Part shown: one piece after another, positions 1-39,593 of the stretch | Layout: every line of letters begins with the position of its first letter | How positions within the stretch are numbered: the first letter of the stretch is position 1 | Assembly: GCA_037381105.1 (NCBI GenBank) | Contig: JARRRC010000001.1 | Location: 1 to 39,593 of the forward strand | DNA from: Desulfobacterales bacterium | Lineage (GTDB): Bacteria; Desulfobacterota; Desulfobacteria; Desulfobacterales; UBA11574 | Direction: 5' to 3' | Length of the DNA stretch: 39,593 bases | The notes under the pieces: model-generated | Databases searched by the model: none | Seen by the model: only the letters and a program-made list of their open reading frames with translations | What the model was told of the DNA's origin: nothing | Program-made: the position numbers and the translations under genes

Positions 1-119
1 TTTGCCGTACCTCCCGCCCCACAATGGGTTATTGCGACTATCTCTGCCGTAATGAGGAAGAAGATAACGCAAACGCACACGGTCGCCTACTTTAAAAATT
101 TTAGACATGACCAACCCCT
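1..119. repeat. Terminal direct repeat, left copy. It is identical to 39475..39593 and marks a circular-assembly overlap or terminal redundancy.
   Basis: Direct comparison: bases 1..119 (tttgccgtacctcccgcccc...atgaccaacccct) equal bases 39475..39593. Base 120 then diverges into new sequence. The repeat holds the 5' end of the minus-strand gene 38881..39588. Confidence 0.95.
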
Positions 120-178
120 AAGATCCTGTCGATTGCTGCTGCGATCATCTTTGCTTACTCCTTTTCTGTTTTCTGGGT

Positions 179-616
179 TTATTTGGATTTCCTGATCGGC
201 GTAACCTTCCCGTCTTCAAGGGGAAGGTTGGCCTGCTTCTGGTTACGCTCTTTGGCGTAGACTCCATCTGTGCCGTCAACGCGGATTTCAGCGGTGCCGG
301 TGTTCGCCACAGGTTCGCGCTTGGCCCGTTTGGTGTCGATGTCAAAGTCGTAGTGAAACAACGTCCGGCTGTCGTCCAGGGGCTTCATGTTGATCTTTAA
401 GACTACCTGGCGGTTGGCGTTGGTCTTGTAGTTGATGTCGGCCATGTTTTCGACGCACTCGATGATCGCTATATCGAGCCCCTCAAGCACCGCGCCGCCG
501 AGCATGTTGATAACTGATAGCTTTTCTCCATCAACCCTCGATTCGATGTACTTTCTTAGTTCTTCTGACATGGTTTTAACCCTCGATTCGATGTACTTTC
601 TTAGTTCTTCTGACAT
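179..616 (-). CDS. Hypothetical early protein whose N-terminus is duplicated by a 45-bp tandem repeat
   Basis: The ORF track gives 179..625 from a TTG start. The first ATG is at 616, with GGAGG (626..630 on the minus strand) 9 nt upstream. The N-terminus reads KTMSEELRKYIESRV twice. I recognised no family. It is the last gene after RecT and the GNAT-like gene in the same operon. Confidence 0.6.
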   Translation of the reverse strand: MSEELRKYIESRVKTMSEELRKYIESRVDGEKLSVINMLGGAVLEGLDIAIIECVENMADINYKTNANRQVVLKINMKPLDDSRTLFHYDFDIDTKRAKREPVANTGTAEIRVDGTDGVYAKERNQKQANLPLEDGKVTPIRKSK

Positions 617-622
617 GGTTTT
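533..622. repeat. Perfect 45-bp tandem duplication (533..577 and 578..622)
   Basis: The unit aaccctcgattcgatgtactttcttagttcttctgacatggtttt occurs twice back to back with no mismatch. It includes the ATG of the minus-strand gene. Confidence 0.95.
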
Positions 623-1131
623 CAACCTCCGTTGTTAATTAATGGCTGTGTGTCATCCCACGCGCCGCTGTTTCTACTCGGCCAGATCCAGCGACGTTTT
701 TTCCCTGGTTGCTCTGCGGCCGCGCGTGGTCTGCTCGGGCGGTCCCACTCACCACCCGCCGTCAGTCCATCATCATAAAATCCAGATGCCCTGAGGCTAG
801 TGCCCGGTTCGCGTTCCAATGTGTAGGTCACGAAACGCCTATAACCAAGCGCTTTGCCAGCTCGCCGCAATGCGCCGTATAAGCGGGAGCATGCATTTAC
901 CTCAATATCAGCCGCAGAAGCAACGCGAATAAACTCAGCGGTTGTCCCGTCCTGTAACATACGGCATGGACGGCCAGCGATTCCTACAGCAACCAGATCT
1001 CCATCGACTTCAAGACCAACCCGGTATAAGTCGCCAACCGGAGGCTTAAGGTGACGATGCGTTGCCCTGATCCATTCACGTGCCGTGCGTTGGGCCACAG
1101 GGACAAGCCTGATTGTTGTTCGGTTGCTCAT
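622..1131 (-). CDS. XF1762-type GNAT-fold protein, a phage family possibly distantly related to Mu Mom
   Basis: 169 aa. The segments AREWIRATHRHLKPPVG, VGIAGRPCRMLQDGTTAEFIRV, NACSRLYGALRRAGKALGYRRFVTYTLEREPGTSLRASGF and GGEWDRPSRPR match the pattern I recall for the prophage XF1762/GNAT-like family. The gene is visibly more GC-rich than its neighbours. Confidence 0.6.
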   Translation of the reverse strand: MSNRTTIRLVPVAQRTAREWIRATHRHLKPPVGDLYRVGLEVDGDLVAVGIAGRPCRMLQDGTTAEFIRVASAADIEVNACSRLYGALRRAGKALGYRRFVTYTLEREPGTSLRASGFYDDGLTAGGEWDRPSRPRAAAEQPGKKRRWIWPSRNSGAWDDTQPLINNGG

Positions 1132-1176
1132 TTTTGGTTACCTGCTTATTTTCCGCCACGGTCAGCATAAAACAAT

Positions 1177-2541
1177 CTAAAATTTGCCATCTATGGAATC
1201 GTTGTTCATGCCTTCCTGGCTATTTCGCAGATCGATCAACGATTCAACTTCCCTGGCCAGCACCTTGCAGTTTTGAATTGAAATATCGCTGATCATTGCC
1301 TTGGGATCGATGCCTTTATTCTTGGCACCCATTTTCCACAGATCCGGCCATTGCTTTTTATACCGGAAACACAGGCTCCTGATTCCGCCGTCTGATTCTT
1401 GGCTTGGTTCCATCGGGGGGCCTTCTTCAGGTGGAGCATCGTCTTCTTGCGGAGGCTGCTCCTCGCCCTTCCCATCATCCAAAATCTCATCCATCGGTAC
1501 GCCGCTTGCCGATGACAGAATCATCTGATGGATAGTCTGATAGTCGTTTTTAGCGGCGAGCTCATCGACTTGGAGCCCCCTTTCCTTAGCAACGCGCTCA
1601 AGGATCTCCTTTTTATCTGGGAAATAACGCTGTTTTACCGGCTCTTCCAGGGGGTTCCATTTCGGCGCTTCGGGACTGGGCTCCTTCTTTGTTTCCTCCT
1701 CGACTTTTTCCAGGCCTTCTTCACTCTCGTTTTCTCCAAGGTCAGAATCTCCTTCGCCAGGAGCTGGAGCATCTTGTTCAGTAGCATCATTTTTCGGGGG
1801 CTCCTGTGTTTTCCCGTAGATATCAGCGGCGGTTTTATCTCCAGGGTCGTTACCGGCCGCGAAGGTGCCGTCTGGCTGCTTGAAAAGGTCGGCGTCGTGG
1901 TGAATGTCTTCCAGCTCCTCAACGGTTGCCATACCCATTTTCAGGTCTGAGTCATGCGTGTTGCAGAAGAAGCTTGCGGCCCGATACATGAACATGAGCT
2001 CAGGCATGGTTTCCCACTTGCTTTTTTGTGGGGTCGACCCTGGCTTGTTGCCGCCCTTTGGCTTATTCCATCCCTCGGCGACGACCATTTTCCAGTCACA
2101 CCATGGGCCGTTTACGCGCTCGTCGGTACCCCTTAAAATGGCATAAGCGCGGCATCCCCATTCAGGCTTGCCCGGCTCCCCTTTCCATTCGTATTTGAGC
2201 TTACCCTCATAGCGGCCTGAATTGTTAACAAGCGCACTTAGAAATTTCCCTTCGAAGCCGGGGCGTCCTTTTACAACATACATGACCTGCATCAATATGA
2301 CCGGATCTGTGTTCATTCGTTCGGCCAGATTGAGGGCGATCATAACGTTACCTATATTGTTTCGAAATTCATCAGGGATAAAAGTTGCTCTTGCCAGCAT
2401 CTGGGCGGCTCTTTGCATCTGCTCGAACTTCGCCACGTTTAAAAATAAGGAGCGCTGATCATTGAGCATTTGCGCCCGCAGTTCAGGCGGTAGCGGCTGG
2501 GTTTTTACAATCTCCGTTGTTTCAGAAGTTGCTTGCGTCAT
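1177..2541 (-). CDS. recT: RecT-family single-strand annealing recombinase with a long acidic, Pro-rich C-terminal extension
   Basis: 454 aa. The N-terminal ~210 aa carries RecT-like blocks (NIGNVMIALNLAERMNTDPVILMQVMYVVKGRPGFEGKFLSALVN; WETMPELMFMYRAASFF). GGAGGA lies 5 nt upstream of the ATG at 2541. The gene overlaps the upstream exonuclease gene by 20 nt. Confidence 0.8.
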   Translation of the reverse strand: MTQATSETTEIVKTQPLPPELRAQMLNDQRSLFLNVAKFEQMQRAAQMLARATFIPDEFRNNIGNVMIALNLAERMNTDPVILMQVMYVVKGRPGFEGKFLSALVNNSGRYEGKLKYEWKGEPGKPEWGCRAYAILRGTDERVNGPWCDWKMVVAEGWNKPKGGNKPGSTPQKSKWETMPELMFMYRAASFFCNTHDSDLKMGMATVEELEDIHHDADLFKQPDGTFAAGNDPGDKTAADIYGKTQEPPKNDATEQDAPAPGEGDSDLGENESEEGLEKVEEETKKEPSPEAPKWNPLEEPVKQRYFPDKKEILERVAKERGLQVDELAAKNDYQTIHQMILSSASGVPMDEILDDGKGEEQPPQEDDAPPEEGPPMEPSQESDGGIRSLCFRYKKQWPDLWKMGAKNKGIDPKAMISDISIQNCKVLAREVESLIDLRNSQEGMNNDSIDGKF

Positions 2542-3418
2542 TGAATTCCTCCATTTCTTCTTCAGTTAAATATTCTTCGTCAAAATAGTGGCCGCTTTCC
2601 AGATCAACTATCTGGTCCGGGTAGCCAGGCCATATGTCATTAGTTAGACAATATACAAGAGTCTGCATATTTTCTTCGTTGTCGAGCTGGGCCCTGTCGA
2701 TCTGGTCACGGGGTACTTTAAAGACGTGGCTTTCGAACGGCGGGTTAACTTCAACTGCGGCAAGATAAAATTCGGAATGTACCAGGCCTGTTACCTGCGT
2801 GAGACCGTCGAGATAAAATGCCCCCTGATTTGCATAGCCAATACGCCGGGCGTTTCTGCAAAAGAACCAGAAACCAGCATCTGCTGTTGATTTTAAATCA
2901 ACCACGGCGCCGGGGGTGCCCTCGCGGATAAAATCTATTTCAGCCTTGCACCACAATCCTGTGCTTAAATCCTGCCAGACAACGACTTTGTGACGGTAGC
3001 CGGGCCCGTTAAAGATCTCGGAAAATCTTTCCTTATTAAATGCGGCTTCGGCCATGGCTATGGTGTTTTTGTAGTCCTCGGCGGTTAAAATAAGCCTGTC
3101 ACTGTTTGCCTCGGCCCAGTCCTTATACTTATTACTGTTGCGATGATAGCCCGGATCGATAACAACTGCTTGGTCCAGCGCATCGCGTCCGCCTAAAATT
3201 AGAATATCAAACGCTTTGCCTCTATCAAATGATTTTTGCAATTGAGCGGAAACAGGCTTTTTATATTCGAACGATGCCTTAAAATGGGCGGCGCTTTTTC
3301 TTAGCGGCTTTAATTCAGAGGATCTTAGAGCGGGGATGGATGCATATTGCTCGTAGGATTCCAAGTCATAGATTCCCTGATTCCAGCCTTCCGGTTGTTC
3401 AAGATAATTAGGAACCAT
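2522..3418 (-). CDS. PD-(D/E)xK exonuclease, RecE/DUF3799-like, the partner of RecT
   Basis: The nuclease core is KAEIDFIREGTPGAVVDLKST followed by QGAFYLDGL. The ATG is at 3418 with an AGGA about 9 nt upstream; the ORF track starts at a TTG at 3427. The gene sits immediately upstream of recT. Confidence 0.7.
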   Translation of the reverse strand: MVPNYLEQPEGWNQGIYDLESYEQYASIPALRSSELKPLRKSAAHFKASFEYKKPVSAQLQKSFDRGKAFDILILGGRDALDQAVVIDPGYHRNSNKYKDWAEANSDRLILTAEDYKNTIAMAEAAFNKERFSEIFNGPGYRHKVVVWQDLSTGLWCKAEIDFIREGTPGAVVDLKSTADAGFWFFCRNARRIGYANQGAFYLDGLTQVTGLVHSEFYLAAVEVNPPFESHVFKVPRDQIDRAQLDNEENMQTLVYCLTNDIWPGYPDQIVDLESGHYFDEEYLTEEEMEEFNDASNF

Positions 3419-3450
3419 TTTTATCAATCCTGTATTTGTTTTGTATTATT

Positions 3451-3490
3451 TCTTGACAGACTCTATACAATTTGATATCTCTTGTCAAGA
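3451..3490. promoter_or_regulatory. Early switch region with overlapping divergent sigma70-like promoters built on an 8-bp inverted repeat (TCTTGACA, 24 nt, TGTCAAGA)
   Basis: Plus strand: TTGACA at 3453..3458, a 17-nt spacer, then TATCTC at 3476..3481 preceded by TG. Minus strand: TTGACA at 3488..3483, a 17-nt spacer, then TAGAGT. Each -35 element lies over the other promoter's start region. The first rightward gene encodes an RHH protein. Confidence 0.45.
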
Positions 3491-3514
3491 TAAAAAAAGG
3501 AGGAAATAACTTAT

Positions 3515-3694
3515 ATGCGAGAAATACAAATAACATTCTGGGTCTATCCGGACGAAAAGGAACGATTCCAAAAAGCTGCGGATCTGCACTCACACGCCCA
3601 GGCAGGCAAAGGGAACCTTTCACAGTTTATCAGGGCATCGATTCACAAGGAAGCCGATGGACTCTTAGGGGATGCTCATGAAAAAGCCGAGTAA
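3515..3694 (+). CDS. Small ribbon-helix-helix (CopG/Arc-like) DNA-binding protein, 59 aa, below the ORF-track size cut-off
   Basis: Manual translation gives MREIQITFWVYPDEKERFQKAADLHSHAQAGKGNLSQFIRASIHKEADGLLGDAHEKAE. The layout is beta-strand (ITFWV), helix (EKERFQKAA), then GNLSQFIRASI. A strong AAGGAGG RBS (about 3497..3503) lies about 11 nt upstream. Confidence 0.6.
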   Translation: MREIQITFWVYPDEKERFQKAADLHSHAQAGKGNLSQFIRASIHKEADGLLGDAHEKAE

Positions 3695-3983
3695 CATTAC
3701 CGGGCTACCGGAACCAAAAGAGGCTGATATCACAAGGTCGATCAGGTACTATCTCAAATCGAGGAACATATTTCATTTCAAGCAATGGCAGGGCCTGGGA
3801 TCGGCGAAGGGAGTCTCTGATATCATTGGTATTTTTAACGGAAGGTTTCTTGCCATAGAAGTAAAGACCAAAAAAGGAAAGCTCTCAGACTACCAGCAAG
3901 CTTTTATTGACAAGGTAAACATCGAGGGCGGTATAGCTTTTGTGGCAAGGTCGGTGTCTGATGTAATCAACCATTTAGAATAG
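3678..3983 (+). CDS. VRR-NUC domain nuclease
   Basis: GVSDIIGIFNGRFLAIEVKTKKGKLSDYQQAFI fits the VRR-NUC PD-(D/E)xK signature (D...E-V-K...Q). AGGGGA lies 5 nt before the ATG at 3678. The gene overlaps the end of the RHH gene. Confidence 0.75.
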   Translation: MKKPSNITGLPEPKEADITRSIRYYLKSRNIFHFKQWQGLGSAKGVSDIIGIFNGRFLAIEVKTKKGKLSDYQQAFIDKVNIEGGIAFVARSVSDVINHLE

Positions 3984-3993
3984 AGGCGACAGG

Positions 3994-5346
3994 ATGGAAA
4001 TCTTTTTAATAAATTATGATAACGGCAGCCGGTGGCCGGTCCTTCCGCAAAATCTTTTTCATTTATATTCGTGCATTGAAGATATCGGCGGGCATGATAT
4101 CTCCATTTTGGATTTTAATTTCTCAAGAATACCACCATATGAAGTTTTACACCAAGAAGAACCTGGCGTCGTCGCCCTCGGGTTTATCTCCGGGTACTGG
4201 CCGCACCAGGAAGCATTAAAGATAGCCGAAGTCATTAAAAACCACCCCAATAGAGATTCAATTCATTTTGTTATCGGCGGGCATGGGCCAAGCGCAGACC
4301 CCCTTTATTATTTAGAGAAACTCGGGGCAGATGCTGTTTTTACAGGATCTGCTGACAACAGCTTTCCATTGTGGCTCAAGAATGGAATGAAACCAGGGAT
4401 TTATGAGAGCCTCGGCTACAATATGGATGTATCTCAATATTATGGCGGCTTTGTTGGCTTTGATGTCTATAAAAGAATCCGCTTCCCCAACACAAAAGAA
4501 AACGAATTTGCTATCCAAATACTATCCGGGCGCGGCTGCCCATATAATTGTGCATTTTGCTTCCGCATGGGCTGCGACTTTTTGCGCTATGATGTCGCCA
4601 ATGTCATAAAAGATATCAAACGCTATGCCATAGAAGACGGCATCAGGCATTTCCAGTTTTCCGACGAGCTTTTAATGATATCCCCATCTATAACGAAAGA
4701 ATGGTGCCGTGCCCTCCAGGATCTGCAAGAGGAAATAGGCATCGATCTTTTCTTCGATTGCAACGGTCGCCTTAATGTCGCTGCAGGAGATCATGACGTG
4801 CTCAGGATGATGAAGGCAACCGGATTTCGCTATATTAATTACGGCTGCGAGTCCATGAGCCAGGAAGCCTTAAACAATATCAACAAGAAGCAGACAGTCG
4901 AACAGATCAGGGACGGTGTTGAGGCTACGATAAAAAATGGCATGACGCCGGGTCTTAATTTTATGTGGGGCAATCCAGGCGATGATTTTGGAAGCCTGAT
5001 GGATGCACAGAAATTTATAGTCGGTCATTCTGACGGCACGGAGCTTAGAACGATACGACCTGTCACGCCATACCCGGGAACAGAGCTTTTTAATATGCTT
5101 GTCGCAGAAGGAAGATGCACCGGGATTGATGATTTCTATGATCATCATGTTAACTCAGATCTTTTCTCTTATCATTTCATGGACGGCATCACGAACGAAG
5201 AAGCAAACCGAATGTTGTGCGGCGCGAATAAATATATATATGATAATTATATTGATAACAAGCAGTCGCGGCAATATGGGGAGATGCTTAAATTCTACTC
5301 AGGAGAAGTCGACCCATTGACTTTCAGAGGGTTTAGGGAGGTATAA
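3994..5346 (+). CDS. Radical SAM enzyme with an N-terminal B12-binding-like (class B) domain
   Basis: 450 aa. The CxxxCxxC cluster motif is in SGRGCPYNCAFCF. The N-terminal ~140 aa looks Rossmann-like (VVALGFISGYW...HFVIGGHGPS), as in cobalamin-type radical SAM proteins. Confidence 0.8.
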   Translation: MEIFLINYDNGSRWPVLPQNLFHLYSCIEDIGGHDISILDFNFSRIPPYEVLHQEEPGVVALGFISGYWPHQEALKIAEVIKNHPNRDSIHFVIGGHGPSADPLYYLEKLGADAVFTGSADNSFPLWLKNGMKPGIYESLGYNMDVSQYYGGFVGFDVYKRIRFPNTKENEFAIQILSGRGCPYNCAFCFRMGCDFLRYDVANVIKDIKRYAIEDGIRHFQFSDELLMISPSITKEWCRALQDLQEEIGIDLFFDCNGRLNVAAGDHDVLRMMKATGFRYINYGCESMSQEALNNINKKQTVEQIRDGVEATIKNGMTPGLNFMWGNPGDDFGSLMDAQKFIVGHSDGTELRTIRPVTPYPGTELFNMLVAEGRCTGIDDFYDHHVNSDLFSYHFMDGITNEEANRMLCGANKYIYDNYIDNKQSRQYGEMLKFYSGEVDPLTFRGFREV

Positions 5347-5349
5347 AAG

Positions 5350-6168
5350 ATGTTGGGAATCAGCACGATAAACATAGAGTTGACAAGCCGCTGTAACAAG
5401 AAATGCCACATGTGCGGCCGCCGCAAGCTGGAGAAAGAAAACCTTGATTATGAATCAACGATGGGCGATATGGAGTGGAATACTTTTGCTAAAATAGTAG
5501 AACAGATTGAGGCCGGCATGGTCGTTCAACTCCACTGGAATGGGGAGCCGACACTTTCTAATTTTCTTTTTGCTGCAAGCTGTACTATAAGAGGCATGGG
5601 TGCATTCGCTTGCATGGATACAAATGGTCTTTTGTTGGGTAAAAAAGCTGATGACCTGGAACATTTCTCTTCCATAACAGTTTCCGTAATCCAGGGAGAT
5701 TCACAAGAGAATTATGATCGACAGATGGCGCAGATTAGGTTCTTTATGGAGACGAATAGATTTCTCGGTTTTTTCCCACAACAGAAAATAAACATCCGCG
5801 CCCTGGGAGAAATCCCGCTTTCTTTTTATCAACTCGCCGGAGAGTACGGGATCGATATCATCCCACGTATATTTCATGCGCCGGAAATGAGCAGAGACTA
5901 TCAAAAACAAGTAACCATGCCGGAAATAGGCGTTTGCCTCGACCTGCTGCATCACCCTGCCATAGACCGCCATGGGAACCTATTCCCTTGTGTGCGCTTT
6001 AACCCTGAAGGGCTAAACTGCCTCGGTAATGTCAATGAACACAGTATAGCAGACCTTTTATCCGGTGAGATCCGCACGGAAATGATCAGAAAACACTTTG
6101 AAGGTAGGCGCAACGAGGTCCCTCTTTGCAATACCTGCCACTATTGGGGTCTTCCGACAGCCCCTTAA
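5350..6168 (+). CDS. Small radical SAM enzyme with a C-terminal SPASM/twitch-like Cys cluster
   Basis: 272 aa. The N-terminal motif is ELTSRCNKKCHMCGR (CxxxCxxC). C-terminal cysteines occur in GVCLDLL, LFPCVRFNP, LNCLGNV and PLCNTCHYWG. The gap to the preceding radical SAM gene is 3 nt. Confidence 0.75.
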   Translation: MLGISTINIELTSRCNKKCHMCGRRKLEKENLDYESTMGDMEWNTFAKIVEQIEAGMVVQLHWNGEPTLSNFLFAASCTIRGMGAFACMDTNGLLLGKKADDLEHFSSITVSVIQGDSQENYDRQMAQIRFFMETNRFLGFFPQQKINIRALGEIPLSFYQLAGEYGIDIIPRIFHAPEMSRDYQKQVTMPEIGVCLDLLHHPAIDRHGNLFPCVRFNPEGLNCLGNVNEHSIADLLSGEIRTEMIRKHFEGRRNEVPLCNTCHYWGLPTAP

Positions 6169-6184
6169 AAAAGAAAGGACAACC

Positions 6185-6946
6185 ATGAACGCAGACACAG
6201 ACAAAGATCTTATCGAAAAATACAATCAGGTCTATGCGGACGGAGAAGAAAAATTCTGGACGTTTCTGCCGGTTGAAGAGCGCCTGGCTATACTTAGAAA
6301 TATTGATCTGCAGGGGAAAACGGTGCTTGAAATAGGCTGTGGCACTGGTGATTTCGCCGCCTGGATGGCATCCTGTGGGGCTAAATTGGTTGTTGCGGCT
6401 GACGCAAGCGGAGCTGCTATCCAAGCAGCCTGCGGGAAATATTGTTTGTCAAATCTTGTCTTTTATGCTTCAGAGCTTAAAATGCTCGGCAATCATAAGG
6501 AATATGATTTTATCGTCATGGTAGGAGTGCTTGAACACTTCAACAATCCAGACGACACAATAGGTTATATCGTCAAGAACATCATGTCCAAAGGTTCCCG
6601 CCTGGTGATAACCTGCCCCCTGTTTATAAATCCCCGTGGCTTTATCTGGGTCGCTCTTAAATATCTTTTCGATGCCCCTATGAGCCTTACCGACAAACAT
6701 GAAATAAGCCCCAACTGGATAAGAAAGATAGCCAAAAAATATGGCCTAAAAACAATCCACACGGAATCGGTTGATTTCAACTGGGGATGCGGGGATAAAA
6801 TGATTTTCGATTATTCCCAAAGACTTCCGAAGGTTTTTCCCGATATGGATGATGAAAAGATAAACAAGATGCTATCATGGCTTAAAGAAAATAAAGAATA
6901 TTTCCAGGGGCTGGGGGCGAACGCGCTTTATATATTGGGAAAGTGA
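6185..6946 (+). CDS. Class I SAM-dependent methyltransferase
   Basis: Motif I is VLEIGCGTGDFAAW, followed by VVAADAS and FIVMVGVLEHF. The ATG at 6185 is preceded by AAAGAAAGGA. The ORF-track start at 6098 would overlap the upstream gene. Confidence 0.8.
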   Translation: MNADTDKDLIEKYNQVYADGEEKFWTFLPVEERLAILRNIDLQGKTVLEIGCGTGDFAAWMASCGAKLVVAADASGAAIQAACGKYCLSNLVFYASELKMLGNHKEYDFIVMVGVLEHFNNPDDTIGYIVKNIMSKGSRLVITCPLFINPRGFIWVALKYLFDAPMSLTDKHEISPNWIRKIAKKYGLKTIHTESVDFNWGCGDKMIFDYSQRLPKVFPDMDDEKINKMLSWLKENKEYFQGLGANALYILGK

Positions 6947-6953
6947 GGCCGAG

Positions 6954-7346
6954 ATGAATAAATCACAAATAGCAGAAATAGTTCTTGATGTGCGTTCGCT
7001 TTGGCAGATTTATTATGTCGAAGGGATTATCGCATCAAAGTATATTAAGTTATACCGGCTTTGGGGCATGAAGTCAGAGATTGCGGAATTGGCAGGCCTT
7101 TGCAGGAGCATCAAACACGGATGCCCGCTTTGTGAATATTTCTTTAATGAGGACAGTGAGTGTGAAAGATGTCCGTTGGATTGGCCAAGAAAAGGTCCTG
7201 ATCATATACCCTGCGAACGTGAAAAGTCCCCTTATTATTTTTGGAAAAAAGCGAAAACGATCAAGCAAGCACGGTCCGCTTGCGACGGCATGATCGAGCT
7301 ATGTGAGAAGTGGCTCGATGAGAATGGTATCGAATACGAAAAGTAA
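6954..7346 (+). CDS. Cys-rich hypothetical protein (CPLC...CERCP...C...C...C), possibly a zinc or Fe-S binder
   Basis: 130 aa containing LCRSIKHGCPLCEYFFNEDSECERCPLDWPRKGPDHIPCE. It is tightly packed behind the methyltransferase gene. I recognised no family. Confidence 0.55.
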   Translation: MNKSQIAEIVLDVRSLWQIYYVEGIIASKYIKLYRLWGMKSEIAELAGLCRSIKHGCPLCEYFFNEDSECERCPLDWPRKGPDHIPCEREKSPYYFWKKAKTIKQARSACDGMIELCEKWLDENGIEYEK

Positions 7347-7372
7347 CGGCTAACCATGCAGGAGGTTTTAAA

Positions 7373-7942
7373 ATGAATGAGCAACAAGCAATCATACGTC
7401 TTTTGCAAGAAATCTGCGATCTTTTTAAAAAACTAATATTCTGCGTGGCCTTATTTGGAGGATGCATATTTTTCCTAATTCTTCTTGGCGGGTGCTCAGG
7501 ATACACCTATAACGGGATAAGAGGAGAAGATTTTCAACACCCTACCCTGGAAATGGCGGCCGGTGTCGGGACAGCATTCGTTGTCCATGCTGCCGGGCAT
7601 TTCGTGGCGATGGCTATAATGGGGCATGAGCTCCACTTCGAAGGCCTCAGCGAAATAACAAATGACGAACTTACCGATTCTGAGGCGGCGTGGTTCGGAC
7701 GTGCGGGGTTCCTTACTGCAAATGGCGTCGGTTGGGCGGCAAAAGCACTCGGCGCTAAAGGAAAATTCTGGCGTGGCTATAACGCCGGAGTTGCCTTTGA
7801 GACTGCAACATACCCGATGTGGGATAATGTGCGCGGAGAAGGTGACGACCTGAAGATGATCGACCGCCATGGTTACGGGAGCTTGGAATGGGGGATGTGG
7901 TCGGCTTCTTCAATAGGTCTTAACTTTGAGCTGGAAAAATAA
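7373..7942 (+). CDS. Putative lipoprotein or membrane protein
   Basis: The N-terminal hydrophobic stretch ends in a lipobox-like LLGGC|SGY. AGGAGG lies upstream of the ATG at 7373. I recognised no family. Confidence 0.55.
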   Translation: MNEQQAIIRLLQEICDLFKKLIFCVALFGGCIFFLILLGGCSGYTYNGIRGEDFQHPTLEMAAGVGTAFVVHAAGHFVAMAIMGHELHFEGLSEITNDELTDSEAAWFGRAGFLTANGVGWAAKALGAKGKFWRGYNAGVAFETATYPMWDNVRGEGDDLKMIDRHGYGSLEWGMWSASSIGLNFELEK

Positions 7943-7968
7943 ATCAATAGAATTAAGGGAGGATTATC

Positions 7969-8199
7969 ATGTTTAGTAAATCGGAAAAGCAGTTCATCGC
8001 GGCAGAGATTGAAAAAATTCTACTTGATCTCAATCACCCTGAAATGCCGATGGAAAGACCGAAATTCATCCTCCACGTTGATGGCGCAGAACCGTGGTCA
8101 TGGGCCGACATACAACCCAATTGGGTGTATAAAAACAAGGAGCCGGGCGTAAACCCGTGGAACGAAATGGTTGGTTTACGCGATAAACGGGAGCCTTGA
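7969..8199 (+). CDS. Hypothetical protein
   Basis: 76-aa ORF with a strong RBS (AAGGGAGGA, 5 nt before the ATG). Confidence 0.55.
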   Translation: MFSKSEKQFIAAEIEKILLDLNHPEMPMERPKFILHVDGAEPWSWADIQPNWVYKNKEPGVNPWNEMVGLRDKREP

Positions 8200-8258
8200 G
8201 TGGGGGCTGTGGTCTGTTTCTTCCATTTGCCTTAACCTCGATAATAAAAAGAAATAGT

Positions 8259-8447
8259 ATGAAGATTTCGGCAGCTATCATCATCATTGGCATTCTGGCC
8301 TGCTACGGCTGGATTAAGATAAGCGATATGGACGCATTGATAAACGACCAGGATCGGTTAATAGTAGAATTAAACCAGGAGAATAAGAAGCTCAGGGATA
8401 TTATTGATGAGAAGTATATCGTTGTTAAACCTAAACAAATATATTAG
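8259..8447 (+). CDS. Small single-pass membrane protein with a coiled-coil tail
   Basis: MKISAAIIIIGILACYGWI forms a TM segment and is followed by a charged helix. This is an internal ATG of ORF-track 8196..8447. Confidence 0.45.
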   Translation: MKISAAIIIIGILACYGWIKISDMDALINDQDRLIVELNQENKKLRDIIDEKYIVVKPKQIY

Positions 8448-8465
8448 CAAAAAGGAGAAATCAAG

Positions 8466-8810
8466 ATGGACATAGAAATGTTGAAACAGATTACAGAAAT
8501 CATAGGTACGATAGGCGCCACTTCCAAAGAAGCGTTTTTGTGGTGGCTAATCATATCAAACTTAAAAACATATCTTTTTGGTCTTGTTTGGTCGGGCATA
8601 AGTGCCTTTTTAATTGTTAAGCTTTTGAAGCTGGCAAGAGATTGTTCGCATGCCCATGTGCTTAAACTGGCAAGAAATTGTTCGGATGCCCATGTGCTTA
8701 AACATGCCTGTGGATTTACAAATAAAAATACAGATGGTTTTACTTCAGAGCAATTGAAAAGAGCTTGCAGAGTTCTCGAAAAATACTATGATGAAGACCT
8801 TAGAGATTAA
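8466..8810 (+). CDS. Hypothetical membrane protein carrying an internal 12-aa duplication
   Basis: AAAGGAG RBS upstream. Hydrophobic segments are FLWWLIISNL and GLVWSGISAFLIV. The duplicated peptide is LKLARDCSHAHV / LKLARNCSDAHV. Confidence 0.55.
   Translation: MDIEMLKQITEIIGTIGATSKEAFLWWLIISNLKTYLFGLVWSGISAFLIVKLLKLARDCSHAHVLKLARNCSDAHVLKHACGFTNKNTDGFTSEQLKRACRVLEKYYDEDLRD
8631..8702. repeat. Near-perfect 36-bp tandem duplication (8631..8666 and 8667..8702, 2 mismatches)
   Basis: ctggcaagagattgttcgcatgcccatgtgcttaaa is followed by ctggcaagaaattgttcggatgcccatgtgcttaaa. Confidence 0.9.
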
Positions 8811-8895
8811 AACAAAATATCATATAGAGTTGCAAGGACGATTGTTGTTGATAAAAAATATATCATAGTAAAACCAAAGCCGGGAGTGTGAAACG

Positions 8896-9210
8896 ATGAA
8901 GACAGAAATAGAAATAAACCTAACCCCAGAGCAGCTTGCCGCTTCGTTCATCCATTGGTCAAGCGACGAACAAGCCAATTTCATCAACCTAATCGGGAAA
9001 CAATTTAAATTATGCGATTTTAGCGCAGAGGAGCAATGCTGCTGGTTAGCGAACGACATCAACAAAGACGGCAAGGATTTTATCTTCACAGTAGCGAACT
9101 TTCTGAAATGCGTAGGCCTGCCGTCCTCGTCTCCAAAGATTGATACGCTGATAAATTCATATGATACTGAAGGTTTAGCGCGACCGAGCCAGCACCACAA
9201 CCAATTGTGA
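8896..9210 (+). CDS. Hypothetical protein
   Basis: 104-aa ORF with GGGAG upstream. I recognised no family. Confidence 0.5.
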   Translation: MKTEIEINLTPEQLAASFIHWSSDEQANFINLIGKQFKLCDFSAEEQCCWLANDINKDGKDFIFTVANFLKCVGLPSSSPKIDTLINSYDTEGLARPSQHHNQL

Positions 9211-9282
9211 CACGTTGAAAGGGGGAAACCAGGATTGACACATGCGCGGATTGTATGGCGCTGCCCGCTTTATGGTGCGGTG

Positions 9283-9301
9283 GGCAGCCGCGCTAAAATA
9301 A
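9283..9301. repeat. 19-bp direct repeat, left copy, flanking the C5-methyltransferase gene
   Basis: ggcagccgcgctaaaataa occurs at 9283..9301 and again at 10165..10183. The second copy includes the last codons and the stop of the MTase gene. Upstream similarity extends imperfectly (tttatgg...). Confidence 0.9.
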
Positions 9302-9305
9302 ATAA

Positions 9306-10178
9306 ATGAACTATTATAACGACAATGATAAATTTTGTTCCAAGTGGCTGAAGGATCTTATCAAAGCAAAGCTTATTCCATGTGGGGAAGTCGATGACAG
9401 ATCAATTAAAGAGATATCTCCTAAAGAACTCCAAGGATACAAGCAATGCCACTTTTTCGCAGGCATTGGAGGATGGGCTTACGCACTCAGATTGGCTGGA
9501 TGGCCGGAAGACAAGCCCGTGTGGACGGGAAGTTGCCCTTGCCAGCCATTTAGTATCGCCGGAAAAGGCCAAGGAGTTAATGACAACAGACACCTTTGGC
9601 CCGCTTTTCGATGGCTTATCTCTCAGTGCAGACCTGCAACAATTTTTGGGGAACAGGTTGCGTCAAAAGCTGGGCGTGAATGGCTCTCCGGAATACGTCT
9701 TGACTTGGAAGCGATGGGATATGTGTTCGGGGCCGCCGATCTGTGCTCTGCGGGCGTCGGTGCGCCGAACATCAGGCAAAGATTGTTTTGGGTGGCCGAC
9801 GCCAAACACTCCGAATGGAGGAAGAAAAACGCCACCGGGCACCAGCACAACAGGAAAGACGCCGGACGGGAAAAAGCGCCAGGTGGATCTGCAGCATGTG
9901 GCTCTTTCGATATCAGGCTGGCCAACTACGAGAGCGAACGATTCGGAAAAACGCGGGAATGTATCGGAGGACAGGCGCAAGGGACTCCCTGGTCAAAGTC
10001 TACAGATATCGAGTGCAGAGACGGAAAAAGACGAAGGATACCTATTGAACCCGCTCTTTCCCCTCTGGCTCCAGGGCTACCCAAAAGAGTGGGCTTATTG
10101 CGTGGTGCCGGAAATTCAATCAATCCTTGGGTAGCCAAAATATTTATTGAGGCGTTTATGGATTGGCAGCCGCGCTAA
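9306..10178 (+). CDS. DNA (cytosine-5)-methyltransferase, phage type
   Basis: The motifs are FFAGIGGW (I), TGSCPCQPFSIAGK (IV), IFGEQV (VI), GVGAPNIRQRLFWVA (VIII) and RGAGNSINPWVAKIFIEAF (X). The N-terminus YYNDNDKFCSKWLKDLI and the C-terminal CRDGKRRRIPIEP...PKRVGLLRG match the phage Dcm subfamily I recall. Confidence 0.85.
   Translation: MNYYNDNDKFCSKWLKDLIKAKLIPCGEVDDRSIKEISPKELQGYKQCHFFAGIGGWAYALRLAGWPEDKPVWTGSCPCQPFSIAGKGQGVNDNRHLWPAFRWLISQCRPATIFGEQVASKAGREWLSGIRLDLEAMGYVFGAADLCSAGVGAPNIRQRLFWVADAKHSEWRKKNATGHQHNRKDAGREKAPGGSAACGSFDIRLANYESERFGKTRECIGGQAQGTPWSKSTDIECRDGKRRRIPIEPALSPLAPGLPKRVGLLRGAGNSINPWVAKIFIEAFMDWQPR
9394..10134 (+). CDS. Long alternative-frame ORF nested in the C5-MTase gene, encoding a GWPTP-repeat and LNPxFxxWLxGxPxxW-box protein. 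It may be an overprinted gene or a recoded segment.
   Basis: The +1 frame relative to the MTase is open from GTG 9382 (ATG 9394) to 10134. It reads GSPEYVLTWKRWDM..PPICALRASVRRTSGKDCFGWPTPNT...SGWPTTRANDSEKRGN...LLNPLFPLWLQGYPKEW. I recognise these motifs from prophage proteins. See the findings for caveats. Confidence 0.35.
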   Translation: MTDQLKRYLLKNSKDTSNATFSQALEDGLTHSDWLDGRKTSPCGREVALASHLVSPEKAKELMTTDTFGPLFDGLSLSADLQQFLGNRLRQKLGVNGSPEYVLTWKRWDMCSGPPICALRASVRRTSGKDCFGWPTPNTPNGGRKTPPGTSTTGKTPDGKKRQVDLQHVALSISGWPTTRANDSEKRGNVSEDRRKGLPGQSLQISSAETEKDEGYLLNPLFPLWLQGYPKEWAYCVVPEIQSILG

Positions 10179-10183
10179 AATAA
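10165..10183. repeat. 19-bp direct repeat, right copy (see 9283..9301)
   Basis: Identical string ggcagccgcgctaaaataa. Confidence 0.9.
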
Positions 10184-10200
10184 TGACAAAGGGGATTATT

Positions 10201-10509
10201 ATGCCAAGAAACATGAGTCGCGAAAAAACAGTCACGCGCCGCGTAGGATGGAACTTTCTAAAACCAGGTGATATCTTGCAGGCTGTCGAAAAGGCGCAGG
10301 GACTCAAGAAGGGTGAAAAAGTCAAACGCATTTGTTTAATAAGGGTTATTTCCTGCCGGCATGAGCCATTAAATAAAATAACTGCGGCAGATTGTATCCT
10401 TGAAGGATTCCCCGAAATGAGTCCACGCGAATTCGTTAATATGTTCTGTGCAGCTAATAAGTGGCATCCATCCAAGGATGTAAACCGGATCGAGTTTGAA
10501 TATATTTGA
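10201..10509 (+). CDS. ASCH (PUA-like) domain protein
   Basis: KTVTRRVGWNFLKPGDILQAVEK...ICLIRVISCRHEPL is a typical ASCH N-terminal pattern. AAAGGGGA lies 6 nt before the ATG at 10201. The ORF-track start at 10147 overlaps the MTase gene. Confidence 0.65.
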   Translation: MPRNMSREKTVTRRVGWNFLKPGDILQAVEKAQGLKKGEKVKRICLIRVISCRHEPLNKITAADCILEGFPEMSPREFVNMFCAANKWHPSKDVNRIEFEYI

Positions 10510-10515
10510 TAAAAA

Positions 10516-10544
10516 TTGACATCCGCTTGTAATTATGTTTTAGT
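10516..10544 (+). promoter_or_regulatory. Possible sigma70-like promoter for the replication module
   Basis: TTGACA at 10516..10521, a 17-nt spacer, then TTTAGT at 10539..10544 preceded by TGt. The -10 element is weak. Confidence 0.3.
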
Positions 10545-10592
10545 GGTGATGCTATGTTAGTGTGCTGCTCTAAAACTATTAAATTCAAATTT

Positions 10593-10657
10593 TGCCCTGG
10601 GCGCATGGTTAATTTACCTACCTGATAGCTCATTAACATAGCACATGCGTCCCAGGG
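10593..10657. other. Long imperfect hairpin (14-bp outer stem with one bulge, plus a 6-bp inner stem) in the intergenic region upstream of the replication genes
   Basis: gccctgggcgcatg (10593..10606) pairs with catgcgTcccagggc (10643..10657). The inner pair is gttaat (10607..10612) with attaac (10631..10636). No T-run follows on either strand. Confidence 0.6.
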
Positions 10658-10667
10658 CACTACAAAA

Positions 10668-10844
10668 ATGGATAAACCACCGATGGAACCAATAGAAAAA
10701 GTTCAAAGGTTAGCGGCTATAGGAAAGCATGTCGCGTTAATCAATAAACGATATGGTTTCAATGATGATCATAAATTAATTTCCACATTGAAAGAGGTTA
10801 AAGAAGCATTAAGGAATAGAATAATAGAGATATTGGAATCATGA
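10668..10844 (+). CDS. Possible small ORF (58 aa) translationally coupled to dnaB
   Basis: Manual translation gives MDKPPMEPIEKVQRLAAIGKHVALINKRYGFNDDHKLISTLKEVKEALRNRIIEILES. Its stop overlaps the dnaB ATG (ATGA at 10841..10844). There is no clear SD sequence. Confidence 0.35.
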   Translation: MDKPPMEPIEKVQRLAAIGKHVALINKRYGFNDDHKLISTLKEVKEALRNRIIEILES

Positions 10845-12130
10845 GTAAAATTCTTCCACACAACATAGAAGCAGAAGAAAGTATAATTTCATCCTGCTTG
10901 CTTGGGGGATATAAAGAACCATGCGCGACACTGGAACCATCTGATTTTTATAAAACAGCACACCAAAAAATATTCATTTCAATTCAATCTCTTGCATCAA
11001 CAAACAAGCCCATTGATTTAATCACTGTAATAGATGCGCTGACTCAAATAAGCAAATTCATTAATACAATTCCGGTAGCCAATTCAATCACCCATTATTG
11101 CAAAATCATAAAAGAAAAAGCATTAAAAAGGCAGATCATATCAAGATGTAACGATTTGATGCAGAATTGTTTTAACGATAATCACATCGGAGATCTGCTT
11201 GAAGAAGCAAAGTATATTTCCGAACTCGGCGAAACAGGGCTCATCAACAGGAAAAGAAAAGTTGATTTGTCTAACGTTTATGATGCCAAGCGCATGCTGC
11301 TTGAATATGATTTATATGTAAAGACCTTGAAAAACAATCGTTTCATTACTGGAATAGGAGAAATTGATAAGAGAATCAGGGGGGTCGCCGGTGGTGAAAC
11401 TATGTTCATAATCGCCAGGGCCGGAGCCTATAAAACTGCATTGCTGCAAAATCTATTAAGAAACTATGTTAATAACTCTGCCTGGGGGTCCGTATTCTTT
11501 TCGATAGAAATGCCTATTTCAAATATCGCGGAAAGATATCTGCAGCAATTTGATAGATCACCCGGATATCAAATTGAACAGCATTACGCCAATAACGATG
11601 AGGATTCAATCTCAGCCCTGGAGAAACGCTTCAGAAATGAACTTAAACGTTTCTTTGTCGTCCCAACCAAGGTCAGCCTATCAGATATAGAGCAATATAT
11701 TAAAATCATTGAAGATTCAAAACAATTAAAAATAGGCTTAATCGGTATCGATTACATGCAACTAATCGACGAGCCCGGGAAAGAATACGAGCAAATTACT
11801 AAAATTGCACGCGGCAGTAAAGACCTGGCAAAATATTTAAATATTCCAGTTATTGTTTTGTCGCAAATCAACCGGCAAGGCGAGGATGGAAACACAGAAG
11901 TTTCTCTTTCCATGGGGCGGGGTTCCGGGGCTATCGAGGAAGCCGCTGATTTCATGCTCGGACTCTGGAAAAATAACGAAGACCTGATTTGCAAGATACT
12001 AAAAAACCGTAAGGGTTCAGCGGGTTCGATGTGGAAACTTGAACTTGATTCAAATTGTTTTCTGATAGGCCAGAATTCCGTCAGGTATTCTAAAACAAAA
12101 ACCAAAAAATCAAATGGGTATTGTGATTAA
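10841..12130 (+). CDS. dnaB: Replicative DNA helicase, DnaB family
   Basis: The N-terminus LPHNIEAEESIISSCLLGG is the classic DnaB opening. The C-terminal RecA-like domain carries IIARAGAYKTALLQN (Walker A variant), FFSIEMP, LIGIDYMQLI (Walker B) and VIVLSQINRQ. Confidence 0.85.
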   Translation: MSKILPHNIEAEESIISSCLLGGYKEPCATLEPSDFYKTAHQKIFISIQSLASTNKPIDLITVIDALTQISKFINTIPVANSITHYCKIIKEKALKRQIISRCNDLMQNCFNDNHIGDLLEEAKYISELGETGLINRKRKVDLSNVYDAKRMLLEYDLYVKTLKNNRFITGIGEIDKRIRGVAGGETMFIIARAGAYKTALLQNLLRNYVNNSAWGSVFFSIEMPISNIAERYLQQFDRSPGYQIEQHYANNDEDSISALEKRFRNELKRFFVVPTKVSLSDIEQYIKIIEDSKQLKIGLIGIDYMQLIDEPGKEYEQITKIARGSKDLAKYLNIPVIVLSQINRQGEDGNTEVSLSMGRGSGAIEEAADFMLGLWKNNEDLICKILKNRKGSAGSMWKLELDSNCFLIGQNSVRYSKTKTKKSNGYCD

Positions 12131-12955
12131 ATGACTTATCGAAAATTTGATACCGGAACTTGGGTAGATCCATGGTTTGAAAATTTATCATTTAAAGCGA
12201 AACTCGGTTTTGTTTACTTTTGGACCAATGAGGTTTGTAATCCTGCCGGCATATATGAAATATCTGAAAAACGCATTTCTTTCGAGTTAGGATACCATAT
12301 CGATACCATATATTCGGAATTGGATACCAGAATTTTATGGGATAAAGACAAAAATATGGTTTGGGTAAAGAATTTTTTCAGACACCAATGCCAGAACTCT
12401 AAATTCGCTATCTCTGCTCTTAACTCTATTCGCTCGGATTCGCTTAAATTAAAGCTATTTATAGAATATAACCGACCCATTTTAGAGCACTACAAAATAG
12501 ACTTATCAGCATACCATATCGATACCATATCGATACCATATCCTACAGAACAGAACAGAACAGAACAGAACAGAACAGAAAAAGACTCTATGTCGAAACT
12601 CGATGAGTTTCAACTTTCAGAAAGCGACCGGGAAAATCAAATCCCAAAATGCCCTTATCAAAAAATCATAGATCTGTATCACGACATATTGCCTGAACTG
12701 CCTAAAATCAAAGTACTGTCCGAAGAACGCAAAAAACAATTAAAAGCGCGTTGGTTGTCCGGACTATCAAGCAATGGCTTTAAATCCTGGTCAATCGAAT
12801 ATTGGGAGGGTTTTTTCAAACACATTCGCGGAAGCCCCTTTCTTATGGGCCAGGTCGCTCCATCGCCAGGGCATAAACAGTTTATTGCTGATTTCGAGTG
12901 GGTTACTAAAAAATCAAGTTTTATCAAAATTATAGAGGGGAAATACCATGAATAG
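12131..12955 (+). CDS. Putative replication initiator or replisome organiser with internal iteron-like repeats
   Basis: The gene lies directly after dnaB (taaATG). The N-terminal domain contains WVDPWFENLSFKAKLGFVYFWTNEV. The C-terminal domain contains ILPELPKIKVLSEERKKQLKARW...SPFLMGQ...FIADFEWVTKKSSFIKIIEGKY. Both resemble prophage replication proteins as I recall them. The repeats fall in the inter-domain linker. Confidence 0.55.
   Translation: MTYRKFDTGTWVDPWFENLSFKAKLGFVYFWTNEVCNPAGIYEISEKRISFELGYHIDTIYSELDTRILWDKDKNMVWVKNFFRHQCQNSKFAISALNSIRSDSLKLKLFIEYNRPILEHYKIDLSAYHIDTISIPYPTEQNRTEQNRTEKDSMSKLDEFQLSESDRENQIPKCPYQKIIDLYHDILPELPKIKVLSEERKKQLKARWLSGLSSNGFKSWSIEYWEGFFKHIRGSPFLMGQVAPSPGHKQFIADFEWVTKKSSFIKIIEGKYHE
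12292..12313. repeat. Two tandem copies of the 11-mer ATACCATATCG (second copy 9/11)
   Basis: ataccatatcg ataccatatat, read directly from the sequence. Confidence 0.8.
12511..12542. repeat. Three tandem copies of the 11-mer ATACCATATCG (iteron-like)
   Basis: ataccatatcg ataccatatcg ataccatatc(c), read directly. This is the same 11-mer as at 12292. Confidence 0.85.
12546..12580. repeat. Pentanucleotide microsatellite (CAGAA)x7 inside the coding sequence
   Basis: cagaa occurs seven times in a row and encodes TEQNRTEQNRTE. The unit length is not a multiple of three. Confidence 0.95.
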
Positions 12956-13205
12956 CAAAGAACAAGGGCATTTAACCACCGAGGAAATATTGAATAATTT
13001 AGCCAATGCCATCCAGCAATATTTCAAAGACATGGGTATTGATACAGGGTTTGCGCTGCTAACGTTCGATTTCGGCGGTCCTGGAACCGGTAATTATGTT
13101 TCTAACGCCGACCTAGACGATATGATCCTCGCGCTCAGGGAAACCGCTGACAAGCTTGAAAGGCATCAAGATATACCGCGCACTAAAAACAAGCTTATGG
13201 TTTGA
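12948..13205 (+). CDS. Hypothetical protein
   Basis: 85-aa ORF with GAGGGG upstream. It overlaps the preceding gene by 8 nt. Confidence 0.5.
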   Translation: MNSKEQGHLTTEEILNNLANAIQQYFKDMGIDTGFALLTFDFGGPGTGNYVSNADLDDMILALRETADKLERHQDIPRTKNKLMV

Positions 13206-13222
13206 TCGGGTGATGAGAAAAG

Positions 13223-13642
13223 ATGTTAAAAAAACTTACCACAACAGACTTTGGTCATTACAAAGTGGACATCTACATTCGCAATGGGATAGGCGGTGAG
13301 TTCTATACCACGCTTGAAGGGTCGTCTCTTCCACGCATTGTAATCGGCATTGATTACGACCGCTCTGAATGGTGGCAGTTGTTTAATGTGCTACTCCATG
13401 AAGTCGTAGAATGTCTCCTCGCCATAAGCGGCTTTCGTTTTGATCAATCCCCCTCGATAAGCTGGGGTACTGACCGCTTTACATTCCATTTTGACCATGC
13501 CCAATTTTCAGAAGTGATTTCCAGGGCTTCGCTTGGTCTTGTAAAAATAATTCCGGAACTTAAGAAGGCGTTTGTCAAGTCATATAAATCCCGTAAGCCC
13601 ACGCGGGACAAAAAAAGATCAACAACAGAGGGCGAACAATAA
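13223..13642 (+). CDS. Hypothetical protein
   Basis: 139-aa ORF in the operon. I recognised no family. Confidence 0.5.
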   Translation: MLKKLTTTDFGHYKVDIYIRNGIGGEFYTTLEGSSLPRIVIGIDYDRSEWWQLFNVLLHEVVECLLAISGFRFDQSPSISWGTDRFTFHFDHAQFSEVISRASLGLVKIIPELKKAFVKSYKSRKPTRDKKRSTTEGEQ

Positions 13643-13665
13643 CACTTTAACTGAAAGGAAAAGAC

Positions 13666-13848
13666 ATGGCTATTATCGAACAACAGACTGACCCTAAGGA
13701 TGATATCGTGGCCTCCAGAGACAGCGAAGTTTGGCGTCAAGTTGGTATGTTGGAGGAGGAGATCGGCAGGATCTGCAATACCATCAACGAGCTGTGTGAT
13801 AGCCTGATTGAATATGTGTCCTGGGTGAAGGCGCGATTGGGCGTTTAA
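13666..13848 (+). CDS. Hypothetical small protein
   Basis: 60-aa ORF with GAAAGGAAAAG upstream. It is the last gene of the rightward early block. Confidence 0.45.
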   Translation: MAIIEQQTDPKDDIVASRDSEVWRQVGMLEEEIGRICNTINELCDSLIEYVSWVKARLGV

Positions 13849-13857
13849 TGCTTATTT

Positions 13858-14064
13858 TTAAAGCCTCTTAAGATATTTTTTAAGAAGCCTGGAGTCTTTG
13901 AACAAAACAAGCAGCTCAAGCAGACGCCTCGCCGGACCCGTAGGGACGCGCTTTCCCTGATCCCACTTCGAGACAGTGTTTTTATGCGTGTTGCAAAGCT
14001 CGGCCATCTGAGATTGACTCAGGCCGAGCTTTGCTCTTATTTGTTTAGTGTTAAGATTTTGCAT
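13858..14064 (-). CDS. XRE/Cro-type helix-turn-helix DNA-binding protein
   Basis: IRAKLGLSQSQMAELCNTHKNTVSKWDQGKRVPTGPARRLLELL is a canonical HTH_3 pattern with the WExG-R-P-G tail seen in HigA/COG2944-like regulators. Confidence 0.75.
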   Translation of the reverse strand: MQNLNTKQIRAKLGLSQSQMAELCNTHKNTVSKWDQGKRVPTGPARRLLELLVLFKDSRLLKKYLKRL

Positions 14065-14109
14065 AGCTTGATTTTAGCCTGTTTTCTCGATTGTTTTTTG
14101 GATGCCACT

Positions 14110-14292
14110 TTAGATCTCCTTTCTGCCTAACCAGTGAAGAAGCTCGTTAAGGTCGTTAAATACCCGCTCGTCGTTCGCTTCCACTCCGCCTGGGAGACGA
14201 TACGTTTGTCGGGCTTGGATCGTACCGGCTCCCAGGTCGCGCACAAACCAGGGGTGTGAGGATGCCCGAGTTATAACGCGAGGGGATAGCAT
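14110..14292 (-). CDS. Hypothetical small protein upstream of the HTH gene
   Basis: 60-aa ORF with reasonable composition. The overlapping 86-aa ORF 14156..14416 is R/S/T-rich and looks spurious. Confidence 0.35.
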   Translation of the reverse strand: MLSPRVITRASSHPWFVRDLGAGTIQARQTYRLPGGVEANDERVFNDLNELLHWLGRKEI

Positions 14293-14488
14293 CGTTAAAC
14301 GTCGAAAAAATCCTGGCGCTCCTTGTAGTGCCTATCCCGCATATTCTGAGCAAGCTTATGGCATTCGGGGCACAAGTAAGCTGTGGTGCCGTCCTTCTGG
14401 TGCACGTACTCCGCATGTTGCTAATAATGTGTACTCTGGCATTTTAACCTCCTGTTTGATTGTTTATTGTTTAAACCAACGTAACAGC

Positions 14489-14692
14489 TCAGCTCTGATA
14501 AACACATTTTGCTGCTGCATAACCAGCTATGTATGCTAAAAATGCGCTGTTAACAGATCCATTAGCGTAGAACGTAATAGATGGACCATTTTCCTTTGTG
14601 AAGTCACTTGGAAGATACCCAAGGTGGCCCCCATCGACTGCTTTCTCAAAACTCTTTTGAATTTCGTAAAATTCTTTAGTTCCCCTTTGCAT
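14489..14692 (-). CDS. Hypothetical small protein
   Basis: 67-aa ORF with GGAGGT (RC of acctcc, about 14699..14704) upstream of the ATG at 14692. Confidence 0.5.
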   Translation of the reverse strand: MQRGTKEFYEIQKSFEKAVDGGHLGYLPSDFTKENGPSITFYANGSVNSAFLAYIAGYAAAKCVYQS

Positions 14693-14839
14693 TGGTGACC
14701 TCCTTAACGCCTGGTATGGGCTGCGGCTTGGGTTTAATGTTTATTTCCCAAACCATTTTTTGGTTAATACCAACCCGGACCCGACTTTTCTCAACCAACC
14801 AATACGTAAATATGCTTTAATAGCGTTCATGGTGTGTAT

Positions 14840-15238
14840 TCAACTCCCCCGGCATATCTGTTTCAATTCATCGCCCAATTGCTCGACCATGGCGCCCGCG
14901 TCCGGGTTGTTCAGCTCGTCCTTGACGTATCGCCGGCACAACTTCCGCGCCATTCGAGTGGCGTCAGCTTTAGTCAAGAGGGCGCGAAAAGCCAATCCGG
15001 TTGGTATATGCAGCACAATCCAAGATCCAGTATCGCTTCGATACACCCCGACATAGTCTCCGTATGGCGTCACTTTAATCTTTTTCGTACCTGCATCCGT
15101 ACGTCTATCCACAATTCGTACCTTACCCGCTTTTATGGCTTCCAATTCCAAGTCCTCGCGTATCCTTTCCAATTCAGCCCGTACTTGCTCCATATCGCGG
15201 CACACTTCGATGCGGTTCAATGCGGTCGATACTTTCAT
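14840..15238 (-). CDS. Hypothetical protein
   Basis: 132-aa ORF. Its start overlaps the stop of the upstream gene (ATGA-type junction at 15238). Confidence 0.5.
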   Translation of the reverse strand: MKVSTALNRIEVCRDMEQVRAELERIREDLELEAIKAGKVRIVDRRTDAGTKKIKVTPYGDYVGVYRSDTGSWIVLHIPTGLAFRALLTKADATRMARKLCRRYVKDELNNPDAGAMVEQLGDELKQICRGS

Positions 15239-15510
15239 TATCTTGCCTCTTTCCTTATGGTTTTCCTTGCTCGATTACGCGCACTTTGCTTTCCATGCCG
15301 ATCGCGTATTAAATCCCAGCTATAAAAGTAACAAACCATGTCTTTTATTTCAGATGCGCTGTACCCTATACCATCACTTGTGAAGAAAAACGGCTCATCA
15401 GGGTCGGTGAATTCGTTTTCTGTAACAGCTTTCACTACATCTGCAAATGTCTGAGGACACGCAGTTCCGTTTACAGCGTCGAAAAATGTTTCCTCGGTAA
15501 TCTGTCTCAT
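15238..15510 (-). CDS. Hypothetical protein, first gene of the short leftward block
   Basis: The ATG at 15510 has AGGAGGAAACC directly upstream. The ORF track extends to 15564, but that start lacks an RBS. Confidence 0.5.
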   Translation of the reverse strand: MRQITEETFFDAVNGTACPQTFADVVKAVTENEFTDPDEPFFFTSDGIGYSASEIKDMVCYFYSWDLIRDRHGKQSARNRARKTIRKEAR

Positions 15511-15540
15511 GGTTTCCTCCTTGTTTGATTGTTTAATCCT

Positions 15541-15569
15541 ACTATAACCCATTGGGCTACACATGTCAA
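15541..15569 (-). promoter_or_regulatory. Sigma70-like promoter driving the leftward block 15510->13858
   Basis: On the minus strand, TTGACA lies at 15569..15564, followed by an exact 17-nt spacer and TATAGT at 15546..15541. The predicted start is just upstream of the conserved leader at 15535..15516. Confidence 0.55.
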
Positions 15570-15589
15570 GCGCAAAATAACATATTTTG

Positions 15590-15595
15590 TATAAT
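15590..15595 (+). promoter_or_regulatory. Perfect TATAAT -10 element upstream of the terminase operon, with no good -35
   Basis: tgTATAAT at 15588..15595. The -35 region is poor, so this may be an activator-dependent late promoter. Confidence 0.3.
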
Positions 15596-15666
15596 GTCTG
15601 TACATGGCTGATATTGCTATATTTTATTTGACAAGAATTTTTTTGTTATTACGGGCGGTTTTGTTT

Positions 15667-16077
15667 ATGGCAAACAGGTTAAAACTTACATCTAAAAGAA
15701 AAACGCTATTTTTAGAGAGACTTAGCTCTGATCCGAATGTCCTTGAGGCCGCCAAGTCAATTGCCATATCGCCAACCTGCCTTTACGATCACAAGAAAAA
15801 AGATCCAGAGTTCCGCGAAGCATGGGACGCTGCGGAAAAGCTCGGGGCTCTTACACTGCTTGAGGAAGCCCAGCGACGAGCCGTCAAAGGTGTCCCGAAA
15901 GGTGTATGGCATCAAGGAAAATTAGTCGGCACCGAAATCCAATATTCCGACACCTTGCTTATTTTTTTAATTAAAAAACATTTTCCGGAGTTTCGGGAAA
16001 GATACGGCTTTGATGTTGAAGTTACTGGTTCATTCCAACTTTTGGTGGATACTGGGGAGCCAGATGCCGAAGCTTAG
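15667..16077 (+). CDS. terS: Terminase small subunit
   Basis: An HTH-like N-terminus (LFLERLSSDPNVLEAAKSIAISPTCLYDH) is followed by EEAQRRAVKG...YSDTLLIFLIKKHFPEFRE, a typical TerS pattern. The gene lies immediately upstream of TerL and overlaps it. Confidence 0.7.
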   Translation: MANRLKLTSKRKTLFLERLSSDPNVLEAAKSIAISPTCLYDHKKKDPEFREAWDAAEKLGALTLLEEAQRRAVKGVPKGVWHQGKLVGTEIQYSDTLLIFLIKKHFPEFRERYGFDVEVTGSFQLLVDTGEPDAEA

Positions 16078-17566
16078 CTATAAAGCCCACAAAACGCTTT
16101 CCAGGTTCCACCACTCAAAGGCCTTTCACCGTGCGATCCGTGGCCCCAGGGGTTCCGGTAAATCAACCGGTTGTTGTGTTGAACTCGGAATAAAAGGCCA
16201 GCAGCAAGCGCCTTACCACGACCTTAGGCAGACACGCTTTGCAATCGTAAGAGACACCTACCGGGAGCTTGAAGACACCACCATCAAGACCTGGTGCCGC
16301 TGGTATCCAGAAGAATTCACCGGCCCAATTAACCGGGGCACTATGAGCCATACTATCCGCCAAAAACTTCCAGACGGTACTATGTGGGAAATGGAGGCTC
16401 TTTTCAGAGCTCTGGACCGGCCTGGTGATATCAAGAAAACCCTTTCGCTGGAACTTACAGGGGCCTATATCAACGAAGCCAAAAATACTCCTTTCGGCAT
16501 TATATCAGGCCTTGATGATGCTATCGGTAGGTTTCCTCCCAAGGATCTATCTGTCGGATTCAATGGCCCGACATGGGCAGGGATGATCCTCGATACCAAT
16601 AGTCCAGACGATGACCACTGGTGGTATAAGCTCGATGAACAATTTCGCAACGGGGAGTTAGACCCTAAGGCATGGCAGTTTTTTGATCAGCCTGGGGGGC
16701 TTATTGAGCGTGGCGGTAAGTTTTTTGCCAACCCCAAGGCTGAAAACCTGGAAAACCTACCGGATGATTTTTATCTCATGCGTATGGTAGGAAAGTCCAA
16801 GGACCACATCAGAGTCTATTACTGCAATCAGTACGGCTTTGTTATCGACGGCATGCCGGTGCACCCGGATTATGTTGACGCTACCCACTGCCCCGGCGAG
16901 GAAATCAATCCAGCCAAGGGAAGAGCTGTAATTGTGGGTATTGACTTTGGTCTTACACCGGCCGCTACCTTCGGCCAGCAGCTTGTAAACGGCCGCTGGG
17001 TTGTTTTTGATGAACTGGTGACCGAGCGCATGGGGGCCGATAACTTCGGGAGAGAGCTAAAACTAAAGATCCAGTCAGAATACCCGGATTTTAAGTTTAA
17101 ATTCTATGGCGATCCTGCCGGCGGAGATGATAGCCAGACAGATGAGCGCACTTGTTTCCAGGTTCTGGCCACCCACGGCATCAACGCAGAGCCTGCAGTC
17201 GTCAAATCCAAGGCACGCAATGACACGGAAATACGTCGCGGGGCACTCAGAGCGCCTCTTACTCGCATGATCGACGGCAAACCCGGTATATTGATCAGCC
17301 CGAAGTGTAAAGTCCTGAGGAAAGCCCTCTCAGGCGGTTTCTGTTTCAAGAAAAAACAGATTGTTGGATCTGAGCAATACCATGCCACCCCGGACAAAAA
17401 CAAATACAGCCATGTGGCTGAGGCCTGCGAATATATGTGCATAGGCGGCGGCGAGGGGGAACGGCTGATAGAAGCGCCGCCTCAAGATGTCGATACCTCG
17501 TTGTGGGATCTAAATATCGAAATAGACCATGGGGCCGGTGATGCAAGCCTCGGGTGGATGGGATAA
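16064..17566 (+). CDS. terL: Terminase large subunit
   Basis: Walker A is IRGPRGSGKSTG. The Walker B region is MILDTNSPDDDHWW. Nuclease-domain segments are VGIDFGLTPAA, GDPAGG and YSHVAEACEYM. GGGGAG lies before the ATG at 16064. Confidence 0.9.
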   Translation: MPKLSYKAHKTLSRFHHSKAFHRAIRGPRGSGKSTGCCVELGIKGQQQAPYHDLRQTRFAIVRDTYRELEDTTIKTWCRWYPEEFTGPINRGTMSHTIRQKLPDGTMWEMEALFRALDRPGDIKKTLSLELTGAYINEAKNTPFGIISGLDDAIGRFPPKDLSVGFNGPTWAGMILDTNSPDDDHWWYKLDEQFRNGELDPKAWQFFDQPGGLIERGGKFFANPKAENLENLPDDFYLMRMVGKSKDHIRVYYCNQYGFVIDGMPVHPDYVDATHCPGEEINPAKGRAVIVGIDFGLTPAATFGQQLVNGRWVVFDELVTERMGADNFGRELKLKIQSEYPDFKFKFYGDPAGGDDSQTDERTCFQVLATHGINAEPAVVKSKARNDTEIRRGALRAPLTRMIDGKPGILISPKCKVLRKALSGGFCFKKKQIVGSEQYHATPDKNKYSHVAEACEYMCIGGGEGERLIEAPPQDVDTSLWDLNIEIDHGAGDASLGWMG

Positions 17567-17568
17567 CC

Positions 17569-18039
17569 ATGGATTTAACCGGCATAGGAAGCGTGGCCGA
17601 TTTTGCCAAGAGCATCGTCGATCGTATTTTCCCGCCGTCTGCCGATCCGAATGAGCGGATGAAAGCCCAGGCTGAAATGGAACGGATGTTAGCCGAGCGC
17701 GAAAATGTCCTGGTCCAGGCAAAGGCCGCTGTTATGACCTCCGAGCTCACTCAGGACGACTCATACACCAAGCGCGGTCGACCGACGATCATTTATGCCG
17801 GTCTTGTTTTTATTTTCCTTGTGCATGTCCTGTTTCCGATTATCGCCTGGGCCGTTTTGATGTTTAAGGGATCCGGCGCGGCAATGCCCTCCCTGGCCCT
17901 TCCCTCTGAATTCTGGATGGCCTGGGGTGGGTGTTGCTCTCTTTATATCCTGGGGCGCAGTAAGGAAAAAAGCAGCGGCGAACTAGGCGGGATCTTTGGT
18001 AAAATTTACGATGTCGTAGGTGGTAAAAATAATGGCTAA
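17569..18039 (+). CDS. 3TM holin-like membrane protein (GTA_holin_3TM / DUF3154-like)
   Basis: The pattern is FAKSIVDRIFPPSADPNERMKAQAEMERML, then RGRPTIIYAGLVFIFLVHVLFPIIAWAV, then further TM segments. This matches the layout I recall for that family. Confidence 0.5.
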   Translation: MDLTGIGSVADFAKSIVDRIFPPSADPNERMKAQAEMERMLAERENVLVQAKAAVMTSELTQDDSYTKRGRPTIIYAGLVFIFLVHVLFPIIAWAVLMFKGSGAAMPSLALPSEFWMAWGGCCSLYILGRSKEKSSGELGGIFGKIYDVVGGKNNG

Positions 18040-20011
18040 AAAGATAAAAACCGTAAACGAAGTCGAACTGATCCAGCGGGCGAAAAAGAATTTCAAATTT
18101 GATTTTGACGCCTGTAAGGAAACCTACGACGAGATGATCGACGATTTGTATTTCGGCCAGGGGATTAACCAGTGGCCCGACAGCGTAAGGGTAGCCCGCG
18201 AAAACGATAAGAGGCCGTGCCTGCGCATAAATAAAATGCCCCAGTTTGTCGATCGTGTGCTCGGAGATTTAAGACAGTCCAGGCCAACGATTAAGGCCAG
18301 GCCGTTTGATGATAGAGCCGATAAAGACACAGCAGAGATCATCGGCGGCATAATCCGTAATATCGAGCAACAAAGCGATGCCGAAATAGTTTACGACTCA
18401 GGCGCCGAGGCCATGGTGCGCTGCGGCTATGGAGCCTGGCGCGTCCTCACTGATTATGTTTCCGACGAGTCTTTTGATCAGGAAATCCTGATCGACAGGA
18501 TTAAAAACCAATTTTCCGTTGTTTTTGATGCAAATGCCAAAAAATGGGATAAATCAGACGCCAGACGCGCTTATGTCTACGAGGACATGCCGAGGGATGT
18601 TTTCAAGCAGCGCTGGCCGAAAAAAGATCCCTGTGATTTTTCTGCGGGCGGCAAGGACCAGGGCGACTGGATTCGAGAAGATACTGTGCGGGTCATGGAA
18701 TACTTTGAGCGGGATATTACCTCGCACAAGCTGTATTTGATTTTGCCGGACGGACAACAAGACACTAAAACTGTAACCGAGCTGCCCGCAGATTATCAAT
18801 ATGCAATCATAAAAGAGCGCACGATACAGGATCCCACAATCACATGGTACAGGATCAGCGGTAAAGAAATCCTTGAAGGACCTATCGAGCTTAAAGGGCA
18901 ATACATCCCGCTTATTCCCTGTTACGGCAAGGAAACCAATATCGAGGGAAAATCTTATTACAACGGCATTATCCGGCACGCCAAGGATTCTCAGCGGCTT
19001 TACAACTATTTCAGGTCCTACGATGCTGAAACAATAGCCCTGGCGCCCAAGGCGCCATGGATCATGACCGCCAAAATGCTCGGGACCTACAAGGCGCAGT
19101 GGGACCAAGCCAACGAACGCAATTTTTCATATCTGCTGTACGACCCAGACCCCAATGCGCCCGGGGTCAAGCCTGAACGCAATATCCCCCAAATGACAAA
19201 TCAGGCCATAATTCAGCAGGTCATGATTGCTGACCAAGAGCTGCACGACACAACCGGCCTGCAGCTTGCCAGCCTCGGCAAGAAATCAAACGAGCAAAGC
19301 GGAGCTGCTATCCAGGCCAGGGCCAAAGAGGGCGATATAGGACAATTTACCTACATTGACAATGTGATGCGGGCGATTAAGCACACAGCCAAAATTATTG
19401 TTGATCTGATCCCCTACATTTACGACACGGCCAGAGTACAGCGCATTATCGGCGAGGACGGCGAGTCGAAAACGGTAAAGATTAACGAGCAGTTCGAGGA
19501 CGAGAAAACAAAAGAATCACGCATATTTGATATGACCATGGGAAAATATGACGTTATTGCCTCGGTCGGCCCGAGCTACCAGACACAGCGCCAGGAAGCT
19601 CTGGCTGCAATGATAGATTTTGCTAAGATCCTCGATAACCAGCAGCGGGCAATCATCTCAGATCAGATTGCAGCCACCTCCGACTGGCACGGAGCCGATA
19701 GGATAGCCAAGCGCCTAAAGCGTACCATTCCGCCCAATCTTTTGGGTCCGGAAGATGCCGAGGAAGACCCGCAACCGCCTGCACCGCCAAACGAACAGGA
19801 GATTAAAATGCAGGCCATGGCGGATGCCAAGATGGAGGTTGAACAGGAAACCGCTGAAGTCGAGCTGGCTATTAAAAAAGCCGAGCTTGAAGAGAAAAAG
19901 GCCAAAGCCGCTATTGCCGAAGCCGAGGCAGCAATAAAAGAAGCCGAGGCGACAGATGTTGCCAGAGGCTTCCAGCGTCCCGATAATTCCAGCGCAAGGG
20001 CTACAGCGTAA
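18032..20011 (+). CDS. Portal protein (P22-like)
   Basis: 660 aa following TerL. It contains GQGINQWPDSVRVARENDKRPCLRINKMPQFVDRVLGDLRQSRPTIKARP and an Ala/Glu-rich coiled-coil C-terminal barrel, as in P22-type portals. Confidence 0.8.
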   Translation: MAKKIKTVNEVELIQRAKKNFKFDFDACKETYDEMIDDLYFGQGINQWPDSVRVARENDKRPCLRINKMPQFVDRVLGDLRQSRPTIKARPFDDRADKDTAEIIGGIIRNIEQQSDAEIVYDSGAEAMVRCGYGAWRVLTDYVSDESFDQEILIDRIKNQFSVVFDANAKKWDKSDARRAYVYEDMPRDVFKQRWPKKDPCDFSAGGKDQGDWIREDTVRVMEYFERDITSHKLYLILPDGQQDTKTVTELPADYQYAIIKERTIQDPTITWYRISGKEILEGPIELKGQYIPLIPCYGKETNIEGKSYYNGIIRHAKDSQRLYNYFRSYDAETIALAPKAPWIMTAKMLGTYKAQWDQANERNFSYLLYDPDPNAPGVKPERNIPQMTNQAIIQQVMIADQELHDTTGLQLASLGKKSNEQSGAAIQARAKEGDIGQFTYIDNVMRAIKHTAKIIVDLIPYIYDTARVQRIIGEDGESKTVKINEQFEDEKTKESRIFDMTMGKYDVIASVGPSYQTQRQEALAAMIDFAKILDNQQRAIISDQIAATSDWHGADRIAKRLKRTIPPNLLGPEDAEEDPQPPAPPNEQEIKMQAMADAKMEVEQETAEVELAIKKAELEEKKAKAAIAEAEAAIKEAEATDVARGFQRPDNSSARATA

Positions 20012-20595
20012 TGCATATCGTTAAAAACACCATAGACAGGCCTCTAAAAAACCATGATTTTTTGTTGATCACGGGAGACGGCAAGCCTTTACCCCGAGAT
20101 CTTGAAACGTTTATGGATCTCGGCATTGACCATGATGTAATGTGCATTGGCCGGTCAATCCAGATATACCCCGGGCTTGTTGATCATTATGCTGATGTTG
20201 ATGCCGATGCCGGCAAGTGGGTTGCTGAAAACCTGATCGAAAATAATCCGGACAAGGGCTACCCGATCAGGCATACCCTCGGCGATGTTGCCTGGTTTGA
20301 TGTTTGTTGGGAAATCGAAGATTGCCTAATTCCATCCGAGGATATTCTGTGGCACGGATCAACGGCGCTGTTTTGTGTTCTGATAGGAATTGCAATGGAA
20401 TATAAGCAGATTGTGCTTGCAGGCTGCCCTATGGACTCCAAGGGGCATTGGTATTTCCCGGATGAAACTTATGGCCCCAAATGGACGTTTGAAAGCTATC
20501 AATCCTGGTTTGAGTTTGCCGCAACAGAGGATGCTAAAAAAGTATGCTCTTTAAGCGGCTACACGAAACAACTTTTAGGCGGGTTCAATGGATAG
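20011..20595 (+). CDS. CstII/Maf (DUF115, MptE-like)-type putative nonulosonic-acid transferase, paralog 1
   Basis: DFLLITGDGKPL, DVMCIGRS and GSTALFCVLIGIAMEYKQIVLAGCPMDSKGHWY parallel C. jejuni CstII segments VIIAGNGPSL, DVFRCNQFY and ITSGVYMCAVAIALGYKEIYLSGIDFY (recalled from memory). Confidence 0.5.
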   Translation: MHIVKNTIDRPLKNHDFLLITGDGKPLPRDLETFMDLGIDHDVMCIGRSIQIYPGLVDHYADVDADAGKWVAENLIENNPDKGYPIRHTLGDVAWFDVCWEIEDCLIPSEDILWHGSTALFCVLIGIAMEYKQIVLAGCPMDSKGHWYFPDETYGPKWTFESYQSWFEFAATEDAKKVCSLSGYTKQLLGGFNG

Positions 20596-21247
20596 CAACT
20601 TCTTAAGCACGGTACAGCCGTACAGAATCGATCCAAAACGCTGGTGGGTTGATATCCCGGTAAAGGACGCCTCTGAGTTAAAGCCCGACACAGGCAATGA
20701 TGTCCTGTTAATCGTCGGAGACGGCCGGGACGTGCTCGCCGATCTGATTAATTTCTGGGGCATACAGGAGCCCGCCGATATCATGTGCATGAATTTTTCC
20801 CCTAAAATTATCCCCGAGGGGGTGCCCATCCAGCACTATATTGCAGGGGATAGCCACACGCCGAGCATGCAAAAAATAGCGGGACAACTGCCCTCCGGTG
20901 TTTTGCGGCATTGCTGGAACCAGAACAGCACGAATTTTGATATCCGGTGGGGGCGCAATACGTCCAAGGGCTGGACCGGAACAACCGCCAACCTCGGCGT
21001 TAAAATAGGCATTGCTTTAGGCTATATGAAAATAGTCTTGGCCGGCTGTCCTATGGATACCAGCGGCAACTGGTACCGCGACAGCCTGCCTGAAAACGAT
21101 GTAAAACGCGGTAAGGATCACACCGCGCACTTGTGGAAGTGGACCGAAATAGCATCCCGGCCGATAGGTCGGTTTATCCGCTCGATGAGCGGGAACACCG
21201 CCATGTTGTTTGGCGAGCCTGACAAGGAGTGGCTGCAAAATGTTTAA
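20588..21247 (+). CDS. CstII/Maf (DUF115, MptE-like)-type putative nonulosonic-acid transferase, paralog 2
   Basis: VLLIVGDGRDV, DIMCMNFS and GTTANLGVKIGIALGYMKIVLAGCPMDTSGNWY show clear paralogy to the preceding ORF and use the same motif set. Confidence 0.5.
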   Translation: MDSNFLSTVQPYRIDPKRWWVDIPVKDASELKPDTGNDVLLIVGDGRDVLADLINFWGIQEPADIMCMNFSPKIIPEGVPIQHYIAGDSHTPSMQKIAGQLPSGVLRHCWNQNSTNFDIRWGRNTSKGWTGTTANLGVKIGIALGYMKIVLAGCPMDTSGNWYRDSLPENDVKRGKDHTAHLWKWTEIASRPIGRFIRSMSGNTAMLFGEPDKEWLQNV

Positions 21248-21317
21248 AAGTAGTAACCGGCCCTTGGCCGAGCAAAATAACCGGCATAAGCCGAGCATTG
21301 AAGGGAAAGTATAGCAC

Positions 21318-22199
21318 ATGGAAAACGGATTATTAACAGAGGGTTTTATGGAAGGCGCTGAACTTGACATGGACGAACAGGGCAACCTGATCGAGCCAAC
21401 CGGGGATGAGCCGGAAAAACCGGACCAGACCGAGCCGGTAACATCAGAACCAGATGAACCGGAAGTAACAGGTACGCAAGAAGGTGAGCAACAGCCTGAA
21501 AATGTTGATGAAGAACCTGAAATTACCGCAACTCAAATGCGCGAGCAAATGAAAAAAATGCGGTCGCAGATTAACAGCCTGCATCGCAGATTGAGAAAGA
21601 CCAGCAAGGCACAGCCGGCTATTAAGGCCCCAGAGCCGCTGGACAAGTCAACAGCTCCCAAGATGGCGGATTTCGAAACCATCGAAGACTACGAAACTGC
21701 CAAAACCAATTGGGAGATCGACCAGCGTGTAAATGACGGCATCCGGAAAGCCACACAGCACATTGATTCGGAAGCGCAGCTTAAAGAAGAGCGCGCTGAA
21801 TTCGTTAACGATACTGTTTCTTTAGGAAAAACGATTTACAATGATTTCGATAAAGTTGTGCTCCAGGATAATGTGCCTATCACCATGGAGATGATAGACA
21901 CGGTTCGCACCATGGACGACAACGAAAACGTTACACCGGCCGATCTGCTCTATTACCTGGGCAAGAACCCGGCCGAGGCCACGGCATGTTCACGCATGAG
22001 CGGCGCCCAATTAATAAGGGCTCTGGCAAAGATTGAAACCAAGCTTGAAGGCATTAAGTCTCAAGCTACACCGAAACCAACAAAAACAATTTCCGACGCC
22101 CCGCCCCCTATAAAGCCAACGGACTCGACTGTGATCGTTCATAAAGATCCGACCAAAATGACCCAGGCTGAATACGAGGCATGGCGTATGGGAGGATAA
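21318..22199 (+). CDS. Putative scaffolding protein
   Basis: The gene lies between the portal and coat genes. It has a highly acidic N-terminus and a helical, charged, low-complexity body. The call rests on position and composition only. Confidence 0.45.
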   Translation: MENGLLTEGFMEGAELDMDEQGNLIEPTGDEPEKPDQTEPVTSEPDEPEVTGTQEGEQQPENVDEEPEITATQMREQMKKMRSQINSLHRRLRKTSKAQPAIKAPEPLDKSTAPKMADFETIEDYETAKTNWEIDQRVNDGIRKATQHIDSEAQLKEERAEFVNDTVSLGKTIYNDFDKVVLQDNVPITMEMIDTVRTMDDNENVTPADLLYYLGKNPAEATACSRMSGAQLIRALAKIETKLEGIKSQATPKPTKTISDAPPPIKPTDSTVIVHKDPTKMTQAEYEAWRMGG

Positions 22200-22209
22200 G
22201 GATTAGCAA

Positions 22210-23442
22210 ATGGGATCAACTCACACTTTGCTGACCCCGACTGTCATAGCCAAAGAAGCGCTCATGCGTTTAAAAAATAATCTGGTGATGGGCAATCGGG
22301 TCCACCGCAATTACGAAATGGAATTCAAGAAAATCGGCGGCACGGTTACCATCCGCAAGCCGGTCAAATTCACCGTAACAACGGGCCGCACCCGGGCCAC
22401 GTCAACCATCACGGAAAACAGCATCACGTTGCAGGTCGCAACCCAGAAACACGTTTCCTGGTCGTTTAACAGCGCAGACCTGACCCTGACCATCGATCAG
22501 TACAACGAGCGTTACATCATGGGCGGAACCCAGGTGCTGGCTAATGCCATCGACGCTGATTTGTGCGATCTTTACAAGGACGTTTATAACGAGGTCTGGG
22601 AATCCACCGGATTCGTCAACCCGGAGACGTTCATGGTCCTGGGAAAAGCCGGCCAGAGGCTTGACGAGGAAGCATCCCCCCAGGAAGACCGTTGCATCGT
22701 TTTTAACCCGGCCGCTCACTGGTCCATGGCAAACGCCATGAAGGGCTTGTATGTGACCGATGTTGCCGGTGCTGCCGTTAAAAAGGGCTACTTGGCCAGA
22801 ATCGCCAACATGGAAATCTATATGGACCAGAACGTTAAAGTCCATACAACCGGCGTTTTCCATGATACCGGTTCGACGGCTGCTATCCTGGTCGGCACGA
22901 CCTCACCGGCAAACCTTGCCACAAGCCTGGAACTGATCCACTTCCGCGTGGTTTCCACGGTCGCCCTGAAACAAGGCGATGTTTTCACCATTGCCGGTGT
23001 TTACGCTGTCAATCCTGTTTCCGGTCAATCCACAGGAGCGCTGCGGCAATTTGTTGTCACAGCGGACGCCTCCGCAGCGGCTACGGCTACCAGTGCGATT
23101 GTAACGGCCCATATCGATCCGCAGATCATCAACACGGGGCCTTACAAGACAGTGGACACCACCCCGGCCGCTGGTGCTGCTGTGACCATCGTCGGCACCC
23201 AAAACGAGCCTTACCCGGTCAATCTGGCATTCCACAAGAACGCCTTTGCGCTGGTGATGGTGCCGCTGGTAACGCCCAAGAATGTCTGGGGTTCTACAGC
23301 GGTAGACAGCGGATATTCGATCCGTGTGCTGAAAGCCTACAGCATCGATCTGGACGATGAAGTCTGTCGTCTCGACGTGCTTTACGGCACCAAAACCCTC
23401 TATCCCGAGCTCGCCTGCAGAATCAGGGGCGCGGAAGGATAA
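22210..23442 (+). CDS. Major capsid protein, P22 coat-like family
   Basis: The N-terminus is LLTPTVIAKEALMRLKNNLVMGNRVHRNYEMEFKKIGGTVTIRKP. The C-terminus is NLAFHKNAFALVMVPL...CRLDVLYGTKTLYPELACRI. Both fit the P22/BPP-1-type coat pattern. A stem-loop follows the gene. Confidence 0.8.
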   Translation: MGSTHTLLTPTVIAKEALMRLKNNLVMGNRVHRNYEMEFKKIGGTVTIRKPVKFTVTTGRTRATSTITENSITLQVATQKHVSWSFNSADLTLTIDQYNERYIMGGTQVLANAIDADLCDLYKDVYNEVWESTGFVNPETFMVLGKAGQRLDEEASPQEDRCIVFNPAAHWSMANAMKGLYVTDVAGAAVKKGYLARIANMEIYMDQNVKVHTTGVFHDTGSTAAILVGTTSPANLATSLELIHFRVVSTVALKQGDVFTIAGVYAVNPVSGQSTGALRQFVVTADASAAATATSAIVTAHIDPQIINTGPYKTVDTTPAAGAAVTIVGTQNEPYPVNLAFHKNAFALVMVPLVTPKNVWGSTAVDSGYSIRVLKAYSIDLDDEVCRLDVLYGTKTLYPELACRIRGAEG

Positions 23443-23460
23443 AATAACAACTTTGATTTA

Positions 23461-23479
23461 GGGGCTCGAAAAGAGCCCC
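23461..23479 (+). terminator. Stem-loop after the capsid gene, either an attenuating terminator or an mRNA stabiliser
   Basis: ggggctc gaaaa gagcccc forms a perfect 7-bp GC-rich stem. No clear U-tract follows. Confidence 0.45.
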
Positions 23480-23507
23480 AGATCAAGGTTGCTTGTGAAA
23501 GGTCTGC

Positions 23508-23981
23508 ATGAGCGACGAACAAGTCAAGCCTGGAATTTTTTTCGAAAGAATCGACAGCGCCGGAAACATGGTCAAGTATCCCGCCTGGCGCTATCATGCT
23601 TTGTATGAGCCCAGGATCGTCAACAACACCGAAGAAGACGAAAAGGCCAACGCCGAAGGCTGGAAAGACCCGCAGGTACCGGTTACGGCGGTTCAAAACT
23701 TTTCCAATTTTTACCATGACTTAGAAGATATGAACCAGCGCCAGCTTGTGGCCTATGCCCGTGATGAATACGGGATAGAGCTTCCTGTCGAGGCTTCAAA
23801 AGAAAAGCTTTTATGGGCTCTCTGGCAGATTGCCTGCAGATCGCCCAAAAACGAAGGTAGAATCGTACTGCTGGCTCAGTCCATAAGAATGAATTACGAT
23901 GAGACGCTTTCTGAAATAGAGCGCCTTGCCGGTGATATGGATAATTGCCAGGAAATTGAAAGCGAGGAAATATGGCTTTAG
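23508..23981 (+). CDS. Hypothetical virion-module protein
   Basis: 157-aa ORF in the structural operon. I recognised no family. Confidence 0.5.
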   Translation: MSDEQVKPGIFFERIDSAGNMVKYPAWRYHALYEPRIVNNTEEDEKANAEGWKDPQVPVTAVQNFSNFYHDLEDMNQRQLVAYARDEYGIELPVEASKEKLLWALWQIACRSPKNEGRIVLLAQSIRMNYDETLSEIERLAGDMDNCQEIESEEIWL

Positions 23982-24196
23982 AAGTTACCACCGGTTTCAC
24001 CGAAGACGGTCTTGTCTTTCTGCGTTTTGTGGGCCAGCAAGAGCAGTTCGGAAAACCAATCCAGTCAATCGTTACCATGGAACCGGACCAGGCTCAGCAG
24101 ATAGGCCAACGGCTTGTTGACGATTCCAAAAAGGCCAAGACGGCATGCAACCGGCCCATTATTGTAGGCCAGCAGCAAACCTTTAAAAGGGGGTAA
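23972..24196 (+). CDS. Hypothetical small protein
   Basis: 74-aa ORF that overlaps the upstream gene by 10 nt. Confidence 0.45.
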   Translation: MALEVTTGFTEDGLVFLRFVGQQEQFGKPIQSIVTMEPDQAQQIGQRLVDDSKKAKTACNRPIIVGQQQTFKRG

Positions 24197-24202
24197 AAGG
24201 TC

Positions 24203-24910
24203 ATGTCCGATGTCTCCGCGCAAGCGCTGTGCCAGGCTGCATTAAGAAAAAACCGGGCTATCGACGCCAACGAAACGCCGGATAATCAGGAGCTTGCGGA
24301 TTGTTTTGCTGAAATGCTGCGCATGTTAAAATCCTGGGCGGCCGAGGGTATTATGGTGCCGTATTCTGCTGAGGATACGCACACGCTGGCAGCCGGCACC
24401 CAAAGCTATACCGTAGGCAGTGGGGGGGATATCGATACGGAAAGGCCCATCATAATCACGTCCGGCACATTCGTTCGAGCCAACGGCCAGGATACTCCGC
24501 TTAAGATCATAGGCGAAGCCGATTATCAGTTGTTGCAGGACAAAACAACGGGAAGCGATTACCCGAACAGGATTTGGTATAAACCGGAATACCCTTTAGG
24601 GATCATTTACTTATGGCCCCCAGGCGGCGGGGAGCTTCATCTTTGGAGCAAAAAACATTTCACCGAACCCGCCGATGTAACGCAGGACGCTGTTTTTGAA
24701 CAACAATTTCAGGACGCCATTGTTTGGAACCTGGCATGCCGGATTGCCCCGGAATTTTTAGGCGATCCTACTCAATTCATGCTTGTTATGGCGGCCCAGG
24801 GCATGAAAAATATCACAAATTTAAATGCGGCAAACAATATGGATGAGGCCAATATCGAAATAAGCAGGCTCAATTCAGGCACTTCCTCTTACAATATCGA
24901 CGGGGGTTAA
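24203..24910 (+). CDS. Putative head-tail adaptor or virion structural protein
   Basis: The segments ELADCFAEMLRMLKSWAAEG...YTVGSGGDIDTERPIII...YLWPPGGGELHLW...DAIVWNLACRIAPEF resemble a conserved podovirus structural family. The call rests on position and recalled motifs only. Confidence 0.4.
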   Translation: MSDVSAQALCQAALRKNRAIDANETPDNQELADCFAEMLRMLKSWAAEGIMVPYSAEDTHTLAAGTQSYTVGSGGDIDTERPIIITSGTFVRANGQDTPLKIIGEADYQLLQDKTTGSDYPNRIWYKPEYPLGIIYLWPPGGGELHLWSKKHFTEPADVTQDAVFEQQFQDAIVWNLACRIAPEFLGDPTQFMLVMAAQGMKNITNLNAANNMDEANIEISRLNSGTSSYNIDGG

Positions 24911-24916
24911 TGTCCT

Positions 24917-26302
24917 ATGGCTACCAGGGCGCAGCAGTTCGAATTTCTTTTGGCAGGAGTGAATGATCCGGATATCCCAGGCGCCCCGCTGGCACTCGGA
25001 ACCGTTAAGTTTTTTGAGGTCGGAACAACTACCGCCAAAGATGTATGGACGGAATCGGCCAAAACCAATGATTATACTGAATATACACTCGATGCTAACG
25101 GAGTCGCCGAGCTTTACGGGGATGGCTCTTATAAAATCGAGCTGTACGATTCAGGCGGTTCCTTAGAATACACCTTCGATGAAGTAAAATGCACAGCATC
25201 AACCTATAACAGGCGGGTTGTTTCCACATCTCCGATTACCGTAACCCCTGATGATGATATTATTTTCATCAATACGGGGTCCGGAAATATCACGCTAAAC
25301 CTCCAAGACATCGCGCTTTTTTCAAAGCCTGTAACCCTTAAGAAAATAAGCGCAAGCAACACTGCTACCTACGACGCCTATTCCACGCAGACCATCGATG
25401 GGGATCTTACCGGAACCTTGACTGCGAACAACGATACTGTAACGCTGGTTCCCGATACGGATTCAGGTCAGTGGCGAAAAACCAACCACTTGGCAACCGG
25501 GCTTGTTGGGCTTACGGCAACTGTTGCGGAGCTTAATCAGCTTGATGGAAATGTTCTCAGCCGGGATGGGTCAACAACAATAATTGATACGGGCAGTTCC
25601 TCATTTGAGCATGGCCTCGACGTAGTGCATCCGAACCTACCTAATAGCGGTGTTTCAGTGCTTGTGTTAGGAGCGGCTGTCACAGCTAAAAATGCTGGAG
25701 TGTTGAGTTTTACAAATATCGGGACGGATTCTGCGTCTAATAGGGTAGGATTAGGCATTTACGGCGTCAATAACGATATATTGGCAGTTGACGGATCGGA
25801 AAATGTAGGCATCGGGGGCGCAAGCGACGGTGCCAAATTTAAAGTAACCGGCACCGGAGAATATACCGACACCCTGACGTTGAGTAAAGTTGCCGGTGAT
25901 GGTCTGGTAGTAGCTGCTGGGATTGATTTTGGTTGGATTTCAAACGGCGCGACCAAGGCCGAAATCAATAAAGCCGCAGACGGAATAGGAGTCACAATTC
26001 CGCGCCAAAAAGTAATAGCAATAGGCGATTGGAACATGAATACAACAGAATCCGTAAACGTTGCCCACGGGTTGGACGTCGACAAAATAGTTGGATTCCG
26101 CGTTTTGATAATAAATGATGCAGGAACTCAGTGTTTTCAAATACCCTATGCCAGTTATGGGGACGACAATGTAGAAACAGCCGTCTATATAAACGGTGCT
26201 AATGTTTTTATGGGCAGAGAATTAACCGGCAAATTCGATAGTACTGACTATGAAGCGACTTCTTATAATCGGGGCTGGGTTATAGTTGATTATATAGATT
26301 AA
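24917..26302 (+). CDS. Tail fibre or receptor-binding protein
   Basis: The N-terminus GAPLALGTVKFFEVGTTTAKDVWTESAKT...YTLDANGVAELYGDGSYKIELYDSGG is a typical podovirus tail-fibre N-domain. The C-terminus is Gly/Thr/Val-rich. Confidence 0.6.
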   Translation: MATRAQQFEFLLAGVNDPDIPGAPLALGTVKFFEVGTTTAKDVWTESAKTNDYTEYTLDANGVAELYGDGSYKIELYDSGGSLEYTFDEVKCTASTYNRRVVSTSPITVTPDDDIIFINTGSGNITLNLQDIALFSKPVTLKKISASNTATYDAYSTQTIDGDLTGTLTANNDTVTLVPDTDSGQWRKTNHLATGLVGLTATVAELNQLDGNVLSRDGSTTIIDTGSSSFEHGLDVVHPNLPNSGVSVLVLGAAVTAKNAGVLSFTNIGTDSASNRVGLGIYGVNNDILAVDGSENVGIGGASDGAKFKVTGTGEYTDTLTLSKVAGDGLVVAAGIDFGWISNGATKAEINKAADGIGVTIPRQKVIAIGDWNMNTTESVNVAHGLDVDKIVGFRVLIINDAGTQCFQIPYASYGDDNVETAVYINGANVFMGRELTGKFDSTDYEATSYNRGWVIVDYID

Positions 26303-26354
26303 TAGGTGGACTTAGCCGCGACCTTCATTAAAAAACAGTAGGACACAAGACATA

Positions 26355-27794
26355 ATGGCCAGACAGCGCAATATCATACCAATCCACTTGGGCCTAAACA
26401 AAGATGTCGAAGAAGTCGGGCTTGAAGGCTCGGCGGCCGCTCTTTATGATTGCGTTATCGATGTCACAGGAGATAGCGCTGTTGTAAATCGCAGGCCGGG
26501 GCTGAAGGCCTTTGTCGATACCGGCGAATCAGCGGCAATCGATGGTATGTTCTGGTGGCAAGCCCAAGGCAAGATGGTTGTTATCTGCAACGGCAAGGGC
26601 TTTACCATAGACGATTCGACCGGGACATTAACAAGCCTTACGGGAACCTATTTCACGCCGGACAAGCGCGTCACGTTCGCGGATTTCGCTACGGCTATAT
26701 ACGGCGCCGACCAAGGCGTGATCAACAAGATTACAACGACCGCCGTTACTGAAATGGCCGATGCCGATGCGCCTCAGACAGCATCGCATGTTGCCTTTCT
26801 GGATCAGTACTTGCTGGCCAATGAACTTTTAACCAAAAAGTGTCACAGAAGCGATGTCGGGGCCCCTGATACATGGAATTCGAATTGGTTTTCCGCAGAG
26901 GCTCAAAATGATTATTTAAGAGCTGTAGGCGTTGAAAATCTTGAAATTTATCTTCTTGGCGATAGAACCCTTGAAGTCTGGTACGACACCGGAGCAAGCA
27001 GCCCCATGGCGCGGCTGGAAGGCGGGTATGTCGCCTCTGGGACCGTTGCGCCCTATACGTTTAAATATTGCGGCCCTCCGGTAAACTCATGGGTTTGGCT
27101 CGATCACAACAAATCGCTTGTCATGTTAAACGGACGTACCACCCAGGAACTGTCAACCGCCTTGAGCAGATATCTGCAACAAGACGGGCTGATTACCTCC
27201 GATGCTGCCGGCGATTATTTAAAGTCCATGGGGCATAGCTTTTACGCACTGCATCTTCCCACCCAGGACGAGACACCGGTCTATGATTTCAAAAACGGGC
27301 TCTGGCAAAATTGGGGTTATTGGAACACCGGCACCGCAGAATATAACCGCTGGCGGGGCAATTGCGTTGCATACGCCAACGATTGGGGCAAGGTTCTGGT
27401 GGGCGATAGGGCAAACGGTAAGATCTATACGCTTGAAACAACAACCTACCAGGACAACGGCGATACCATGCGTCTGAGTATCAGAACCGGGCATATGGAT
27501 CGGGGCGACTTCGGCGCGACAAAAAGAACCAATTACGTTGATTTCAGGGCGAAAAAGACAGCCCCTGGTGGCGGTACGACAATCCAAATGAAATTCCGAT
27601 ACCGCAATAACGGTAAAACAACCTGGAGCAACGAACGGACAGTAACACTTTCCACGGCCAGCGGCGAGACTGATTATATCGCCAGGGTCCGCCGCCTTGG
27701 CGAGTACAAGACGCGGCAATGGGATTTTTATGTAACCGACAACGCCCCAGTAGCGCTTAAGCCGCCGATTGAAGATTACGACTTAACTTATTGA
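26355..27794 (+). CDS. P22 gp10-like tail hub or packaged-DNA stabilisation protein
   Basis: At 479 aa its size is close to the ~470 aa I recall for P22 gp10. It has beta-rich composition and lies after the fibre gene. The motif-level match comes from memory only. Confidence 0.4.
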   Translation: MARQRNIIPIHLGLNKDVEEVGLEGSAAALYDCVIDVTGDSAVVNRRPGLKAFVDTGESAAIDGMFWWQAQGKMVVICNGKGFTIDDSTGTLTSLTGTYFTPDKRVTFADFATAIYGADQGVINKITTTAVTEMADADAPQTASHVAFLDQYLLANELLTKKCHRSDVGAPDTWNSNWFSAEAQNDYLRAVGVENLEIYLLGDRTLEVWYDTGASSPMARLEGGYVASGTVAPYTFKYCGPPVNSWVWLDHNKSLVMLNGRTTQELSTALSRYLQQDGLITSDAAGDYLKSMGHSFYALHLPTQDETPVYDFKNGLWQNWGYWNTGTAEYNRWRGNCVAYANDWGKVLVGDRANGKIYTLETTTYQDNGDTMRLSIRTGHMDRGDFGATKRTNYVDFRAKKTAPGGGTTIQMKFRYRNNGKTTWSNERTVTLSTASGETDYIARVRRLGEYKTRQWDFYVTDNAPVALKPPIEDYDLTY

Positions 27795-27796
27795 TA

Positions 27797-28021
27797 ATGG
27801 CTATTATAAAATCCATAAGCGTTCCAAAAACAACGGATGTAAAAGAACTCAGGAAATGGTTTGAGCAAATATCAGAAAAATTCTCGTATCAAAGCTATGC
27901 CGGAGATCCTACGTCCAACATCCTGCCACGCTGGACAGGAGATCTGTGTTTGGATACGACCAATAACGATTGGTATAAGGCAACAGGAACGGCGGCCGCG
28001 GACTGGAAAGCCTTGACATGA
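27797..28021 (+). CDS. Hypothetical small virion-module protein
   Basis: The ATG at 27797 lies 2 nt after the upstream stop. The ORF track begins at a TTG at 27791. Confidence 0.45.
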   Translation: MAIIKSISVPKTTDVKELRKWFEQISEKFSYQSYAGDPTSNILPRWTGDLCLDTTNNDWYKATGTAAADWKALT

Positions 28022-28524
28022 AATTAATCGAGCTTTTAATGGAAGCGCAAGAAGCGGCTGTTTTCCGTGAAAACGCCAGTACTCATGCGTTTATTATAGC
28101 CGCCAAGGCCTCTGATAATTTTGCCCAGGCTGTTGCTGCCGCGCTTATGACCATAGGAAAATTTCATGCCCCGATAACAGCGGCACGGAACATCCTTGAA
28201 AACGCCGATAAAAGTTTTATCAAGGATGCTATCGCTGCTGGAACAAGAATTCCAGGATACGGGAGCAGTTTTGTTAAGGGTGGACAAGATCCGATCTTTG
28301 ATAAGATCGATAGCGAGTTGCTTAAAAATCATCAGCAACACCATGCGCGGATCTGGGAAATTTTCTCATGGATAAAAGAATATAAAAAAACAGACCTTTA
28401 TCCCAACGCAGCTTGTTATACGGCTGTTGTTTCGGATATAAGTTCAGTACCCTTCGGGGCTGAAATATATCTTTTTATCCAGGGCCGGCTTCCGGTTTAT
28501 GTCAATTTGTGGGGGCAGCTATGA
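28018..28524 (+). CDS. Truncated citrate-synthase-like protein with catalytic-residue substitutions
   Basis: 168 aa. RENASTHAFIIAAKASDNFAQAVAAALMTIGKFHAP parallels the citrate synthase segment EQNASTSTVR...GPxHGGA. IPGYGSSFVKGGQDPIF parallels GFGHRVYKxxDPR. LYPNAACYTAVV parallels PNVDFYSG. The second His and the Asp are replaced. Junctions on both sides are ATGA overlaps. Confidence 0.55.
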   Translation: MKLIELLMEAQEAAVFRENASTHAFIIAAKASDNFAQAVAAALMTIGKFHAPITAARNILENADKSFIKDAIAAGTRIPGYGSSFVKGGQDPIFDKIDSELLKNHQQHHARIWEIFSWIKEYKKTDLYPNAACYTAVVSDISSVPFGAEIYLFIQGRLPVYVNLWGQL

Positions 28525-29120
28525 TGGGTTTTTTCTCCATATTCGCGCTGCCCAGATCACGAACAGCATGGATGTCCAACTGGCTGACAACGGATAATAG
28601 CACCTGCCTGCACGAATTTAGCAACGGCGCCAAGGACGGCTTGTGGGATTTTATCCAGTCCATTGAATCCGATTTTGTCGGCATAAGCGAACCCGGCTTG
28701 GAGGCCCTGGACTATATCCCCAGCGATGTACTTATGACCTTCCCGATGGTTATAATTAAACAGGATGCAGCTTTTTCTTTTAAGAAATGCCTTTCGGCCT
28801 GGCCTTCGATTTATTCGGGCGAAAATATAAGAAACGTGCTTAAAAATATTCTTAATCAATGGTCTGATGTTTTGGACAAGCTTTCCCAATGCGAAAACTG
28901 CAAAACATTTTATGAGCATGATCTTAATGATTTAAATGTTTTATCCGAGATATGGGAGTACTTGCTTCCCGATATAAAACACAATAAGCTTAGAACAAAG
29001 CTACTCATGGAAATAGACATGAGCGTTAAATACAGGACGATAGATCAGGGGTATCAAATGATAAAGCGCCAGAAGGAAACGATTTCGGCGATAAGGAGCA
29101 TGCCATGGGAATGGGCGTAG
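28521..29120 (+). CDS. Hypothetical protein with a sulfotransferase/P-loop-like N-terminal motif
   Basis: FALPRSRTAWMSNWL resembles the 5'-PSB loop (PKSGTTW) of sulfotransferase-fold proteins. I recognised nothing else. Confidence 0.35.
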   Translation: MMGFFSIFALPRSRTAWMSNWLTTDNSTCLHEFSNGAKDGLWDFIQSIESDFVGISEPGLEALDYIPSDVLMTFPMVIIKQDAAFSFKKCLSAWPSIYSGENIRNVLKNILNQWSDVLDKLSQCENCKTFYEHDLNDLNVLSEIWEYLLPDIKHNKLRTKLLMEIDMSVKYRTIDQGYQMIKRQKETISAIRSMPWEWA

Positions 29121-30001
29121 CAGCAATTGCGGTGGCGGCAATCGGGGCTTATTCTTCAAGCCAATCTTCGCAGGCCTCATCAGACGCGGCCATGACAGCC
29201 GCCAGGGCGTCAAAGTCGATAGCTGAGAAACAAATCAAGCTTTTGCGCGACATGTACGAGCAAAACAGGGCTGACATGCTTCCGTTCTTGCAAGCTGGTA
29301 AAAATGCCCTGAAAAGACTCAATTCTTCCGATGTAACCGGTGGGGCAAAAGAATATTTAAAAGAGCTTATGGGACTGACCTTCCCTGACGGAGTGGATCC
29401 GACCGGAGGCGCTCAGAAATATATCGACCAGCTTGACCAGCTCGAATTTAAACTTGATACAAGCGATCCTATTTACCAATGGCGAGCAGCAGAAAACGAA
29501 CGCCAGGTAAACCAATTCATGGCCAGCCGTGGCGGATATGACAGCCGGGCTGCAGCCAACATGCTGCTGTCTTCAGGCATGCAGCTCCAGACAGAGGAAA
29601 CCGAGCGGCAGTTTAACCAGCGTTATCTTGCAAAGTACAATCAGCTCACAGATCTTGCCAATATGTCTTATCAGCAGGGCCAGGCCCAATATAAGCAGGC
29701 AACTGATAAATATTCCGCTGATGTTTCAAAAAATATCACCGGGTACAACGCCGCGCTGCAGTTAGGCCAAGCGGAATACAACAAATTGCTTGATCTTGTA
29801 AAGGTAGGCACAGGAGCGTCAAGCGCTGCGGGAAATTATGGCCAAAATACGGCCAACCAGATTTCAAATGTGATGGGCCAAAATTCGACCAATCAGCAAA
29901 ACGCTATCCTTCAATCGGGAGCGGCGCAGTCGGCCGCATGGCAAGGGTACGGGCAAAGCGCCAATAACGCTTTAATGATGTATTATATGAGCCAATCATG
30001 A
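29105..30001 (+). CDS. Putative internal virion or ejection protein
   Basis: It has a hydrophobic N-terminus (GVAAIAVAAIGAY) and a Gln/Ala/Ser-rich body. It lies before the large internal protein. Confidence 0.4.
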   Translation: MGMGVAAIAVAAIGAYSSSQSSQASSDAAMTAARASKSIAEKQIKLLRDMYEQNRADMLPFLQAGKNALKRLNSSDVTGGAKEYLKELMGLTFPDGVDPTGGAQKYIDQLDQLEFKLDTSDPIYQWRAAENERQVNQFMASRGGYDSRAAANMLLSSGMQLQTEETERQFNQRYLAKYNQLTDLANMSYQQGQAQYKQATDKYSADVSKNITGYNAALQLGQAEYNKLLDLVKVGTGASSAAGNYGQNTANQISNVMGQNSTNQQNAILQSGAAQSAAWQGYGQSANNALMMYYMSQS

Positions 30002-30017
30002 GAGGACAGGGGGAGTC

Positions 30018-30743
30018 ATGCCGAATTATGTAAATACCTTAGTCGACCCTGCAGGGGTAGCTAACAACAGCTTTAACAACATGCTCAATATGTATCAGCT
30101 TAAAGAAACGCGCAAAAGAAACAAGCTGATGGAAGCGCAGAACACCCGTGAGCAGGAAAAGTTTGATATCGAAATGAAGCTGTTTCCCTTCAGGTTTGTT
30201 CAGTTAAAAGAAAATAATATTAGGGACATAGCTAAGAATATCTCTGGTCTTCCTACAAATGAGCGGGCCAGAAAATACGCGGACATGATCAAGGTCGCTC
30301 AGACTCCCATTACCGAACACCCGGGCCTCGGACCTCTCGGTGTGATCGATCCTAAGAATTTTCTATCTCAGGATGAGTTTGTCAAGATGGACGACAAGCA
30401 GCAAAAACAGTATTTGAATCTTATTTCTTATACGGCTGAGGATGTCGCCAAGTTAAACCTTTCCGATAAAAATCTGGCCAATAAGGCAGAAGAAATAATG
30501 CTGAATCATGATAACAGACTCCAGGAGATAAAGGCCAAGAAAGCAGCCGATATTGAACTTGAGCGCGTCAAGCAGGAAGGCAAGGGCGCAACTAATGAAA
30601 AAACAAAACAAAACAGGATCGATAAATATCACAAAGAGATAGCCGGTCTTGCCTCCATAAGGGAAAGAATCAGAAAAGGAGATGATCTTTATAAGCTCGG
30701 CCAGATGATGTCCGCTATTTCAGGCAAAAAAATCTTGCCATAG
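30018..30743 (+). CDS. Coiled-coil internal virion protein, with a possible -1 frameshift extension to 30913
   Basis: 241-aa ORF with GGGGGAG upstream. An A7 run at 30726..30732 lies 9 nt before the stop. The following 165 nt have coding character but no start codon. Confidence 0.55.
   Translation: MPNYVNTLVDPAGVANNSFNNMLNMYQLKETRKRNKLMEAQNTREQEKFDIEMKLFPFRFVQLKENNIRDIAKNISGLPTNERARKYADMIKVAQTPITEHPGLGPLGVIDPKNFLSQDEFVKMDDKQQKQYLNLISYTAEDVAKLNLSDKNLANKAEEIMLNHDNRLQEIKAKKAADIELERVKQEGKGATNEKTKQNRIDKYHKEIAGLASIRERIRKGDDLYKLGQMMSAISGKKILP
30726..30732 (+). other. A7 slippery run, a candidate site for -1 ribosomal frameshifting or transcriptional slippage
   Basis: ggc AAA AAA Atc in the zero frame. 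The -1 frame reads KNLAIEKDSSIESALAKVDEYEAWLRERLRKLEGGEGGGSDDPLGIMPGTNTRENRGVSFR and stops at TGA 30911..30913. That stop overlaps the GTG start (30910) of the next gene. Confidence 0.4.
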
Positions 30744-30909
30744 AAAAGGATAGCAGCATTGAAAGTGCGCTTGCCAAAGTCGATGAATATGAAGCCTGGC
30801 TGCGCGAGCGGTTGCGAAAGCTTGAAGGCGGAGAAGGTGGCGGCAGTGACGATCCCCTTGGCATTATGCCCGGGACCAACACGCGAGAAAACAGAGGGGT
30901 TTCCTTTCG

Positions 30910-33900
30910 GTGAACCTTCAGGAATTTAGGCAGAAATACCCTCAATATAATCAGATTTCTGATGAAGTTCTGGTTGATAATATTTACAAAAAATATTATG
31001 AGGACAGACTTGATCGCCAACAGTTTCTGAAATTGATAGGCTTCAAAGAGCAGGCACCCGCCCAGGACGGAATGCCCGAAACAGAGCAAGAGAGCCGTCT
31101 GCCTCTCGACACGGCCGACACATCCGCTGATAAAGCTGTTGGCGATCTTCTACCAGCACACCAGCCGGAACAATCCGCCCCACAATTAATGCCGGCGCAT
31201 ACAAAATACCTTCAAAAATTCGCCGATAGGGACAACACGCTTCAACCCCTAAGCTATGAAGACCCGACAGCAGAGCCGCCAGGCGGTCAGCGCTTGCGGG
31301 AAATGATAGGGGAGCCTTCCCAGGTACTGGAAACCGGTAAAAGGCAAGGCGCCCTGGCGGCAAAATCATTTAACGAAGCAACGGCCGGCTTTATGGACCG
31401 CCTTGATAAAATGGCAACCAAGGTATCTGAGATAACAGGCATGGAAAAAGGCGGGCTCTTCGAGGCTGCCAAAAATAGATATCTTGCCAATGCTGAAATA
31501 TGGAACAAGCGGGCCGGCAAATATGGTTTAACCGATGAGATTGTCGGTGAAATCGTCGGCGGGGCTGTCCCGGGGGTTATTGAATTCAGCCTTGGCCCGG
31601 CTTATTCCGGGGCTGTCGGCTATGCCGAAGGCGGTATCAAAGAAGGCGCCAAGAAGGCCGTTGAACGCGCCGTACTGGGAAAAATATTGCATGCCGTTAA
31701 TACCCTTAAAGTCCTACCGAGAACGGTAGCCGGCGCCGCAGTGGGTGCCACGGAAGCCGCCGCAAGGGGCGAGGATAAAAGGGGTATTGCCAAATCTGCC
31801 GCAGCCCTCGGATTGTTTAGCGCGGCTGCAACAGGCAATAAAAAGGTTGGCATCAAAGAGGCCGGCAAGGATTTTACAGAAACCATAAAGCAAGGAGCCA
31901 AACCAGACTCCGAAAAAATTAGAACGGAAACTGGAAAAGGAAGCCCGGGAGAAGGACTTGAAGGGCGAGAGGGAGGACGCTTACGCCTAAGGGACGATGA
32001 AAAAGAAATAAGCATCGCCGAGGATCGTGAGGCAGATAAATACAAGCCAGAATTTTTTGGCGGCAAGGAAAGGCCTGGGAAGGTACCTAAAATGCCTGAG
32101 ACAGGCCAAGACACCCCAGAGTTTTTTGGTGATAAGCGCAGCCCAGAGCAGATGCTTGATCTGAGAGAACAGCGCGACATAGAGCTTTCGGAAAAATTAA
32201 AAAAGGAATCCCAGGTCGGTCAAGTCGAAATAGATTTTGCGCAAAAAGGAGAGCCGTTCAAGTTCAATAAGGATCTGGAAGAAAACTGGAAAAAAGCCCA
32301 TGGTGTTAAAAAAGAATCCGTTTTTGCCAGAATAGGGCAGACAATGCGCTCAATGGGCCAGAAAATGACCCGTGAATTTGAGCACATGCCGAAAACCGGG
32401 GAATTTGCCGAAGCCGGTTTCGCCTTGCGCAAACTTGCCAAGCAAAAAGATGTCGCAATGGAACGCGCCATAAAAGACATCGGCGGGGTTGTGCTAAGGC
32501 TTGACAAGAAAGATTTCAACCTGTTTGAGCGCAAGGTGTTTATTGACGACATGGTTGAAACAGCAACCGAGGGAAAGAAACTTCCTTTCGGGCTTGATCA
32601 GAAAAAAGCGGAAACAGAACGCGCCCGGCTGGATGCGTATATAAAAAACAGCCCCATTGTCGAAGATGCATTAAACCGCCGCGGCCAAGTCTGGGATAAA
32701 ATAAAATCGGATTATTCCGATTCCATGAAATCAATCGGTTTTAATGTCGAAGAACGTTTTTCCAGAAAAAATTATTTCCGGCATCAAGTCCTTGAATATG
32801 TAAACATGAAAGGCCTTTTCGGAACGGGCAAGCGTTTGAAAACTCCGACAAACAGAGGATTTCTAAAATCGCGCCAGGGGTCCGCGCTCGATATCAATAC
32901 AAACTATCTTGAAGCCGAACACGAAATCATGGCTCAGATGATTTATGATACCGAGATTGCCAAAACGATCAAGCGCATAGACGATAAATACAATATCATC
33001 GATAAATTAAGAAAACAGGCCAAGAAAGAAAAAACTACATATGATCAAATTATCCCAGAGGGCTATATCGAATGGCAGCCCAGGGAGGGCAATGTTTTCT
33101 ATATGGCCGATACGATACCCGCCAGACTTGCCGAGAAGATCACCAGCGGGGCCATTGAAGAGCTGGGTATAAGCGCAAAGGATATCGGCAAGGCTCTTGC
33201 CATGGGCGGGAAAAGACGCTCCATGGTCATAAAACAGGAACTGGCCGACACGCTTGATAATCTTTACAAAACAAGATCGGAAAACCCGCTGCTTGAAGCC
33301 AGGCGAAAAATAATGCGCGGCTGGAAAATATGGCAGCTTATCAGCCCGCGGCGTTATCCAAAATACAATTTAAGGAATATCACCGGAGATCTTGACGCGG
33401 TTATCGCCGGCAACCCTGCTCATCTTAAAAAGGTTCCCGAAGCGGTCAAGGATCTTTATCAAGGCTTTGTGCATAAGAAAATGTCTCCTGACCTGCAGGA
33501 CTTTTTCGAACGCGGCGGCATGGGGGCGACACTCCAGGCCCAGGAGATGGGCAGCATCAACAGCCTTAAAATGTTCGCCAAAATGATTGAAAGAAAAGGC
33601 GAGCTTAAAAACATCCCGTTTAAAGCCTGGTCAAGCTATTGGAAAGCTGCCAGGATGTCTACCGATTTCCGCGAGGCTATTTTAAGATATGCATCATATT
33701 TAAAGCTCAAAGAGGAAATGGAGAAATCCTCCGATGGGCTGCCCAAAAGCTACCTTGCTTCGATGCCGGAGGAGGTCAAGGGCCTATCGAATATTAAAGA
33801 CAGGGCTTATCTGATGCAAAACGATTTGCTCGGCGCCTATGACAGGATATCCGTTTTCGGACAAGCCATGCGCGAGCAGATATTTCCTTTCTGGTCCTGG

Positions 33901-34941
33901 AAGGAAGCCAATGCGAAACGATACTGGCGCCTGTTTCATAATGCGGCCACGGAAGGCAAGCTGGCATCGGCCGTAGGAAGGAAATTCATCGGCGCTGCTG
34001 CTGTTAAAACTCCATATCGCGCTTATCGCATAGGCAAGTTTATGATCAAGGCGGGAGCGTTGTGGGGCTTGTTGCAGGTATGGAATAATACGCGCTACCC
34101 GGAGGAGGAAAAACAGCTTCCCGAAGGGATCCGCCAGAAGCCGCATATTATTTTAGGCCGCGATGATAAGGGTGAAATACAATATTTTAGCAGGCTCGGC
34201 GCGGTACCGGACCTGCTCGAATGGATAGGCCTTGATGCCGCTCCGGAATATATCGACAGGCTATCAAGGGGAGAAAGCCCGGCTGTGATCGCCAAGGAGA
34301 TGGCCAAACAGCCTGTTAATATTATGGCTTCCGGCAGCGTCCCGTTTGCCAAGCTCGCCCTTGAAGTAGCTACCCGCAGGGCTCTTTTCCCCGATGTTTT
34401 CAAGCCCAGGACAATCAGGGACAGGGGGTTACACATCGCTCGATCATTCGGTCTTGACAATGAATACAGGGAGCTTGTCGGTCTGCCGAGAAAGCCTTAT
34501 AAAAAATCCGTTAAAAAGGCTTTTATTTATAGCATCGATCCGCTTGAAGCCGCTTACGGGGAGACTTATTCGTTAAAGCAAAAGTATCTTAAAAAAATAG
34601 GCAAATACGGAGAAGGATTCTGGTTGACGACAACCGGAAACGATCTTTATAATGTCAAGCTTGCTATACGCTATGGCGATAACGAAAGCGCCGGAAAATA
34701 TCTTGAGAAATATTTTTCAGACGGTGGGACAATCAATGGAATAACAAAATCATTGATGGCAATGGAACCGCTTTATGGTATGAGCGAAAAAGATCAAACT
34801 GAATTCTTGAACTCTCTCAACAGAGATGAGCTTCTTAAGGTATCCATGGCTTATGAATTTTTTGCGAGGATGTTTGATCCTGAATTTAATAATTCTGACG
34901 AAAAAGCGATTGCAAAATTGGATAGCGAAAAGGGCGGGTAG
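30910..34941 (+). CDS. Large internal virion or DNA-ejection protein (1343 aa)
   Basis: Its size and position at the end of the tail or ejection module are typical of podovirus internal core proteins. I recognised no catalytic motif. The start is GTG. Confidence 0.45.
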   Translation: MNLQEFRQKYPQYNQISDEVLVDNIYKKYYEDRLDRQQFLKLIGFKEQAPAQDGMPETEQESRLPLDTADTSADKAVGDLLPAHQPEQSAPQLMPAHTKYLQKFADRDNTLQPLSYEDPTAEPPGGQRLREMIGEPSQVLETGKRQGALAAKSFNEATAGFMDRLDKMATKVSEITGMEKGGLFEAAKNRYLANAEIWNKRAGKYGLTDEIVGEIVGGAVPGVIEFSLGPAYSGAVGYAEGGIKEGAKKAVERAVLGKILHAVNTLKVLPRTVAGAAVGATEAAARGEDKRGIAKSAAALGLFSAAATGNKKVGIKEAGKDFTETIKQGAKPDSEKIRTETGKGSPGEGLEGREGGRLRLRDDEKEISIAEDREADKYKPEFFGGKERPGKVPKMPETGQDTPEFFGDKRSPEQMLDLREQRDIELSEKLKKESQVGQVEIDFAQKGEPFKFNKDLEENWKKAHGVKKESVFARIGQTMRSMGQKMTREFEHMPKTGEFAEAGFALRKLAKQKDVAMERAIKDIGGVVLRLDKKDFNLFERKVFIDDMVETATEGKKLPFGLDQKKAETERARLDAYIKNSPIVEDALNRRGQVWDKIKSDYSDSMKSIGFNVEERFSRKNYFRHQVLEYVNMKGLFGTGKRLKTPTNRGFLKSRQGSALDINTNYLEAEHEIMAQMIYDTEIAKTIKRIDDKYNIIDKLRKQAKKEKTTYDQIIPEGYIEWQPREGNVFYMADTIPARLAEKITSGAIEELGISAKDIGKALAMGGKRRSMVIKQELADTLDNLYKTRSENPLLEARRKIMRGWKIWQLISPRRYPKYNLRNITGDLDAVIAGNPAHLKKVPEAVKDLYQGFVHKKMSPDLQDFFERGGMGATLQAQEMGSINSLKMFAKMIERKGELKNIPFKAWSSYWKAARMSTDFREAILRYASYLKLKEEMEKSSDGLPKSYLASMPEEVKGLSNIKDRAYLMQNDLLGAYDRISVFGQAMREQIFPFWSWKEANAKRYWRLFHNAATEGKLASAVGRKFIGAAAVKTPYRAYRIGKFMIKAGALWGLLQVWNNTRYPEEEKQLPEGIRQKPHIILGRDDKGEIQYFSRLGAVPDLLEWIGLDAAPEYIDRLSRGESPAVIAKEMAKQPVNIMASGSVPFAKLALEVATRRALFPDVFKPRTIRDRGLHIARSFGLDNEYRELVGLPRKPYKKSVKKAFIYSIDPLEAAYGETYSLKQKYLKKIGKYGEGFWLTTTGNDLYNVKLAIRYGDNESAGKYLEKYFSDGGTINGITKSLMAMEPLYGMSEKDQTEFLNSLNRDELLKVSMAYEFFARMFDPEFNNSDEKAIAKLDSEKGG

Positions 34942-34948
34942 GTTATCT

Positions 34949-35305
34949 ATGGTAAAGAAAATAAACAACAAAATGACTGTCATGGGGTGGGGAAAGCTGC
35001 AAAAATGGGCCGCCGTCATTGTGGCTTTTTGCGTTTTTGGAATCATCGGCCGTTTCGGTATATGGGTGTTTAACGGAATAGCCAGCGCTTATTCAAACAC
35101 CATTAAGATAGAAAACAACGTGACCCATATTATAGCGCTGGGCGAGCATATTAAAAACATCCAAAAAGAGATGGGCGATAATATCAAGGATCTTCAAAAA
35201 ACAAGCAACCAGATAGAAAAAGACGTTGCCGTCAATAAGAAGATCCTTGAAAAATTAGATATAAAGTTTGAGCAGAAGGTCAATTCATTAAGGAGGGCTA
35301 AGTGA
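34949..35305 (+). CDS. Type-II membrane protein with a coiled-coil ectodomain, possibly i-spanin-like or holin-associated
   Basis: The ATG is at 34949. An N-terminal TM segment (AAVIVAFCVFGIIGRFGIWVF) is followed by a heptad-rich charged helix. The functional call is speculative. Confidence 0.35.
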   Translation: MVKKINNKMTVMGWGKLQKWAAVIVAFCVFGIIGRFGIWVFNGIASAYSNTIKIENNVTHIIALGEHIKNIQKEMGDNIKDLQKTSNQIEKDVAVNKKILEKLDIKFEQKVNSLRRAK

Positions 35306-36144
35306 CTAAAATTGTTGCCGAAATCGGAATAAATCACAACGGCCAGATAGAACTGGCTAAGAAAATGATCGCCATGGCGAAATACGCCGGGGCTGCAGCC
35401 GTAAAATTCCAGGTAAGAGACGTTGATACGGTTTACGCCGGCCAGCTTGACAACCCCAGAAACGATGGAAACCCGTATGGCTGGAAAACAGTAGGTGAGC
35501 AAAAGCGCGGGATTGAATTAACCCTGGATCAGTATAAGGAAATCAACACGTTTTGCGAAATGATCGGTATTGATTGGTTCGCCTCTTTCTGGGATCTTAA
35601 AAGCTTTTATGATCACATCAATCTTTTCGATTTCAAATATCACAAGATCGCCTCGGCCATGCTGACAAACAGTGAACTTTGCGAAGCCGTCGCCGCGCAA
35701 GGCAAGCTTACATTTATTTCAACGGGTGGTTGTGATCTGGACGAAATAGATGCCTGCATCGATAATTTTATGAAATTGAATCAGAATATTTGCATCATGC
35801 ATTGTGTCTCGCAATATCCTTGCCCGGATTCGGATTTAAATCTTAACATGATCCAGACTCTAAGGATGCGTTACCCGTGGGCGCGAATCGGATACTCAGG
35901 GCATGAAGTCGGCCTTTATCCGTCCGTTATGGCCATTGCCATGGGGGCGGAATGGATCGAACGGCATATCACCCTTGATAGATCAATGTATGGAAGCGAT
36001 CAGTCGGCGAGCATGGAAATCCACGGACTGCAGCAGCTATGCTCTGTGGCCAAAAATGCGGGCACCATCCTTGGGGATGGCATCAAGGTTGTCACTGACA
36101 AAGAAAGACAATGCATGCAAAAACTAAGGTATTGGGAGCAATAA
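35302..36144 (+). CDS. NeuB-family (sialic, pseudaminic or legionaminic acid-type) ulosonic acid synthase lacking the C-terminal SAF domain
   Basis: The motifs are IVAEIGINHNGQIELAKKMIAMAKYAGAAAVKFQ, HKIASAMLTN, FISTGG, IMHCVSQYPCP and GYSGHEVGLYPSVMAIAMGAEWIERHITLDRSMYGSDQSASMEIHGLQQL. The GTG start follows AGGAGGG by 4 nt and overlaps the upstream stop (GTGA). Confidence 0.8.
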   Translation: MTKIVAEIGINHNGQIELAKKMIAMAKYAGAAAVKFQVRDVDTVYAGQLDNPRNDGNPYGWKTVGEQKRGIELTLDQYKEINTFCEMIGIDWFASFWDLKSFYDHINLFDFKYHKIASAMLTNSELCEAVAAQGKLTFISTGGCDLDEIDACIDNFMKLNQNICIMHCVSQYPCPDSDLNLNMIQTLRMRYPWARIGYSGHEVGLYPSVMAIAMGAEWIERHITLDRSMYGSDQSASMEIHGLQQLCSVAKNAGTILGDGIKVVTDKERQCMQKLRYWEQ

Positions 36145-36151
36145 TCAATAC

Positions 36152-36475
36152 TTAATTCTTTTCCTCAACAAACTCCAAGCCATAGCCATTCGGATCATTT
36201 ACAAACTGTACCTTGCAACCGCTCGGCGCAACAAAATAATAATGATCCTTGTTTATTTCGTCCACCGTAAAAGCAAGATGCAATGAAAAACCGTCCTGGA
36301 ATTCGATGCATACACCCTGGGCGTTTTTCATCTTGACCCAATTAATGGTCCGCCCGTTGATAACATCCATGCCGGATTCGGTAATTGAGAAACCTAATAC
36401 GCTCGTATAATACGAGATTGTTTCTTCAAGATTTTGCGCGGGGATTCCGATGTGCCGGAAATTGATAACTTTCAT
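36152..36475 (-). CDS. VOC (glyoxalase/bleomycin-resistance/dioxygenase-fold) family protein
   Basis: FRHIGIPAQNLEETISYYTSVLGFSI...HLAF...DPNGYGLEFVE is a typical single VOC module. It overlaps the aminotransferase stop by 4 nt. Confidence 0.65.
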   Translation of the reverse strand: MKVINFRHIGIPAQNLEETISYYTSVLGFSITESGMDVINGRTINWVKMKNAQGVCIEFQDGFSLHLAFTVDEINKDHYYFVAPSGCKVQFVNDPNGYGLEFVEEKN

Positions 36476-37515
36476 CCGAGAACCTTTCTGATAATGGCTA
36501 TGCCTTTGTTAAGCTCTTCCATCGTGATATTCAATGGCGGCCCTATTTTCACGGTCTGGGCTTTCGTGTGGACAACAAGCAGCCCGGCTGCACAAAGATC
36601 GACAACGGCCTTGTCGGCATCGTCCGTGCTTTCAAAATAGATGCTTGCAACCATGCCTTTTCCCTGCACCGGCCTTGTCAGTTTGCAAAGCCCTTCTTGC
36701 AAGTGTCGGCCCATTTTCTCGGCATTTTTTACCAAATTAAAGTTTTCAAATTGGTCGACAACTTCAAGGCCAGCGGCGCAGGCTAATGGATTCCAGCCAT
36801 TGGTGGACGATAAATCCATCATGGGGTTATTGATTAAAACCGAGGGTCCAAGGATAGCCGATGCCGGGAACCCATTGCACATCGCCTTGCCCACGCAGAC
36901 AATATCCGGATTAAGATCATAATAATGCTGATACCCGAAAAGCTTGCCCGTCCTTCCAAATCCTGCCTGAATTTCATCGGCGATGAGGATAAGATCGAAT
37001 GTTTTAACCAAGTGCTTGATGCGCTCAATTGTTTTATCCTTATGGAATTGGCACGTAAGGGCATTGTAGGGCTCGAAAATAAGACACCCGGTCTTGTCCC
37101 CTGCTGTCTGGTTGCGCCAGTCAACCTCCCTGCCTGCGGCGATCTGGGCGCCCAACGTTTTACCATGGAAAGCATGCTCAAGACCCCAGATCCCGTTTTT
37201 GCCGGTATAACGCCGCGCTATCTTGTATGCGGCTTCCACGGCCTCGGTTCCGCTTGAAAACATCTGTGCCGCTTCAAACCCGGTAAATGCGCACAGCCTG
37301 TCGTGATATTCTCGCTTGACGGGATGGCCGAACTCATAACAGTGCATGAACTTTTCGGCTTGTTCGCATATCGCGTTGCCAACATCGATATTTCCCATGC
37401 CCAGGCTTGACGCGAAAATGCCGCTTGTAAAATCGATAAGCCCCTTACCGTCTGTGGTATAAACGGTTGAATCTTTGACAAAATCGATCTCTATATCGTG
37501 GATGCTGTTTATCAT
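36472..37515 (-). CDS. PLP-dependent class-III aminotransferase (short form, 347 aa)
   Basis: The motifs are FSSGTEAVEAAYKIAR, HAFHGKT, LILIADEIQAGFGRTGKLFGYQHY and PDIVCVGKAMCNGFP (Schiff-base Lys). Confidence 0.8.
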   Translation of the reverse strand: MINSIHDIEIDFVKDSTVYTTDGKGLIDFTSGIFASSLGMGNIDVGNAICEQAEKFMHCYEFGHPVKREYHDRLCAFTGFEAAQMFSSGTEAVEAAYKIARRYTGKNGIWGLEHAFHGKTLGAQIAAGREVDWRNQTAGDKTGCLIFEPYNALTCQFHKDKTIERIKHLVKTFDLILIADEIQAGFGRTGKLFGYQHYYDLNPDIVCVGKAMCNGFPASAILGPSVLINNPMMDLSSTNGWNPLACAAGLEVVDQFENFNLVKNAEKMGRHLQEGLCKLTRPVQGKGMVASIYFESTDDADKAVVDLCAAGLLVVHTKAQTVKIGPPLNITMEELNKGIAIIRKVLG

Positions 37516-37535
37516 GGCTTGGGTATCTCCTGATT

Positions 37536-37913
37536 TTAAATTAAATTTATGCCGCTTGTTTCCATGTCTTTACATATTTTGTGCACCATCTGTTGGTGCA
37601 TTTCTATCAAGACTTGCGCGGTTGCTGGAATCGTAGGGATAATTCGATCATCCAAATAATAGCTGTATTTGTAATCTATATCGGAGAAACAGGTCGAACC
37701 TACACAATGGAAACCAATATCATCTTTATTTTTAAAACCACGCACAGTCCCTACTTTCCTCAATGTATAAGTTTCATCTTGAACAGCGATCGTATTAAGT
37801 TCCTCACCGTCAACAACATCATTATGCAGGGGGATTTTGTGTTCGAGTTCCATAATCCTTAATTTTAGTTTTTGTATTTCCAATTCAAGAGCGCATTCTC
37901 TAAGCGTCTTCAT
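37536..37913 (-). CDS. Hypothetical protein inside the sugar cluster
   Basis: 125-aa ORF that overlaps the cytidylyltransferase stop by 4 nt. I recognised no family. Confidence 0.5.
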   Translation of the reverse strand: MKTLRECALELEIQKLKLRIMELEHKIPLHNDVVDGEELNTIAVQDETYTLRKVGTVRGFKNKDDIGFHCVGSTCFSDIDYKYSYYLDDRIIPTIPATAQVLIEMHQQMVHKICKDMETSGINLI

Positions 37914-38644
37914 GGTTTAAACACTATCCTTTCTTCTTTGCGCCGTGTGGCGTATTCGAATTCGGCTATTTTAAGATCGTGAAGCGTGTCTATTTCTATC
38001 GTGGGTTCGGTGATGTGCGCCATGACGTTTTCGCCGAACAAGGCGCCCGTGCGGACAATTTTTGGGCGGATGATATCGACAACTCCGTTTGGGTGATATG
38101 TTTTCGGATAAAAATGATTTGGCAGGTTCGCGCCGTCAACCGCATCAGCCATTGCAAAAATTCCTTTTAGCAGGCATTCGGCTTTAATTGTCATGCACTT
38201 ATAAGCGCTTTCGCTCATTTCATGCACGGAACGCAGCCCGGTCGCCTCGGGCACGGCAATCATTTTCTGGATGGCTTCTCCTATATCTTCGACGCGTCTA
38301 AACGGTGTCGTGGGCCGCAGGTAAACAACAAGACTGATGTCGCCCTCATCCACCCCCCTATTGAGGAAGTCTACAATAACGTCACGGTCGGTTGCATCGT
38401 CCGTTGCTGCGTGTTTGCGGCGGCGCATTGGGATCACCCTGTTATAAAAATTGTCCTGGTCATACATGCGGGCAACGTTTAATATTTCATCGTCTTCTGA
38501 TGAAATATAAATTCTGTCGATTGCCTCCACAATCGATGCGCTTGCTATTGACCATTCAAGCAGGGTGGAGGGGCCGATTTTTTGCAGGTTTTTGCGGGGG
38601 ACTCTTTTGCTTTGTCCTCGGGCCGGGATAAGGGCGACTATCAT
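37910..38644 (-). CDS. CMP-ulosonic acid (acylneuraminate-type) cytidylyltransferase, NeuA/PseF/LegF/KdsB-like
   Basis: The N-terminus is MIVALIPARGQSKRVPRKNLQKIGPSTLLEWSI...IDRIYISSEDDEIL. The IPARGxSKRxPxKN signature marks the CTP_transf_3 family. Confidence 0.75.
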   Translation of the reverse strand: MIVALIPARGQSKRVPRKNLQKIGPSTLLEWSIASASIVEAIDRIYISSEDDEILNVARMYDQDNFYNRVIPMRRRKHAATDDATDRDVIVDFLNRGVDEGDISLVVYLRPTTPFRRVEDIGEAIQKMIAVPEATGLRSVHEMSESAYKCMTIKAECLLKGIFAMADAVDGANLPNHFYPKTYHPNGVVDIIRPKIVRTGALFGENVMAHITEPTIEIDTLHDLKIAEFEYATRRKEERIVFKP

Positions 38645-38663
38645 CTTGTTTATTTCTCCTTTC

Positions 38664-38879
38664 TCATGAGATAAGCGATAGAGTTTGTTTAATAAATTTC
38701 ACAATGTTTTCAATTCCCCAAGAATAAAGCGTACCGATCACAACGCCAATGATAACAAATATCAATGGCTTTAGCTTTGTTGCCGGTCTGAAAAGAAAAT
38801 AATCAAGGCATACACCCAGTAGGAGATAGCTTAAACGATCATGCCGCCTTGCTTTTTTCATATCTATTTCGGTATTCAT
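38664..38879 (-). CDS. Small membrane protein
   Basis: The ATG at 38879 is preceded by AAGGAG with a 9-nt spacer and lies 1 nt after the upstream stop. Two hydrophobic segments are present (LSYLLLGVCLDYFLF and LIFVIIGVVIGTLY). Confidence 0.5.
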   Translation of the reverse strand: MNTEIDMKKARRHDRLSYLLLGVCLDYFLFRPATKLKPLIFVIIGVVIGTLYSWGIENIVKFIKQTLSLIS

Positions 38880-38880
38880 A

Positions 38881-39588
38881 TTATTCTTCTCCTTCGACAT
38901 CATCGGTGTCAAGATCAAGAGCTTTGTCCATGGAATTATTTATCTTGTCGGTAAAGTTATCGAGAATTTTTGATGCTTTTTTGACCAGTGCTTCACCAAG
39001 GTCCTTAAATTTGTGGGCAAACTTCCCTTTTAGTAAGAAGTGGTCAATCAGAAATGCCATGGCAACAAAACCGATATACTTTTCATAGGGTTTAATGTAC
39101 TCTCGTATTCCATCAGCCATTGTTTTTGCTTTCTCGATCATGTTATTACCTCTTTTGTGTAGTTTTAGAGCATCTGATCTGTAACCTCCTACTTCTTTAC
39201 TATCCCAACGGACAAAAATTGGAAATTCTTCATCATTGTTGATCTCTTTTACCGTGCCGATTATTTTGTCGGACCCCCTATGCCATAAGCGCACACGGTC
39301 GCCTACTTTGAATTCTCTCATAATTACTTTTTTCCCTTTAACTATATTTTTATCTTCGTTGTTTTGGTGTAATTCCAAGTGTCTTTTATAATAACTGTTT
39401 TTTGCACCGTTATCCCAGAATACCACTATTGGACATATGTCGTGATCACTTATTTCTTTCACGGTGCCAGCTATTTTGCCGTACCTCCCGCCCCACAATG
39501 GGTTATTGCGACTATCTCTGCCGTAATGAGGAAGAAGATAACGCAAACGCACACGGTCGCCTACTTTAAAAATTTTAGACATGACCAA
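38881..39588 (-). CDS. Protein with two tandem SH3-like (MIB/HERC2-like) repeats and a C-terminal hydrophobic or acidic tail
   Basis: The repeats are FKVGDRVRLRY...WGGRYGKIAGTVKEISDHDICPIVVFWDNGAKNSYYKRHLELH and FKVGDRVRLWHRGSDKIIGTVKEINNDEEFPIFVRWDSKEVGGYRSDALKLH. The 5' end lies in the terminal repeat, and the RBS AGGGG sits at about 116-120 of the left copy. Confidence 0.55.
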   Translation of the reverse strand: MVMSKIFKVGDRVRLRYLLPHYGRDSRNNPLWGGRYGKIAGTVKEISDHDICPIVVFWDNGAKNSYYKRHLELHQNNEDKNIVKGKKVIMREFKVGDRVRLWHRGSDKIIGTVKEINNDEEFPIFVRWDSKEVGGYRSDALKLHKRGNNMIEKAKTMADGIREYIKPYEKYIGFVAMAFLIDHFLLKGKFAHKFKDLGEALVKKASKILDNFTDKINNSMDKALDLDTDDVEGEE

Positions 39589-39593
39589 CCCCT
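39475..39593. repeat. Terminal direct repeat, right copy (identical to 1..119)
   Basis: Same 119-bp string as 1..119, read directly from the sequence. Confidence 0.95.

Follow-up and report, generated by a model that had tools for sequence, protein, structure and literature searches.

The biosynthesis of nonulosonic acids (legionaminic, pseudaminic and sialic acids) relies on a NeuB-family condensing enzyme and a CTP_transf_3 cytidylyltransferase, and Maf enzymes are flagellin transferases. Both of the former can be found in the phage gene set described here, together with MptE-like/Maf transferases, which are Pfam-significant in the related phage L007 and remote in the window, i.e., the whole stretch of 39,593 nucleotides analysed. 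Several components of the known pathways, namely the 4,6-dehydratase, the DegT aminotransferase, the N-acetyltransferase and the 2-epimerase, are missing from the phage set; its NeuB has no SAF domain, and its amination would apparently proceed through a radical SAM enzyme paired with a class III or class IV aminotransferase. It is, moreover, encoded by a phage, with the putative transferases in the head module.

In mycobacteriophages, virions are glycosylated by phage-encoded glycosyltransferases whose genes lie beside structural genes, and the process draws on host nucleotide-sugar pools. Phage glycosyltransferase genes close to structural genes and a proposed virion-protein acceptor are common to both systems, but here the whole donor-sugar pathway would be carried by the phage, for an acidic sugar of the nine-carbon type tailored by radical SAM enzymes. 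With regard to these enzymes, the nearest solved structures are AprD4 and BtrN, which both act on aminoglycoside sugars.

The reading favoured here, which we consider reasonably probable, is that a split seven-gene phage pathway makes a CMP-activated, decorated 3-deoxy-2-ulosonic (sialic-acid-like) sugar, genes 1-3 of the cluster listed below being its tailoring enzymes. Most likely, the product is a sialic-acid-like sugar in activated form that bears amino and methyl groups, and it is probably destined for protein glycosylation, e.g., of the virus particle. No phage pathway of this kind was found in the literature searched.

The gene cluster at 3994-7942

The ORF list and its translations place five ORFs in this interval:

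3994-5346, + strand: gene 1, class-B-like radical SAM enzyme (450 aa)
5350-6168, + strand: gene 2, twitch-type radical SAM enzyme, BtrN-like (272 aa)
6185-6946, + strand: gene 3, class I SAM-dependent methyltransferase (253 aa from ATG)
6954-7346, + strand: gene 4, Cys-rich protein adjoining the pathway, not a conserved member (130 aa)
7373-7942, + strand: gene 5, probable lipoprotein adjoining the pathway, not a conserved member (189 aa)

If gene 3 starts at its ATG, the intergenic gaps are 3, 16, 7 and 26 nt, which reproduces the coordinates and the 3-26 nt spacing given in a preliminary description of this DNA; an alternative TTG start at 6098 would extend gene 3 to 282 aa. The motifs named there can be read in the translations, namely GCPYNCAFC in gene 1, CNKKCHMC and the C-terminal cysteines in gene 2, GCGTG in gene 3, CPLC...CERCP...C in gene 4 and the lipobox (LLGGC) in gene 5, and Pfam bears out the calls of radical SAM domains in genes 1 and 2 and of a methyltransferase in gene 3. 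The proposed five-gene boundary has to be redrawn: the conserved unit consists of genes 1-3 and four genes at 35302-38644, and the gene order kept across phages extends to genes 1-3 but not to genes 4 and 5.

Neither gene 4 nor gene 5 matches a Pfam family. Gene 4 is one of a small, free-standing family: 1.84 billion representatives contained 25 homologues, and the alignment shows five invariant cysteines (C57, C60, C70, C73 and C87). A sensitive search (phmmer --max) found it in no relative other than L088, a 90%-identical phage, which was again the sole match at the standard phmmer threshold in a wider set of phage loci. Gene 5 has 18 homologues, some of which occur in other phage contexts devoid of the cassette; the lipobox cysteine C41 is kept by all of 15 homologues, the conserved mature domain starts right after it, and H72, H76 and H88 are conserved. 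Since genes 4 and 5 are common only to one 90%-identical phage, they are regarded as neighbours rather than members of the cassette.

Radical SAM enzymes and methyltransferase

In gene 1, a CxxxCxxC core (C182/C186/C189; Pfam Radical_SAM 2e-16) comes after a Rossmann/B12-binding-like domain at the N-terminus, and no NCBIfam equivalog scored above its cut-off. Its family comprises 2809 homologues, many of them from contigs of about 40 kb. The AF2 model (pLDDT 91.8) has AprD4 (6fd2) as its top fold match over the full length (TM 0.70), followed by TsrM and MgmA. The label "B12-type" used earlier is uncertain because the score of the Pfam B12-binding match (2.6e-08) is marginal (34.1 bits, just above the cut-off of 32.1) and because the nearest structure, AprD4, binds no cobalamin (PMC12931638). 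AprD4, the radical SAM 1,2-diol dehydratase of apramycin biosynthesis, shares the Rossmann/B12-like domain and radical SAM core of gene 1, and the cobalamin-dependent class B methyltransferases MgmA, TsrM, TokK and CysS share its two-domain architecture; however, the identities are 14-18%, and an AprD3-like reductase is missing from the phage cassette. On the sugar acid, gene 1 would act as a C-methyltransferase or else as a dehydratase in the manner of AprD4.

Gene 2 matches the Pfam families SPASM (7e-07) and Radical_SAM (2.5e-04), its radical SAM cluster being formed by C15/C19/C22, and, like gene 1, it passes no NCBIfam equivalog cut-off. As only four auxiliary cysteines (C196, C214, C260 and C263) are invariant in the family alignment, where the seven-cysteine SPASM signature was not found, gene 2 is considered a twitch enzyme with one auxiliary cluster and not a full SPASM protein; of the earlier "SPASM/twitch" label, the second half is kept and the first abandoned. 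Its suggested likeness to BtrN, the twitch radical SAM 2-deoxy-scyllo-inosamine dehydrogenase of the butirosin pathway, is confirmed, BtrN being the top PDB match both by sequence (E 5.9e-06) and by fold (4m7t, TM 0.66/0.73, ahead of DesII, EpeE and BlsE; AF2 model pLDDT 88.3). The two enzymes are of similar size, have a single auxiliary cluster with comparable cysteine spacing, and always have an aminotransferase in their neighbourhood: a class III or class IV aminotransferase accompanies gene 2 relatives in every phage and cellular locus examined. They differ in that identity is only about 17-18%, and in context, which is aminocyclitol for BtrN and ulosonic acid for the phage. The partner aminotransferase in the butirosin pathway is of the DegT type, whereas the phage pathway uses class III or IV. 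Gene 2 is therefore a candidate anaerobic sugar-hydroxyl dehydrogenase that would supply the aminotransferase, in line with the preliminary description, which had radical dehydrogenation feeding a class III aminotransferase.

SPASM/twitch and class B radical SAM enzymes are also frequent in RiPP pathways, and the 130-aa Cys-rich ORF follows the methyltransferase gene. The preliminary description had suggested a RiPP-like peptide maturation system in which the Cys-rich protein is substrate or partner; in a wider form of this proposal, the two radical SAM enzymes would act on some other small ORF product. This proposal now seems scarcely credible. Besides the restriction of gene 4 to L088 and its membership of a small free-standing family, the cassette loci compared have no small ORF conserved along with the trio of genes 1-3, gene 2 has four conserved auxiliary cysteines in place of the seven of SPASM, the nearest structures are sugar enzymes, and on contigs of sufficient length the trio always comes with NeuB and the cytidylyltransferase.

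Regarding gene 3, Pfam gives Methyltransf_23/25/12/11. It is found downstream of the twitch enzyme in 19 loci, either directly or past one or two small genes, and would methylate a nitrogen or oxygen of the sugar.

The sugar-acid genes and their conservation

The remaining genes of the proposed pathway and the repeat that joins the ends of the window are as follows:

35302..36144, + strand: short NeuB-family ulosonic-acid synthase (PEP + aldose), Pfam NeuB 1.2e-62
36152..36475, - strand: VOC/glyoxalase-fold protein, Pfam Glyoxalase 1.3e-07
36472..37515, - strand: class III (ArgD/ornithine/GABA-type) aminotransferase, Pfam Aminotran_3 5.7e-62, also scanned with NCBIfam
37536..37913, - strand: 125-aa ORF of no family, between the aminotransferase and cytidylyltransferase genes
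37910..38644, - strand: CTP_transf_3 cytidylyltransferase (PseF/KdsB-like), Pfam 1.6e-15
1..119 and 39475-39593, no strand: exact 119-bp direct repeat, a signature of circular assembly

Because the terminal repeat indicates a circular assembly, the trio (from 3994) lies about 4.8 kb from the genes at 35302-38644 across the junction. In this window, the trio sits in the early/replication region, away from the sugar genes, a placement that speaks against the favoured reading.

The NeuB protein, in which the C-terminal SAF domain is missing, covers positions 2-274 of the 329 of the NCBIfam profile NeuB_NnaB with 212 bits (cut-off 400), and all cassette-linked NeuB proteins are 274-290 aa long. 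The best NCBIfam match of the cytidylyltransferase is PseF (81 bits, cut-off 206); this enzyme, present in 17 cassette loci, would yield the CMP-activated sugar acid. The class III aminotransferase is found in 16 cassette loci, with a class IV enzyme substituting in L007 and L091, and the VOC protein, which may epimerise or isomerise a keto intermediate, is kept in 11. The 125-aa ORF has no homologue in other cassette loci.

The steps of the favoured pathway are read from the gene families; its exact chemistry and, likewise, its acceptor are deductions. NeuB would condense PEP with a host aldose; the BtrN-like enzyme would oxidise a hydroxyl of the sugar, independently of O2, to a carbonyl, which the aminotransferase would turn into an amine, and the class I methyltransferase would methylate N or O. 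The class-B-like enzyme would either C-methylate, if it binds cobalamin, or work as an AprD4-like dehydratase, the VOC protein would perhaps epimerise the keto intermediate, and the cytidylyltransferase would form the CMP-sugar.

Short NeuB, CTP_transf_3, aminotransferase, VOC, class-B-like radical SAM, twitch radical SAM and class I methyltransferase genes co-occur in a conserved order. The order of the trio can be found in about 20 distinct contigs of uncultured phages, and the fuller order (CTPtr-AT-VOC-NeuB)-B12rSAM-twitch-MTase is likewise kept in about 20 (37-90% identity), which span lineages with P22-like and SU10-like capsids. In every sufficiently long phage relative, the trio is accompanied by a short NeuB, a CTP_transf_3 cytidylyltransferase and an aminotransferase, and usually by the VOC protein. 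This co-occurrence and the recurrence of the gene set in cells, where Pfam annotates one locus as a glycan cluster, support the earlier suggestion that the cassette tailors a sugar acid whose synthesis is encoded elsewhere in the genome; the constant aminotransferase partner of gene 2 relatives and the sugar-tailoring role of the nearest solved structures add to this.

A scan of bacterial and archaeal genomes matched 159 relatives of gene 1. The neighbourhood analysis took in 87 loci, of which 79 are cellular and 8 are phage-type contigs (one binned in a MAG). Within 10 kb of the gene 1 homologue, 66 of the 87 have NeuB and 70 a cytidylyltransferase; one or the other adjoins it in most of the cellular loci. 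The phage gene set is also present in two bacterial loci, of which at least one is a Pfam-annotated polysaccharide cluster. In L092, SIS_2, twitch, NeuB, CTPtr, AT3, VOC, MTase, MTase and B12-rSAM genes have glycosyltransferases and an ABC transporter on their flanks; phmmer recovers this set in L021 as well, where the flanking transporter genes were judged from their N-termini alone, and L091 has a variant set with a class IV aminotransferase.

These surroundings bear on two further readings. The closest structural relatives of genes 1 and 2 belong to antibiotic pathways, as would suit a free small molecule (an aminoglycoside-like or sugar-acid metabolite) in place of a glycoconjugate donor. 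We hold this to be very unlikely: glycosyltransferases and exporters flank the cellular counterparts, and the conservation of a cytidylyltransferase in the cassette implies activation for transfer.

The cassette might otherwise modify DNA or RNA in a new manner, by placing the sugar acid on a base or by direct radical SAM chemistry. The trio adjoins VRR-NUC, Dcm-like, Mom-like and replication genes, and glycosylated phage DNA is known from other systems. Scans of essentially all ORFs above 100 aa with Pfam, PHROG or NCBIfam nevertheless found no hydroxymethylase, FolE, QueCDE or DpdA, in agreement with the preliminary description, and no kinase or DNA glycosyltransferase. The only nucleic-acid-modification matches in these scans were:

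622-1131, - strand: Mom-like protein
9306-10178: Dcm-like methylase

The adjoining DNA methylases are not conserved alongside the cassette, and cellular homologues are housed in flagellin and polysaccharide loci. With neither a base-activating nor a DNA-transferase gene found, and with the cellular homologues in sugar and glycan contexts, this third suggestion of the preliminary description is highly improbable. DNA glycosylation is not known to use a CMP donor.

Candidate transferases and the putative acceptor

The favoured pathway would end with transfer, for which two adjacent paralogs in the portal-scaffold interval are candidates:

20011..20595, + strand: candidate Maf/GT42-like nonulosonate transferase, paralog a
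20588..21247, + strand: candidate Maf/GT42-like nonulosonate transferase, paralog b (same basis as a)

Neither has a significant Pfam, PHROG or PDB sequence match; their top PDB profile matches are all sialyltransferases at E 0.5-1.4, which is not significant. With hhalign, the paralog family aligns with a 28-sequence Maf-domain alignment over 126 columns (Prob 88.6%, E 2.6e-06; controls, Prob at most 1.1%), an earlier alignment against six Maf sequences only having given Prob 2.9%. The pair is found in 11 cassette-bearing loci, and pair and cassette occur together in 9 of 9 informative IMG/VR loci, a count confounded by shared ancestry, all 9 being cassette-bearing. The paralogs are probably remote Maf-type nonulosonate transferases and, as a weaker step of the proposal, may move the sugar onto protein, most plausibly virion proteins.

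The same pathway could alternatively serve the host surface, host transferases, or the Maf-like ones of the phage, placing the sugar on host flagellin, pilin, S-layer or LPS. Receptors might thereby be remodelled during infection, with benefits such as the exclusion of superinfecting phages or progeny kept off debris. The frequent proximity of gene 1 homologues to NeuB or cytidylyltransferase genes in cells is compatible with this, as is L038, a Pfam-confirmed flagellin glycosylation island in which a gene 1 homologue is found with Maf, flagellin, dehydratase, DegT, NTP-transferase, acetyltransferase and 2-epimerase genes. Many cellular loci are, furthermore, labelled Desulfobacterales, Desulfobacteraceae or Desulfobacula, and the MAG record of the contig names the order Desulfobacterales. 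We nonetheless consider a host-surface role unlikely. No flagellin-related gene was found in the window, and no integrase-sized gene in the genome, which makes lysogenic conversion unlikely. The candidate transferases lie within the head-morphogenesis module, both here and in the phage L007, where two Pfam-significant MptE-like (Maf family) genes are found by the capsid gene, interleaved with pathway genes.

A seven-gene association in uncultured phages

The window is a phage genome, and the five ORFs singled out in the preliminary description are all present exactly as described there. Its domain calls were confirmed by Pfam, namely B12-binding-like plus radical SAM (rSAM) for gene 1, rSAM plus SPASM-type for gene 2 and class I methyltransferase for gene 3, but none of the five genes has an NCBIfam or PHROG match above any cut-off, so that no subfamily can be assigned. 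Genes 1-3 (hereafter the trio) belong together with four sugar-acid genes located elsewhere in the window, the seven being:

3994-5346, class-B-like rSAM enzyme (gene 1)
5350-6168, twitch rSAM enzyme (gene 2)
6185-6946, + strand, class I methyltransferase (gene 3; Pfam); a TTG at 6098 is an alternative start
35302-36144, + strand, short NeuB (Pfam)
36152-36475, - strand, VOC protein (Pfam)
36472-37515, - strand, class III aminotransferase (Pfam/NCBIfam)
37910-38644, - strand, CTP_transf_3 cytidylyltransferase (Pfam/NCBIfam)

An exact 119-bp direct repeat (1-119 = 39475-39593) joins both ends of the window, which is therefore a circular assembly of ~39.47 kb, and the genome is probably complete. 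Measured over the circular junction, the sugar-acid genes lie ~4.8 kb from gene 1. Unlike this split layout, the sugar-acid genes of relatives are contiguous with the trio, typically in the order cytidylyltransferase, aminotransferase, (VOC), NeuB, class-B-like rSAM, twitch rSAM, methyltransferase. The same seven-gene order was seen again in ~20 distinct uncultured phage contigs (37-90% identity), from lineages whose capsid genes are of P22-like and of SU10-like type. When all ORFs of these loci were clustered, the conserved non-structural set consisted of exactly those seven families. The packed five-gene cassette initially proposed is kept in part: the order of the trio is conserved, whereas genes 4 and 5 have homologues, among the relatives, only in L088, a 90%-identical phage. 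Nucleotide searches of cultured phages (blastn, megablast) found nothing, and tblastn with gene 1 gave a partial match to Streptomyces phage SF3 (25% identity) as its sole result; the cassette genes occur in none of the cultured phages of that collection. In the related locus L002, a 214-aa ORF (3124-3768, + strand) between the class-B-like and twitch rSAM genes looks, as read by eye from the sequence only, like a DNA methylase of the Dam type whose catalytic motif (WLNSNHG) is degenerate.

Two of the sugar-acid enzymes belong to known families and fall below the equivalog level. NeuB (280 aa; Pfam NeuB, 1.2e-62) misses the NeuB and PseI equivalog cut-offs (212 and 159 bits vs 400 and 340); its equivalog match stops at position 274 of the 329-position profile and it has no SAF domain. 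The cytidylyltransferase (Pfam CTP_transf_3, 1.6e-15) reaches 81 bits against the PseF cut-off of 206. Since this cytidylyltransferase is conserved, it is unlikely that the unit makes a free small molecule as its product.

The two radical SAM enzymes

Gene 1 is a member of a large class-B-like family (>2800 homologues at E up to 1e-10). The cysteines of its CxxxCxxC motif (C182, C186, C189) are invariant in 42 sequences, and Pfam recognizes its radical SAM domain (Radical_SAM, 2e-16) and, only just above the cut-off, an N-terminal B12-binding-like domain (B12-binding, 34.1 bits vs 32.1). The predicted model (pLDDT 91.8) has AprD4 as its top PDB match over the full length (6fd2; TM 0.70/0.70, E 7e-19), followed by TsrM, MgmA and OxsB, and AprD4 is again the first PDB match of the sequence profile (E 7e-20). 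A fold search of BFVD returned only distant class-B-like rSAM proteins of uncultured phages. Gene 1 nevertheless stays below the cut-off of the AprD4-family equivalog NF033070 (41.2 bits vs 500), and no AprD3-like partner reductase occurs among the conserved cassette genes. AprD4, the closest relative, binds no cobalamin (PMC12931638), and MgmA (PDB 9ccb) is cobalamin-dependent; gene 1 may therefore catalyze either a C-methylation or an AprD4-like deoxygenation (dehydration).

Gene 2, whose family is the rarer of the two (569 homologues), had been labeled SPASM/twitch. It is of the twitch type, with one auxiliary cluster: its only invariant cysteines are C15/C19/C22 and C196/C214/C260/C263, which leaves four auxiliary cysteines instead of the seven-cysteine SPASM motif, and its score against the SPASM model TIGR04085 is 20 bits where the cut-off is 27. 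The suspected resemblance to BtrN was borne out, BtrN being the top PDB match both by sequence (phmmer E 5.9e-06, both domains aligned) and by fold, where BtrN 4m7t came first in Foldseek (TM 0.66/0.73; predicted model pLDDT 88.3), ahead of DesII, EpeE and BlsE. In the loci examined, the twitch enzyme is always accompanied by an aminotransferase, though the aminotransferase fold varies: a class IV variant is found in a cellular locus (L091) and in a phage (L007). From this constant pairing only, we infer that gene 2 would perform a two-electron oxidation of a sugar hydroxyl. AprD4 and BtrN, the closest relatives of genes 1 and 2, both act in the tailoring of aminoglycoside sugars, in keeping with the genomic context.

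The four-cysteine twitch domain of gene 2 also bears on the alternative, raised in the preliminary description, that the rSAM pair matures a RiPP with the Cys-rich protein (gene 4) as substrate. That reading is contradicted by the data: the Cys-rich protein is not conserved, nor is any other precursor, and the trio comes with no conserved family of small ORFs.

Cellular counterparts, candidate transferases and the proposed pathway

Scanning bacterial and archaeal genomes with a profile yielded 159 relatives of gene 1, 32-37% identical over the full length, mostly in anaerobes and some on complete chromosomes. Within 10 kb of a member of the gene-1 family, NeuB was found in 66 and a cytidylyltransferase in 70 of 87 loci (79 cellular and 8 phage-type contigs, one of the latter binned in a MAG), and the class-B-like rSAM gene adjoins one or the other in the majority of the 79 cellular loci, whose hosts are anaerobic bacteria and Asgard archaea. 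In cellular locus L038 it lies (9983-11389) inside a flagellin glycosylation island confirmed by Pfam. The homologue of Wukongibacter baidiensis is embedded in a run of genes for Maf, four flagellins, a second Maf, 4,6-dehydratase, DegT aminotransferase, CBS-nucleotidyltransferase, acetyltransferase, NeuB, 2-epimerase and cytidylyltransferase; we take this run to resemble a flagellin glycosylation island of the legionaminic-acid type. Together, these loci point to a further tailoring step of cellular nonulosonate glycans by a class-B-like rSAM enzyme. Where cells have the twitch rSAM, the phage-type gene set comes along. Thus L092 combines SIS_2, twitch, short NeuB, cytidylyltransferase, class III aminotransferase, VOC, two methyltransferases, class-B-like rSAM and an ABC transporter, flanked by glycosyltransferases, and L021 has a gene set equivalent to it by phmmer, its flanking transporter genes being judged from N-termini only.

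A CMP-sugar needs a transferase. In phage L007, two Pfam-significant MptE-like (Maf family) genes lie beside the capsid gene, interleaved with pathway genes. Direct phmmer comparison of these two proteins with the window gave no match. Between portal and scaffold, the window has an adjacent paralog pair (20011-20595 and 20588-21247) that is kept in 11 cassette loci. Neither copy matches Pfam PF01973, but their motifs LLIxGDGxxL and GsSALFAV..LAMGYxxIVLAGCPMD.GHWY align with the Maf GPSL and core motifs. In hhalign, the pair matched a 28-sequence Maf-domain alignment built from cellular loci with Prob 88.6% (E 2.6e-06, 126 columns), as against Prob <=1.1% for the controls (Rossmann-type, other families, reversed alignment) and only 2.9% with a smaller six-sequence Maf alignment. 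The sub-threshold matches of the Maf HMM are mostly members of the paralog-pair family and, being homologous to each other, are not independent. The top of a PDB profile search with the pair consisted of sialyltransferases only (Cst-I, Cst-II, LOS sialyltransferase), at non-significant E values of 0.5-1.4; hhalign against a Cst-II sequence, of which only residues 111-167 were confirmed, gave Prob 24.8% over 33 columns. We regard remote homology of the pair to the Maf domain as probable, not as established. Pair and cassette occur together in 9/9 informative IMG/VR loci, a comparison set that holds no cassette-less relatives. An IMG/VR search with one Maf protein returned one close relative only. 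Significant Maf-like genes were also found near more distant gene-1 homologues on three IMG/VR contigs of 66-106 kb:

L102, 9193-9990, Maf-like gene
L108, 11337-12098, Maf-like gene
L109, 7809-8534, Maf-like gene

The Maf-like gene abuts the gene-1 homologue in L102 and L108; NeuB is present in all three contigs and a cytidylyltransferase in L108 and L109.

Whereas the association of the seven genes and their family assignments are observed directly, the order of the pathway steps can only be suggested. NeuB would condense PEP with a host aldose, the twitch rSAM would oxidize a hydroxyl, the aminotransferase would aminate the resulting carbonyl and the class I methyltransferase would methylate N or O; gene 1 would add the C-methylation or deoxygenation, the VOC protein might epimerize a keto intermediate, and the cytidylyltransferase would activate the sugar. 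Somewhat more speculatively, the Maf-like pair could then move it to virion proteins. A sugar-phosphate precursor is hinted at by the SAF-less NeuB, by SIS_2 (sugar-phosphate isomerase) genes near the cassette in phage L090 (15065-15664) and cellular L092 (9385-9969), and by an HD-type phosphohydrolase-like ORF in L001 (9167-9694; sequence read by eye only). It is a tentative proposal, and rather a doubtful one, that a widespread lineage of ~40-kb phages of anaerobes would decorate their virion proteins with an undescribed amino-/methyl-substituted nonulosonic acid. The O2-independent, late-stage route would run from the short NeuB through the BtrN-like radical dehydrogenase and transaminase to the AprD4/class-B-like rSAM, and attachment would fall to minimal Maf-like transferases whose genes sit in the head module. 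The main competing explanation keeps the same sugar and has it remodel the host surface.

NeuB pathways, Maf transferases and the chemistry of BtrN and AprD4 are each already known; their combination is not, and neither are a nonulosonate tailored by radical SAM enzymes or such a pathway in a phage. Searches of the available library found no paper that connects phages with radical SAM tailoring, with the synthesis of nonulosonates or with virion glycosylation of the Maf type, and nothing relevant on phages with NeuB, nonulosonic acid or capsid glycosylation. If virion decoration is true, it would provide the first "sialylated" phage particle and would assign to nonulosonic acid chemistry two new radical SAM reactions that would also be at work in bacterial flagellin glycosylation; virion glycosylation of such a kind would bear on phage-host recognition. 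If the pathway model holds, phages can encode both a whole pathway to an activated acidic, sialic-acid-like donor sugar and the transferases to go with it, which would be a new means of virion camouflage or stabilization, or of host-surface remodeling. The compact phage operons make both rSAM reactions directly testable, and the results would account for a tailoring step, so far without annotation, of flagellin glycans and polysaccharides in many anaerobes, among them Desulfobacterota, Nitrospirota, Lachnospiraceae, Geobacter and Asgard archaea.

Other genes of the phage genome

Besides terminase, portal, scaffold, P22-like major capsid, head-closure and ejection proteins, the window encodes DnaB, a replication initiator and, together with a PDDEXK exonuclease, a RecT-like annealing protein. 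It has no integrase-sized gene, and a promoter/terminator scan gave no signal above shuffled background. Further genes are:

622-1131, - strand, Mom-like protein of 169 aa (PHROG 1384 'Mom-like DNA modification protein', 3e-26)
9306-10178, + strand, Dcm-like C5-cytosine methylase, its Pfam match restricted to positions 65-178 of a profile of 324
10147-10509, + strand, 120-aa ORF overlapping the Dcm-like gene, with a sub-threshold ASCH match (E 0.011)
17554-18039, + strand, GTA_holin_3TM protein (2.6e-21), between large terminase and portal
28018-28524, + strand, 168-aa ORF in the tail/ejection module, with a Pfam match just above the cut-off to the citrate synthase C-terminal domain (30.2 bits vs 27) and weak NCBIfam matches to citryl-CoA lyase and citrate synthase

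The first two of these genes are relevant to the possibility that the cassette modifies nucleic acid, as the preliminary description had also considered. Pfam, PHROG and NCBIfam scans of essentially all window ORFs >100 aa agreed with its account of absent genes (hmdU or hmdC synthase, FolE, QueCDE, DpdA); no gene for a base-activating enzyme (dNMP hydroxymethylase, 5-hmdU kinase, aGPT-Pplase or DpdA/preQ0) was found, and the Dcm-like methylase and the Mom-like protein were the only modification-type genes detected. The latter, probably the gene previously called GNAT-like, is not tied to the cassette, L003 being its sole other occurrence. The search produced no positive evidence for a role in nucleic-acid modification.

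Gene 4 (6954-7346), the Cys-rich protein of 130 aa, and gene 5 (7373-7942), a putative lipoprotein of 189 aa, have no Pfam family. Gene 4 belongs to a small family (25 matches among 1.84 billion representatives) of proteins of 105-154 aa, which share five invariant cysteines (C57, C60, C70, C73, C87) and a nearly invariant W17, P93 and W97; it looks like a metal-binding module. For gene 5, the lipobox call is sustained by Cys41, invariant in 15 homologues and directly followed by a conserved mature domain, and the family further shows conserved H72, H76 and H88 with AAWFGR and GDD motifs. Its members also occur in other phage early regions devoid of sugar genes (L137, 8001-8582; L138, 6001-6498), and on account of this occurrence in unrelated phage contexts gene 5 was rejected as a member of the cassette. 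L138, a phage contig unrelated to the window, carries at 9772-11976 a bifunctional PfkB+CTP_transf_like gene together with a SIS_2 gene, which look like a sugar module of the ADP-heptose type.

Follow-up and report, generated by a model that had tools for sequence, protein, structure and literature searches.

The window analysed here, a 39,593-nt stretch of a Desulfobacterales contig, contains a C5-cytosine methyltransferase gene, designated alpha, and a second gene, designated beta, nested inside it in the +1 frame of the same strand (Table 1). The overlap is ~740 nt long, that is ~245 codons. The +1 frame is open from 9382 to 10134, which gives 250 aa from a GTG at 9382 or 246 aa from the ATG at 9394, and it holds GSPEYVLTWKRWDM and PPICALRASVRRTSG as well as the modules GWPTP (9790-9804) and GWPTT (9916-9930). 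The same bases give GWPTP in the beta frame and, with a shift of frame, VADA in frame 1. The dual coding of this gene had been proposed from the sequence alone in an original prediction, and all its coordinates were borne out by ORF calls and motif positions. The window also contains the other open frames that had been pointed out there, one more ORF on the forward strand, in the third frame (9743-10048), and two of ~100 aa on the reverse strand. The alpha gene is flanked by two copies of a 19-bp direct repeat, beyond which nucleotide identity to the close relative L005 collapses. It lies in a phage replication module: downstream of it are genes for a DnaB-like helicase and a replication initiator. 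None of the ten neighbouring ORFs scanned was recognised as encoding a nuclease.

Table 1. Features of the overlapping alpha and beta genes (positions in the window)
Feature	Position	Strand	Evidence or remarks
19-bp direct repeat GGCAGCCGCGCTAAAATAA, left copy, flanking the alpha gene	9283..9301	+	Repeat search, perfect repeat
Alpha gene, 290-aa C5-cytosine methyltransferase chain (large catalytic domain, linker, motif X helix)	9306..10178	+	ORF, homology
Weak Shine-Dalgarno-like GGGGAAG, 3 nt before the beta ATG at 9394	9384..9390	+	Sequence
Beta gene, +1 frame, nested inside the alpha gene	9394..10134	+	246 aa from ATG
Alpha motif I FFAGIGG, AdoMet binding	9453..9473	+	Sequence; G53, G56 and W57 invariant (108 homologs)
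Alpha motif IV PCQPFS, catalytic Cys79	9537..9554	+	P78 and C79 invariant (108 homologs); aligns with M.HhaI PCQAFS
AAGGAG-TTA-ATG, possible alternative internal beta start	9571..9582	+	Met at 9580, giving a 184-aa product
Beta N-terminal ordered element: helix 79-96 and beta-hairpin 101-123 (EYVLTWK / ICALRAS)	9628..9762	+	AF2 pLDDT 73-86
Alpha motif VI GEQV, ENV variant	9648..9659	+	G115, E116 and Q117 invariant (108 homologs); aligns with HhaI MENV
Alpha motif VIII RQRLFWVA	9774..9797	+	R157 and R159 invariant (108 homologs); aligns with HhaI QKRERIYMI
Variable central cassette	9798..10044	+	Beta: two GWPT[PT] modules and spacers; alpha: K/R/G-rich disordered linker
Beta motif IX-like box LNPLFPLWLQGYPKEW	10045..10092	+	Conservation, hhalign, AF2 helices pLDDT 81-87
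Alpha motif X GAGNS and C-terminal helix	10104..10166	+	G269 and N270 conserved; AF2 helix 274-287, pLDDT 88-90
19-bp direct repeat, right copy, including the alpha stop codon	10165..10183	+	Repeat search

The C5-methyltransferase motifs I, IV, VI, VIII and X (GAGNSI) that had been assigned to frame 1 were all located in the 290-aa ORF; they are conserved in 108 homologs, and motifs I and IV-VIII align to M.HhaI. The protein is identical to an NCBI entry named [quoted passage not shown], has at least 8000 homologous matches, and is recognised by phrog_363 (1.5e-70) and by Pfam PF00145 (51.7 bits for a cut-off of 22, E 1.2e-13), the latter alignment covering only HMM positions 65-178 of 324. 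In the AF2 model (pLDDT 76.5, pTM 0.71), residues 1-175 and 270-290 are ordered and residues 176-228 (pLDDT 41-58) and 252-268 are disordered; a conserved hairpin, W..C.DGK.R..EP, occupies residues 229-246. Foldseek matched this model to M.HhaI and M.HaeIII over about 170-194 columns, roughly half of the 327 columns of M.HhaI. Neither a TRD nor motif IX was found within the alpha chain, as judged by the partial PF00145 alignment, the predicted disorder and the partial Foldseek match. In this model, the large-domain fold is present in alpha and a small domain is absent.

A homology search with the beta translation gave 1027 matches (E down to 1e-105); its profile is matched by 27,063 cluster representatives, and the protein belongs with phrog_1008 (2.9e-19). 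Both translations therefore correspond to recurrent prophage families, as had been anticipated. Nothing significant was obtained for beta in Pfam, NCBIfam or PADLOC with the single sequence and all 112 aligned members, no match to PF00145 was found by HMMER, and searches of PDB sequences with the beta sequence and profile gave chance matches only. The AF2 model of beta is partly ordered (pLDDT 61, pTM 0.30) and has no Foldseek match below E 1, being too disordered to inform. Its ordered N-terminal helix and hairpin overlap alpha motifs VI-VIII; L89, G97, E100, W105, I116 and A121 are invariant among the aligned homologs, and this element is a candidate alpha-docking module. Close to the C-terminus, the box containing LQGYPKEW had been described in the original prediction as one that in methyltransferases normally precedes motif X. 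No other region of beta is placed by hhalign on the M.HhaI family, and the part of HhaI that it matches is motif IX (272-293), in agreement with that description, the match itself being weak (E 0.011, probability 3.9%). Within the box, L218, N219, W225, L226, G228, P230 and W233 are at least 90% conserved, and its distance to motif X, which begins 12 nt after the last base of the box, corresponds to the canonical spacing.

Sequence features suggest that beta is initiated separately from alpha in the analysed phage. The start at 9394 is also present in L005, where the gene caller begins a 236-aa product (P0001) at MTDQLK. The alpha motif VD[ED]RSIxDV is in many homologs often encoded by AAGGAG-N8-ATG as read in the beta frame, and its Arg is encoded by AGG in 21 of 77 loci, whereas AGG makes up 11% of the Arg codons over the whole gene. 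The beta frame of N15 opens only 15 codons past motif I, and its first Met is that of MTNDTSG, the equivalent of the Met at 9580.

About 100 homologous loci, ranging from cyanophage to T4-like coliphage, keep the two frames open. When stops were counted from motif I to the alpha stop in 84 distinct loci, the first +1-frame stop was at most 40 codons from the alpha stop in 65 and lay earlier in 4, and the remaining 15 had none before the alpha stop. The four other frames contain a median of 4-9 stops in the same homologs, so the third forward and reverse ORFs of the window are not conserved. All loci fetched via alpha carry beta, which is also present in all three of the distant phages (Burkholderia, a cyanobacterium and a T4-like coliphage). 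Conversely, an open cytosine-methyltransferase ORF is found in the -1 frame in 80 of 80 IMG/VR loci fetched by beta motifs; strict regexes for four motifs matched in 57 of 67 anchored IMG/VR loci, and the rest were inspected by eye. Beta was never found without alpha in the about 100 loci, the majority of which were fetched by beta motifs, so that alpha relatives without beta may lie outside the sample. In the window gene, none of 500 synonymous shuffles keeping the alpha protein fixed left the +1 frame open (5.3 stops expected), and none of 500 keeping the beta protein fixed left frame 1 open (9.5 stops expected). Over 76 loci, synonymous-codon shuffles predict 129±9 beta-frame stops in motifs I-VIII and 234±13 alpha-frame stops in the central cassette, where none is observed in either case. 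The alpha frame stays open even through an HNH gene inserted in locus L019. A whole-gene shuffle of +1-frame identity gave a z of about 50, which was inflated by related pairs and accompanied by a rise in the +2 frame; it was not relied on, and distant-pair and region-wise tests took its place.

Frame-specific substitution patterns, one of the checks proposed originally, differ along the gene. In motifs I-VIII, rates at alpha codon positions 1/2/3 are 0.177/0.133/0.363, and in the central cassette those at beta codon positions 3/1/2 are 0.430/0.164/0.116 (p about 1e-218, 144 HSPs, the locus pairs behind these counts not being phylogenetically independent). The selected frame thus switches by region, from alpha in motifs I-VIII to beta in the cassette. 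Synonymous variation is suppressed as well: synonymous-codon identity in alpha, with a baseline of 0.31-0.46, reaches 0.61-0.66 over nt 9621-9755 and 0.70 under the motif IX-like box, so that constraint on alpha synonymous sites coincides with conserved beta elements. Both ORFs are therefore conserved, kept open and under purifying selection, and the view of beta as a conserved overprinted gene, one of three options considered at the outset, is upheld by the open frames in relatives, the shuffle tests and this selection. With respect to L005, the cassette shows 30-50% nucleotide identity and the flanking parts of the gene 96-100%. A tblastn search with the cassette alone over about 83 loci returned few weak matches, 8 for alpha (all at the CRDGK end) and 4 for beta (GWPT modules), and was replaced by the substitution counts per codon position.

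We consider it probable that a C5-cytosine DNA methyltransferase of two polypeptides is specified at this locus, both being translated from the same DNA in different frames, and infer that alpha and beta associate, that beta has a role in target recognition and that the enzyme methylates DNA. Alpha would be the AdoMet-binding, catalytic large domain with motifs I, IV, VI, VIII and X, and its segment at the usual place of the TRD and motif IX would, according to the model, be a mere disordered spacer. Beta would be started independently within the alpha gene, at ATG 9394 and possibly also at 9580. Its ordered N-terminal helix and hairpin probably dock on alpha, the GWPT[PT] modules of the swappable cassette probably recognise the target sequence, and the C-terminus would supply a motif IX-like helix. 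By analogy with M.EcoHK31I, whose assembly from two chains is established by experiment, the two chains may then assemble into an active orphan methyltransferase marking phage DNA. That the specificity cassette of a C5 methyltransferase is read here in the +1 frame, with beta bearing swappable GWPTP-type units and alpha contributing only a stop-free spacer, is a more daring proposal to which we give an even chance.

The closest parallel is M.EcoHK31I, with alpha and beta chains of 309 and 176 aa, near the 290 aa and 184-246 aa of the present chains. This enzyme, from E. coli HK31, has YGGCCR as its recognition sequence (Lee, Kam and Shaw 1995, NAR 23:103; Fung et al. 2006). According to PMC2836561 and PMC3404938, which cite the former work, the whole of its beta chain is encoded within the alpha gene but in another frame; motifs I-VIII and X are in alpha and motif IX is in beta, and the enzyme is active only when the two associate. 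Here, likewise, the beta ORF lies wholly within alpha in a different frame, an arrangement kept in about 100 loci, alpha has motifs I-VIII and X without motif IX, and several internal Met codons could serve as beta starts. The N-terminal part of M.EcoHK31I beta is needed for association with alpha, and the N-terminal half of the present beta contains its one ordered, selected element. In contrast to M.EcoHK31I, which is part of a restriction-modification system, the present gene belongs to a phage replication module and is an orphan. Moreover, published work assigns the predicted TRD of M.EcoHK31I to alpha and not to beta, whereas the variable cassette here is selected in the beta frame and is a disordered linker in alpha. 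The likeness holds at the level of gene layout and of C5 methyltransferases in general, as drawn from published descriptions, and an orphan phage enzyme of the M.EcoHK31I type is the best reading of the locus. The original prediction had missed this precedent.

Other known systems resemble the locus in part. M.AquI of Agmenellum quadruplicatum (CYCGRG) is a two-subunit C5 methyltransferase (Karreman and de Waard 1990, as described in PMC3404938), naturally split with the break in the variable region and needing two polypeptides. In M.AquI, however, motifs IX and X are both in the small subunit, which comes after the large one. Here beta is nested in the +1 frame and motif X remains part of alpha: the alpha frame encodes GAGNS (from 10104), and beta, ending at 10134, does not read these bases as motif X. 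Monomeric M.HhaI and M.HaeIII (PF00145) share with alpha the large-domain fold and motifs I, IV, VI, VIII and X, and the beta C-terminus resembles their motif IX, but no single chain here joins TRD and motif IX with the catalytic motifs. In the lambda Rz/Rz1 pair (PMC9409062), too, one gene is nested in another on the same strand, in the +1 frame, and a single function requires both products, as proposed here; the present overlap is much longer, and the proteins made from it would be portions of a single enzyme fold. In the literature, M.EcoHK31I and M.AquI were the only cases found that bear on such overlap in phage methyltransferases, and no description of the beta/alpha overlap as a family was found. 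The origin of “Mte8”, a label on the homolog of phage K1ind3, was not traced in the literature.

The most serious competitor of the two-chain enzyme is that beta is a real protein unrelated to completing the methyltransferase, for example a regulator, an anti-defence factor or a DNA-binding protein, encoded over a self-sufficient short enzyme. This would agree with the lack of any significant beta match to a methyltransferase model and with the mostly disordered AF2 model of beta, and the conserved hairpin of alpha (229-246) could be a minimal recognition element. We nevertheless regard it as unlikely, because beta was never encountered without alpha in about 100 loci, because the sole M.HhaI similarity of beta concerns motif IX, the one motif absent from alpha, and because beta-frame selection acts on the swapped cassette, which occupies the place where C5 methyltransferases hold their specificity region; in addition, the same layout works as a single enzyme in M.EcoHK31I (PMC2836561).

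Recoding, with a programmed +1 frameshift after motif VIII and a -1 frameshift after motif IX, would instead yield a single enzyme made of alpha (I-VIII), beta (TRD, IX) and alpha (X). The alpha-beta-alpha order of the selected frames matches such a product, as does the canonical spacing from the motif IX-like box to motif X. However, this option, also raised originally, did not hold up and appears very improbable: the beta frame is free of the 129 stops expected, and it is already open and selected (nt 9621-9755) more than 50 codons before the shift would occur; the alpha frame remains open across the whole cassette in spite of 234 expected stops and also through the L019 HNH insertion; the junction codons vary (RQRLFWVA versus RDRTYWVG), with no conserved slippery site evident; a Shine-Dalgarno and an ATG are available for beta in many homologs; and an alpha/beta/alpha chimera scores 51.9 bits against PF00145, compared with 51.7 for alpha alone. 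Finally, the +1 ORF could be a non-functional by-product of chance or composition in a stop-poor, K/R/G-rich region, and the additional forward and reverse ORFs of the window do testify to a scarcity of stops. In homologs, however, it is the other frames, and not the +1 frame, that are filled with stops; none of 500 shuffles of the window gene with either protein held fixed left the other frame open, and the beta profile is matched by 27,063 cluster representatives. A chance origin is refuted by the homolog stop counts, the purifying selection in the beta frame and the 76-locus shuffles, and can practically be dismissed.

A layout known from a single E. coli enzyme turns out to be very widespread here and is in most cases only half annotated. 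With its 27,063 representatives, the family could rank among the largest in prokaryotic viruses that consist of long overlapping genes on the same strand. It provides thousands of natural replicates of a ~245-codon overlap with the dominant frame switching along the gene, which makes it useful for studying the evolution of overprinted genes and the coding capacity of DNA. Should beta carry the recognition modules, the specificity of phage methyltransferases would become predictable and could be re-engineered by cassette swap, and the assignment of the TRD to M.EcoHK31I alpha would merit re-examination. Where a pipeline does not allow long same-strand overlaps, only one of the two, alpha or beta, is reported, so that half of a probable two-chain enzyme is missing from most records. 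The NCBI annotation calls alpha, and few records list both chains. Beta is called in many metagenome gene calls and in the records of PMG1, PhiXhv-2, vB_PR2a and Cr-LKS3, and its labels in records include “hypothetical protein”, “putative metabolic enzyme” and “methyltransferase”. The LADA-like strings of annotated homologs, for which a shifted reading had been suggested, were seen in homologous loci to be the frame-1 reading of the GWPTP modules.

The window, 39,593 bp long, spans an entire contig. Two overlapping reading frames are open in its methyltransferase gene, that of alpha, the C5-methyltransferase chain in frame 1, and that of beta, a protein nested in the +1 frame; the coordinates of ORFs and motifs in the original prediction were all correct on re-reading. 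Alpha is identical to the NCBI entry 'MAG: DNA cytosine methyltransferase [Desulfobacterales bacterium]' and matches the Pfam C5 methyltransferase model at HMM positions 65-178 only. A Pfam scan of the window's beta translation gave no match.

Coordinates of the dual-frame gene, its parts and neighboring features
Feature	Locus	Position	Strand	Remark
Alpha ORF	window	9306-10178		290 aa; motifs FFAGIGG, PCQPFS, GEQV, RQRLFWVA, GAGNS (sequence reading)
Beta frame (+1), open	window	9382-10134	+	ORF reading
First beta ATG	window	9394		preceded by weak GGGGAAG
Second candidate beta start	window	9571-9582		AAGGAG-TTA-ATG
EYVLTWKRWDM and PICALRASVRRTSG	window	within beta frame	+	sequence
Beta GWPTP	window	9790-9804	+	sequence
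Beta GWPTT	window	9916-9930	+	sequence
Beta box LNPLFPLWLQGYPKEW	window	10045-10092	+	sequence
19-bp perfect direct repeat GGCAGCCGCGCTAAAATAA	window	9283-9301 and 10165-10183		flanks the methyltransferase gene; repeat search
120-aa ORF	window	10147-10509		
Weak radical-SAM-like ORF	window	5350-6168		
Methyltransferase-like ORF	window	6098-6946		phrog_22502 'methyltransferase', E 8.5e-10
DnaB-like helicase	window	10841-12130		
Replication initiator	window	12131-12955		
Site of dual-frame methyltransferase beside GpA-type large terminase	L006	3858-5876		
Site of dual-frame methyltransferase beside GpA-type large terminase	L007	2385-4226		
164-aa HNH-like ORF	L019	2366-2860		IMGVR_UViG_3300037014_000313
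Second methyltransferase gene	L004 (eiAU)	1804-2349		
Second methyltransferase gene	L105	from 1359		
Second methyltransferase gene	L106	from 1179		

Whether alpha or beta served as query, tblastn led to one set of phage methyltransferase genes, with both translations in the same DNA register. The annotated CDS of N15 gp58 and eiAU follows the alpha frame, with beta also open and conserved, and that of PMG1 (L001) and PhiXhv-2 (L002) follows a beta-type frame, with alpha also open and conserved. The homology search proposed for the second frame uncovered a large beta family (1027 homologs, the lowest E being 1e-105, none of them named or carrying a Pfam domain; 27,063 cluster representatives in a profile search), alpha homologs number more than 8000 among the matches listed, and in PHROGs the two frames fall into two distinct families, phrog_363 and phrog_1008, each labelled DNA methyltransferase. 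In each of the 80 IMG/VR loci retrieved via beta motifs, the -1 frame contains an open methyltransferase ORF, beta is present in loci retrieved via alpha, and beta without alpha was never seen in the sampled loci. The same arrangement occurs in a Burkholderia phage, a cyanophage and a T4-like coliphage. Downstream of motif I, the +1 frame meets its first stop at most 40 codons from the alpha stop in 65 of 84 distinct loci; 15 have none before the alpha stop and 4 an earlier one. Median stop counts in the remaining four frames are 4-9. Chance, one of the options of the original prediction, fails for the +1 frame, which is open across homologs; it does account for the extra ORFs noted in the window, since the other four frames are stop-laden in homologs.

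Both frames bear marks of selection. Synonymous codons were shuffled within each gene at 76 loci, one protein being held fixed at a time: with alpha fixed, no beta-frame stop was observed from motif I to motif VIII against 129±9 expected, and with beta fixed, no alpha-frame stop in the central cassette (9798-10044) against 234±13, the third forward frame being as expected in the whole-gene shuffle version. Suppressed synonymous variation and frame-specific substitution patterns, the signs proposed for overprinting, were both found. Alpha synonymous-codon identity in distant pairs rises from a baseline of 0.31-0.46 in three stretches, up to 0.61-0.66 at nt 9621-9755 (beta LQQFLGNRL...EYVLTWK...ICALRAS), 0.68 at the second GWPT module and 0.70 under the beta LNP...LQGYP box. 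Substitution rates, computed from locus pairs that are not phylogenetically independent, are alpha-type in motifs I-VIII (0.177/0.133/0.363 at alpha positions 1/2/3), beta-type in the central cassette (0.430/0.164/0.116 at beta positions 3/1/2; p about 1e-218; 144 HSPs, 139 locus pairs) and mixed in the C-terminal overlap (0.214/0.139/0.275 at alpha positions 1/2/3). As judged from the sequences, the overlap is real and strongly conserved dual coding. Beta is also predicted to be started independently: many homologs have the alpha motif VD[ED]RSIxDV coded ...gAAAGGAGyatc....gATGt, with AAGGAG 8 nt 5' of a beta-frame ATG, and its Arg is AGG in 21 of 77 loci versus 11% of the Arg codons in these genes overall.

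The AF2 model of alpha (pLDDT 76.5, pTM 0.71) is confident at residues 1-175 and in a C-terminal helix (270-290), with disorder at 176-228 and 252-268 and a short hairpin at 232-246. Foldseek matched it to M.HhaI and M.HaeIII (E about 1e-7), but the alignments span no more than about 170-194 of 327 columns, which is the large domain alone. The beta model (pLDDT 61) has roughly 68 disordered residues at its N-terminus, then an ordered helix (79-96), a hairpin (101-123), extended or poorly predicted surroundings of the GWPT modules and confident C-terminal helices (220-246). Profile-profile comparison of the beta family with the M.HhaI family gave one local alignment, of YLLNPLFPLWLQGYPKEWAYCV with the HhaI motif IX, RKLHPRECARVMGYPDSYKVHP; the earlier reading of LQGYP as a methyltransferase box agrees with this placement, but the score is statistically weak (E 0.011, probability 3.9%).

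In M.EcoHK31I of E. coli, whose beta is nested in the alpha gene, alpha carries motifs I-VIII plus X, together with the predicted TRD, beta carries motif IX, activity requires alpha-beta association, which depends on the beta N-terminus, and internal Met codons are possible alternative beta starts (PMC2836561; PMC3404938 agrees). M.AquI, the other natural two-subunit C5 methyltransferase, is differently split (PMC3404938). In architecture, the window locus resembles M.EcoHK31I in every feature testable, with a statistically weak match for beta motif IX. Unlike M.EcoHK31I, it sits as an orphan among phage replication genes, and selection on its variable cassette acts in the beta frame. The locus most probably encodes an EcoHK31I-like two-polypeptide methyltransferase. 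A two-chain enzyme would be the simplest reading, with alpha as catalytic large domain and spacer, and beta contributing an element for docking, modules for recognition and motif IX. The +1/-1 recoding also considered in the original prediction, a double ribosomal frameshift yielding one enzyme, does not hold up, for five reasons: the beta frame is open and under selection 5' of the postulated shift, the alpha frame stays open across the cassette, a Shine-Dalgarno and ATG for beta occur in many homologs, junction codons vary between homologs, and an alpha/beta/alpha chimera brings no gain against PF00145. It is conceivable that beta has a function unrelated to methylation, but this would leave unexplained its constant co-occurrence with alpha in the sample and the fact that its one methyltransferase similarity is to the motif that alpha lacks. 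Literature searches turned up no account of the two-polypeptide layout as a phage family of wide distribution; how large the family is seems under-appreciated, and so does the fact that its specificity cassette apparently lies in the nested frame.

The window and L005, a homologous locus, are 96-100% identical at 9301-9800 and 10051-10150 and 30-50% at 9801-10050, the pattern expected of an exchanged specificity region; both frames are open in both versions. Their similarity stops at the repeats, the right copy of which includes the alpha stop codon, and identity collapses outside the gene. On translation, the two sides of the L005 gene give an identical short peptide, GGRAKINK, a hint of an equivalent repeat there. 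Bracketed by the perfect repeat in the window, and with identity lost beyond it, the gene as a whole behaves like a cassette, and it looks mobile or recombining. The 120-aa ORF begins within the right-hand repeat region, overlaps the alpha end and has no PHROG match.

The dual-frame gene lies directly 5' of a GpA-type large terminase in L006 and L007 and 5' of the helicase and initiator in the window, and so occupies different modules in different phages. Several phages have a second, different DNA methyltransferase gene directly 3' of it; in the window, a methyltransferase-like ORF, adjoined by the radical-SAM-like one, lies about 2.4 kb upstream. In L019, an ORF in the beta frame directly after the beta stop has HNH-endonuclease-like motifs (HVHH...N...C..CH, by-eye reading only), with what is left of the former beta C-terminus 3' of it. 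Alpha is open across the entire insertion (530 aa in total; 0 stops versus 9.0±2.2 expected, 0 of 2000 shuffles), so that its reading apparently continues across a third overlapping gene.

Public annotation of these loci is inconsistent. At least one GenBank record of recent date, PhiXhv-18 (L104), lists both overlapping CDSs as 'DNA methyltransferase', so that automated annotation already captures the overlap in some records. Only alpha is annotated in N15 and eiAU, and only beta in PMG1, PhiXhv-2, vB_PR2a (L105) and Cr-LKS3 (L106), under names from 'DNA methyltransferase' to 'putative metabolic enzyme'. For one 5.29-Mb chromosome, alpha is called by NCBI (P0170) and beta by the ENA record (P0090).

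Follow-up and report, generated by a model that had tools for sequence, protein, structure and literature searches.

Why should an uncultured P22-like phage carry a pair of small genes between those for its portal and scaffolding proteins, and what might the products do? The question arises from a window of 39,593 nucleotides (the whole stretch of DNA that was analyzed), a contig that represents a complete phage genome of 39.5 kb with a 119-bp terminal repeat. A preliminary description of this DNA had placed two open reading frames at the site, both on the forward strand, and both are present where it put them (ORF1 and ORF2, Table 1). Their translations also contain the three sequence blocks that had been listed: LLITGDGKPL in ORF1 and LLIVGDGRDV in ORF2 near the N terminus, then DVMCIGRS and DIMCMNFS, and finally VLIGIAMEYKQIVLAGCPMDSKGHWY and VKIGIALGYMKIVLAGCPMDTSGNWY near the C terminus. 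With somewhat more confidence than doubt, we regard the two proteins as paralogs of a large, hitherto unannotated, single-domain (~200 aa) subfamily resembling DUF115 (PF01973, Maf_flag10/MptE-like) and GT42 proteins, which probably transfer a CMP-nonulosonic acid made by the phage, likeliest onto virion or procapsid proteins.

Table 1. Features of the phage genome that bear on the function of the gene pair.
Feature	Coordinates	Strand	Supporting match or remark
B12-binding radical-SAM enzyme (probable C-methylase type)	3994..5346	+	PF04055 + PF02310
Radical-SAM/SPASM enzyme	5350..6168	+	PF13186 + PF04055
Class-I SAM methyltransferase	6098..6946	+	PF13489 E=1.2e-14
P22-type portal protein, directly upstream of ORF1	18020..20011	+	PF16510 E=1.4e-174; phrog_156 E=8e-126
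ORF1 (paralog A)	20011..20595	+	194 aa, predicted minimal DUF115/GT42-fold protein
ORF2 (paralog B)	20588..21247	+	219 aa, predicted minimal DUF115/GT42-fold protein
Scaffolding protein, directly downstream of ORF2	21318..22199	+	phrog_8865 E=1.6e-31
P22-type major coat protein (candidate acceptor)	22210..23442	+	PF11651 E=1.1e-49; phrog_283 E=1e-76
NeuB-family nonulosonic-acid synthase, 280 aa, without C-terminal SAF domain	35302..36144	+	PF03102 E=1.2e-62
Glyoxalase/VOC-fold protein, sugar cluster	36152..36475	-	PF00903 E=1.3e-7
Class-III (PLP) aminotransferase, sugar cluster	36472..37515	-	PF00202 E=5.7e-62; adjoins NeuB in relatives
CMP-sugar-acid synthetase (cytidylyltransferase, PseF/NeuA/KdsB family)	37910..38644	-	PF02348 CTP_transf_3 E=1.6e-15; nearest NCBIfam PseF, 81 bits

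The similarity between ORF1 and ORF2 is far above chance (BLASTP E=8e-21, 32% identity over 187 residues), as expected of the paralogs that the preliminary description took them to be. The orthologue families of the two, comprising 140 clusters for ORF1 and 228 for ORF2, align with each other at an hhalign probability of 100% (E=6.8e-41), and the wider family to which they belong has 1738 representatives. The two genes overlap by 8 nt, and double-domain fusions (P0292 and P0340) exist, both of which speak for a pair that acts as a unit. The stop codon of the portal gene has one base in common with the start codon of ORF1 (TAATG).

Matches to PF16510 and phrog_8865 bear out the placement of the pair between portal and scaffold genes. 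However, the view that the genes had been inserted into a head operon does not survive comparison with relatives, because the order portal-ORF1-ORF2-scaffold-coat is kept in 27 of 27 close relatives. The two genes belong to the conserved core of the clade, and the head operon is not interrupted by them. In some relatives, a third paralog lies within the tail module. The interval between portal and scaffold genes is the usual site of head accessory proteins in many phages, which lends some support to the idea that ORF1 and ORF2 have a non-catalytic role in assembly or structure (as a chaperone, for example, or as an accessory factor of the procapsid or portal) and are built on a degenerate enzyme fold.

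Profile searches had been proposed as a check on family membership, and they gave a divided result: a direct Pfam match is absent for either ORF, whereas PF01973 is reached via distant relatives. Neither ORF has any match in Pfam at E<=10, PF01973 (MptE-like) and CST-I included, no PHROG or NCBIfam model is matched, and the score for ORF2 orthologues against Pfam is 0 of 50. The absence of a direct Pfam match also counts in favor of a structural role. In a sample of 66 distant sequences taken from the 1738 representatives, 21 match PF01973 (best E=2.4e-7) and three touch the Pfam CST-I model below its threshold. When searched against PDB sequences, a broad family profile finds CstII (E=1.6e-4, over ~45 residues), CstI (E=1.7e-3) and another CMP-Neu5Ac sialyltransferase, the lipooligosaccharide (LOS) sialyltransferase (E=9e-3), while MptE chains are absent from its matches at E<=10. 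The ORF1-family profile alone finds CstII/CstI (GT42) at E~0.7, and hhalign pairs the family with CstII at 88% probability (E=3e-6) over CstII residues R129-Y162. Seven viral PF01973-type proteins, six of which score above the PF01973 gathering score, provide a bridge: the broad profile A4 aligns to them at 97.5% (E=5.6e-12, 136 columns) and the narrower profile A3 at 84.5%. These viral proteins are themselves similar to CstII over nearly its full length (E=6e-7) and to Maf (2.8e-4), but to MptE only at 0.014.

AlphaFold2 models of ORF1 and ORF2 have pLDDT values of 92.6 and 91.3, respectively, and a pTM of 0.90. The comparison of such models by Foldseek, another check suggested in the preliminary description, leads to MptE, Maf, CstI/II, GT29 and viral DUF115 proteins, although the matches to solved structures are marginal for both ORFs (E 4e-3 to 6e-2, TM 0.42-0.49). 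For ORF1, the best specific match is Maf 5mu5 (probability 0.97, TMq 0.48). For ORF2, the PDB list is led by MptE/HPPK 8sd5 (E=3.7e-3, TM 0.42), followed by CstI 2p56, ST6GALNAC2, a thiamin pyrophosphokinase (TPK) and CstII, and TPK structures are found among the matches of both paralogs. In the viral library BFVD, ORF2 matches MptE-like, DUF115 and GT29/sialyltransferase viral proteins, with 11 matches at E<=1e-3. Every specific Foldseek match falls in one fold group, and the models thus predict that both proteins share the modified GT-A/Rossmann fold of Maf, MptE and CstII, in which a CMP-activated ulosonic acid would be bound at the C-terminal edge of the beta-sheet. Taken together, the transitive Pfam matches, the CstII and CstI profile matches, the profile-profile homology to viral PF01973 proteins and the Foldseek results uphold the proposed CstII/Maf/DUF115-like assignment.

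The two paralog families, although only ~32% identical, have 16 invariant residues in common, most of them polar or Gly and including (in ORF2 numbering) D45, D52, H83, D88, H108, D157, S201, and T204. According to the DSSP string of the ORF2 model, the invariant residues are found where beta-strands end on their C-terminal side or where helices begin, along the sheet edge that canonically carries the active site. Moreover, D52, N69, H83, H108, S133, and S201 hardly vary across the sample of 66 distant relatives. Both patterns of conservation argue against the purely structural role, which would also fail to account for the conserved association with the CMP-sugar pathway described below. Even though the canonical nucleotide-binding motifs are degenerate, as that explanation would have it, we regard it as very improbable.

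These departures from the canonical motifs can be stated precisely. The G-[NT]-G-P-S loop is represented in the phage family by an invariant G-D-G that lacks P-S, and the G-x-D motif reads G-C-P-[ML]-D, in which the first Asp (D154 in CstII) has given way to an invariant Pro. By spacing, this Pro aligns with CbMaf D357 and MmMaf E415, which are essential in Maf, and an Asp follows two residues on. Also by spacing, a conserved Ser/Thr at the N terminus of the central helix corresponds to the essential S334 of CbMaf. ORF2 residues T132/T133 align with CstII T131/S132, and CstII Y162 aligns with a conserved Tyr (Y163 in ORF2, Y148 in ORF1), whereas the position of CstII Y156 is occupied by D157 in ORF2. 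In CstII, His188 reportedly serves as the general base, and Tyr156 and Tyr162 are said to bind phosphate. The alignments to CstII end before His188, and neither this residue nor the lid domain has a mapped counterpart in the phage proteins. ORF2 has invariant residues H178 and H181, and ORF1 has no such His.

The altered CMP-binding motifs invite a different catalytic explanation, namely that the pair are ATP-dependent (pyro)phosphotransferases like MptE or thiamin pyrophosphokinase, or other small-molecule enzymes of the same fold, which might take part in the sugar pathway or convert some unrelated metabolite. MptE, an archaeal 6-hydroxymethyl-7,8-dihydropterin pyrophosphokinase, and the TPKs belong to the same fold group, and MptE is also a member of PF01973. 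The leading position of 8sd5 among the ORF2 structural matches, the recurrence of TPKs for both paralogs and the name MptE-like carried by the Pfam family that distant members match would all be accommodated, and D45, D52, D88, D157, H83, and H108 resemble a metal/phosphate site. An invariant set so rich in Asp and His would also be compatible with an MptE- or TPK-type kinase or pyrophosphokinase that depends on metal. However, the family sequence profile reaches CstII, CstI and the LOS sialyltransferase but not MptE, and the bridging viral proteins are closer to CstII and Maf. A true MptE pterin pyrophosphokinase had been named as an alternative in the preliminary description, yet no pterin, folate or thiamin genes are found among the ORFs of at least 90 aa in this genome that were scanned against Pfam; its context is a CMP-nonulosonic-acid pathway. 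For that pathway a transferase acting on the CMP-sugar is needed, and the genome yielded no other candidate. We therefore consider a phosphotransferase function distinctly unlikely, and a CMP-nonulosonic-acid transferase the most likely identity of the pair.

The occurrence in the same genome of genes for a synthase of the NeuB family and for a cytidylyltransferase resembling PseF (Table 1) greatly strengthens the idea of a nonulosonic-type donor. Among NCBIfam models, NeuB_NnaB (212 bits) and PseI (159 bits) come nearest to the synthase, which stays under the equivalog cut-off of each. The preliminary description did not mention the sugar-acid pathway genes. Since enzymes for both the synthesis and the activation of a sugar of this type are encoded by the phage, a sialic-acid-like sugar is probably added to some acceptor, which may be the phage particle itself. 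Such an addition is not known to have been reported for any phage.

The pathway genes recur in relatives, where they form one co-directional block with the genes for terminase, portal, ORF1, ORF2, scaffold and coat. Among the nine relatives with enough upstream sequence, a radical-SAM-SPASM-methyltransferase segment lies between NeuB and terminase in all nine, and NeuB is present in eight. CTP_transf_3 is found in 4 of 4 relatives whose sequence reaches far enough, in a single co-directional block of ~13 kb; in L044, L050, L057 and L088 the cytidylyltransferase gene adjoins those for the aminotransferase and NeuB, and the glyoxalase/VOC gene sits between the latter two in L057.

In the course of events that we propose, the phage would produce a nonulosonic acid of its own by means of the NeuB-type synthase, the aminotransferase, the two radical-SAM enzymes and the methyltransferase would modify the sugar, and the PseF-like cytidylyltransferase would then convert it into a CMP-sugar. 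ORF1 and ORF2, probably as a heterodimer or a two-step unit, would move the sugar acid to an acceptor. The choice of acceptor is the weakest step. Because the pair is located inside the late head-assembly operon, with its translation coupled to that of portal, the likeliest acceptors would be Ser/Thr residues of virion or procapsid proteins such as coat, scaffold and portal, in analogy to flagellin O-glycosylation by Maf.

The same enzyme-family and donor-pathway evidence would apply if the pair were CMP-nonulosonic-acid transferases with a host acceptor, such as LPS/O-antigen, capsule, flagellin, pilin or S-layer. An altered cell surface would then block superinfection or the adsorption of progeny to debris, much like phage seroconversion. 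Known phage-encoded nonulosonic-acid functions target host capsule sugars (PMC12053666, PMC6586298), and CstI/II and related GT42 enzymes use lipooligosaccharide. Yet the location in a late head operon with coupling to portal, the status of the pair as a clade core unlike a variable moron, and the third paralog in the tail module of some relatives all speak against modification of the host. Genes for surface conversion usually lie close to integration or tail-fibre regions, with early or lysogenic expression, and no integrase was seen among the genome ORFs scanned. On this evidence, we judge a host acceptor unlikely, while giving it real weight, and tentatively favor a virion or procapsid acceptor.

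The closest functional parallel for transfer to protein is provided by Maf. Maf proteins (PF01973) O-glycosylate Ser/Thr of flagellin from CMP-activated Neu5Ac, Kdo, Pse or Leg (bioRxiv 10.1101/2020.06.03.131540; PMC11339370), and they are ~600 aa in length with N- and C-terminal domains around Maf_flag10 (PMC11339370). Maf from M. magneticum (5mu5), C. botulinum and G. kaustophilus belongs to the same fold group as the phage proteins, with profile-level homology through PF01973; genomic linkage to NeuB/PseF-type genes is common to both, and both presumably use a CMP-ulosonic acid to modify Ser/Thr residues of proteins. In contrast to the three-domain Maf, the phage proteins consist of the central domain only and form a tandem paralog pair encoded in a head operon. 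They also carry G-D-G where Maf has G-x-G-P-S, and the invariant Pro where Maf has its essential Asp/Glu.

Campylobacter jejuni CstII and CstI (GT42; PDB 1ro7, 2p56) offer a second comparison. The CstII motifs given in the preliminary description (VIIAGNGPSL, DVFRCNQFY, AVAIALGYKEIYLSGIDFY) and their order are correct when checked against PDB 2wqq_A. Both enzymes are found by Foldseek for ORF2, and T131/S132 and Y162 of CstII have phage counterparts; significant sequence similarity to CstII is limited to ~35-45 residues. CstII acts on galactose or sialic acid of lipooligosaccharide rather than on protein, and it is a homotetramer of a single gene product, unlike the phage pair.

Phage-encoded decoration of a phage's own capsid has a precedent in mycobacteriophages, whose glycosyltransferases, as far as is known, differ in fold and draw on ordinary nucleotide-hexose donors. 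Che8 and related cluster F1 phages are described as covalently glycosylating their own capsid proteins with their own glycosyltransferases (Freeman et al. 2023, Cell Host Microbe 31:1216, as cited in PMC11256854). Their glycosylation genes lie outside the head operon, close to the 3' genome end, and PMC11256854 mentions no nonulosonic acid or phage-encoded sugar-acid pathway for these phages.

We tentatively extend these findings, with more doubt than confidence, to a widespread clade of uncultured P22-like podoviruses that would make a CMP-activated nonulosonic acid tailored by radical-SAM and methyl-transfer enzymes, and whose minimal DUF115-fold pair, sometimes joined by the tail-module paralog, would "sialylate" the phage's own capsid or procapsid proteins during assembly. 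If true, this would be the first sialic-acid-type virion decoration in any phage, and the pair would be the smallest protein nonulosonic-acid transferases known. The distant family members L029-L041 have no NeuB within +/-10 kb, so the association of the pair with NeuB is seen in this clade only and could partly reflect shared ancestry. In other viral lineages, bona fide PF01973 proteins are encoded close to NeuB loci.

We classify ORF1 and ORF2 as a minimal paired putative transferase of the DUF115/GT42 fold embedded in a phage head operon. Both genes are present at the positions and lengths given in the preliminary description, all motif strings quoted there are found in the sequence, and the CstII motifs that it quotes proved correct. 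The tandem paralogy is also borne out: the two proteins share 32% identity (E=8e-21), and hhalign aligns their orthologue families with a probability of 100% (E=7e-41). The genes belong to a P22-like late operon that runs from TerS and TerL through a GTA-holin-like 3-TM protein, portal, ORF1, ORF2, scaffold, and coat to adaptor/head-closure genes (see the table). The stop codon of the portal gene shares one base with the start codon of ORF1 (TAATG) and ORF1 overlaps ORF2 by 8 nt, which indicates translational coupling.

Features of the phage genome surrounding the ORF1/ORF2 pair
Feature	Position	Strand	Match or remark
B12-binding radical-SAM enzyme, SPASM radical-SAM enzyme, SAM methyltransferase	3994-6946	+	
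C5 cytosine DNA methylase	9306-10178		within low-GC stretch
DnaB-type helicase	10841-12130		within low-GC stretch
GTA_holin_3TM-type three-TM protein	17554-18039	+	PF11351
P22-type portal	upstream of ORF1		PF16510, E=1e-174
ORF1, 194 aa	20011-20595	+	
ORF2, 219 aa	20588-21247	+	
Scaffold	downstream of ORF2		phrog_8865
P22-type coat	after scaffold		PF11651
Citrate synthase/citryl-CoA lyase C-terminal-domain-like ORF, 168 aa	28018-28524	+	PF00285, E=3e-7
NeuB-family synthase, 280 aa	35302-36144	+	PF03102, E=1e-62; nearest NeuB and PseI models, below cut-offs
Glyoxalase-fold protein	36152-36475	-	
Class-III aminotransferase	36472-37515	-	
Cytidylyltransferase, NeuA/PseF/KdsB family	37910-38644	-	nearest model PseF

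Scans with Pfam, PHROG, and NCBIfam models gave zero matches for either protein. Precomputed Pfam domains are absent from both metagenome orthologue families (228 clusters at 90% identity for ORF2 and 140 for ORF1), and close ORF2 orthologues scanned one by one against Pfam gave spurious weak matches only. Profiles of close orthologues compared with PDB sequences returned noise or subthreshold CstII matches. A joint profile, used in an exhaustive HMMER search, recovered 1738 representatives at 50% clustering; among 66 distant members, 21 individually match PF01973 (best E=2.4e-7) and 3 match CST-I. The broad profile reaches CstII chains (E=1.6e-4), CstI (1.7e-3), and another CMP-Neu5Ac LOS sialyltransferase (9e-3), with all matches confined to the block ‘G-T-S-G...A..LGY..I.L.G’, and hhalign pairs the family with CstII R129-Y162 at 88% probability. 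The link to CstII reached significance only once distant members had joined the profile. Kinship to a known family is visible solely through the distant members of the phage family, and the profile search proposed in the preliminary description points to PF01973/GT42 kinship by this route, with no direct Pfam match.

The remaining distance is bridged by seven viral proteins, of which six pass Pfam’s own threshold for PF01973. The phage family aligns with them over 136 columns that extend from the Gly-rich strand at the N-terminus as far as the G-x-D region (hhalign probability 97.5%, E=5.6e-12), and they in turn match CstII residues 2-191 (E=6e-7) and the Maf structure 5mu5 (2.8e-4), with MptE reaching only 0.014. 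One family member, P0367 (locus L124, 1137-2279), is fused to an N-terminal domain of ~200 aa whose ‘LVLDLDV’ motif recalls GT-A DxD glycosyltransferases; a comparison of this domain with PDB sequences gave no significant match.

AlphaFold2 predicts both structures with confidence (pLDDT 91.3 for ORF2 and 92.6 for ORF1; pTM 0.90). Foldseek matches ORF2 best to the MptE/HPPK structure 8sd5, CstI (2p56), ST6GALNAC2, a thiamin pyrophosphokinase, CstII, and ST8SiaIII in the PDB. For ORF1, high-probability matches are limited to thiamin pyrophosphokinases and Maf 5mu5 (probability 0.97, TMq 0.48); generic Rossmann SDR/epimerase matches, which make up most of its list, were discounted for poor TM. 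Below uncharacterised family members, a viral structure library returns MptE-like phage proteins, ChoanoV1 GT29, and a DUF115 protein, and it also gives matches to herpes- and poxvirus sialyltransferases. Foldseek comparison with CstII and Maf had been proposed in the preliminary description. Scores against solved structures are modest (E 4e-3 to 6e-2, TM 0.42-0.49), but the independent sequence and structure evidence agree completely, and membership of the pair in the DUF115/GT42 fold superfamily is therefore established. In our view, the phage family constitutes a new subfamily, both divergent and minimal. A prohead protease (Ser/His/Asp), considered from the gene position, was ruled out, as all profile and fold evidence indicates DUF115/GT42.

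The MptE and thiamin pyrophosphokinase matches bear on another reading, in which the pair would be an MptE/TPK-like phosphotransferase or some other small-molecule enzyme. We consider this improbable, since sequence neighbourhood and genome context (ORFs of 90 aa or more scanned against Pfam) both point away from MptE; neither indicates a true MptE with its pterin and ATP site, the counter-reading named in the preliminary description.

Sixteen columns are invariant in both paralog families (ORF2 numbering): D45, D52, H83, D88, H108, W121, W129, G131, G153, P155, D157, W162, W185, S201, G202, and T204. In the 66-sequence distant sample, D52, N69, H83, H108, S133, G153, P155, S201, and G202 are near-invariant. 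According to DSSP assignments on the model, the conserved residues either follow directly on beta-strands 39-43, 64-68, 83-86, 106-109, and 148-152 or sit at the N-terminal end of helix 133-143. In the predicted fold, this is the edge at which Rossmann-like sheets usually bind nucleotides. Because both paralogs keep the full invariant set, both look catalytically competent as judged from sequence. That the pair might instead be a non-catalytic assembly protein, encoded as it is between portal and scaffold, appears highly improbable to us.

The phage proteins deviate from known relatives at several sites. The canonical G-[NT]-G-P-S loop is replaced by G-D-G. Within ‘I-V-L-A-G-C-P-M-D’, the site that corresponds to CstII D154 (first Asp in the PF01973 ‘G-x-D-L-D’ motif) is invariantly Pro, and D157 aligns with the second Asp of that motif and with CstII Y156. 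In addition, T132/T133 align with CstII T131/S132, and Y163 with CstII Y162. Two essential residues of Clostridium botulinum Maf, S334 and D357, are 23 positions apart (bioRxiv 10.1101/2020.06.03.131540). The same spacing separates T131 from D154 in CstII and T132 from P155 in the phage family, so the position of the essential Maf Asp would be Pro in the phage proteins, with an Asp two residues later. No counterpart of CstII His188 was mapped in the phage family by the hhalign alignment, which spans CstII R129-Y162; a general-base role might fall to H83 or H108, both of them invariant.

The genome also encodes enzymes of a sugar-acid pathway (see the table). The NeuB-family synthase spans positions 2-274 of NeuB/PseI models that are ~329 positions long and therefore lacks the C-terminal SAF/antifreeze-like domain; its phage homologues in our alignment are all of like length. 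This architecture may point to an unusual substrate. Wherever the clade loci extend far enough, genes for the radical-SAM, SPASM, methyltransferase, aminotransferase, and glyoxalase-fold proteins are found together with NeuB and the cytidylyltransferase. This set is distinct from the canonical Neu5Ac, Pse, or Leg routes and suggests a novel tailored sugar acid. Among the ORFs scanned, no further glycosyltransferase candidate was detected. Attachment of the sugar to DNA (hypermodification) was set aside, as the only relevant context is a C5 methylase, with no hydroxymethylase or DNA-glycosyltransferase.

The order portal-ORF1-ORF2-scaffold-coat is kept in 27 of 27 close loci. The radical-SAM-SPASM-methyltransferase group is present in all nine loci whose upstream sequence spans ~7 kb or more and NeuB in eight, the ninth being cut by a contig end; the cytidylyltransferase and aminotransferase occur in all four loci reaching further. 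In these relatives the genes form a co-directional block: CTP-transferase, aminotransferase, (glyoxalase-like), NeuB, B12-radical-SAM, SPASM, methyltransferase, TerS, TerL, portal, ORF1, ORF2, scaffold, and coat. Locus scans with single NeuB or cytidylyltransferase sequences return almost nothing, and an alignment query was needed. NeuB relatives were found on 441 IMG/VR contigs. A family or PF01973 member lies within 10 kb of NeuB at 14 of 82 sampled loci, 8 of them outside this clade, and 7 of 9 ORFs near those NeuB loci match PF01973 (six above the gathering score). Around distant family members (L029-L041), no NeuB was found within +/-10 kb, although one of them (L033) lies directly upstream of scaffold and coat.

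A tblastn search of 50,697 GenBank phage records revealed no relative of ORF1, ORF2, or the third paralog type described below, and NeuB gave three weak matches there, none from a cultured phage. Consequently, there is no cultured model phage for this system.

On balance, we think it probable that the pair is a CMP-nonulosonic-acid-dependent transferase fed by a sugar that the phage itself makes and activates. The ORFs overlap and are co-conserved, and single polypeptides with two family domains exist (P0292 and P0340); these observations suggest that the two domains act together. The pair could form a pseudo-dimer, or could comprise two transferases for successive steps or different acceptors. 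By analogy with Maf, its targets would be protein Ser/Thr residues. We tentatively favor virion or procapsid proteins as a possible acceptor because of the head-operon position, the conservation of the genes as a core feature of the clade, and a tail-module paralog in relatives. Phage nonulosonic-acid functions described to date act on host capsule sugars (PMC12053666, PMC6586298); modification of the host surface by this pair seems unlikely. Of the CstII/Maf/DUF115 transferase proposal in the preliminary description, family, fold, and donor class are thus supported, while acceptor and activity are proposals.

The closest known enzymes are GT42 CstI/CstII and the Maf flagellin nonulosonic-acid O-glycosyltransferases. 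The latter share the Pfam family and a similar genomic linkage with the pair. The glycosyltransferases acting on the Che8 capsid are reportedly unrelated to the pair and use ordinary sugars. The closest known phenomenon is the glycosylation of capsids by Che8 and similar mycobacteriophages (Freeman et al. 2023, as cited in PMC11256854). Maf proteins are three-domain enzymes of ~600 aa (PMC11339370), unlike the phage proteins of 194 and 219 aa. Full-text searches turned up no account of nonulosonic acid on a phage virion, of head-module DUF115 proteins in phages, or of this cassette. Virion ‘sialylation’ would therefore be new, if confirmed.

If our proposal is correct, a self-contained ~13-kb ‘make, activate, transfer’ cassette joined to a head-assembly operon would build and attach sialic-acid-family sugars, a new kind of virion modification, and a large family lacking any Pfam, PHROG, or NCBIfam model would gain a function. 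Such a modification might affect particle stability, mask host range, help particles to evade decoys that mimic receptors, or alter how they interact with mucus or grazers. The SAF-less NeuB, class-III aminotransferase, B12-radical-SAM, SPASM, and methyltransferase enzymes would then point to a novel nonulosonic-acid derivative. Proteins of ~200 aa would represent a minimal DUF115/GT42 core useful for protein glyco-engineering, where Maf enzymes are already in use (PMC11339370).

A third DUF115-like paralog, more divergent than the other two, lies in the tail/ejection-protein module of some relatives (L001 14624-15385, L002 19887-20627, L016 16741-17517, and L022 7247-7981; also L012 and L020); the window holds two copies only, both in the head module. 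In L004 (13532-14964) and L005, the tail module includes an Acetyltransf_1 gene and a radical-SAM gene (Zn_ribbon_HMPTM + Radical_SAM), which may encode further modification enzymes. Homing endonuclease genes (GIY-YIG, Endonuclease_7) or 0.3-5 kb of extra genes separate ORF1, ORF2, and scaffold from one another in some relatives (L002 10680-11249, L003 3106-3696, and L001 2004-7193), and so the pair need not always be adjacent or translationally coupled.

An exact 119-bp direct repeat at the termini (1-119 and 39475-39593) indicates that the window is a complete, circularly assembled phage genome of ~39.47 kb. The window falls within a ‘Desulfobacterales’ MAG, and binning placed sister genomes in Dehalococcoidia (L126) and Adiutricales (P0073); host labels obtained in this way are therefore unreliable. 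The single match in a genome-collection scan is a further mis-binned phage contig and thus gives neither a prophage nor a host clue. The GTA_holin_3TM gene sits between large terminase and portal, an odd location for a holin-like gene, and the PF00285-like ORF is oddly placed in the tail module, a structural region. GC content falls to 0.37-0.40 between 8000 and 13000, compared to ~0.50 elsewhere.

Follow-up and report, generated by a model that had tools for sequence, protein, structure and literature searches.

Results

A complete P22-like genome with NeuB-family and CMP-activation genes

The window, i.e. the whole stretch of 39,593 nucleotides that was analysed, carries a 119-nt exact direct repeat at both ends (1-119 = 39475-39593). 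This terminal overlap shows that the sequence is a full genome whose ends join, with 39,474 bases of unique sequence. The phage is an uncultured P22-like podovirus, in line with the original prediction of a 39-kb podovirus, and its portal protein shares ~40% identity with the counterpart in Vibrio phage VvAW1. All genes named in that prediction are present where it had placed them. The features considered are:

1-119, no strand: terminal overlap, exact match to 39475-39593
3994-5346, + strand: B12-binding radical-SAM enzyme (PF02310 and PF04055)
5350-6168, + strand: radical-SAM/SPASM enzyme (PF13186 and PF04055)
6098-6946, + strand: class-I SAM methyltransferase (Methyltransf_23/25/11/12)
18020-23442, + strand: head-morphogenesis block hosting ORF1/2 (PHROG matches: portal, scaffold, major head protein)
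18020-20011, + strand: portal (PHROG match), candidate acceptor
20011-20595, + strand: ORF1, 194 aa, paralog A, minimal MptE-like/Maf-fold candidate CMP-sugar transferase
20588-21247, + strand: ORF2, 219 aa, paralog B, minimal MptE-like/Maf-fold candidate CMP-sugar transferase
21318-22199, + strand: scaffold (PHROG match), candidate acceptor
22210-23442, + strand: coat (PHROG match to major head protein), candidate acceptor
35302-36144, + strand: short NeuB-family synthase, 280 aa (Pfam PF03102, E=1.2e-62)
36152-36475, - strand: VOC/glyoxalase-fold protein (PF00903, E=1.3e-7)
36472-37515, - strand: compact class-III (omega-type) aminotransferase (PF00202, E=5.7e-62)
37536-37913, - strand: 125-aa ORF within the operon, listed for its position only
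37910-38644, - strand: CMP-ulosonic-acid synthetase-like cytidylyltransferase (PF02348, E=1.6e-15)

The synthase, transferase, aminotransferase, VOC and CMP genes together occupy 4,191 nt (10.6% of the genome), a total that rises to 7,212 nt (18.3%) when the radical-SAM/methyltransferase trio is added and that agrees with the predicted commitment of roughly 10% or more.

The short NeuB is predicted to condense PEP with an aldose. Its metal-binding and PEP-binding residues align with those of N. meningitidis NeuB and PseI, and its closest solved relatives are Neu5Ac and pseudaminic acid synthases. Scoring against the NCBIfam equivalogs gave 212 bits for NeuB (cut-off 400) and 159 bits for PseI (cut-off 340), and Pfam/NCBIfam profile searches detected no C-terminal SAF domain in this protein. 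Because the synthase falls under both cut-offs and is devoid of the SAF domain, the product may be something other than a nonulosonic acid, and the earlier term "sialylation-like" holds as an analogy only. The gene starts with GTG preceded by an AAGGAGG Shine-Dalgarno sequence, and it is inverted in place compared to a ~90%-identical genome.

The best NCBIfam match of the cytidylyltransferase is PseF, at 81 bits and thus below the 205.7-bit cut-off; its relatives in the PDB are NeuA/CMP-Neu5Ac synthetases, and a search of the phage collection returned one match only, a Moritella viscosa record. The aminotransferase resembles ArgD/GabT, with DEIQ and GK (PLP-lysine) motifs in its translation, while the VOC protein, a candidate for a tailoring step, is encoded between the aminotransferase and NeuB genes in relatives and in cellular cassettes. 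For the 125-aa ORF, family searches gave no match and related loci yielded no homolog. From the enzyme identities established by these matches we infer the roles in the phage.

Among 80 viral NeuB loci, the genes for NeuB and a CTP-transferase are no more than 10 kb apart in 73, the aminotransferase adjoins the CTP-transferase in 30, and an MptE-like gene is present in 38. HMMs built from viral NeuB neighbourhoods match seven window genes only, namely those for NeuB, the cytidylyltransferase, the aminotransferase, the VOC protein and the trio, and the phage genome encodes no 4,6-dehydratase/epimerase, DegT-type aminotransferase, SDR, SIS or NeuC/PseG-type enzyme. Because these precursor-sugar enzymes (Pse/Leg/Neu) are absent, the pathway is incomplete and the starting sugar must come from the host. 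The earlier claim that the phage encodes the full route from synthesis through activation to attachment of the sugar is not confirmed.

In P22-like relatives the trio is contiguous with the sugar genes. The B12-binding radical-SAM gene directly follows NeuB in relatives and its product probably acts as a C-methylase or in a rearrangement step on the sugar; it is 35% identical over 476 aa to its counterpart in Leptospirales MAG CAYMPH010000003 (L161), where six enzyme families of the phage cassette are contiguous. The SPASM enzyme is 38% identical to the L161 counterpart, and in all relatives its gene and the B12 radical-SAM gene are found in synteny. The methyltransferase gene is the final cassette gene in relatives; its listed TTG start overlaps the preceding gene by 71 nt, and the real start probably lies downstream.

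Fold assignment of ORF1 and ORF2

ORF1 and ORF2 are true paralogs (32% identity, E=8e-21). Direct searches of Pfam, PHROG and NCBIfam returned no match for either, so the label "transferase" rests on remote-homology and fold evidence: transitive profile searches, hhalign and AlphaFold/Foldseek comparisons suggest that both belong to the MptE-like/DUF115 (Maf) and GT42/GT29 sialyltransferase fold group. In a profile scan (n=68) of the ORF2 family, which comprises 1,341 representatives at 50% identity, PF01973 (MptE-like) was matched by 18/68, CST-I by 5/68 and GT29 by 1/68. Comparison by hhalign of ORF2 with Pfam-validated viral NeuB-adjacent MptE-like proteins yielded a probability of 91% (E=9e-7), the aligned regions being an N-terminal G-x-G motif and a G-T-S...LG...G-x-D-x-D core; the N-terminal motif reads GDG in ORF1/2 and GxGPS in the family.

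AF2 models of ORF1 and ORF2 reached pLDDT values of 81 and 91, respectively. Foldseek matched ORF1 to the Maf glycosyltransferase 5mu5 (TMq 0.54), to sialyltransferases (2wml and 6apl, with ST3Gal among the matches) and to thiamin pyrophosphokinase 3k94, whereas the best PDB matches of ORF2 were ST6GALNAC2, the MptE pyrophosphokinase 8sd5 and Cst-I/Cst-II, along with ST8SiaIII. In BFVD, ORF2 matched MptE-like, DUF115 and GT29 proteins and a herpesvirus sialyltransferase. These fold matches are weak (PDB E-values 2e-3 to 7e-2, TM-scores 0.42-0.54) and include the two pyrophosphokinases, which have the same fold but are not glycosyltransferases.

The ATG of ORF1 overlaps the portal stop codon (TAATG) and the start of ORF2 overlaps the end of ORF1 by 8 nt (ATGGATAG), an arrangement that would couple both ORFs translationally to the portal gene. 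Neither translation has a hydrophobic N-terminus. The ORF1-type gene always precedes the ORF2-type ortholog and both are kept in 17/17 relatives, some of which encode a third paralog among connector/tail genes. The two conserved paralogs probably form a heterodimer or serve separate sites or linkages.

Linkage of the sugar genes with ORF1/2

In the relatives compared (P22-like phages with protein identities of 40-77%), the sugar genes lie side by side in a single co-directional cassette (CTPtr-AT3-VOC-NeuB-B12rSAM-SPASM-MTase), which in many of them lies directly upstream of TerS/TerL-portal-ORF1-ORF2-scaffold-coat. The scattered layout of the window, the "distributed" system of the original prediction, is limited to the window's sub-clade, in which the cassette has been rearranged with all parts kept. 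NeuB and the ORF1/2 pair occur together on 10 contigs (window counted) and the radical-SAM cassette accompanies ORF1/2 on 3 further contigs, with no genome inside the clade proven discordant for ORF1/2 and the sugar genes, a pattern that favours the link. The concordant genomes all fall within a single P22-like clade whose gene order is conserved, so the ten cases do not count as independent events. On the P0004 contig, which carries the closest ORF2 relative, the cassette is absent from the 28/42 kb seen. Cultured relatives such as Shewanella phage X14 have neither ORF1/2 nor NeuB; the X14 order is portal-scaffold-coat, with no gene between portal and scaffold, and relative to this order ORF1/2 are, as read from the sequences, an insertion between these two genes.

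Related associations recur outside the clade. Pfam-significant MptE-like genes adjoin NeuB and CTP-transferase genes in large marine phage contigs, whose NeuB islands additionally encode polysaccharide-type transferases of the GT4 and GT10 families. In a second podovirus lineage, whose coat belongs to another family, the whole cassette, with an MTase-MptE fusion, NeuB and a CTP-transferase, is placed between the coat and adaptor/head-closure genes. Another locus (L113) has a CTP-transferase and an aminotransferase between scaffold and coat, and T7-like phages have an MptE-like gene between coat and tail-tubular A. Short NeuB genes are found on >575 IMG/VR contigs, and in larger phage and cellular loci they occur together with dehydratase/epimerase and DegT genes of the kind usual in nonulosonic-acid clusters. 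One distant T7-like genome (97% covered) encodes an MptE-like gene and a methyltransferase without NeuB or CTP-transferase. Taken together, synteny in relatives and independent recurrences support the proposed link between the modules: the original observation is partly confirmed and its interpretation as a linked decoration system is supported.

Discussion

The genome combines enzymes for building, tailoring and CMP-activating a sialic-acid-like sugar with two miniature sialyltransferase/Maf-fold proteins encoded between portal and scaffold, and phages of this group therefore probably cover their virions with an unusual acidic sugar. With moderate confidence, we read the genome as that of a P22-like podovirus with a captured bacterial-type cassette, whose ORF1/2 would glycosylate the phage's own virion proteins. 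The cassette product would be a CMP-activated, NeuB-made 3-deoxy-2-ulosonic acid, most likely a nonulosonic acid. In the mechanism that we propose, the short NeuB would condense a host-supplied aldose with PEP, the class-III aminotransferase and VOC protein would aminate and rearrange the sugar or its side chain, and the two radical-SAM enzymes (B12 and SPASM) and the methyltransferase would add C-, N- or O-methyl groups or other tailoring. The cytidylyltransferase would then activate the sugar with CTP, and the cytoplasmic, translationally coupled mini-transferases ORF1 and ORF2, expressed with the head genes from their site between portal and scaffold, would pass it on from its CMP-linked form to acceptor proteins. 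Judged by gene position only, the acceptors are most likely virion proteins, the coat first, modified during assembly, in a manner that would resemble flagellin decoration by Maf enzymes. The coat protein contains variable loops rich in Ser/Thr/Ala/Gly.

The same pathway and transferases could instead serve a cytoplasm-made host structure (flagellin, pilin, S-layer protein or a lipid-linked glycan), and would remodel the surface of the infected cell, for instance to exclude superinfecting phages or to keep progeny from adsorbing to debris. Maf enzymes, which among characterised proteins are nearest to the ORF1/2 fold, act on flagellin, and the Maf structure among the ORF1 matches, the polysaccharide-type transferases of the marine phage islands and the orientation of the window's CTPtr-AT3-VOC genes, shared with recombination genes rather than late genes, all fit such a host acceptor. 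We nevertheless regard it as unlikely: ORF1/2 and their distant relatives sit inside head/tail modules in at least three podovirus architectures, ORF1 is coupled to the portal gene, and no integrase-sized ORF was left unassigned in the phage genome, which makes a role in lysogenic conversion unlikely. Similarly improbable, in our estimation, is a product that is not nine-carbon, in which case the SAF-less NeuB would use another aldehyde to make a Kdo-like or unusual ulosonic acid, which the aminotransferase and radical-SAM enzymes would modify extensively ahead of CMP activation and which would be "sialylation-like" at the enzyme-family level only. The sub-threshold NeuB scores, the lack of PseB/C/H/G, LegB/C/H/G and NeuC equivalents, the class-III aminotransferase (known Pse/Leg pathways use the DegT type) and weak KdsB matches of the cytidylyltransferase point in this direction. 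Against it stand the nearest solved synthases and conserved catalytic residues of NeuB, the better matches of the cytidylyltransferase to PseF and NeuA than to KdsB, and the dehydratase/epimerase and DegT genes beside the same short NeuB in larger loci.

If ORF1/2 were nucleotide-dependent kinases or pyrophosphokinases, or head-assembly accessories, that have only the MptE/thiamin-pyrophosphokinase fold in common with these enzymes, the cassette would be a separate auxiliary metabolic module feeding host glycan pathways. The pyrophosphokinases 8sd5 and 3k94 among the best fold matches, the failure of direct family searches and the distant members without sugar genes would be explained, yet we consider this decidedly improbable in view of the strict co-occurrence of the pair with the cassette inside the clade, the Pfam-validated MptE-like genes that abut NeuB in unrelated phages, the MTase-MptE fusions in NeuB cassettes and the CST-I and GT29 profile and fold matches. 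Finally, the modules might share descent only, as functionally unconnected moron cassettes hitch-hiking in one lineage. That every concordant genome belongs to one clade with conserved order is what such hitch-hiking would produce, but the independent association of MptE-like, NeuB and CTP-transferase genes in large marine phages, the second podovirus lineage and cellular genomes, together with the retention of every part in the rearranged sub-clade, leaves very little probability for it. Glycosylation of the phage's own virion proteins remains our preferred reading.

Comparison with known systems

In mycobacteriophages, phage-encoded transferases modify capsid and tail proteins, as proposed here for virion proteins, and the glycans alter particle recognition; the summary of that work mentions no sugar-acid synthesis or CMP-activation genes (PMC12619734, citing Freeman et al. 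2023, Cell Host Microbe). Mycobacteriophage transferases of this kind are not known to be related to MptE-like proteins, and they draw on nucleotide sugars of the host. In viral metagenomes, neuB was counted with 126 matches in 8 viromes, and neuA was recorded too, both as catalogue entries by Roux et al. 2013, without a transferase partner, a tie to capsid genes, a pathway or an acceptor (PMC3877843). Cellular cassettes of the NeuB-CTPtr-AT3-VOC-(MTase)-SPASM-B12rSAM type are exemplified by the chromosomal Leptospirales cassette (L161), which is co-directional and whose proteins are 29-46% identical to those of the phage; there is no MptE-like gene within 10 kb of it.

The GT42 (Cst-I/Cst-II) and GT29 sialyltransferases have the CMP-sugar-binding fold in common with ORF1/2 according to Foldseek and profile matches, at identities of 9-14% and TM-scores below about 0.5; their sialyl motifs and catalytic residues could not be traced in ORF1/2, whose N-terminal motif is GDG. 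Closest in design are the flagellin nonulosonic-acid islands of Campylobacter, Helicobacter, Aeromonas and Magnetospirillum (PseI/LegI, PseF/LegF and Maf = DUF115/MptE-like), which have three enzyme classes in common with the phage: a NeuB-family synthase, a CTP_transf_3 activator and an MptE-like transferase. The phage differs in having two conserved transferase paralogs inside the capsid gene block, in lacking the precursor genes, and in encoding a class-III aminotransferase, a VOC protein and two radical-SAM enzymes instead of PseB/C/H/G. Moreover, ORF1/2 are single-domain cores of 194-219 aa, whereas Magnetospirillum Maf (5mu5) is a multi-domain protein of 632 residues. In the flagellin islands the transferase is a cytoplasmic enzyme whose substrate is a structural protein that self-assembles, as we propose for the phage.

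Sugar-acid synthesis and activation enzymes of the phage

Every gene that the original prediction had named as part of a sugar-decoration system was recovered at its predicted position:

Candidate sugar-acid and transferase genes of the window
3994-5346: B12-binding radical SAM protein
5350-6168: radical SAM/SPASM protein
6098-6946: SAM methyltransferase
20011-20595: ORF1, candidate CMP-sugar transferase
20588-21247: ORF2, candidate CMP-sugar transferase
35302-36144, (+): NeuB (PF03102, E=1.2e-62)
36152-36475, (-): VOC-fold protein
36472-37515, (-): class-III aminotransferase
37910-38644, (-): cytidylyltransferase (CTP_transf_3)

Residues 22-262 of NeuB cover positions 1-241 of the 241 in the PF03102 profile, the full TIM-barrel domain. 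The motifs E..NH, KFQ, HKIAS, YP, SGH, ERH and SDQ, which we take to be the metal-binding histidines and the PEP-binding residues, align with Neisseria meningitidis NeuB (2wqp), PseI (8h2c) and 6ncs and are invariant among the phage homologs; by alignment, the catalytic residues correspond to those in Neu5Ac and pseudaminic acid synthases of known structure. At 280 aa the protein is short and has no C-terminal SAF domain, and it scores well below the cut-offs of the N-acetylneuraminate synthase and pseudaminic acid synthase equivalogs TIGR03569 and TIGR03586 (211.9 bits versus 399.65 for NeuB and 158.7 versus 340.25 for PseI). The cytidylyltransferase matched PF02348 (CTP_transf_3) at 58 bits against a cut-off of 22.6 bits, and its PDB relatives are NeuA/CMP-Neu5Ac synthetases; it is nearest to PseF/NeuA yet under the cut-off (PseF, 81.4 bits versus 205.7), and KdsB models scored at most 40 bits. 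The share of the genome given to these functions, predicted to be roughly 10% or more, came to 10.6% for the synthase, transferase, aminotransferase, VOC and CMP genes and to 18.3% with the radical-SAM trio.

The further claim that the phage carries everything needed to make, activate and attach the sugar did not hold, because the precursor families are missing: HMMs built from viral NeuB neighbourhoods detected no epimerase/dehydratase, DegT, SDR, SIS or xylose-isomerase-TIM protein in the window. Nor did we see an N-acetyltransferase or a NeuC/PseG/LegG hydrolase-epimerase among the annotated window genes. Since the modelled precursor families, which do occur in many larger phage loci, are absent here, the phage must begin from a host-made sugar. 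We also considered a phosphonate/fosfomycin-like chemistry, in which CMP-activated substrates and B12 radical-SAM enzymes are likewise found, and rejected it because there is no PEP mutase among the annotated genes and the synthase is clearly a NeuB.

ORF1 and ORF2 as candidate CMP-sugar transferases

ORF1 and ORF2 are genuine paralogs (32% identity, E=8e-21) and both lack a hydrophobic N-terminus. A TAATG overlap couples translation of ORF1 to that of the portal gene, and ATGGATAG couples that of ORF2 to ORF1. Direct annotation of the pair returned nothing in Pfam, PHROGs, NCBIfam or a PDB-sequence profile search, a direct comparison with PF01973 gave no Pfam match at E<=0.01 or at E<=1, and tblastn against 50,697 GenBank phage records found nothing. 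Even so, the two proteins are members of a family that is large but uncharacterised (228 clusters at 90% identity, 1,341 representatives at 50% identity), and when 68 diverse members were scanned singly against Pfam, 18 matched PF01973 (best E=3.5e-6), five matched CST-I (GT42) and one matched GT29. PF01973 is the MptE-like family, formerly DUF115, and takes in the Maf flagellin nonulosonic-acid transferases. Alignment by hhalign of the ORF1/2 family with Pfam-validated MptE-like proteins encoded beside NeuB in viral contigs gave a probability of 91.4% (E=9.2e-7) over the N-terminal glycine motif and the G-T-S...LG...G-x-D-x-D core; the N-terminal G-x-G-P-S nucleotide-binding site aligns in ORF1/2 as V/T-G-D-G-(R/K), without the Pro-Ser.

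The main alternative is that ORF1 and ORF2 belong to the pyrophosphokinase branch of the same fold, and the structural comparisons bear on both readings. The AlphaFold model of ORF2 (pLDDT 91) matched human ST6GALNAC2 with CMP, Campylobacter Cst-I/Cst-II and ST8SiaIII, along with the archaeal MptE pyrophosphokinase. For the ORF1 model (pLDDT 81), mammalian sialyltransferases and the Maf glycosyltransferase of Magnetospirillum (TMq 0.54) were retrieved along with thiamin pyrophosphokinase; the two pyrophosphokinases speak for the alternative. Viral structure matches (BFVD) comprised MptE-like, DUF115 and GT29 proteins and a herpesvirus sialyltransferase. The top fold matches fall almost exclusively in the Maf/MptE/GT42/GT29 group; single scores range from weak to moderate (E=2e-3 to 7e-2, TM 0.42-0.56), and the set of matches is, for these predicted models, coherent. 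The designation of ORF1 and ORF2 as candidate CMP-sugar transferases is therefore borne out at the level of fold and superfamily by the PF01973/CST-I/GT29 profiles, hhalign and Foldseek.

Linkage of the cassette and the transferase pair

In relatives of the phage drawn from IMG/VR, ENA, Logan and NCBI, the genes lie on a single strand in the order VRR-NUC/DUF1064, CTP-transferase, aminotransferase, VOC, NeuB, B12-radical-SAM, SPASM-radical-SAM and methyltransferase, and in many of them the cassette continues straight into TerS, TerL, portal, ORF1, ORF2, scaffold and coat. On the basis of this one-strand order, the radical-SAM/methyltransferase trio, whose involvement had been put forward as a possibility, is part of one cassette with NeuB. 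ORF1 and ORF2 sit between portal and scaffold in the window and in more than 20 relatives, and an ORF1-type gene followed by an ORF2-type ortholog, with the order kept, was found in 17 of 17 relatives, so the duplication is old and both copies are needed. One relative (L221) has a homing endonuclease gene of the GIY-YIG/NUMOD3 type (10680-11249) that separates its ORF2 ortholog from scaffold.

The original prediction had linked the modules only through their co-occurrence in one genome. NeuB and the ORF1/2 pair occur together in ten contigs, the window included (among them the 39,729-bp seawater contig k127_289375, read as two halves, and the 41,920-bp JBGGGX010000221), and the radical-SAM cassette accompanies ORF1/2 in three more. 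No genome with ORF1/2 or the cassette alone was proven inside the clade, in a tally that leaves four contigs, each read in part, unassigned (P0004, P0020, L219 and L220). Set against the link is P0004, the phage with the closest ORF2 (77% identity), which was seen over 28 of its 42 kb without a cassette, the unseen 14 kb being the expected cassette position. Cultured relatives are without ORF1/2 and NeuB; in one of them, Shewanella phage X14, portal, scaffold and coat follow one another with no gene in between. The sole match of the cytidylyltransferase in the phage collection was a Moritella viscosa record. Together with the independent recurrences in other lineages, these counts uphold the proposed link.

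Comparison with a genome about 90% identical (Ga0599237_0000027, L215) revealed two rearrangements, which give the system its distributed look in the window. In its sub-clade, the CTP-transferase-aminotransferase-VOC-NeuB operon lies across the recombination module from the radical-SAM trio, in opposite orientation. In the window only, the 843-bp NeuB gene is in addition inverted in place (35306-36148) relative to L215; in every other relative NeuB is co-directional with the other three genes. Inverted repeats flanking the inversion reach 21 nt at most (76% complementary). In its new direction the gene is preceded by an AAGGAGG Shine-Dalgarno sequence and starts at a GTG overlapping the stop codon of the late-strand ORF before it; all cassette parts are retained in spite of the rearrangements. 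That preceding ORF (34826-35305), whose stop overlaps the NeuB start, has no family match and encodes one transmembrane segment and a coiled-coil tail; its true start is probably an internal Met near 34949, just past the gene for the 1343-aa large virion protein.

Recurrence of the system in other lineages

Because the co-occurring genomes form one clade, independent recurrences are the stronger evidence of linkage. Short NeuB proteins are encoded by more than 575 IMG/VR contigs. Among the best 80 of these loci, a CTP-transferase was found in 73, an MptE-like gene in 38, a VOC gene in 38 and a class-III aminotransferase in 30; the MptE-like gene often directly adjoins NeuB and scores above Pfam's cut-off. 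A second podovirus lineage with a different coat family (L048 and the 37,095-bp Hainich contig L216) holds the entire system within its head module, in the order TerL, portal, scaffold, coat, two small genes, a methyltransferase-MptE fusion, NeuB, a class-IV aminotransferase, SPASM, CTP-transferase and adaptor/head-closure; in another viral locus (L113), scaffold and coat are separated by a CTP-transferase and an aminotransferase. The phage cassette is a captured cellular unit, since its enzyme families stand side by side in a Leptospirales MAG (NeuB, CTP-transferase, aminotransferase, VOC, methyltransferases, SPASM and B12-radical-SAM), with proteins 29-46% identical to those of the phage.

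In T7-like podoviruses (L030, 9364-10519; L024; L028), a methyltransferase and an MptE-like gene are located between coat and tail-tubular A. Against the link, one T7-like contig with this gene pair (37,726 bp, 97% examined) contained no NeuB, CTP-transferase, aminotransferase, VOC or radical-SAM gene in the part examined. Distant family members can thus work without phage sugar genes and presumably use a host-made donor.

Large IMG/VR viral contigs (L053, L071, L081, L088, L111 and similar ones, those listed spanning about 48 to 158 kb) harbour glycan islands in which NeuB, CTP-transferase and MptE-like genes each occur twice, accompanied by GT4, DegT and epimerase/dehydratase genes; the doubling implies two parallel sugar-acid pathways. 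GT10 is present in other NeuB loci than these.

The phage genome and the likely acceptor

An exact 119-nt repeat at both ends of the window (1-119 and 39475-39593) indicates that the window is a complete genome closing on itself, with 39,474 unique bases. That length and a P22-like gene content confirm the predicted podovirus of about 39 kb:

Phage genes of the window
622-1131, (-): Mom-like DNA modification protein (phrog_1384)
9306-10178, (+): DNA methyltransferase (phrog_363)
terminases: small and large
portal: about 40% identical to the portals of Vibrio phage VvAW1 and Shewanella phage X14
other virion genes: scaffold, P22-type coat, adaptor, head-closure and ejection proteins
replication and recombination genes: RecT/PD-(D/E)XK module, DnaB helicase and replication initiator

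Megablast of the window against GenBank phages gave no DNA match, and a homolog search with the 1343-aa large virion protein gave seven matches only. The window contained no tRNA genes, an Rfam scan found no family in it (including riboswitches such as the cobalamin riboswitch), and no ORF of at least 250 aa was left over as an integrase candidate; there is no sign of lysogeny in the phage. The window was deposited in NCBI as a contig of a 'Desulfobacterales' MAG, a membership that is probably either a binning artefact or a hint at the host.

Several smaller features were observed. A 45-nt unit holding an ATG and the beginning of the coding sequence is in exact tandem duplication (533-622) at the 5' end of the minus-strand ORF 179-625, with a third copy (39082-39126, 62% identical) inside ORF 38881-39588, and two 36-nt tandem repeats (8628-8699, 92% identical) lie within a small early-region ORF. 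The closest phages, P0004 and P0020, carry an additional radical-SAM gene (PF04055 and PF23545 Zn_ribbon_HMPTM, 320-335 aa) amid the tail/ejection genes (L205, 17737-18744; L209, 14002-14964), at a place where the window has unrelated small ORFs (28018-29120).

Insertion among head or connector genes recurs for the transferase genes and, in other lineages, for the entire cassette, and the phage gives no sign of lysogeny; the virion is therefore the most economical acceptor, and within it probably the coat protein (22210-23442). Its insertion-domain-like region (aa ~215-300) has hypervariable Ser/Thr/Ala/Gly-rich loops and indels, in the orthologs too. The Ser/Thr-rich loops are a weak hint at possible glycosylation sites; we judged the coat composition too weak to count as evidence of the acceptor. 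The Mom-like protein and DNA methyltransferase genes suggest that the phage DNA, too, is modified. DNA was rejected as the acceptor of the sugar, as no deazaguanine or hydroxymethyl-pyrimidine pathway genes were seen.

Discussion

The cassette and transferase enzymes belong to known superfamilies, and from their established identities we infer a step order, a substrate and an acceptor. NeuB would condense a host aldose with PEP, the aminotransferase, the VOC protein and the radical-SAM/methyltransferase enzymes would tailor the product, the cytidylyltransferase would form the CMP-sugar, and ORF1 and ORF2 would pass the sugar from it to protein. In its boldest form, our proposal is that phages make an undescribed nonulosonic acid, aminated and methylated by radical-SAM enzymes, and O-link it to their own capsids; this would hold for a widespread group of environmental podoviruses and, by extension, for many larger phages of the sea. 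ORF1/2 would be a new minimal sub-family of the Maf/sialyltransferase fold that acts as a heterodimeric pair in head assembly. We put this forward tentatively, as a proposal with a real chance of being right that is nonetheless more likely to fail in some part.

If true, it would be the first case of a bacteriophage particle with a sialic-acid-type decoration that the virus, precursor excepted, encodes entirely. Small phages would devote nearly a fifth of their genome to an acidic, sialic-acid-like particle sugar that alters their dealings with hosts, grazers, mucus and immune systems, and a role as a minimal CMP-sugar transferase family would fall to more than 1,000 protein clusters now labelled 'hypothetical'. 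Viral neuB and neuA were counted earlier in viromes (Roux 2013, PMC3877843), and these recurrent genes would then be parts for virion decoration and not generic boosters of host metabolism. In the uncharacterised cassette common to bacteria and phages, NeuB is combined with B12-radical-SAM chemistry, which is likely to lead to new sugar structures and enzymes, and a system this compact (~10 genes) is open to synthesis and co-expression although the phage is uncultured.

The literature that we searched on phage nonulosonic acids and on Maf or DUF115 in viruses describes no such system, and it contains no description of phage-encoded Maf-like transferases, of their placement in capsid modules or of a NeuB and B12-radical-SAM cassette. 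One paper, PMC12686479, seemed to tie neuB to a T-hypermodified phage, but the text match was spurious and came from an author called 'Neubort'. The closest likeness in logic is to bacterial flagellin glycosylation, in which Maf acts with CMP-pseudaminic or CMP-legionaminic acid. In outcome it would resemble the virion glycosylation described in mycobacteriophages (Freeman 2023, as cited in PMC12619734).

Follow-up and report, generated by a model that had tools for sequence, protein, structure and literature searches.

The window, by which we mean the whole 39,593-nucleotide stretch of DNA analysed, carries an exact 119-bp terminal direct repeat (a terminal overlap) and represents a circular genome of ~39.5 kb. 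It is a complete podovirus-like phage genome, with genes for a terminase, portal, scaffold, major head protein, Hc3 and ejection proteins. An earlier note on this DNA had proposed that five ORFs at 35302-38644 encode ulosonic or nonulosonic acid synthesis and CMP activation. All five ORFs are present, and in Pfam searches the NeuB, CTP_transf_3, Aminotran_3 and Glyoxalase/VOC assignments each scored above threshold (Table 1).

Table 1. Coordinates of pathway genes, candidate transferases and other genes discussed in the text.
Feature	Position	Strand	Length (aa)	Basis or context
RecE and RecT	3427-1177	-
'Mom-like DNA modification protein'	622-1131			PHROG; early operons, with pathway genes and RecET
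Radical-SAM enzyme with N-terminal B12-binding-type domain	3994-5346	+	450	Pfam
SPASM/twitch radical-SAM enzyme	5350-6168	+	272	Pfam
Class-I SAM methyltransferase	6098-6946	+	about 282 (start codon uncertain)	Pfam
DNA methyltransferase	9306-10178			Early operons, with pathway genes and RecET
Paralog p194, first of tandem pair	20011-20595	+	194	Between portal and scaffold genes
Paralog p219, second of tandem pair	20588-21247	+	219	Between portal and scaffold genes
SAF-less NeuB-family synthase (predicted to condense PEP and an aldose)	35302-36144	+	280	Pfam
Small VOC (glyoxalase-fold) protein	36152-36475	-	107	Pfam Glyoxalase
Class-III (omega-amine type) PLP aminotransferase	36472-37515	-	347	Pfam Aminotran_3
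ORF with no family match	37536-37913	-	125	Lineage-specific insert between cytidylyltransferase and aminotransferase genes
CMP-ulosonic acid synthetase (predicted cytidylyltransferase)	37910-38644	-	244	Pfam CTP_transf_3

The synthase covers the full NeuB profile (PF03102, E=1.2e-62, positions 1-241 of 241), and Pfam detected no SAF domain in the protein. Its closest solved structure, the structural-genomics 'sialic acid synthetase' 6NCS (6ncs_A, E=1.4e-31), is a 290-aa protein that likewise lacks SAF. The metal and PEP-site residues of Neisseria meningitidis NeuB are kept in the aligned phage synthase (aligned NeuB residues E25, K53, Q55, K129, S132, S154, Y186, S213, H215, E234, H236 and D247), and the catalytic residues are invariant among 18 members of the family. 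In N. meningitidis NeuB, Arg314 of the SAF domain reaches into the ManNAc site. When scored against NCBIfam equivalog models, the phage synthase gave 212 bits for NeuB (cut-off 400) and 159 bits for PseI (cut-off 340), while the top match of the cytidylyltransferase was PseF at 81 bits (cut-off 206); each cut-off is missed by a wide margin, of about half. The cytidylyltransferase does match CTP_transf_3 (PF02348, E=1.6e-15; 58 bits, cut-off 22.6), its translation contains the previously noted motif LIPARGQSKRVPRKN, and its top solved relatives are NeuA CMP-Neu5Ac synthetases. The suggestion that these two enzymes catalyse the defining steps of every sialic, pseudaminic, legionaminic or Kdo-type pathway is too loosely worded for Kdo, because Kdo pathways run on KdsA and not on a NeuB-family enzyme.

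As had been read from the sequence, the aminotransferase belongs to class III rather than to the DegT type: it matches Aminotran_3 (PF00202, E=5.7e-62), its translation contains the motifs DEIQAGFGRTG and VCVGKA, and the DegT HMM is silent across the window. Among solved structures it comes nearest to the acetylornithine, GABA and putrescine aminotransferases, and at 347 aa it falls short of the 419-459 aa of cellular orthologues. The VOC protein, encoded by the final gene of the leftward operon, matches Glyoxalase (PF00903, E=1.3e-7; 32.5 bits, cut-off 20.6) and otherwise shows only weak matches, to glyoxalase I, methylmalonyl-CoA epimerase and FosB. The NAD-epimerase/dehydratase HMM has no match anywhere in the window, in agreement with the proposed lack of NeuC, PseB and LegB steps, and no NDP-hexose 4,6-dehydratase, DegT aminotransferase, N-acetyltransferase or NeuC/PseG/LegG hydrolase was found in the ORFs searched.

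The cluster as originally drawn is correct in its four-enzyme core, but differs from our assignment in two respects. The 125-aa ORF has no match in Pfam, NCBIfam or PHROGs and was found by tblastn in none of 80 viral loci. It is missing from the sibling contig L001, where the cytidylyltransferase and aminotransferase genes overlap directly; since siblings with ~90% DNA identity do without it, the ORF is probably not a pathway component. The cluster was also incomplete, as three genes at 3994-6946, all above Pfam thresholds, belong with it. The B12-type radical-SAM enzyme (Radical_SAM E=2e-16, B12-binding E=2.6e-8) contains a CPYNCAFC cluster motif and has AprD4 as its top, though weak, solved relative (6fd2, E=2.3e-7); it could work as a diol dehydratase in the manner of AprD4 or as a C-methyltransferase on a sugar. 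The SPASM enzyme (SPASM E=7e-7, Radical_SAM E=2.5e-4) carries a CNKKCHMC motif and a C-terminal Cys cluster, and its top solved relative, again weak, is BtrN (4m7s, E=5.9e-6). This second enzyme is likely to be an alcohol dehydrogenase of the BtrN kind, supplying a carbonyl for transamination. The third gene encodes a Methyltransf_23 protein (E=1.2e-14). These three genes are contiguous with other pathway genes, including NeuB, in four relatives (L003, L015, L027 and L038).

Comparison with other genomes shows how regularly the genes travel together. In related ~40-kb phages all seven pathway genes lie in one operon, and the order in compact phages, in one direction, is cytidylyltransferase (CTP), class-III aminotransferase (AT3), VOC, NeuB, B12 radical SAM, SPASM radical SAM, Methyltransf_23. 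The order CTP>AT3>VOC is constant in more than 50 loci of phages, bacteria and archaea, usually preceded by NeuB; carriers include sibling L001 (94% identical), the four more distant ~40-kb phages named above, Alphaproteobacteria, SAR86, Leptospirales, Magnetococcales and Methanoperedens. VOC accompanies AT3 in 25 of 28 AT3 loci, always in this order, and the CTP gene adjoins a SAF-less NeuB in 65/80 viral and 60/80 cellular loci. Of the compact phage loci, 12 were recovered over the relevant region, and every one of these has NeuB, CTP and the SPASM enzyme. Compact phage loci without AT3 have a class-IV aminotransferase in its place, so that the pairing of a radical-SAM oxidant with a transaminase is conserved across folds. 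A Methyltransf_23-type methyltransferase follows the VOC or radical-SAM genes in most cellular and viral cassettes. In cells the cassette lies in surface-polysaccharide loci, amid GT2, GT4 and GT9 glycosyltransferases and a Polysacc_synt flippase, while in larger viruses it is adjoined by MptE-like, GT29, GT10 and GT4 genes.

The proposed link between the cluster and the paralogs p194 and p219 was borne out, as the cassette is present in 9/9 close-family paralog loci with enough flank, although these come largely from one syntenic phage lineage; distant members of the family adjoin CTP_transf_3 or DegT genes. The two proteins share 32% identity (E=8e-21), and p194 scores 185 bits against the family HMM. 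No sequence-level match was found to Pfam, PF01973 or any glycosyltransferase family, and hhalign gave a match at motif level only. An AF2 model of p219 (pLDDT 91, pTM 0.89) has 12 matches in BFVD at E<=1e-3, of which those with names are viral MptE-like, GT29 and DUF115 proteins (TMq <=0.58). Against the PDB, after SteA, its sole high-probability matches are the CMP-bound CstII and ST6GalNAc2 (TMq 0.48-0.49). By fold and by their association with the cassette, p194 and p219 are the strongest candidates for the transferase that the pathway lacks, and are probable MptE/Maf-like proteins with a sialyltransferase fold.

Profile searches and comparative genomics both support ulosonic or nonulosonic acid synthesis and CMP activation with a class-III aminotransferase and a VOC protein. 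The reading we favour, and consider rather probable, is of seven enzymes and two candidate transferases, encoded at three places in the genome, that make a CMP-activated, tailored ulosonic acid for a protein acceptor. The synthase, firmly placed in its family, would condense PEP with an aldose or aldose phosphate, presumably taken from the host, forming a 3-deoxy-2-ulosonic acid, and the NeuA/PseF-like enzyme, equally secure in its family, would convert this to a CMP-sugar. The tailoring steps are assigned from family membership, closest solved relatives and conserved gene order. A sugar carbonyl would be created by the BtrN-like SPASM enzyme, the AprD4-like B12 enzyme or both, via alcohol oxidation or diol dehydration, and converted to an amine by the aminotransferase, probably on a terminal or otherwise unhindered carbon. 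Our guess for the VOC protein is that it probably epimerises or isomerises a keto intermediate; methyl groups would come from the SAM methyltransferase and possibly also from the B12 enzyme. The likely product is a CMP-linked 3-deoxy-2-ulosonic acid that is aminated and methylated and/or deoxygenated, made without the NDP-hexose route (PseB/C/H/G, LegB/C/H/G, NeuC). Finally, p194 and p219 may attach it to a protein acceptor, with gene position alone pointing to a virion component as the likeliest target. The phage may thereby decorate its virions, or the cell it infects, with an acidic amino sugar of an unusual kind.

The bacterial pathways to Neu5Ac (NeuC/NeuB/NeuA), Pse (PseB,C,H,G,I,F) and Leg (LegB,C,H,G,I,F) likewise use a NeuB-family synthase with the same catalytic residues followed by a CTP_transf_3 enzyme, and they install the amino group with a PLP enzyme, as proposed for the phage. 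Maf-like (MptE) and GT29-like transferases are a further point of likeness, through the larger viral relatives. The phage system differs in its SAF-less synthase and sub-threshold equivalog scores, in a class III aminotransferase (class IV in some relatives), and in the apparent replacement of the NDP-sugar steps, including the dehydratase, acetyltransferase and hydrolase, by radical-SAM enzymes and a VOC protein. Aminoglycoside tailoring applies the same logic to a sugar, which meets a radical oxidant first, an aminotransferase next and a methyltransferase last. There, BtrN is a radical-SAM dehydrogenase whose product is transaminated, AprD4 is a radical-SAM diol dehydratase, and GenK/GenQ/GenB1/GenL carry out C-methylation, oxidation, class-III transamination and N-methylation at C6'. 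The resemblance of the phage pair to BtrN and AprD4 is weak (E about 1e-6 to 1e-7), and the phage enzymes presumably act on an ulosonic acid or on the CMP ester of one, where those of the aminoglycoside pathways act on an aminocyclitol pseudo-oligosaccharide. Activation with CMP implies that the sugar is passed to an acceptor and not secreted as an antibiotic. In Shewanella, the oxidase KdnB and the aminotransferase KdnA work on Kdo to give Kdo8N. The likeness is in concept only, namely oxidation of a terminal carbon of a finished ulosonic acid and then transamination, as KdnA is DegT-type, KdnB is a metal-dependent alcohol oxidoreductase, and the backbone comes from KdsA instead of a NeuB-family enzyme.

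Among transferases, the p219 family resembles Maf (MptE-like/DUF115) and GT29/GT42 proteins in its model and in its genomic link to a CMP-ulosonic acid pathway, but the paralogs, at ~200 aa, are far smaller than Maf, form a tandem pair within the head-gene module and have no sequence-level Pfam match. A second NulO gene set in Leptospira interrogans comprises an adjacent synthase-phosphatase fusion, aminotransferase and CMP synthetase, with the aminotransferase step marked '4, 13, or ?' (PMC3438082). The phage synthase has no such fusion. The Leptospirales genome L131 has the order NeuB>CTP>AT3>VOC>MT>MT>SPASM>B12rSAM. Precedents for sugar and transferase genes in phages are the virion glycosylation of mycobacteriophages (Freeman et al. 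2023) and the Kdo genes KdsA/KdsB of cyanomyoviruses, for cell-wall modification (PMC12801897). Those genes lie beside structural genes or serve cell-wall modification, and run on NDP-hexoses or KdsA/KdsB, whereas the present phage appears to use a NeuB-type CMP-ulosonic route. In the papers found, no such pathway with radical-SAM and aminotransferase tailoring is described in a phage; this sialic-acid-like pathway is widespread in phages, bacteria and archaea, yet has never been characterised.

The same pathway might instead alter the surface of the host, in its LPS, capsule, flagellin or S-layer, while the phage infects or is carried, for instance to block superinfection or mask a receptor, with transfer by host enzymes or by p194/p219. 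This is possible, but we hold it doubtful. It draws on the position of the cellular cassettes in LPS/polysaccharide loci, on the many cell-wall genes that cyanomyoviruses are known to carry with KdsA/KdsB (PMC12801897), and on the two early operons that diverge from 3427-3672 and hold six of the seven enzymes, an arrangement that counts against virion use in that it fits host-cell modification equally. Yet searches of the window turned up no membrane glycosyltransferase, flippase or polymerase, and the sole transferase-like genes sit within the head-gene block. The scanned ORFs yielded no integrase and no other gene for lysogeny, so that long-term conversion is not supported.

That the synthase and cytidylyltransferase convert a host precursor to ordinary Neu5Ac, Pse or Leg, beside unrelated accessory genes, is unlikely. 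The equivalog shortfalls and the absence of the SAF domain that supplies Arg314 to the ManNAc site weigh against it, and the strict CTP>AT3>VOC order in hosts from three domains and the obligate radical-SAM and aminotransferase pairing are hard to square with unrelated genes. In its favour, the top NCBIfam matches are NeuB_NnaB, PseI and PseF, the nearest solved structures are those of sialic and pseudaminic acid synthases and of NeuA, and Leptospira Neu5Ac has been ascribed to a NeuB-phosphatase fusion beside an aminotransferase and CMP synthetase (PMC3438082). We regard hypermodification of phage DNA by the activated sugar as highly improbable, even though the pathway genes share the early operons with RecET, the Mom-like gene and the DNA methyltransferase, and DNA decoration by phage glycosyltransferases has precedent (Pyle et al. 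2024, as cited in PMC12619734). The scanned ORFs include no hydroxymethylase, thymidylate-synthase homologue, DNA glycosyltransferase or DNA polymerase, and in sibling L001 the Mom-like gene is swapped for other genes while the cassette is kept. The cellular homologues lie in polysaccharide loci, and we know of no CMP-sugars that act as donors for DNA glycosylation.

The genome also bears on the earlier view that expression of the pathway is split. The NeuB gene is the final gene of the late (+) operon here; it overlaps the preceding ORF in the reported GTGA, and AGGAGG lies 8 nt before its GTG start. The leftward genes do share one operon with RecET, but solely because the genome is circular. 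In two sibling contigs (L001 and L002), and in every related compact phage that shows both, NeuB runs in the same direction as CTP-AT-VOC, so that it is inverted here by comparison. Judged from gene order, split expression is therefore real in this genome but not ancestral, having been derived by inversion of NeuB in a recent rearrangement.

The five ORFs that the earlier note had joined into an ulosonic acid synthesis and CMP-activation cluster lie at exactly the coordinates collected in the table, and the first of them is, as had been proposed, a NeuB-family synthase without a SAF domain. The SAF domain is a C-terminal, antifreeze-like domain that gives an Arg to the neighbouring active site in NeuB, PseI and LegI. 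Pfam detects the NeuB domain alone in the 280-aa phage protein, and the alignment to a 349-aa NeuB (2wqp_A) ends at chain residue 256. The site residues of Neisseria meningitidis NeuB, which in the published numbering are E25, K53, Q55, K129, S132, S154, Y186, S213, H215, E234, H236 and D247, have as their counterparts in this alignment E7, K35, Q37, K115, S118, S140, Y172, S199, H201, E220, H222 and D233. These 12 residues, which cover the metal His pair and the PEP/substrate site, are invariant in an 18-member family alignment, and the position of N184 is occupied by Ser170 in the phage enzyme. In N. meningitidis NeuB it is Arg314 of the SAF domain that reaches the ManNAc site, and because this domain is absent, the phage synthase probably uses a different sugar substrate. 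The nearest solved structure, 6NCS, is SAF-less too, and more than 8000 relatives of this SAF-less form are present in databases. An AGGAGG ribosome-binding site precedes the gene, and the GTGA start/stop overlap with the gene upstream can be read directly from the sequence, as previously described.

Features of the window and of compared phage loci, with profile or structural matches
Feature	Locus	Coordinates	Strand	Match or remark
Mom-like DNA modification protein	window	622-1131	-	PHROG E=3e-26; no Pfam match
B12-binding-domain radical-SAM enzyme (B12-rSAM)	window	3994-5346	+	CxxxCxxC motif; best solved relative AprD4
SPASM radical-SAM enzyme (SPASM-rSAM)	window	5350-6168	+	Pfam SPASM E=7e-7; best solved relative BtrN
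Methyltransf_23 methyltransferase (MT23)	window	6098-6946	+	directly after the two radical-SAM genes
DNA methyltransferase	window	9306-10178	+	E=1.5e-70
p194	window	20011-20595	+	tandem paralog of p219
p219	window	20588-21247	+	tandem paralog of p194
168-aa ORF in tail/ejection-protein region	window	28018-28524	+	Pfam citrate synthase C-terminal domain, E=3.2e-7, 30.2 bits vs cut-off 27
1343-aa ORF after ejection-protein genes	window	30910-34941	+	no Pfam or PHROG match
NeuB-family synthase (NeuB)	window	35302-36144	+	Pfam NeuB E=1.2e-62, 212 bits vs cut-off 22.1, profile 1-241 of 241
VOC-fold protein (VOC)	window	36152-36475	-	Pfam Glyoxalase/VOC E=1.3e-7, above curated cut-off
Class-III aminotransferase (AT3)	window	36472-37515	-	Pfam E=5.7e-62, above curated cut-off
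125-aa ORF	window	37536-37913	-	
Cytidylyltransferase (CTP)	window	37910-38644	-	Pfam CTP_transf_3 E=1.6e-15, 58 bits vs cut-off 22.6
84-aa ORF adjoining 235-aa ORF	window	38664-38918	-	resembles two-helix membrane protein
235-aa ORF upstream of CTP gene	window	38881-39588	-	PHROGs of unknown function, E=7e-13
Class-IV aminotransferase	L014	8968-9903		
Class-IV aminotransferase	L024	4157-5059		
Class-IV aminotransferase	L055, L069, L074			

The calls for a cytidylyltransferase, a class-III aminotransferase and a VOC-fold protein likewise withstand profile search, and the N-terminal, P-loop-like PARxxSxRxxxKN motif of the cytidylyltransferase appears in translation as LIPARGQSKRVPRKN. NeuA enzymes are its best solved relatives. 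Equivalog level was not reached by the synthase with NCBIfam NeuB_NnaB TIGR03569 (211.9 bits vs cut-off 399.65) or PseI TIGR03586 (158.7 vs 340.25), nor by the cytidylyltransferase with PseF (81.4 vs 205.7) or the KdsB models (40 bits or less vs 155-281). By these scores both enzymes are clear family members, but neither is an equivalog of an enzyme that has a name. The 125-aa ORF, which had been counted as part of the cluster, probably does not belong there: it has no match in Pfam, NCBIfam or PHROGs, and it is missing from sibling phages and from all of 80 viral loci. Having no homologues and no place in the siblings, it was rejected as a pathway member and is best read as an insert between the CTP and AT3 genes. 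The claim that no epimerase or dehydratase is encoded was borne out by Epimerase and DegT HMMs, which had no match in the six-frame window. Among the ORFs scanned there were also no Pfam families of the PseB/LegB, PseC/LegC, N-acetyltransferase or PseG/LegG/NeuC type, and the phage has no enzyme of the NDP-hexose steps that lead to Pse, Leg or Neu5Ac.

The remaining genes belong to a widespread cassette. We clustered 167 viral and cellular loci de novo, with neighbourhoods taken to 10-kb flanks, and labelled the proteins with HMMs. Scanning gave at least 527 IMG/VR contigs and at least 590 matches in reference genomes of Bacteria and Archaea, among them taxa as different as Pelagibacter, Prochlorococcus, Leptospira and Methanoperedens. 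CTP, AT3 and VOC form a nearly invariant, co-directional trio, seen in this order in more than 50 loci and usually with NeuB just upstream. A tailoring module follows downstream in one of two forms, either MT23 with AP_endonuc_2 and SDRs, or MT23 with B12-rSAM and SPASM-rSAM. In an alphaproteobacterial MAG (L005) the order is NeuB-CTP-AT3-VOC-MTase-AP_endonuc_2-SDR-SDR, in a locus that also encodes a flippase and glycosyltransferases of the GT2, GT4 and GT9 families. The sibling phage L001, which is 94% identical, has CTP-AT3-VOC-NeuB, and a distant 39.7-kb phage (L003) carries CTP-AT3-x-VOC-NeuB-B12rSAM-x-SPASM-x-x-MTase as a single operon. The window has the trio in conserved order with NeuB adjoining and departs from the cassette twice, in that NeuB is inverted and the 125-aa ORF lies between CTP and AT3. 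Many of the large marine viral contigs among L018-L087 (60-316 kb) have much bigger loci that add cupin, NAD-epimerase, DegT, HAD-like, GT4, GT10, GT29-like and MptE-like genes. Virus-encoded ulosonic acid glycan loci thus seem common in IMG/VR, though a part of these large contigs may derive from cells or prophages.

The tailoring module of the window is of the radical-SAM form and lies at 3994-6946, so that the earlier note was right that its cluster genes are real but had drawn the cluster too small by three genes. RecET separates the module from the rest of the cassette here, and the two are contiguous in four distant ~40-kb phages (L003, L015, L027 and L038). The portal proteins of related ~40-kb phages are of the same family as that of the window, and the 12 such loci in which the relevant region was recovered all encode NeuB, CTP and SPASM-rSAM, with AT3 in 9/12, B12-rSAM in 8/12, VOC in 7/12 and MT23 in 6/12. 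Where compact phage loci have no AT3, a class-IV aminotransferase (PF01063, E=3e-43 and 6e-33) is encoded nearby, and one locus, L024, has both classes. A 311-aa family of other compact phages, considered as an alternative transferase, proved to be a class-IV aminotransferase. Exchange of class III for class IV is a non-homologous replacement of the transamination step, and the pairing of a radical-SAM oxidant with a transaminase is the conserved heart of the pathway. As NeuB, CTP, radical-SAM enzymes and a transaminase recur together in compact phages, the genes at 3994-6946 belong to one pathway with NeuB, CTP, AT3 and VOC.

BtrN and AprD4 both tailor aminoglycoside sugars: BtrN dehydrogenates an alcohol to a ketone that is then transaminated, and AprD4 is a sugar diol dehydratase that yields a keto-deoxy sugar. 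The Cys motifs of the phage SPASM-rSAM (CNKKCHMC, then C-terminal GVC...PCVRF...NCLG...LCNTC) are those of BtrN-type SPASM/twitch enzymes. From the BtrN match and the obligate pairing with an aminotransferase, it would be an enzyme that oxidises a sugar or cyclitol alcohol to the ketone.

Bases 1-119 of the window recur without a change at 39475-39593 as a terminal direct repeat, and the window is therefore a whole phage genome, circular or circularly permuted, of ~39,474 bp. Its + strand codes for both terminase subunits (small and large), portal (18020-20011), scaffold (21318-22199), major head protein (22210-23442), head-closure Hc3 and ejection proteins, and an ORF at 23508-23981 is grouped with the head genes. 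DnaB, RecE/RecT, DNA methyltransferases and a replication initiator are also encoded. Because the genome is circular, a single leftward operon runs from RecE through RecT, the Mom-like gene and orf148, across the wrap to orf235, orf84, CTP, orf125, AT3 and VOC; the proposal that the leftward pathway genes share an operon with RecET is correct by way of this wrap. A divergent rightward operon starts from 3672 with a VRR-NUC nuclease, followed directly by B12-rSAM, SPASM-rSAM and MT23. A tie between the cassette and DNA modification through the Mom-like gene was rejected, as L001 keeps the cassette and has unrelated small ORFs in place of that gene.

Compared with two independent sibling contigs from other samples, the NeuB gene (35306-36148 in the comparison) is alone inverted in place: it aligns to L001 10008-10852 and L002 662-1506 at ~91% nucleotide identity, and the flanks align in the opposite sense at ~88-93%. 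Wherever NeuB and CTP-AT3-VOC were both seen in a related compact phage, they point the same way. Through the inversion NeuB has left the early leftward operon, of which it was the end, and now closes the late operon. The synthase is thus the last late gene in this genome, as the description of split expression had it, but since siblings and compact phages keep the genes co-directional, that arrangement is a recent, lineage-specific rearrangement. We treat it as fixed. An invertible switch was rejected, as there are no long flanking inverted repeats; the best pairs are of 16-35 nt with 71-81% complementarity and lie off the junctions. The NeuB and VOC stop codons now meet head-on, 7 bp apart (36144-36152), with no recognisable terminator-like hairpin at the junction. 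A promoter and terminator scan of 34700-39593 gave counts equal to shuffled sequence, with nothing at the convergent junction, and late transcripts would run antisense into the early sugar operon.

No standard glycosyltransferase was found among the window ORFs scanned with Pfam. In larger viruses, MptE-like (Maf-type), GT29-like, GT10 and GT4 genes flank the cassette. We propose the tandem paralogs p194 and p219 as candidate transferases for the CMP-sugar, because of fold matches and genomic linkage to the cassette. The two are 32% identical and share a Rossmann start and a G-T-T-A...G-C-P-M-D motif; H83, D88, H108, Y146, D157 and Y163 are invariant in the family. A confident AF2 model of p219 (pLDDT 91) matched predicted viral proteins named MptE-like, GT29 and DUF115 in BFVD (E 1.7e-4 to 6e-3, probability 0.90-1.0, TMq up to 0.58). 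Against the PDB the result was weaker, with nothing at E<=1e-3; after SteA, the only high-probability matches were CstII and ST6GalNAc2 (TMq 0.48-0.49), which are CMP-dependent sialyltransferases. PF01973, PF00777 and related models match 0/44 family members, and hhalign of the family against an MptE alignment gave just a 36-residue motif match (E=0.007), so the predicted kinship with MptE or GT29 rests on fold and linkage. The family always occurs as a tandem pair, and cassette genes were present in 9/9 close-family loci with enough upstream flank. Four ~40-kb contigs of the family are the same contigs recovered with NeuB, and distant members adjoin a CTP_transf_3 or DegT gene. Such linkage would fit a putative role in transferring the CMP-sugar to an acceptor. 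A third copy lies ~5-10 kb downstream of the pair in some loci (L174 20256, L178 16741, L182 19847, L184 7247, L194 14241), deeper in the structural module; the window has the pair alone.

An economical reading of the gene set is a five-step pathway, whose tailoring steps we infer from sequence. The synthase would condense PEP with a host aldose or aldose phosphate to an ulosonic acid, which would then be activated by CTP. Radical oxidation or dehydration would place a carbonyl on the sugar and transamination would convert it to an amine, with the VOC protein acting at the stereocentre beside the carbonyl and methylation finishing the sugar. Tight coupling of the CTP and AT3 genes suggests that tailoring may take place on the CMP-sugar. 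GmhA-like SIS_2 isomerase genes accompany 34/80 cellular SAF-less NeuB loci (L088-L167), and AP_endonuc_2 genes 35/80; this hints that the aldose derives from a ketose phosphate, possibly a heptose that would give a C10 acid, which is a lead and no more. The aminotransferase is nearest to omega-amine transaminases for acetylornithine, GABA and putrescine. A non-sugar aldehyde of ornithine, GABA or putrescine origin is an unlikely NeuB substrate, since by chemical reasoning CMP activation of a 2-ulosonic acid requires a ring-forming polyol chain, and the cassette is also embedded in glycan loci.

Synthesis of such a sugar is moderately well supported, and its acceptor is speculative. Because p194 and p219 are flanked by the portal and scaffold genes, a virion protein is suggested; the analogy is to the glycosylation of mycobacteriophage virions (Freeman et al. 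2023, as cited in PMC12619734), and this is the weakest step. That the sugar remodels the host surface instead is a serious rival, because the cellular cassettes sit in loci serving surface polysaccharides and most of the phage pathway genes are early. The fullest version of the virion reading is a tentative one, which we think has a real but minority chance of being right. It holds that ~40-kb phages make an undescribed amino-, methyl- and/or deoxy-ulosonic acid directly from a simple host sugar via radical-SAM enzymes and a transaminase, without the NDP-hexose chemistry on which all known nonulosonic acid pathways rely, and that a new, minimal ~200-aa Maf/sialyltransferase-fold family encoded among the head genes attaches it to their own virion. 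In sum, the interpretation of the earlier note is supported overall, with cluster membership and boundaries corrected.

Bacterial surfaces are capped by nonulosonic acids such as the sialic, pseudaminic and legionaminic acids, which control motility, phage adsorption and recognition by the immune system. A phage with its own CMP-activated relative of these sugars would disguise its particle or rewrite the host surface, and we found neither, with this sugar class, in the searchable literature. The pathway resembles known nonulosonic acid routes in NeuB-type condensation, CMP activation and sialyltransferase-fold transfer. Unlike the NeuB, PseI and LegI equivalog groups, the phage version has no SAF domain and none of the NDP-sugar steps, in place of which class-III or class-IV transaminases and radical-SAM enzymes are used. 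Our literature search returned no paper describing this cassette in phages or cells, and no assigned product for it. A Leptospira study reported an adjoining synthase, aminotransferase and CMP synthetase and left the role of the aminotransferase unresolved (PMC3438082), and cyanomyoviruses carry KdsA/KdsB (PMC12801897). Unassigned 'higher-carbon' CMP-ulosonic acids of Magnetospirillum (preprint 10.64898/2026.04.20.719630) might be products of the cassette pathway. The cassette is widespread and uncharacterised, and in this phage it is compact and suited to experiment: the seven-gene version lends itself, as a minimal set, to reconstitution in a heterologous host, which could reveal a new radical-SAM-based way of aminating and tailoring ulosonic acids. 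Solving the phage pathway would assign function to an orphan glycan pathway in hundreds of bacterial and archaeal species. If the proposal for p194 and p219 is true, no smaller proteins with the sialyltransferase/Maf fold would be known than these of ~200 aa, which would make them useful for glyco-engineering.

Regarding the phage itself, distant blastn found no DNA-level relatives among deposited phages, and at the protein level there were only two uncultured marine viruses, at 36-41% identity. The contig is binned at NCBI in the 'Desulfobacterales bacterium' MAG P0121 (locus tag P8012_00150), which is weak evidence for the host. No tRNA genes were found in the window, and cellular NeuB relatives share a uniform 43-50% identity with the phage synthase across many phyla and therefore carry no host signal. 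The 235-aa and 84-aa ORFs were not found in more distant relatives; the former contains two KVGDRVRL...SH3-like repeats and a hydrophobic C-terminal segment. The 1343-aa ORF is presumably a large internal virion or ejection protein, and the citrate synthase domain match of the 168-aa ORF is odd in a structural module.
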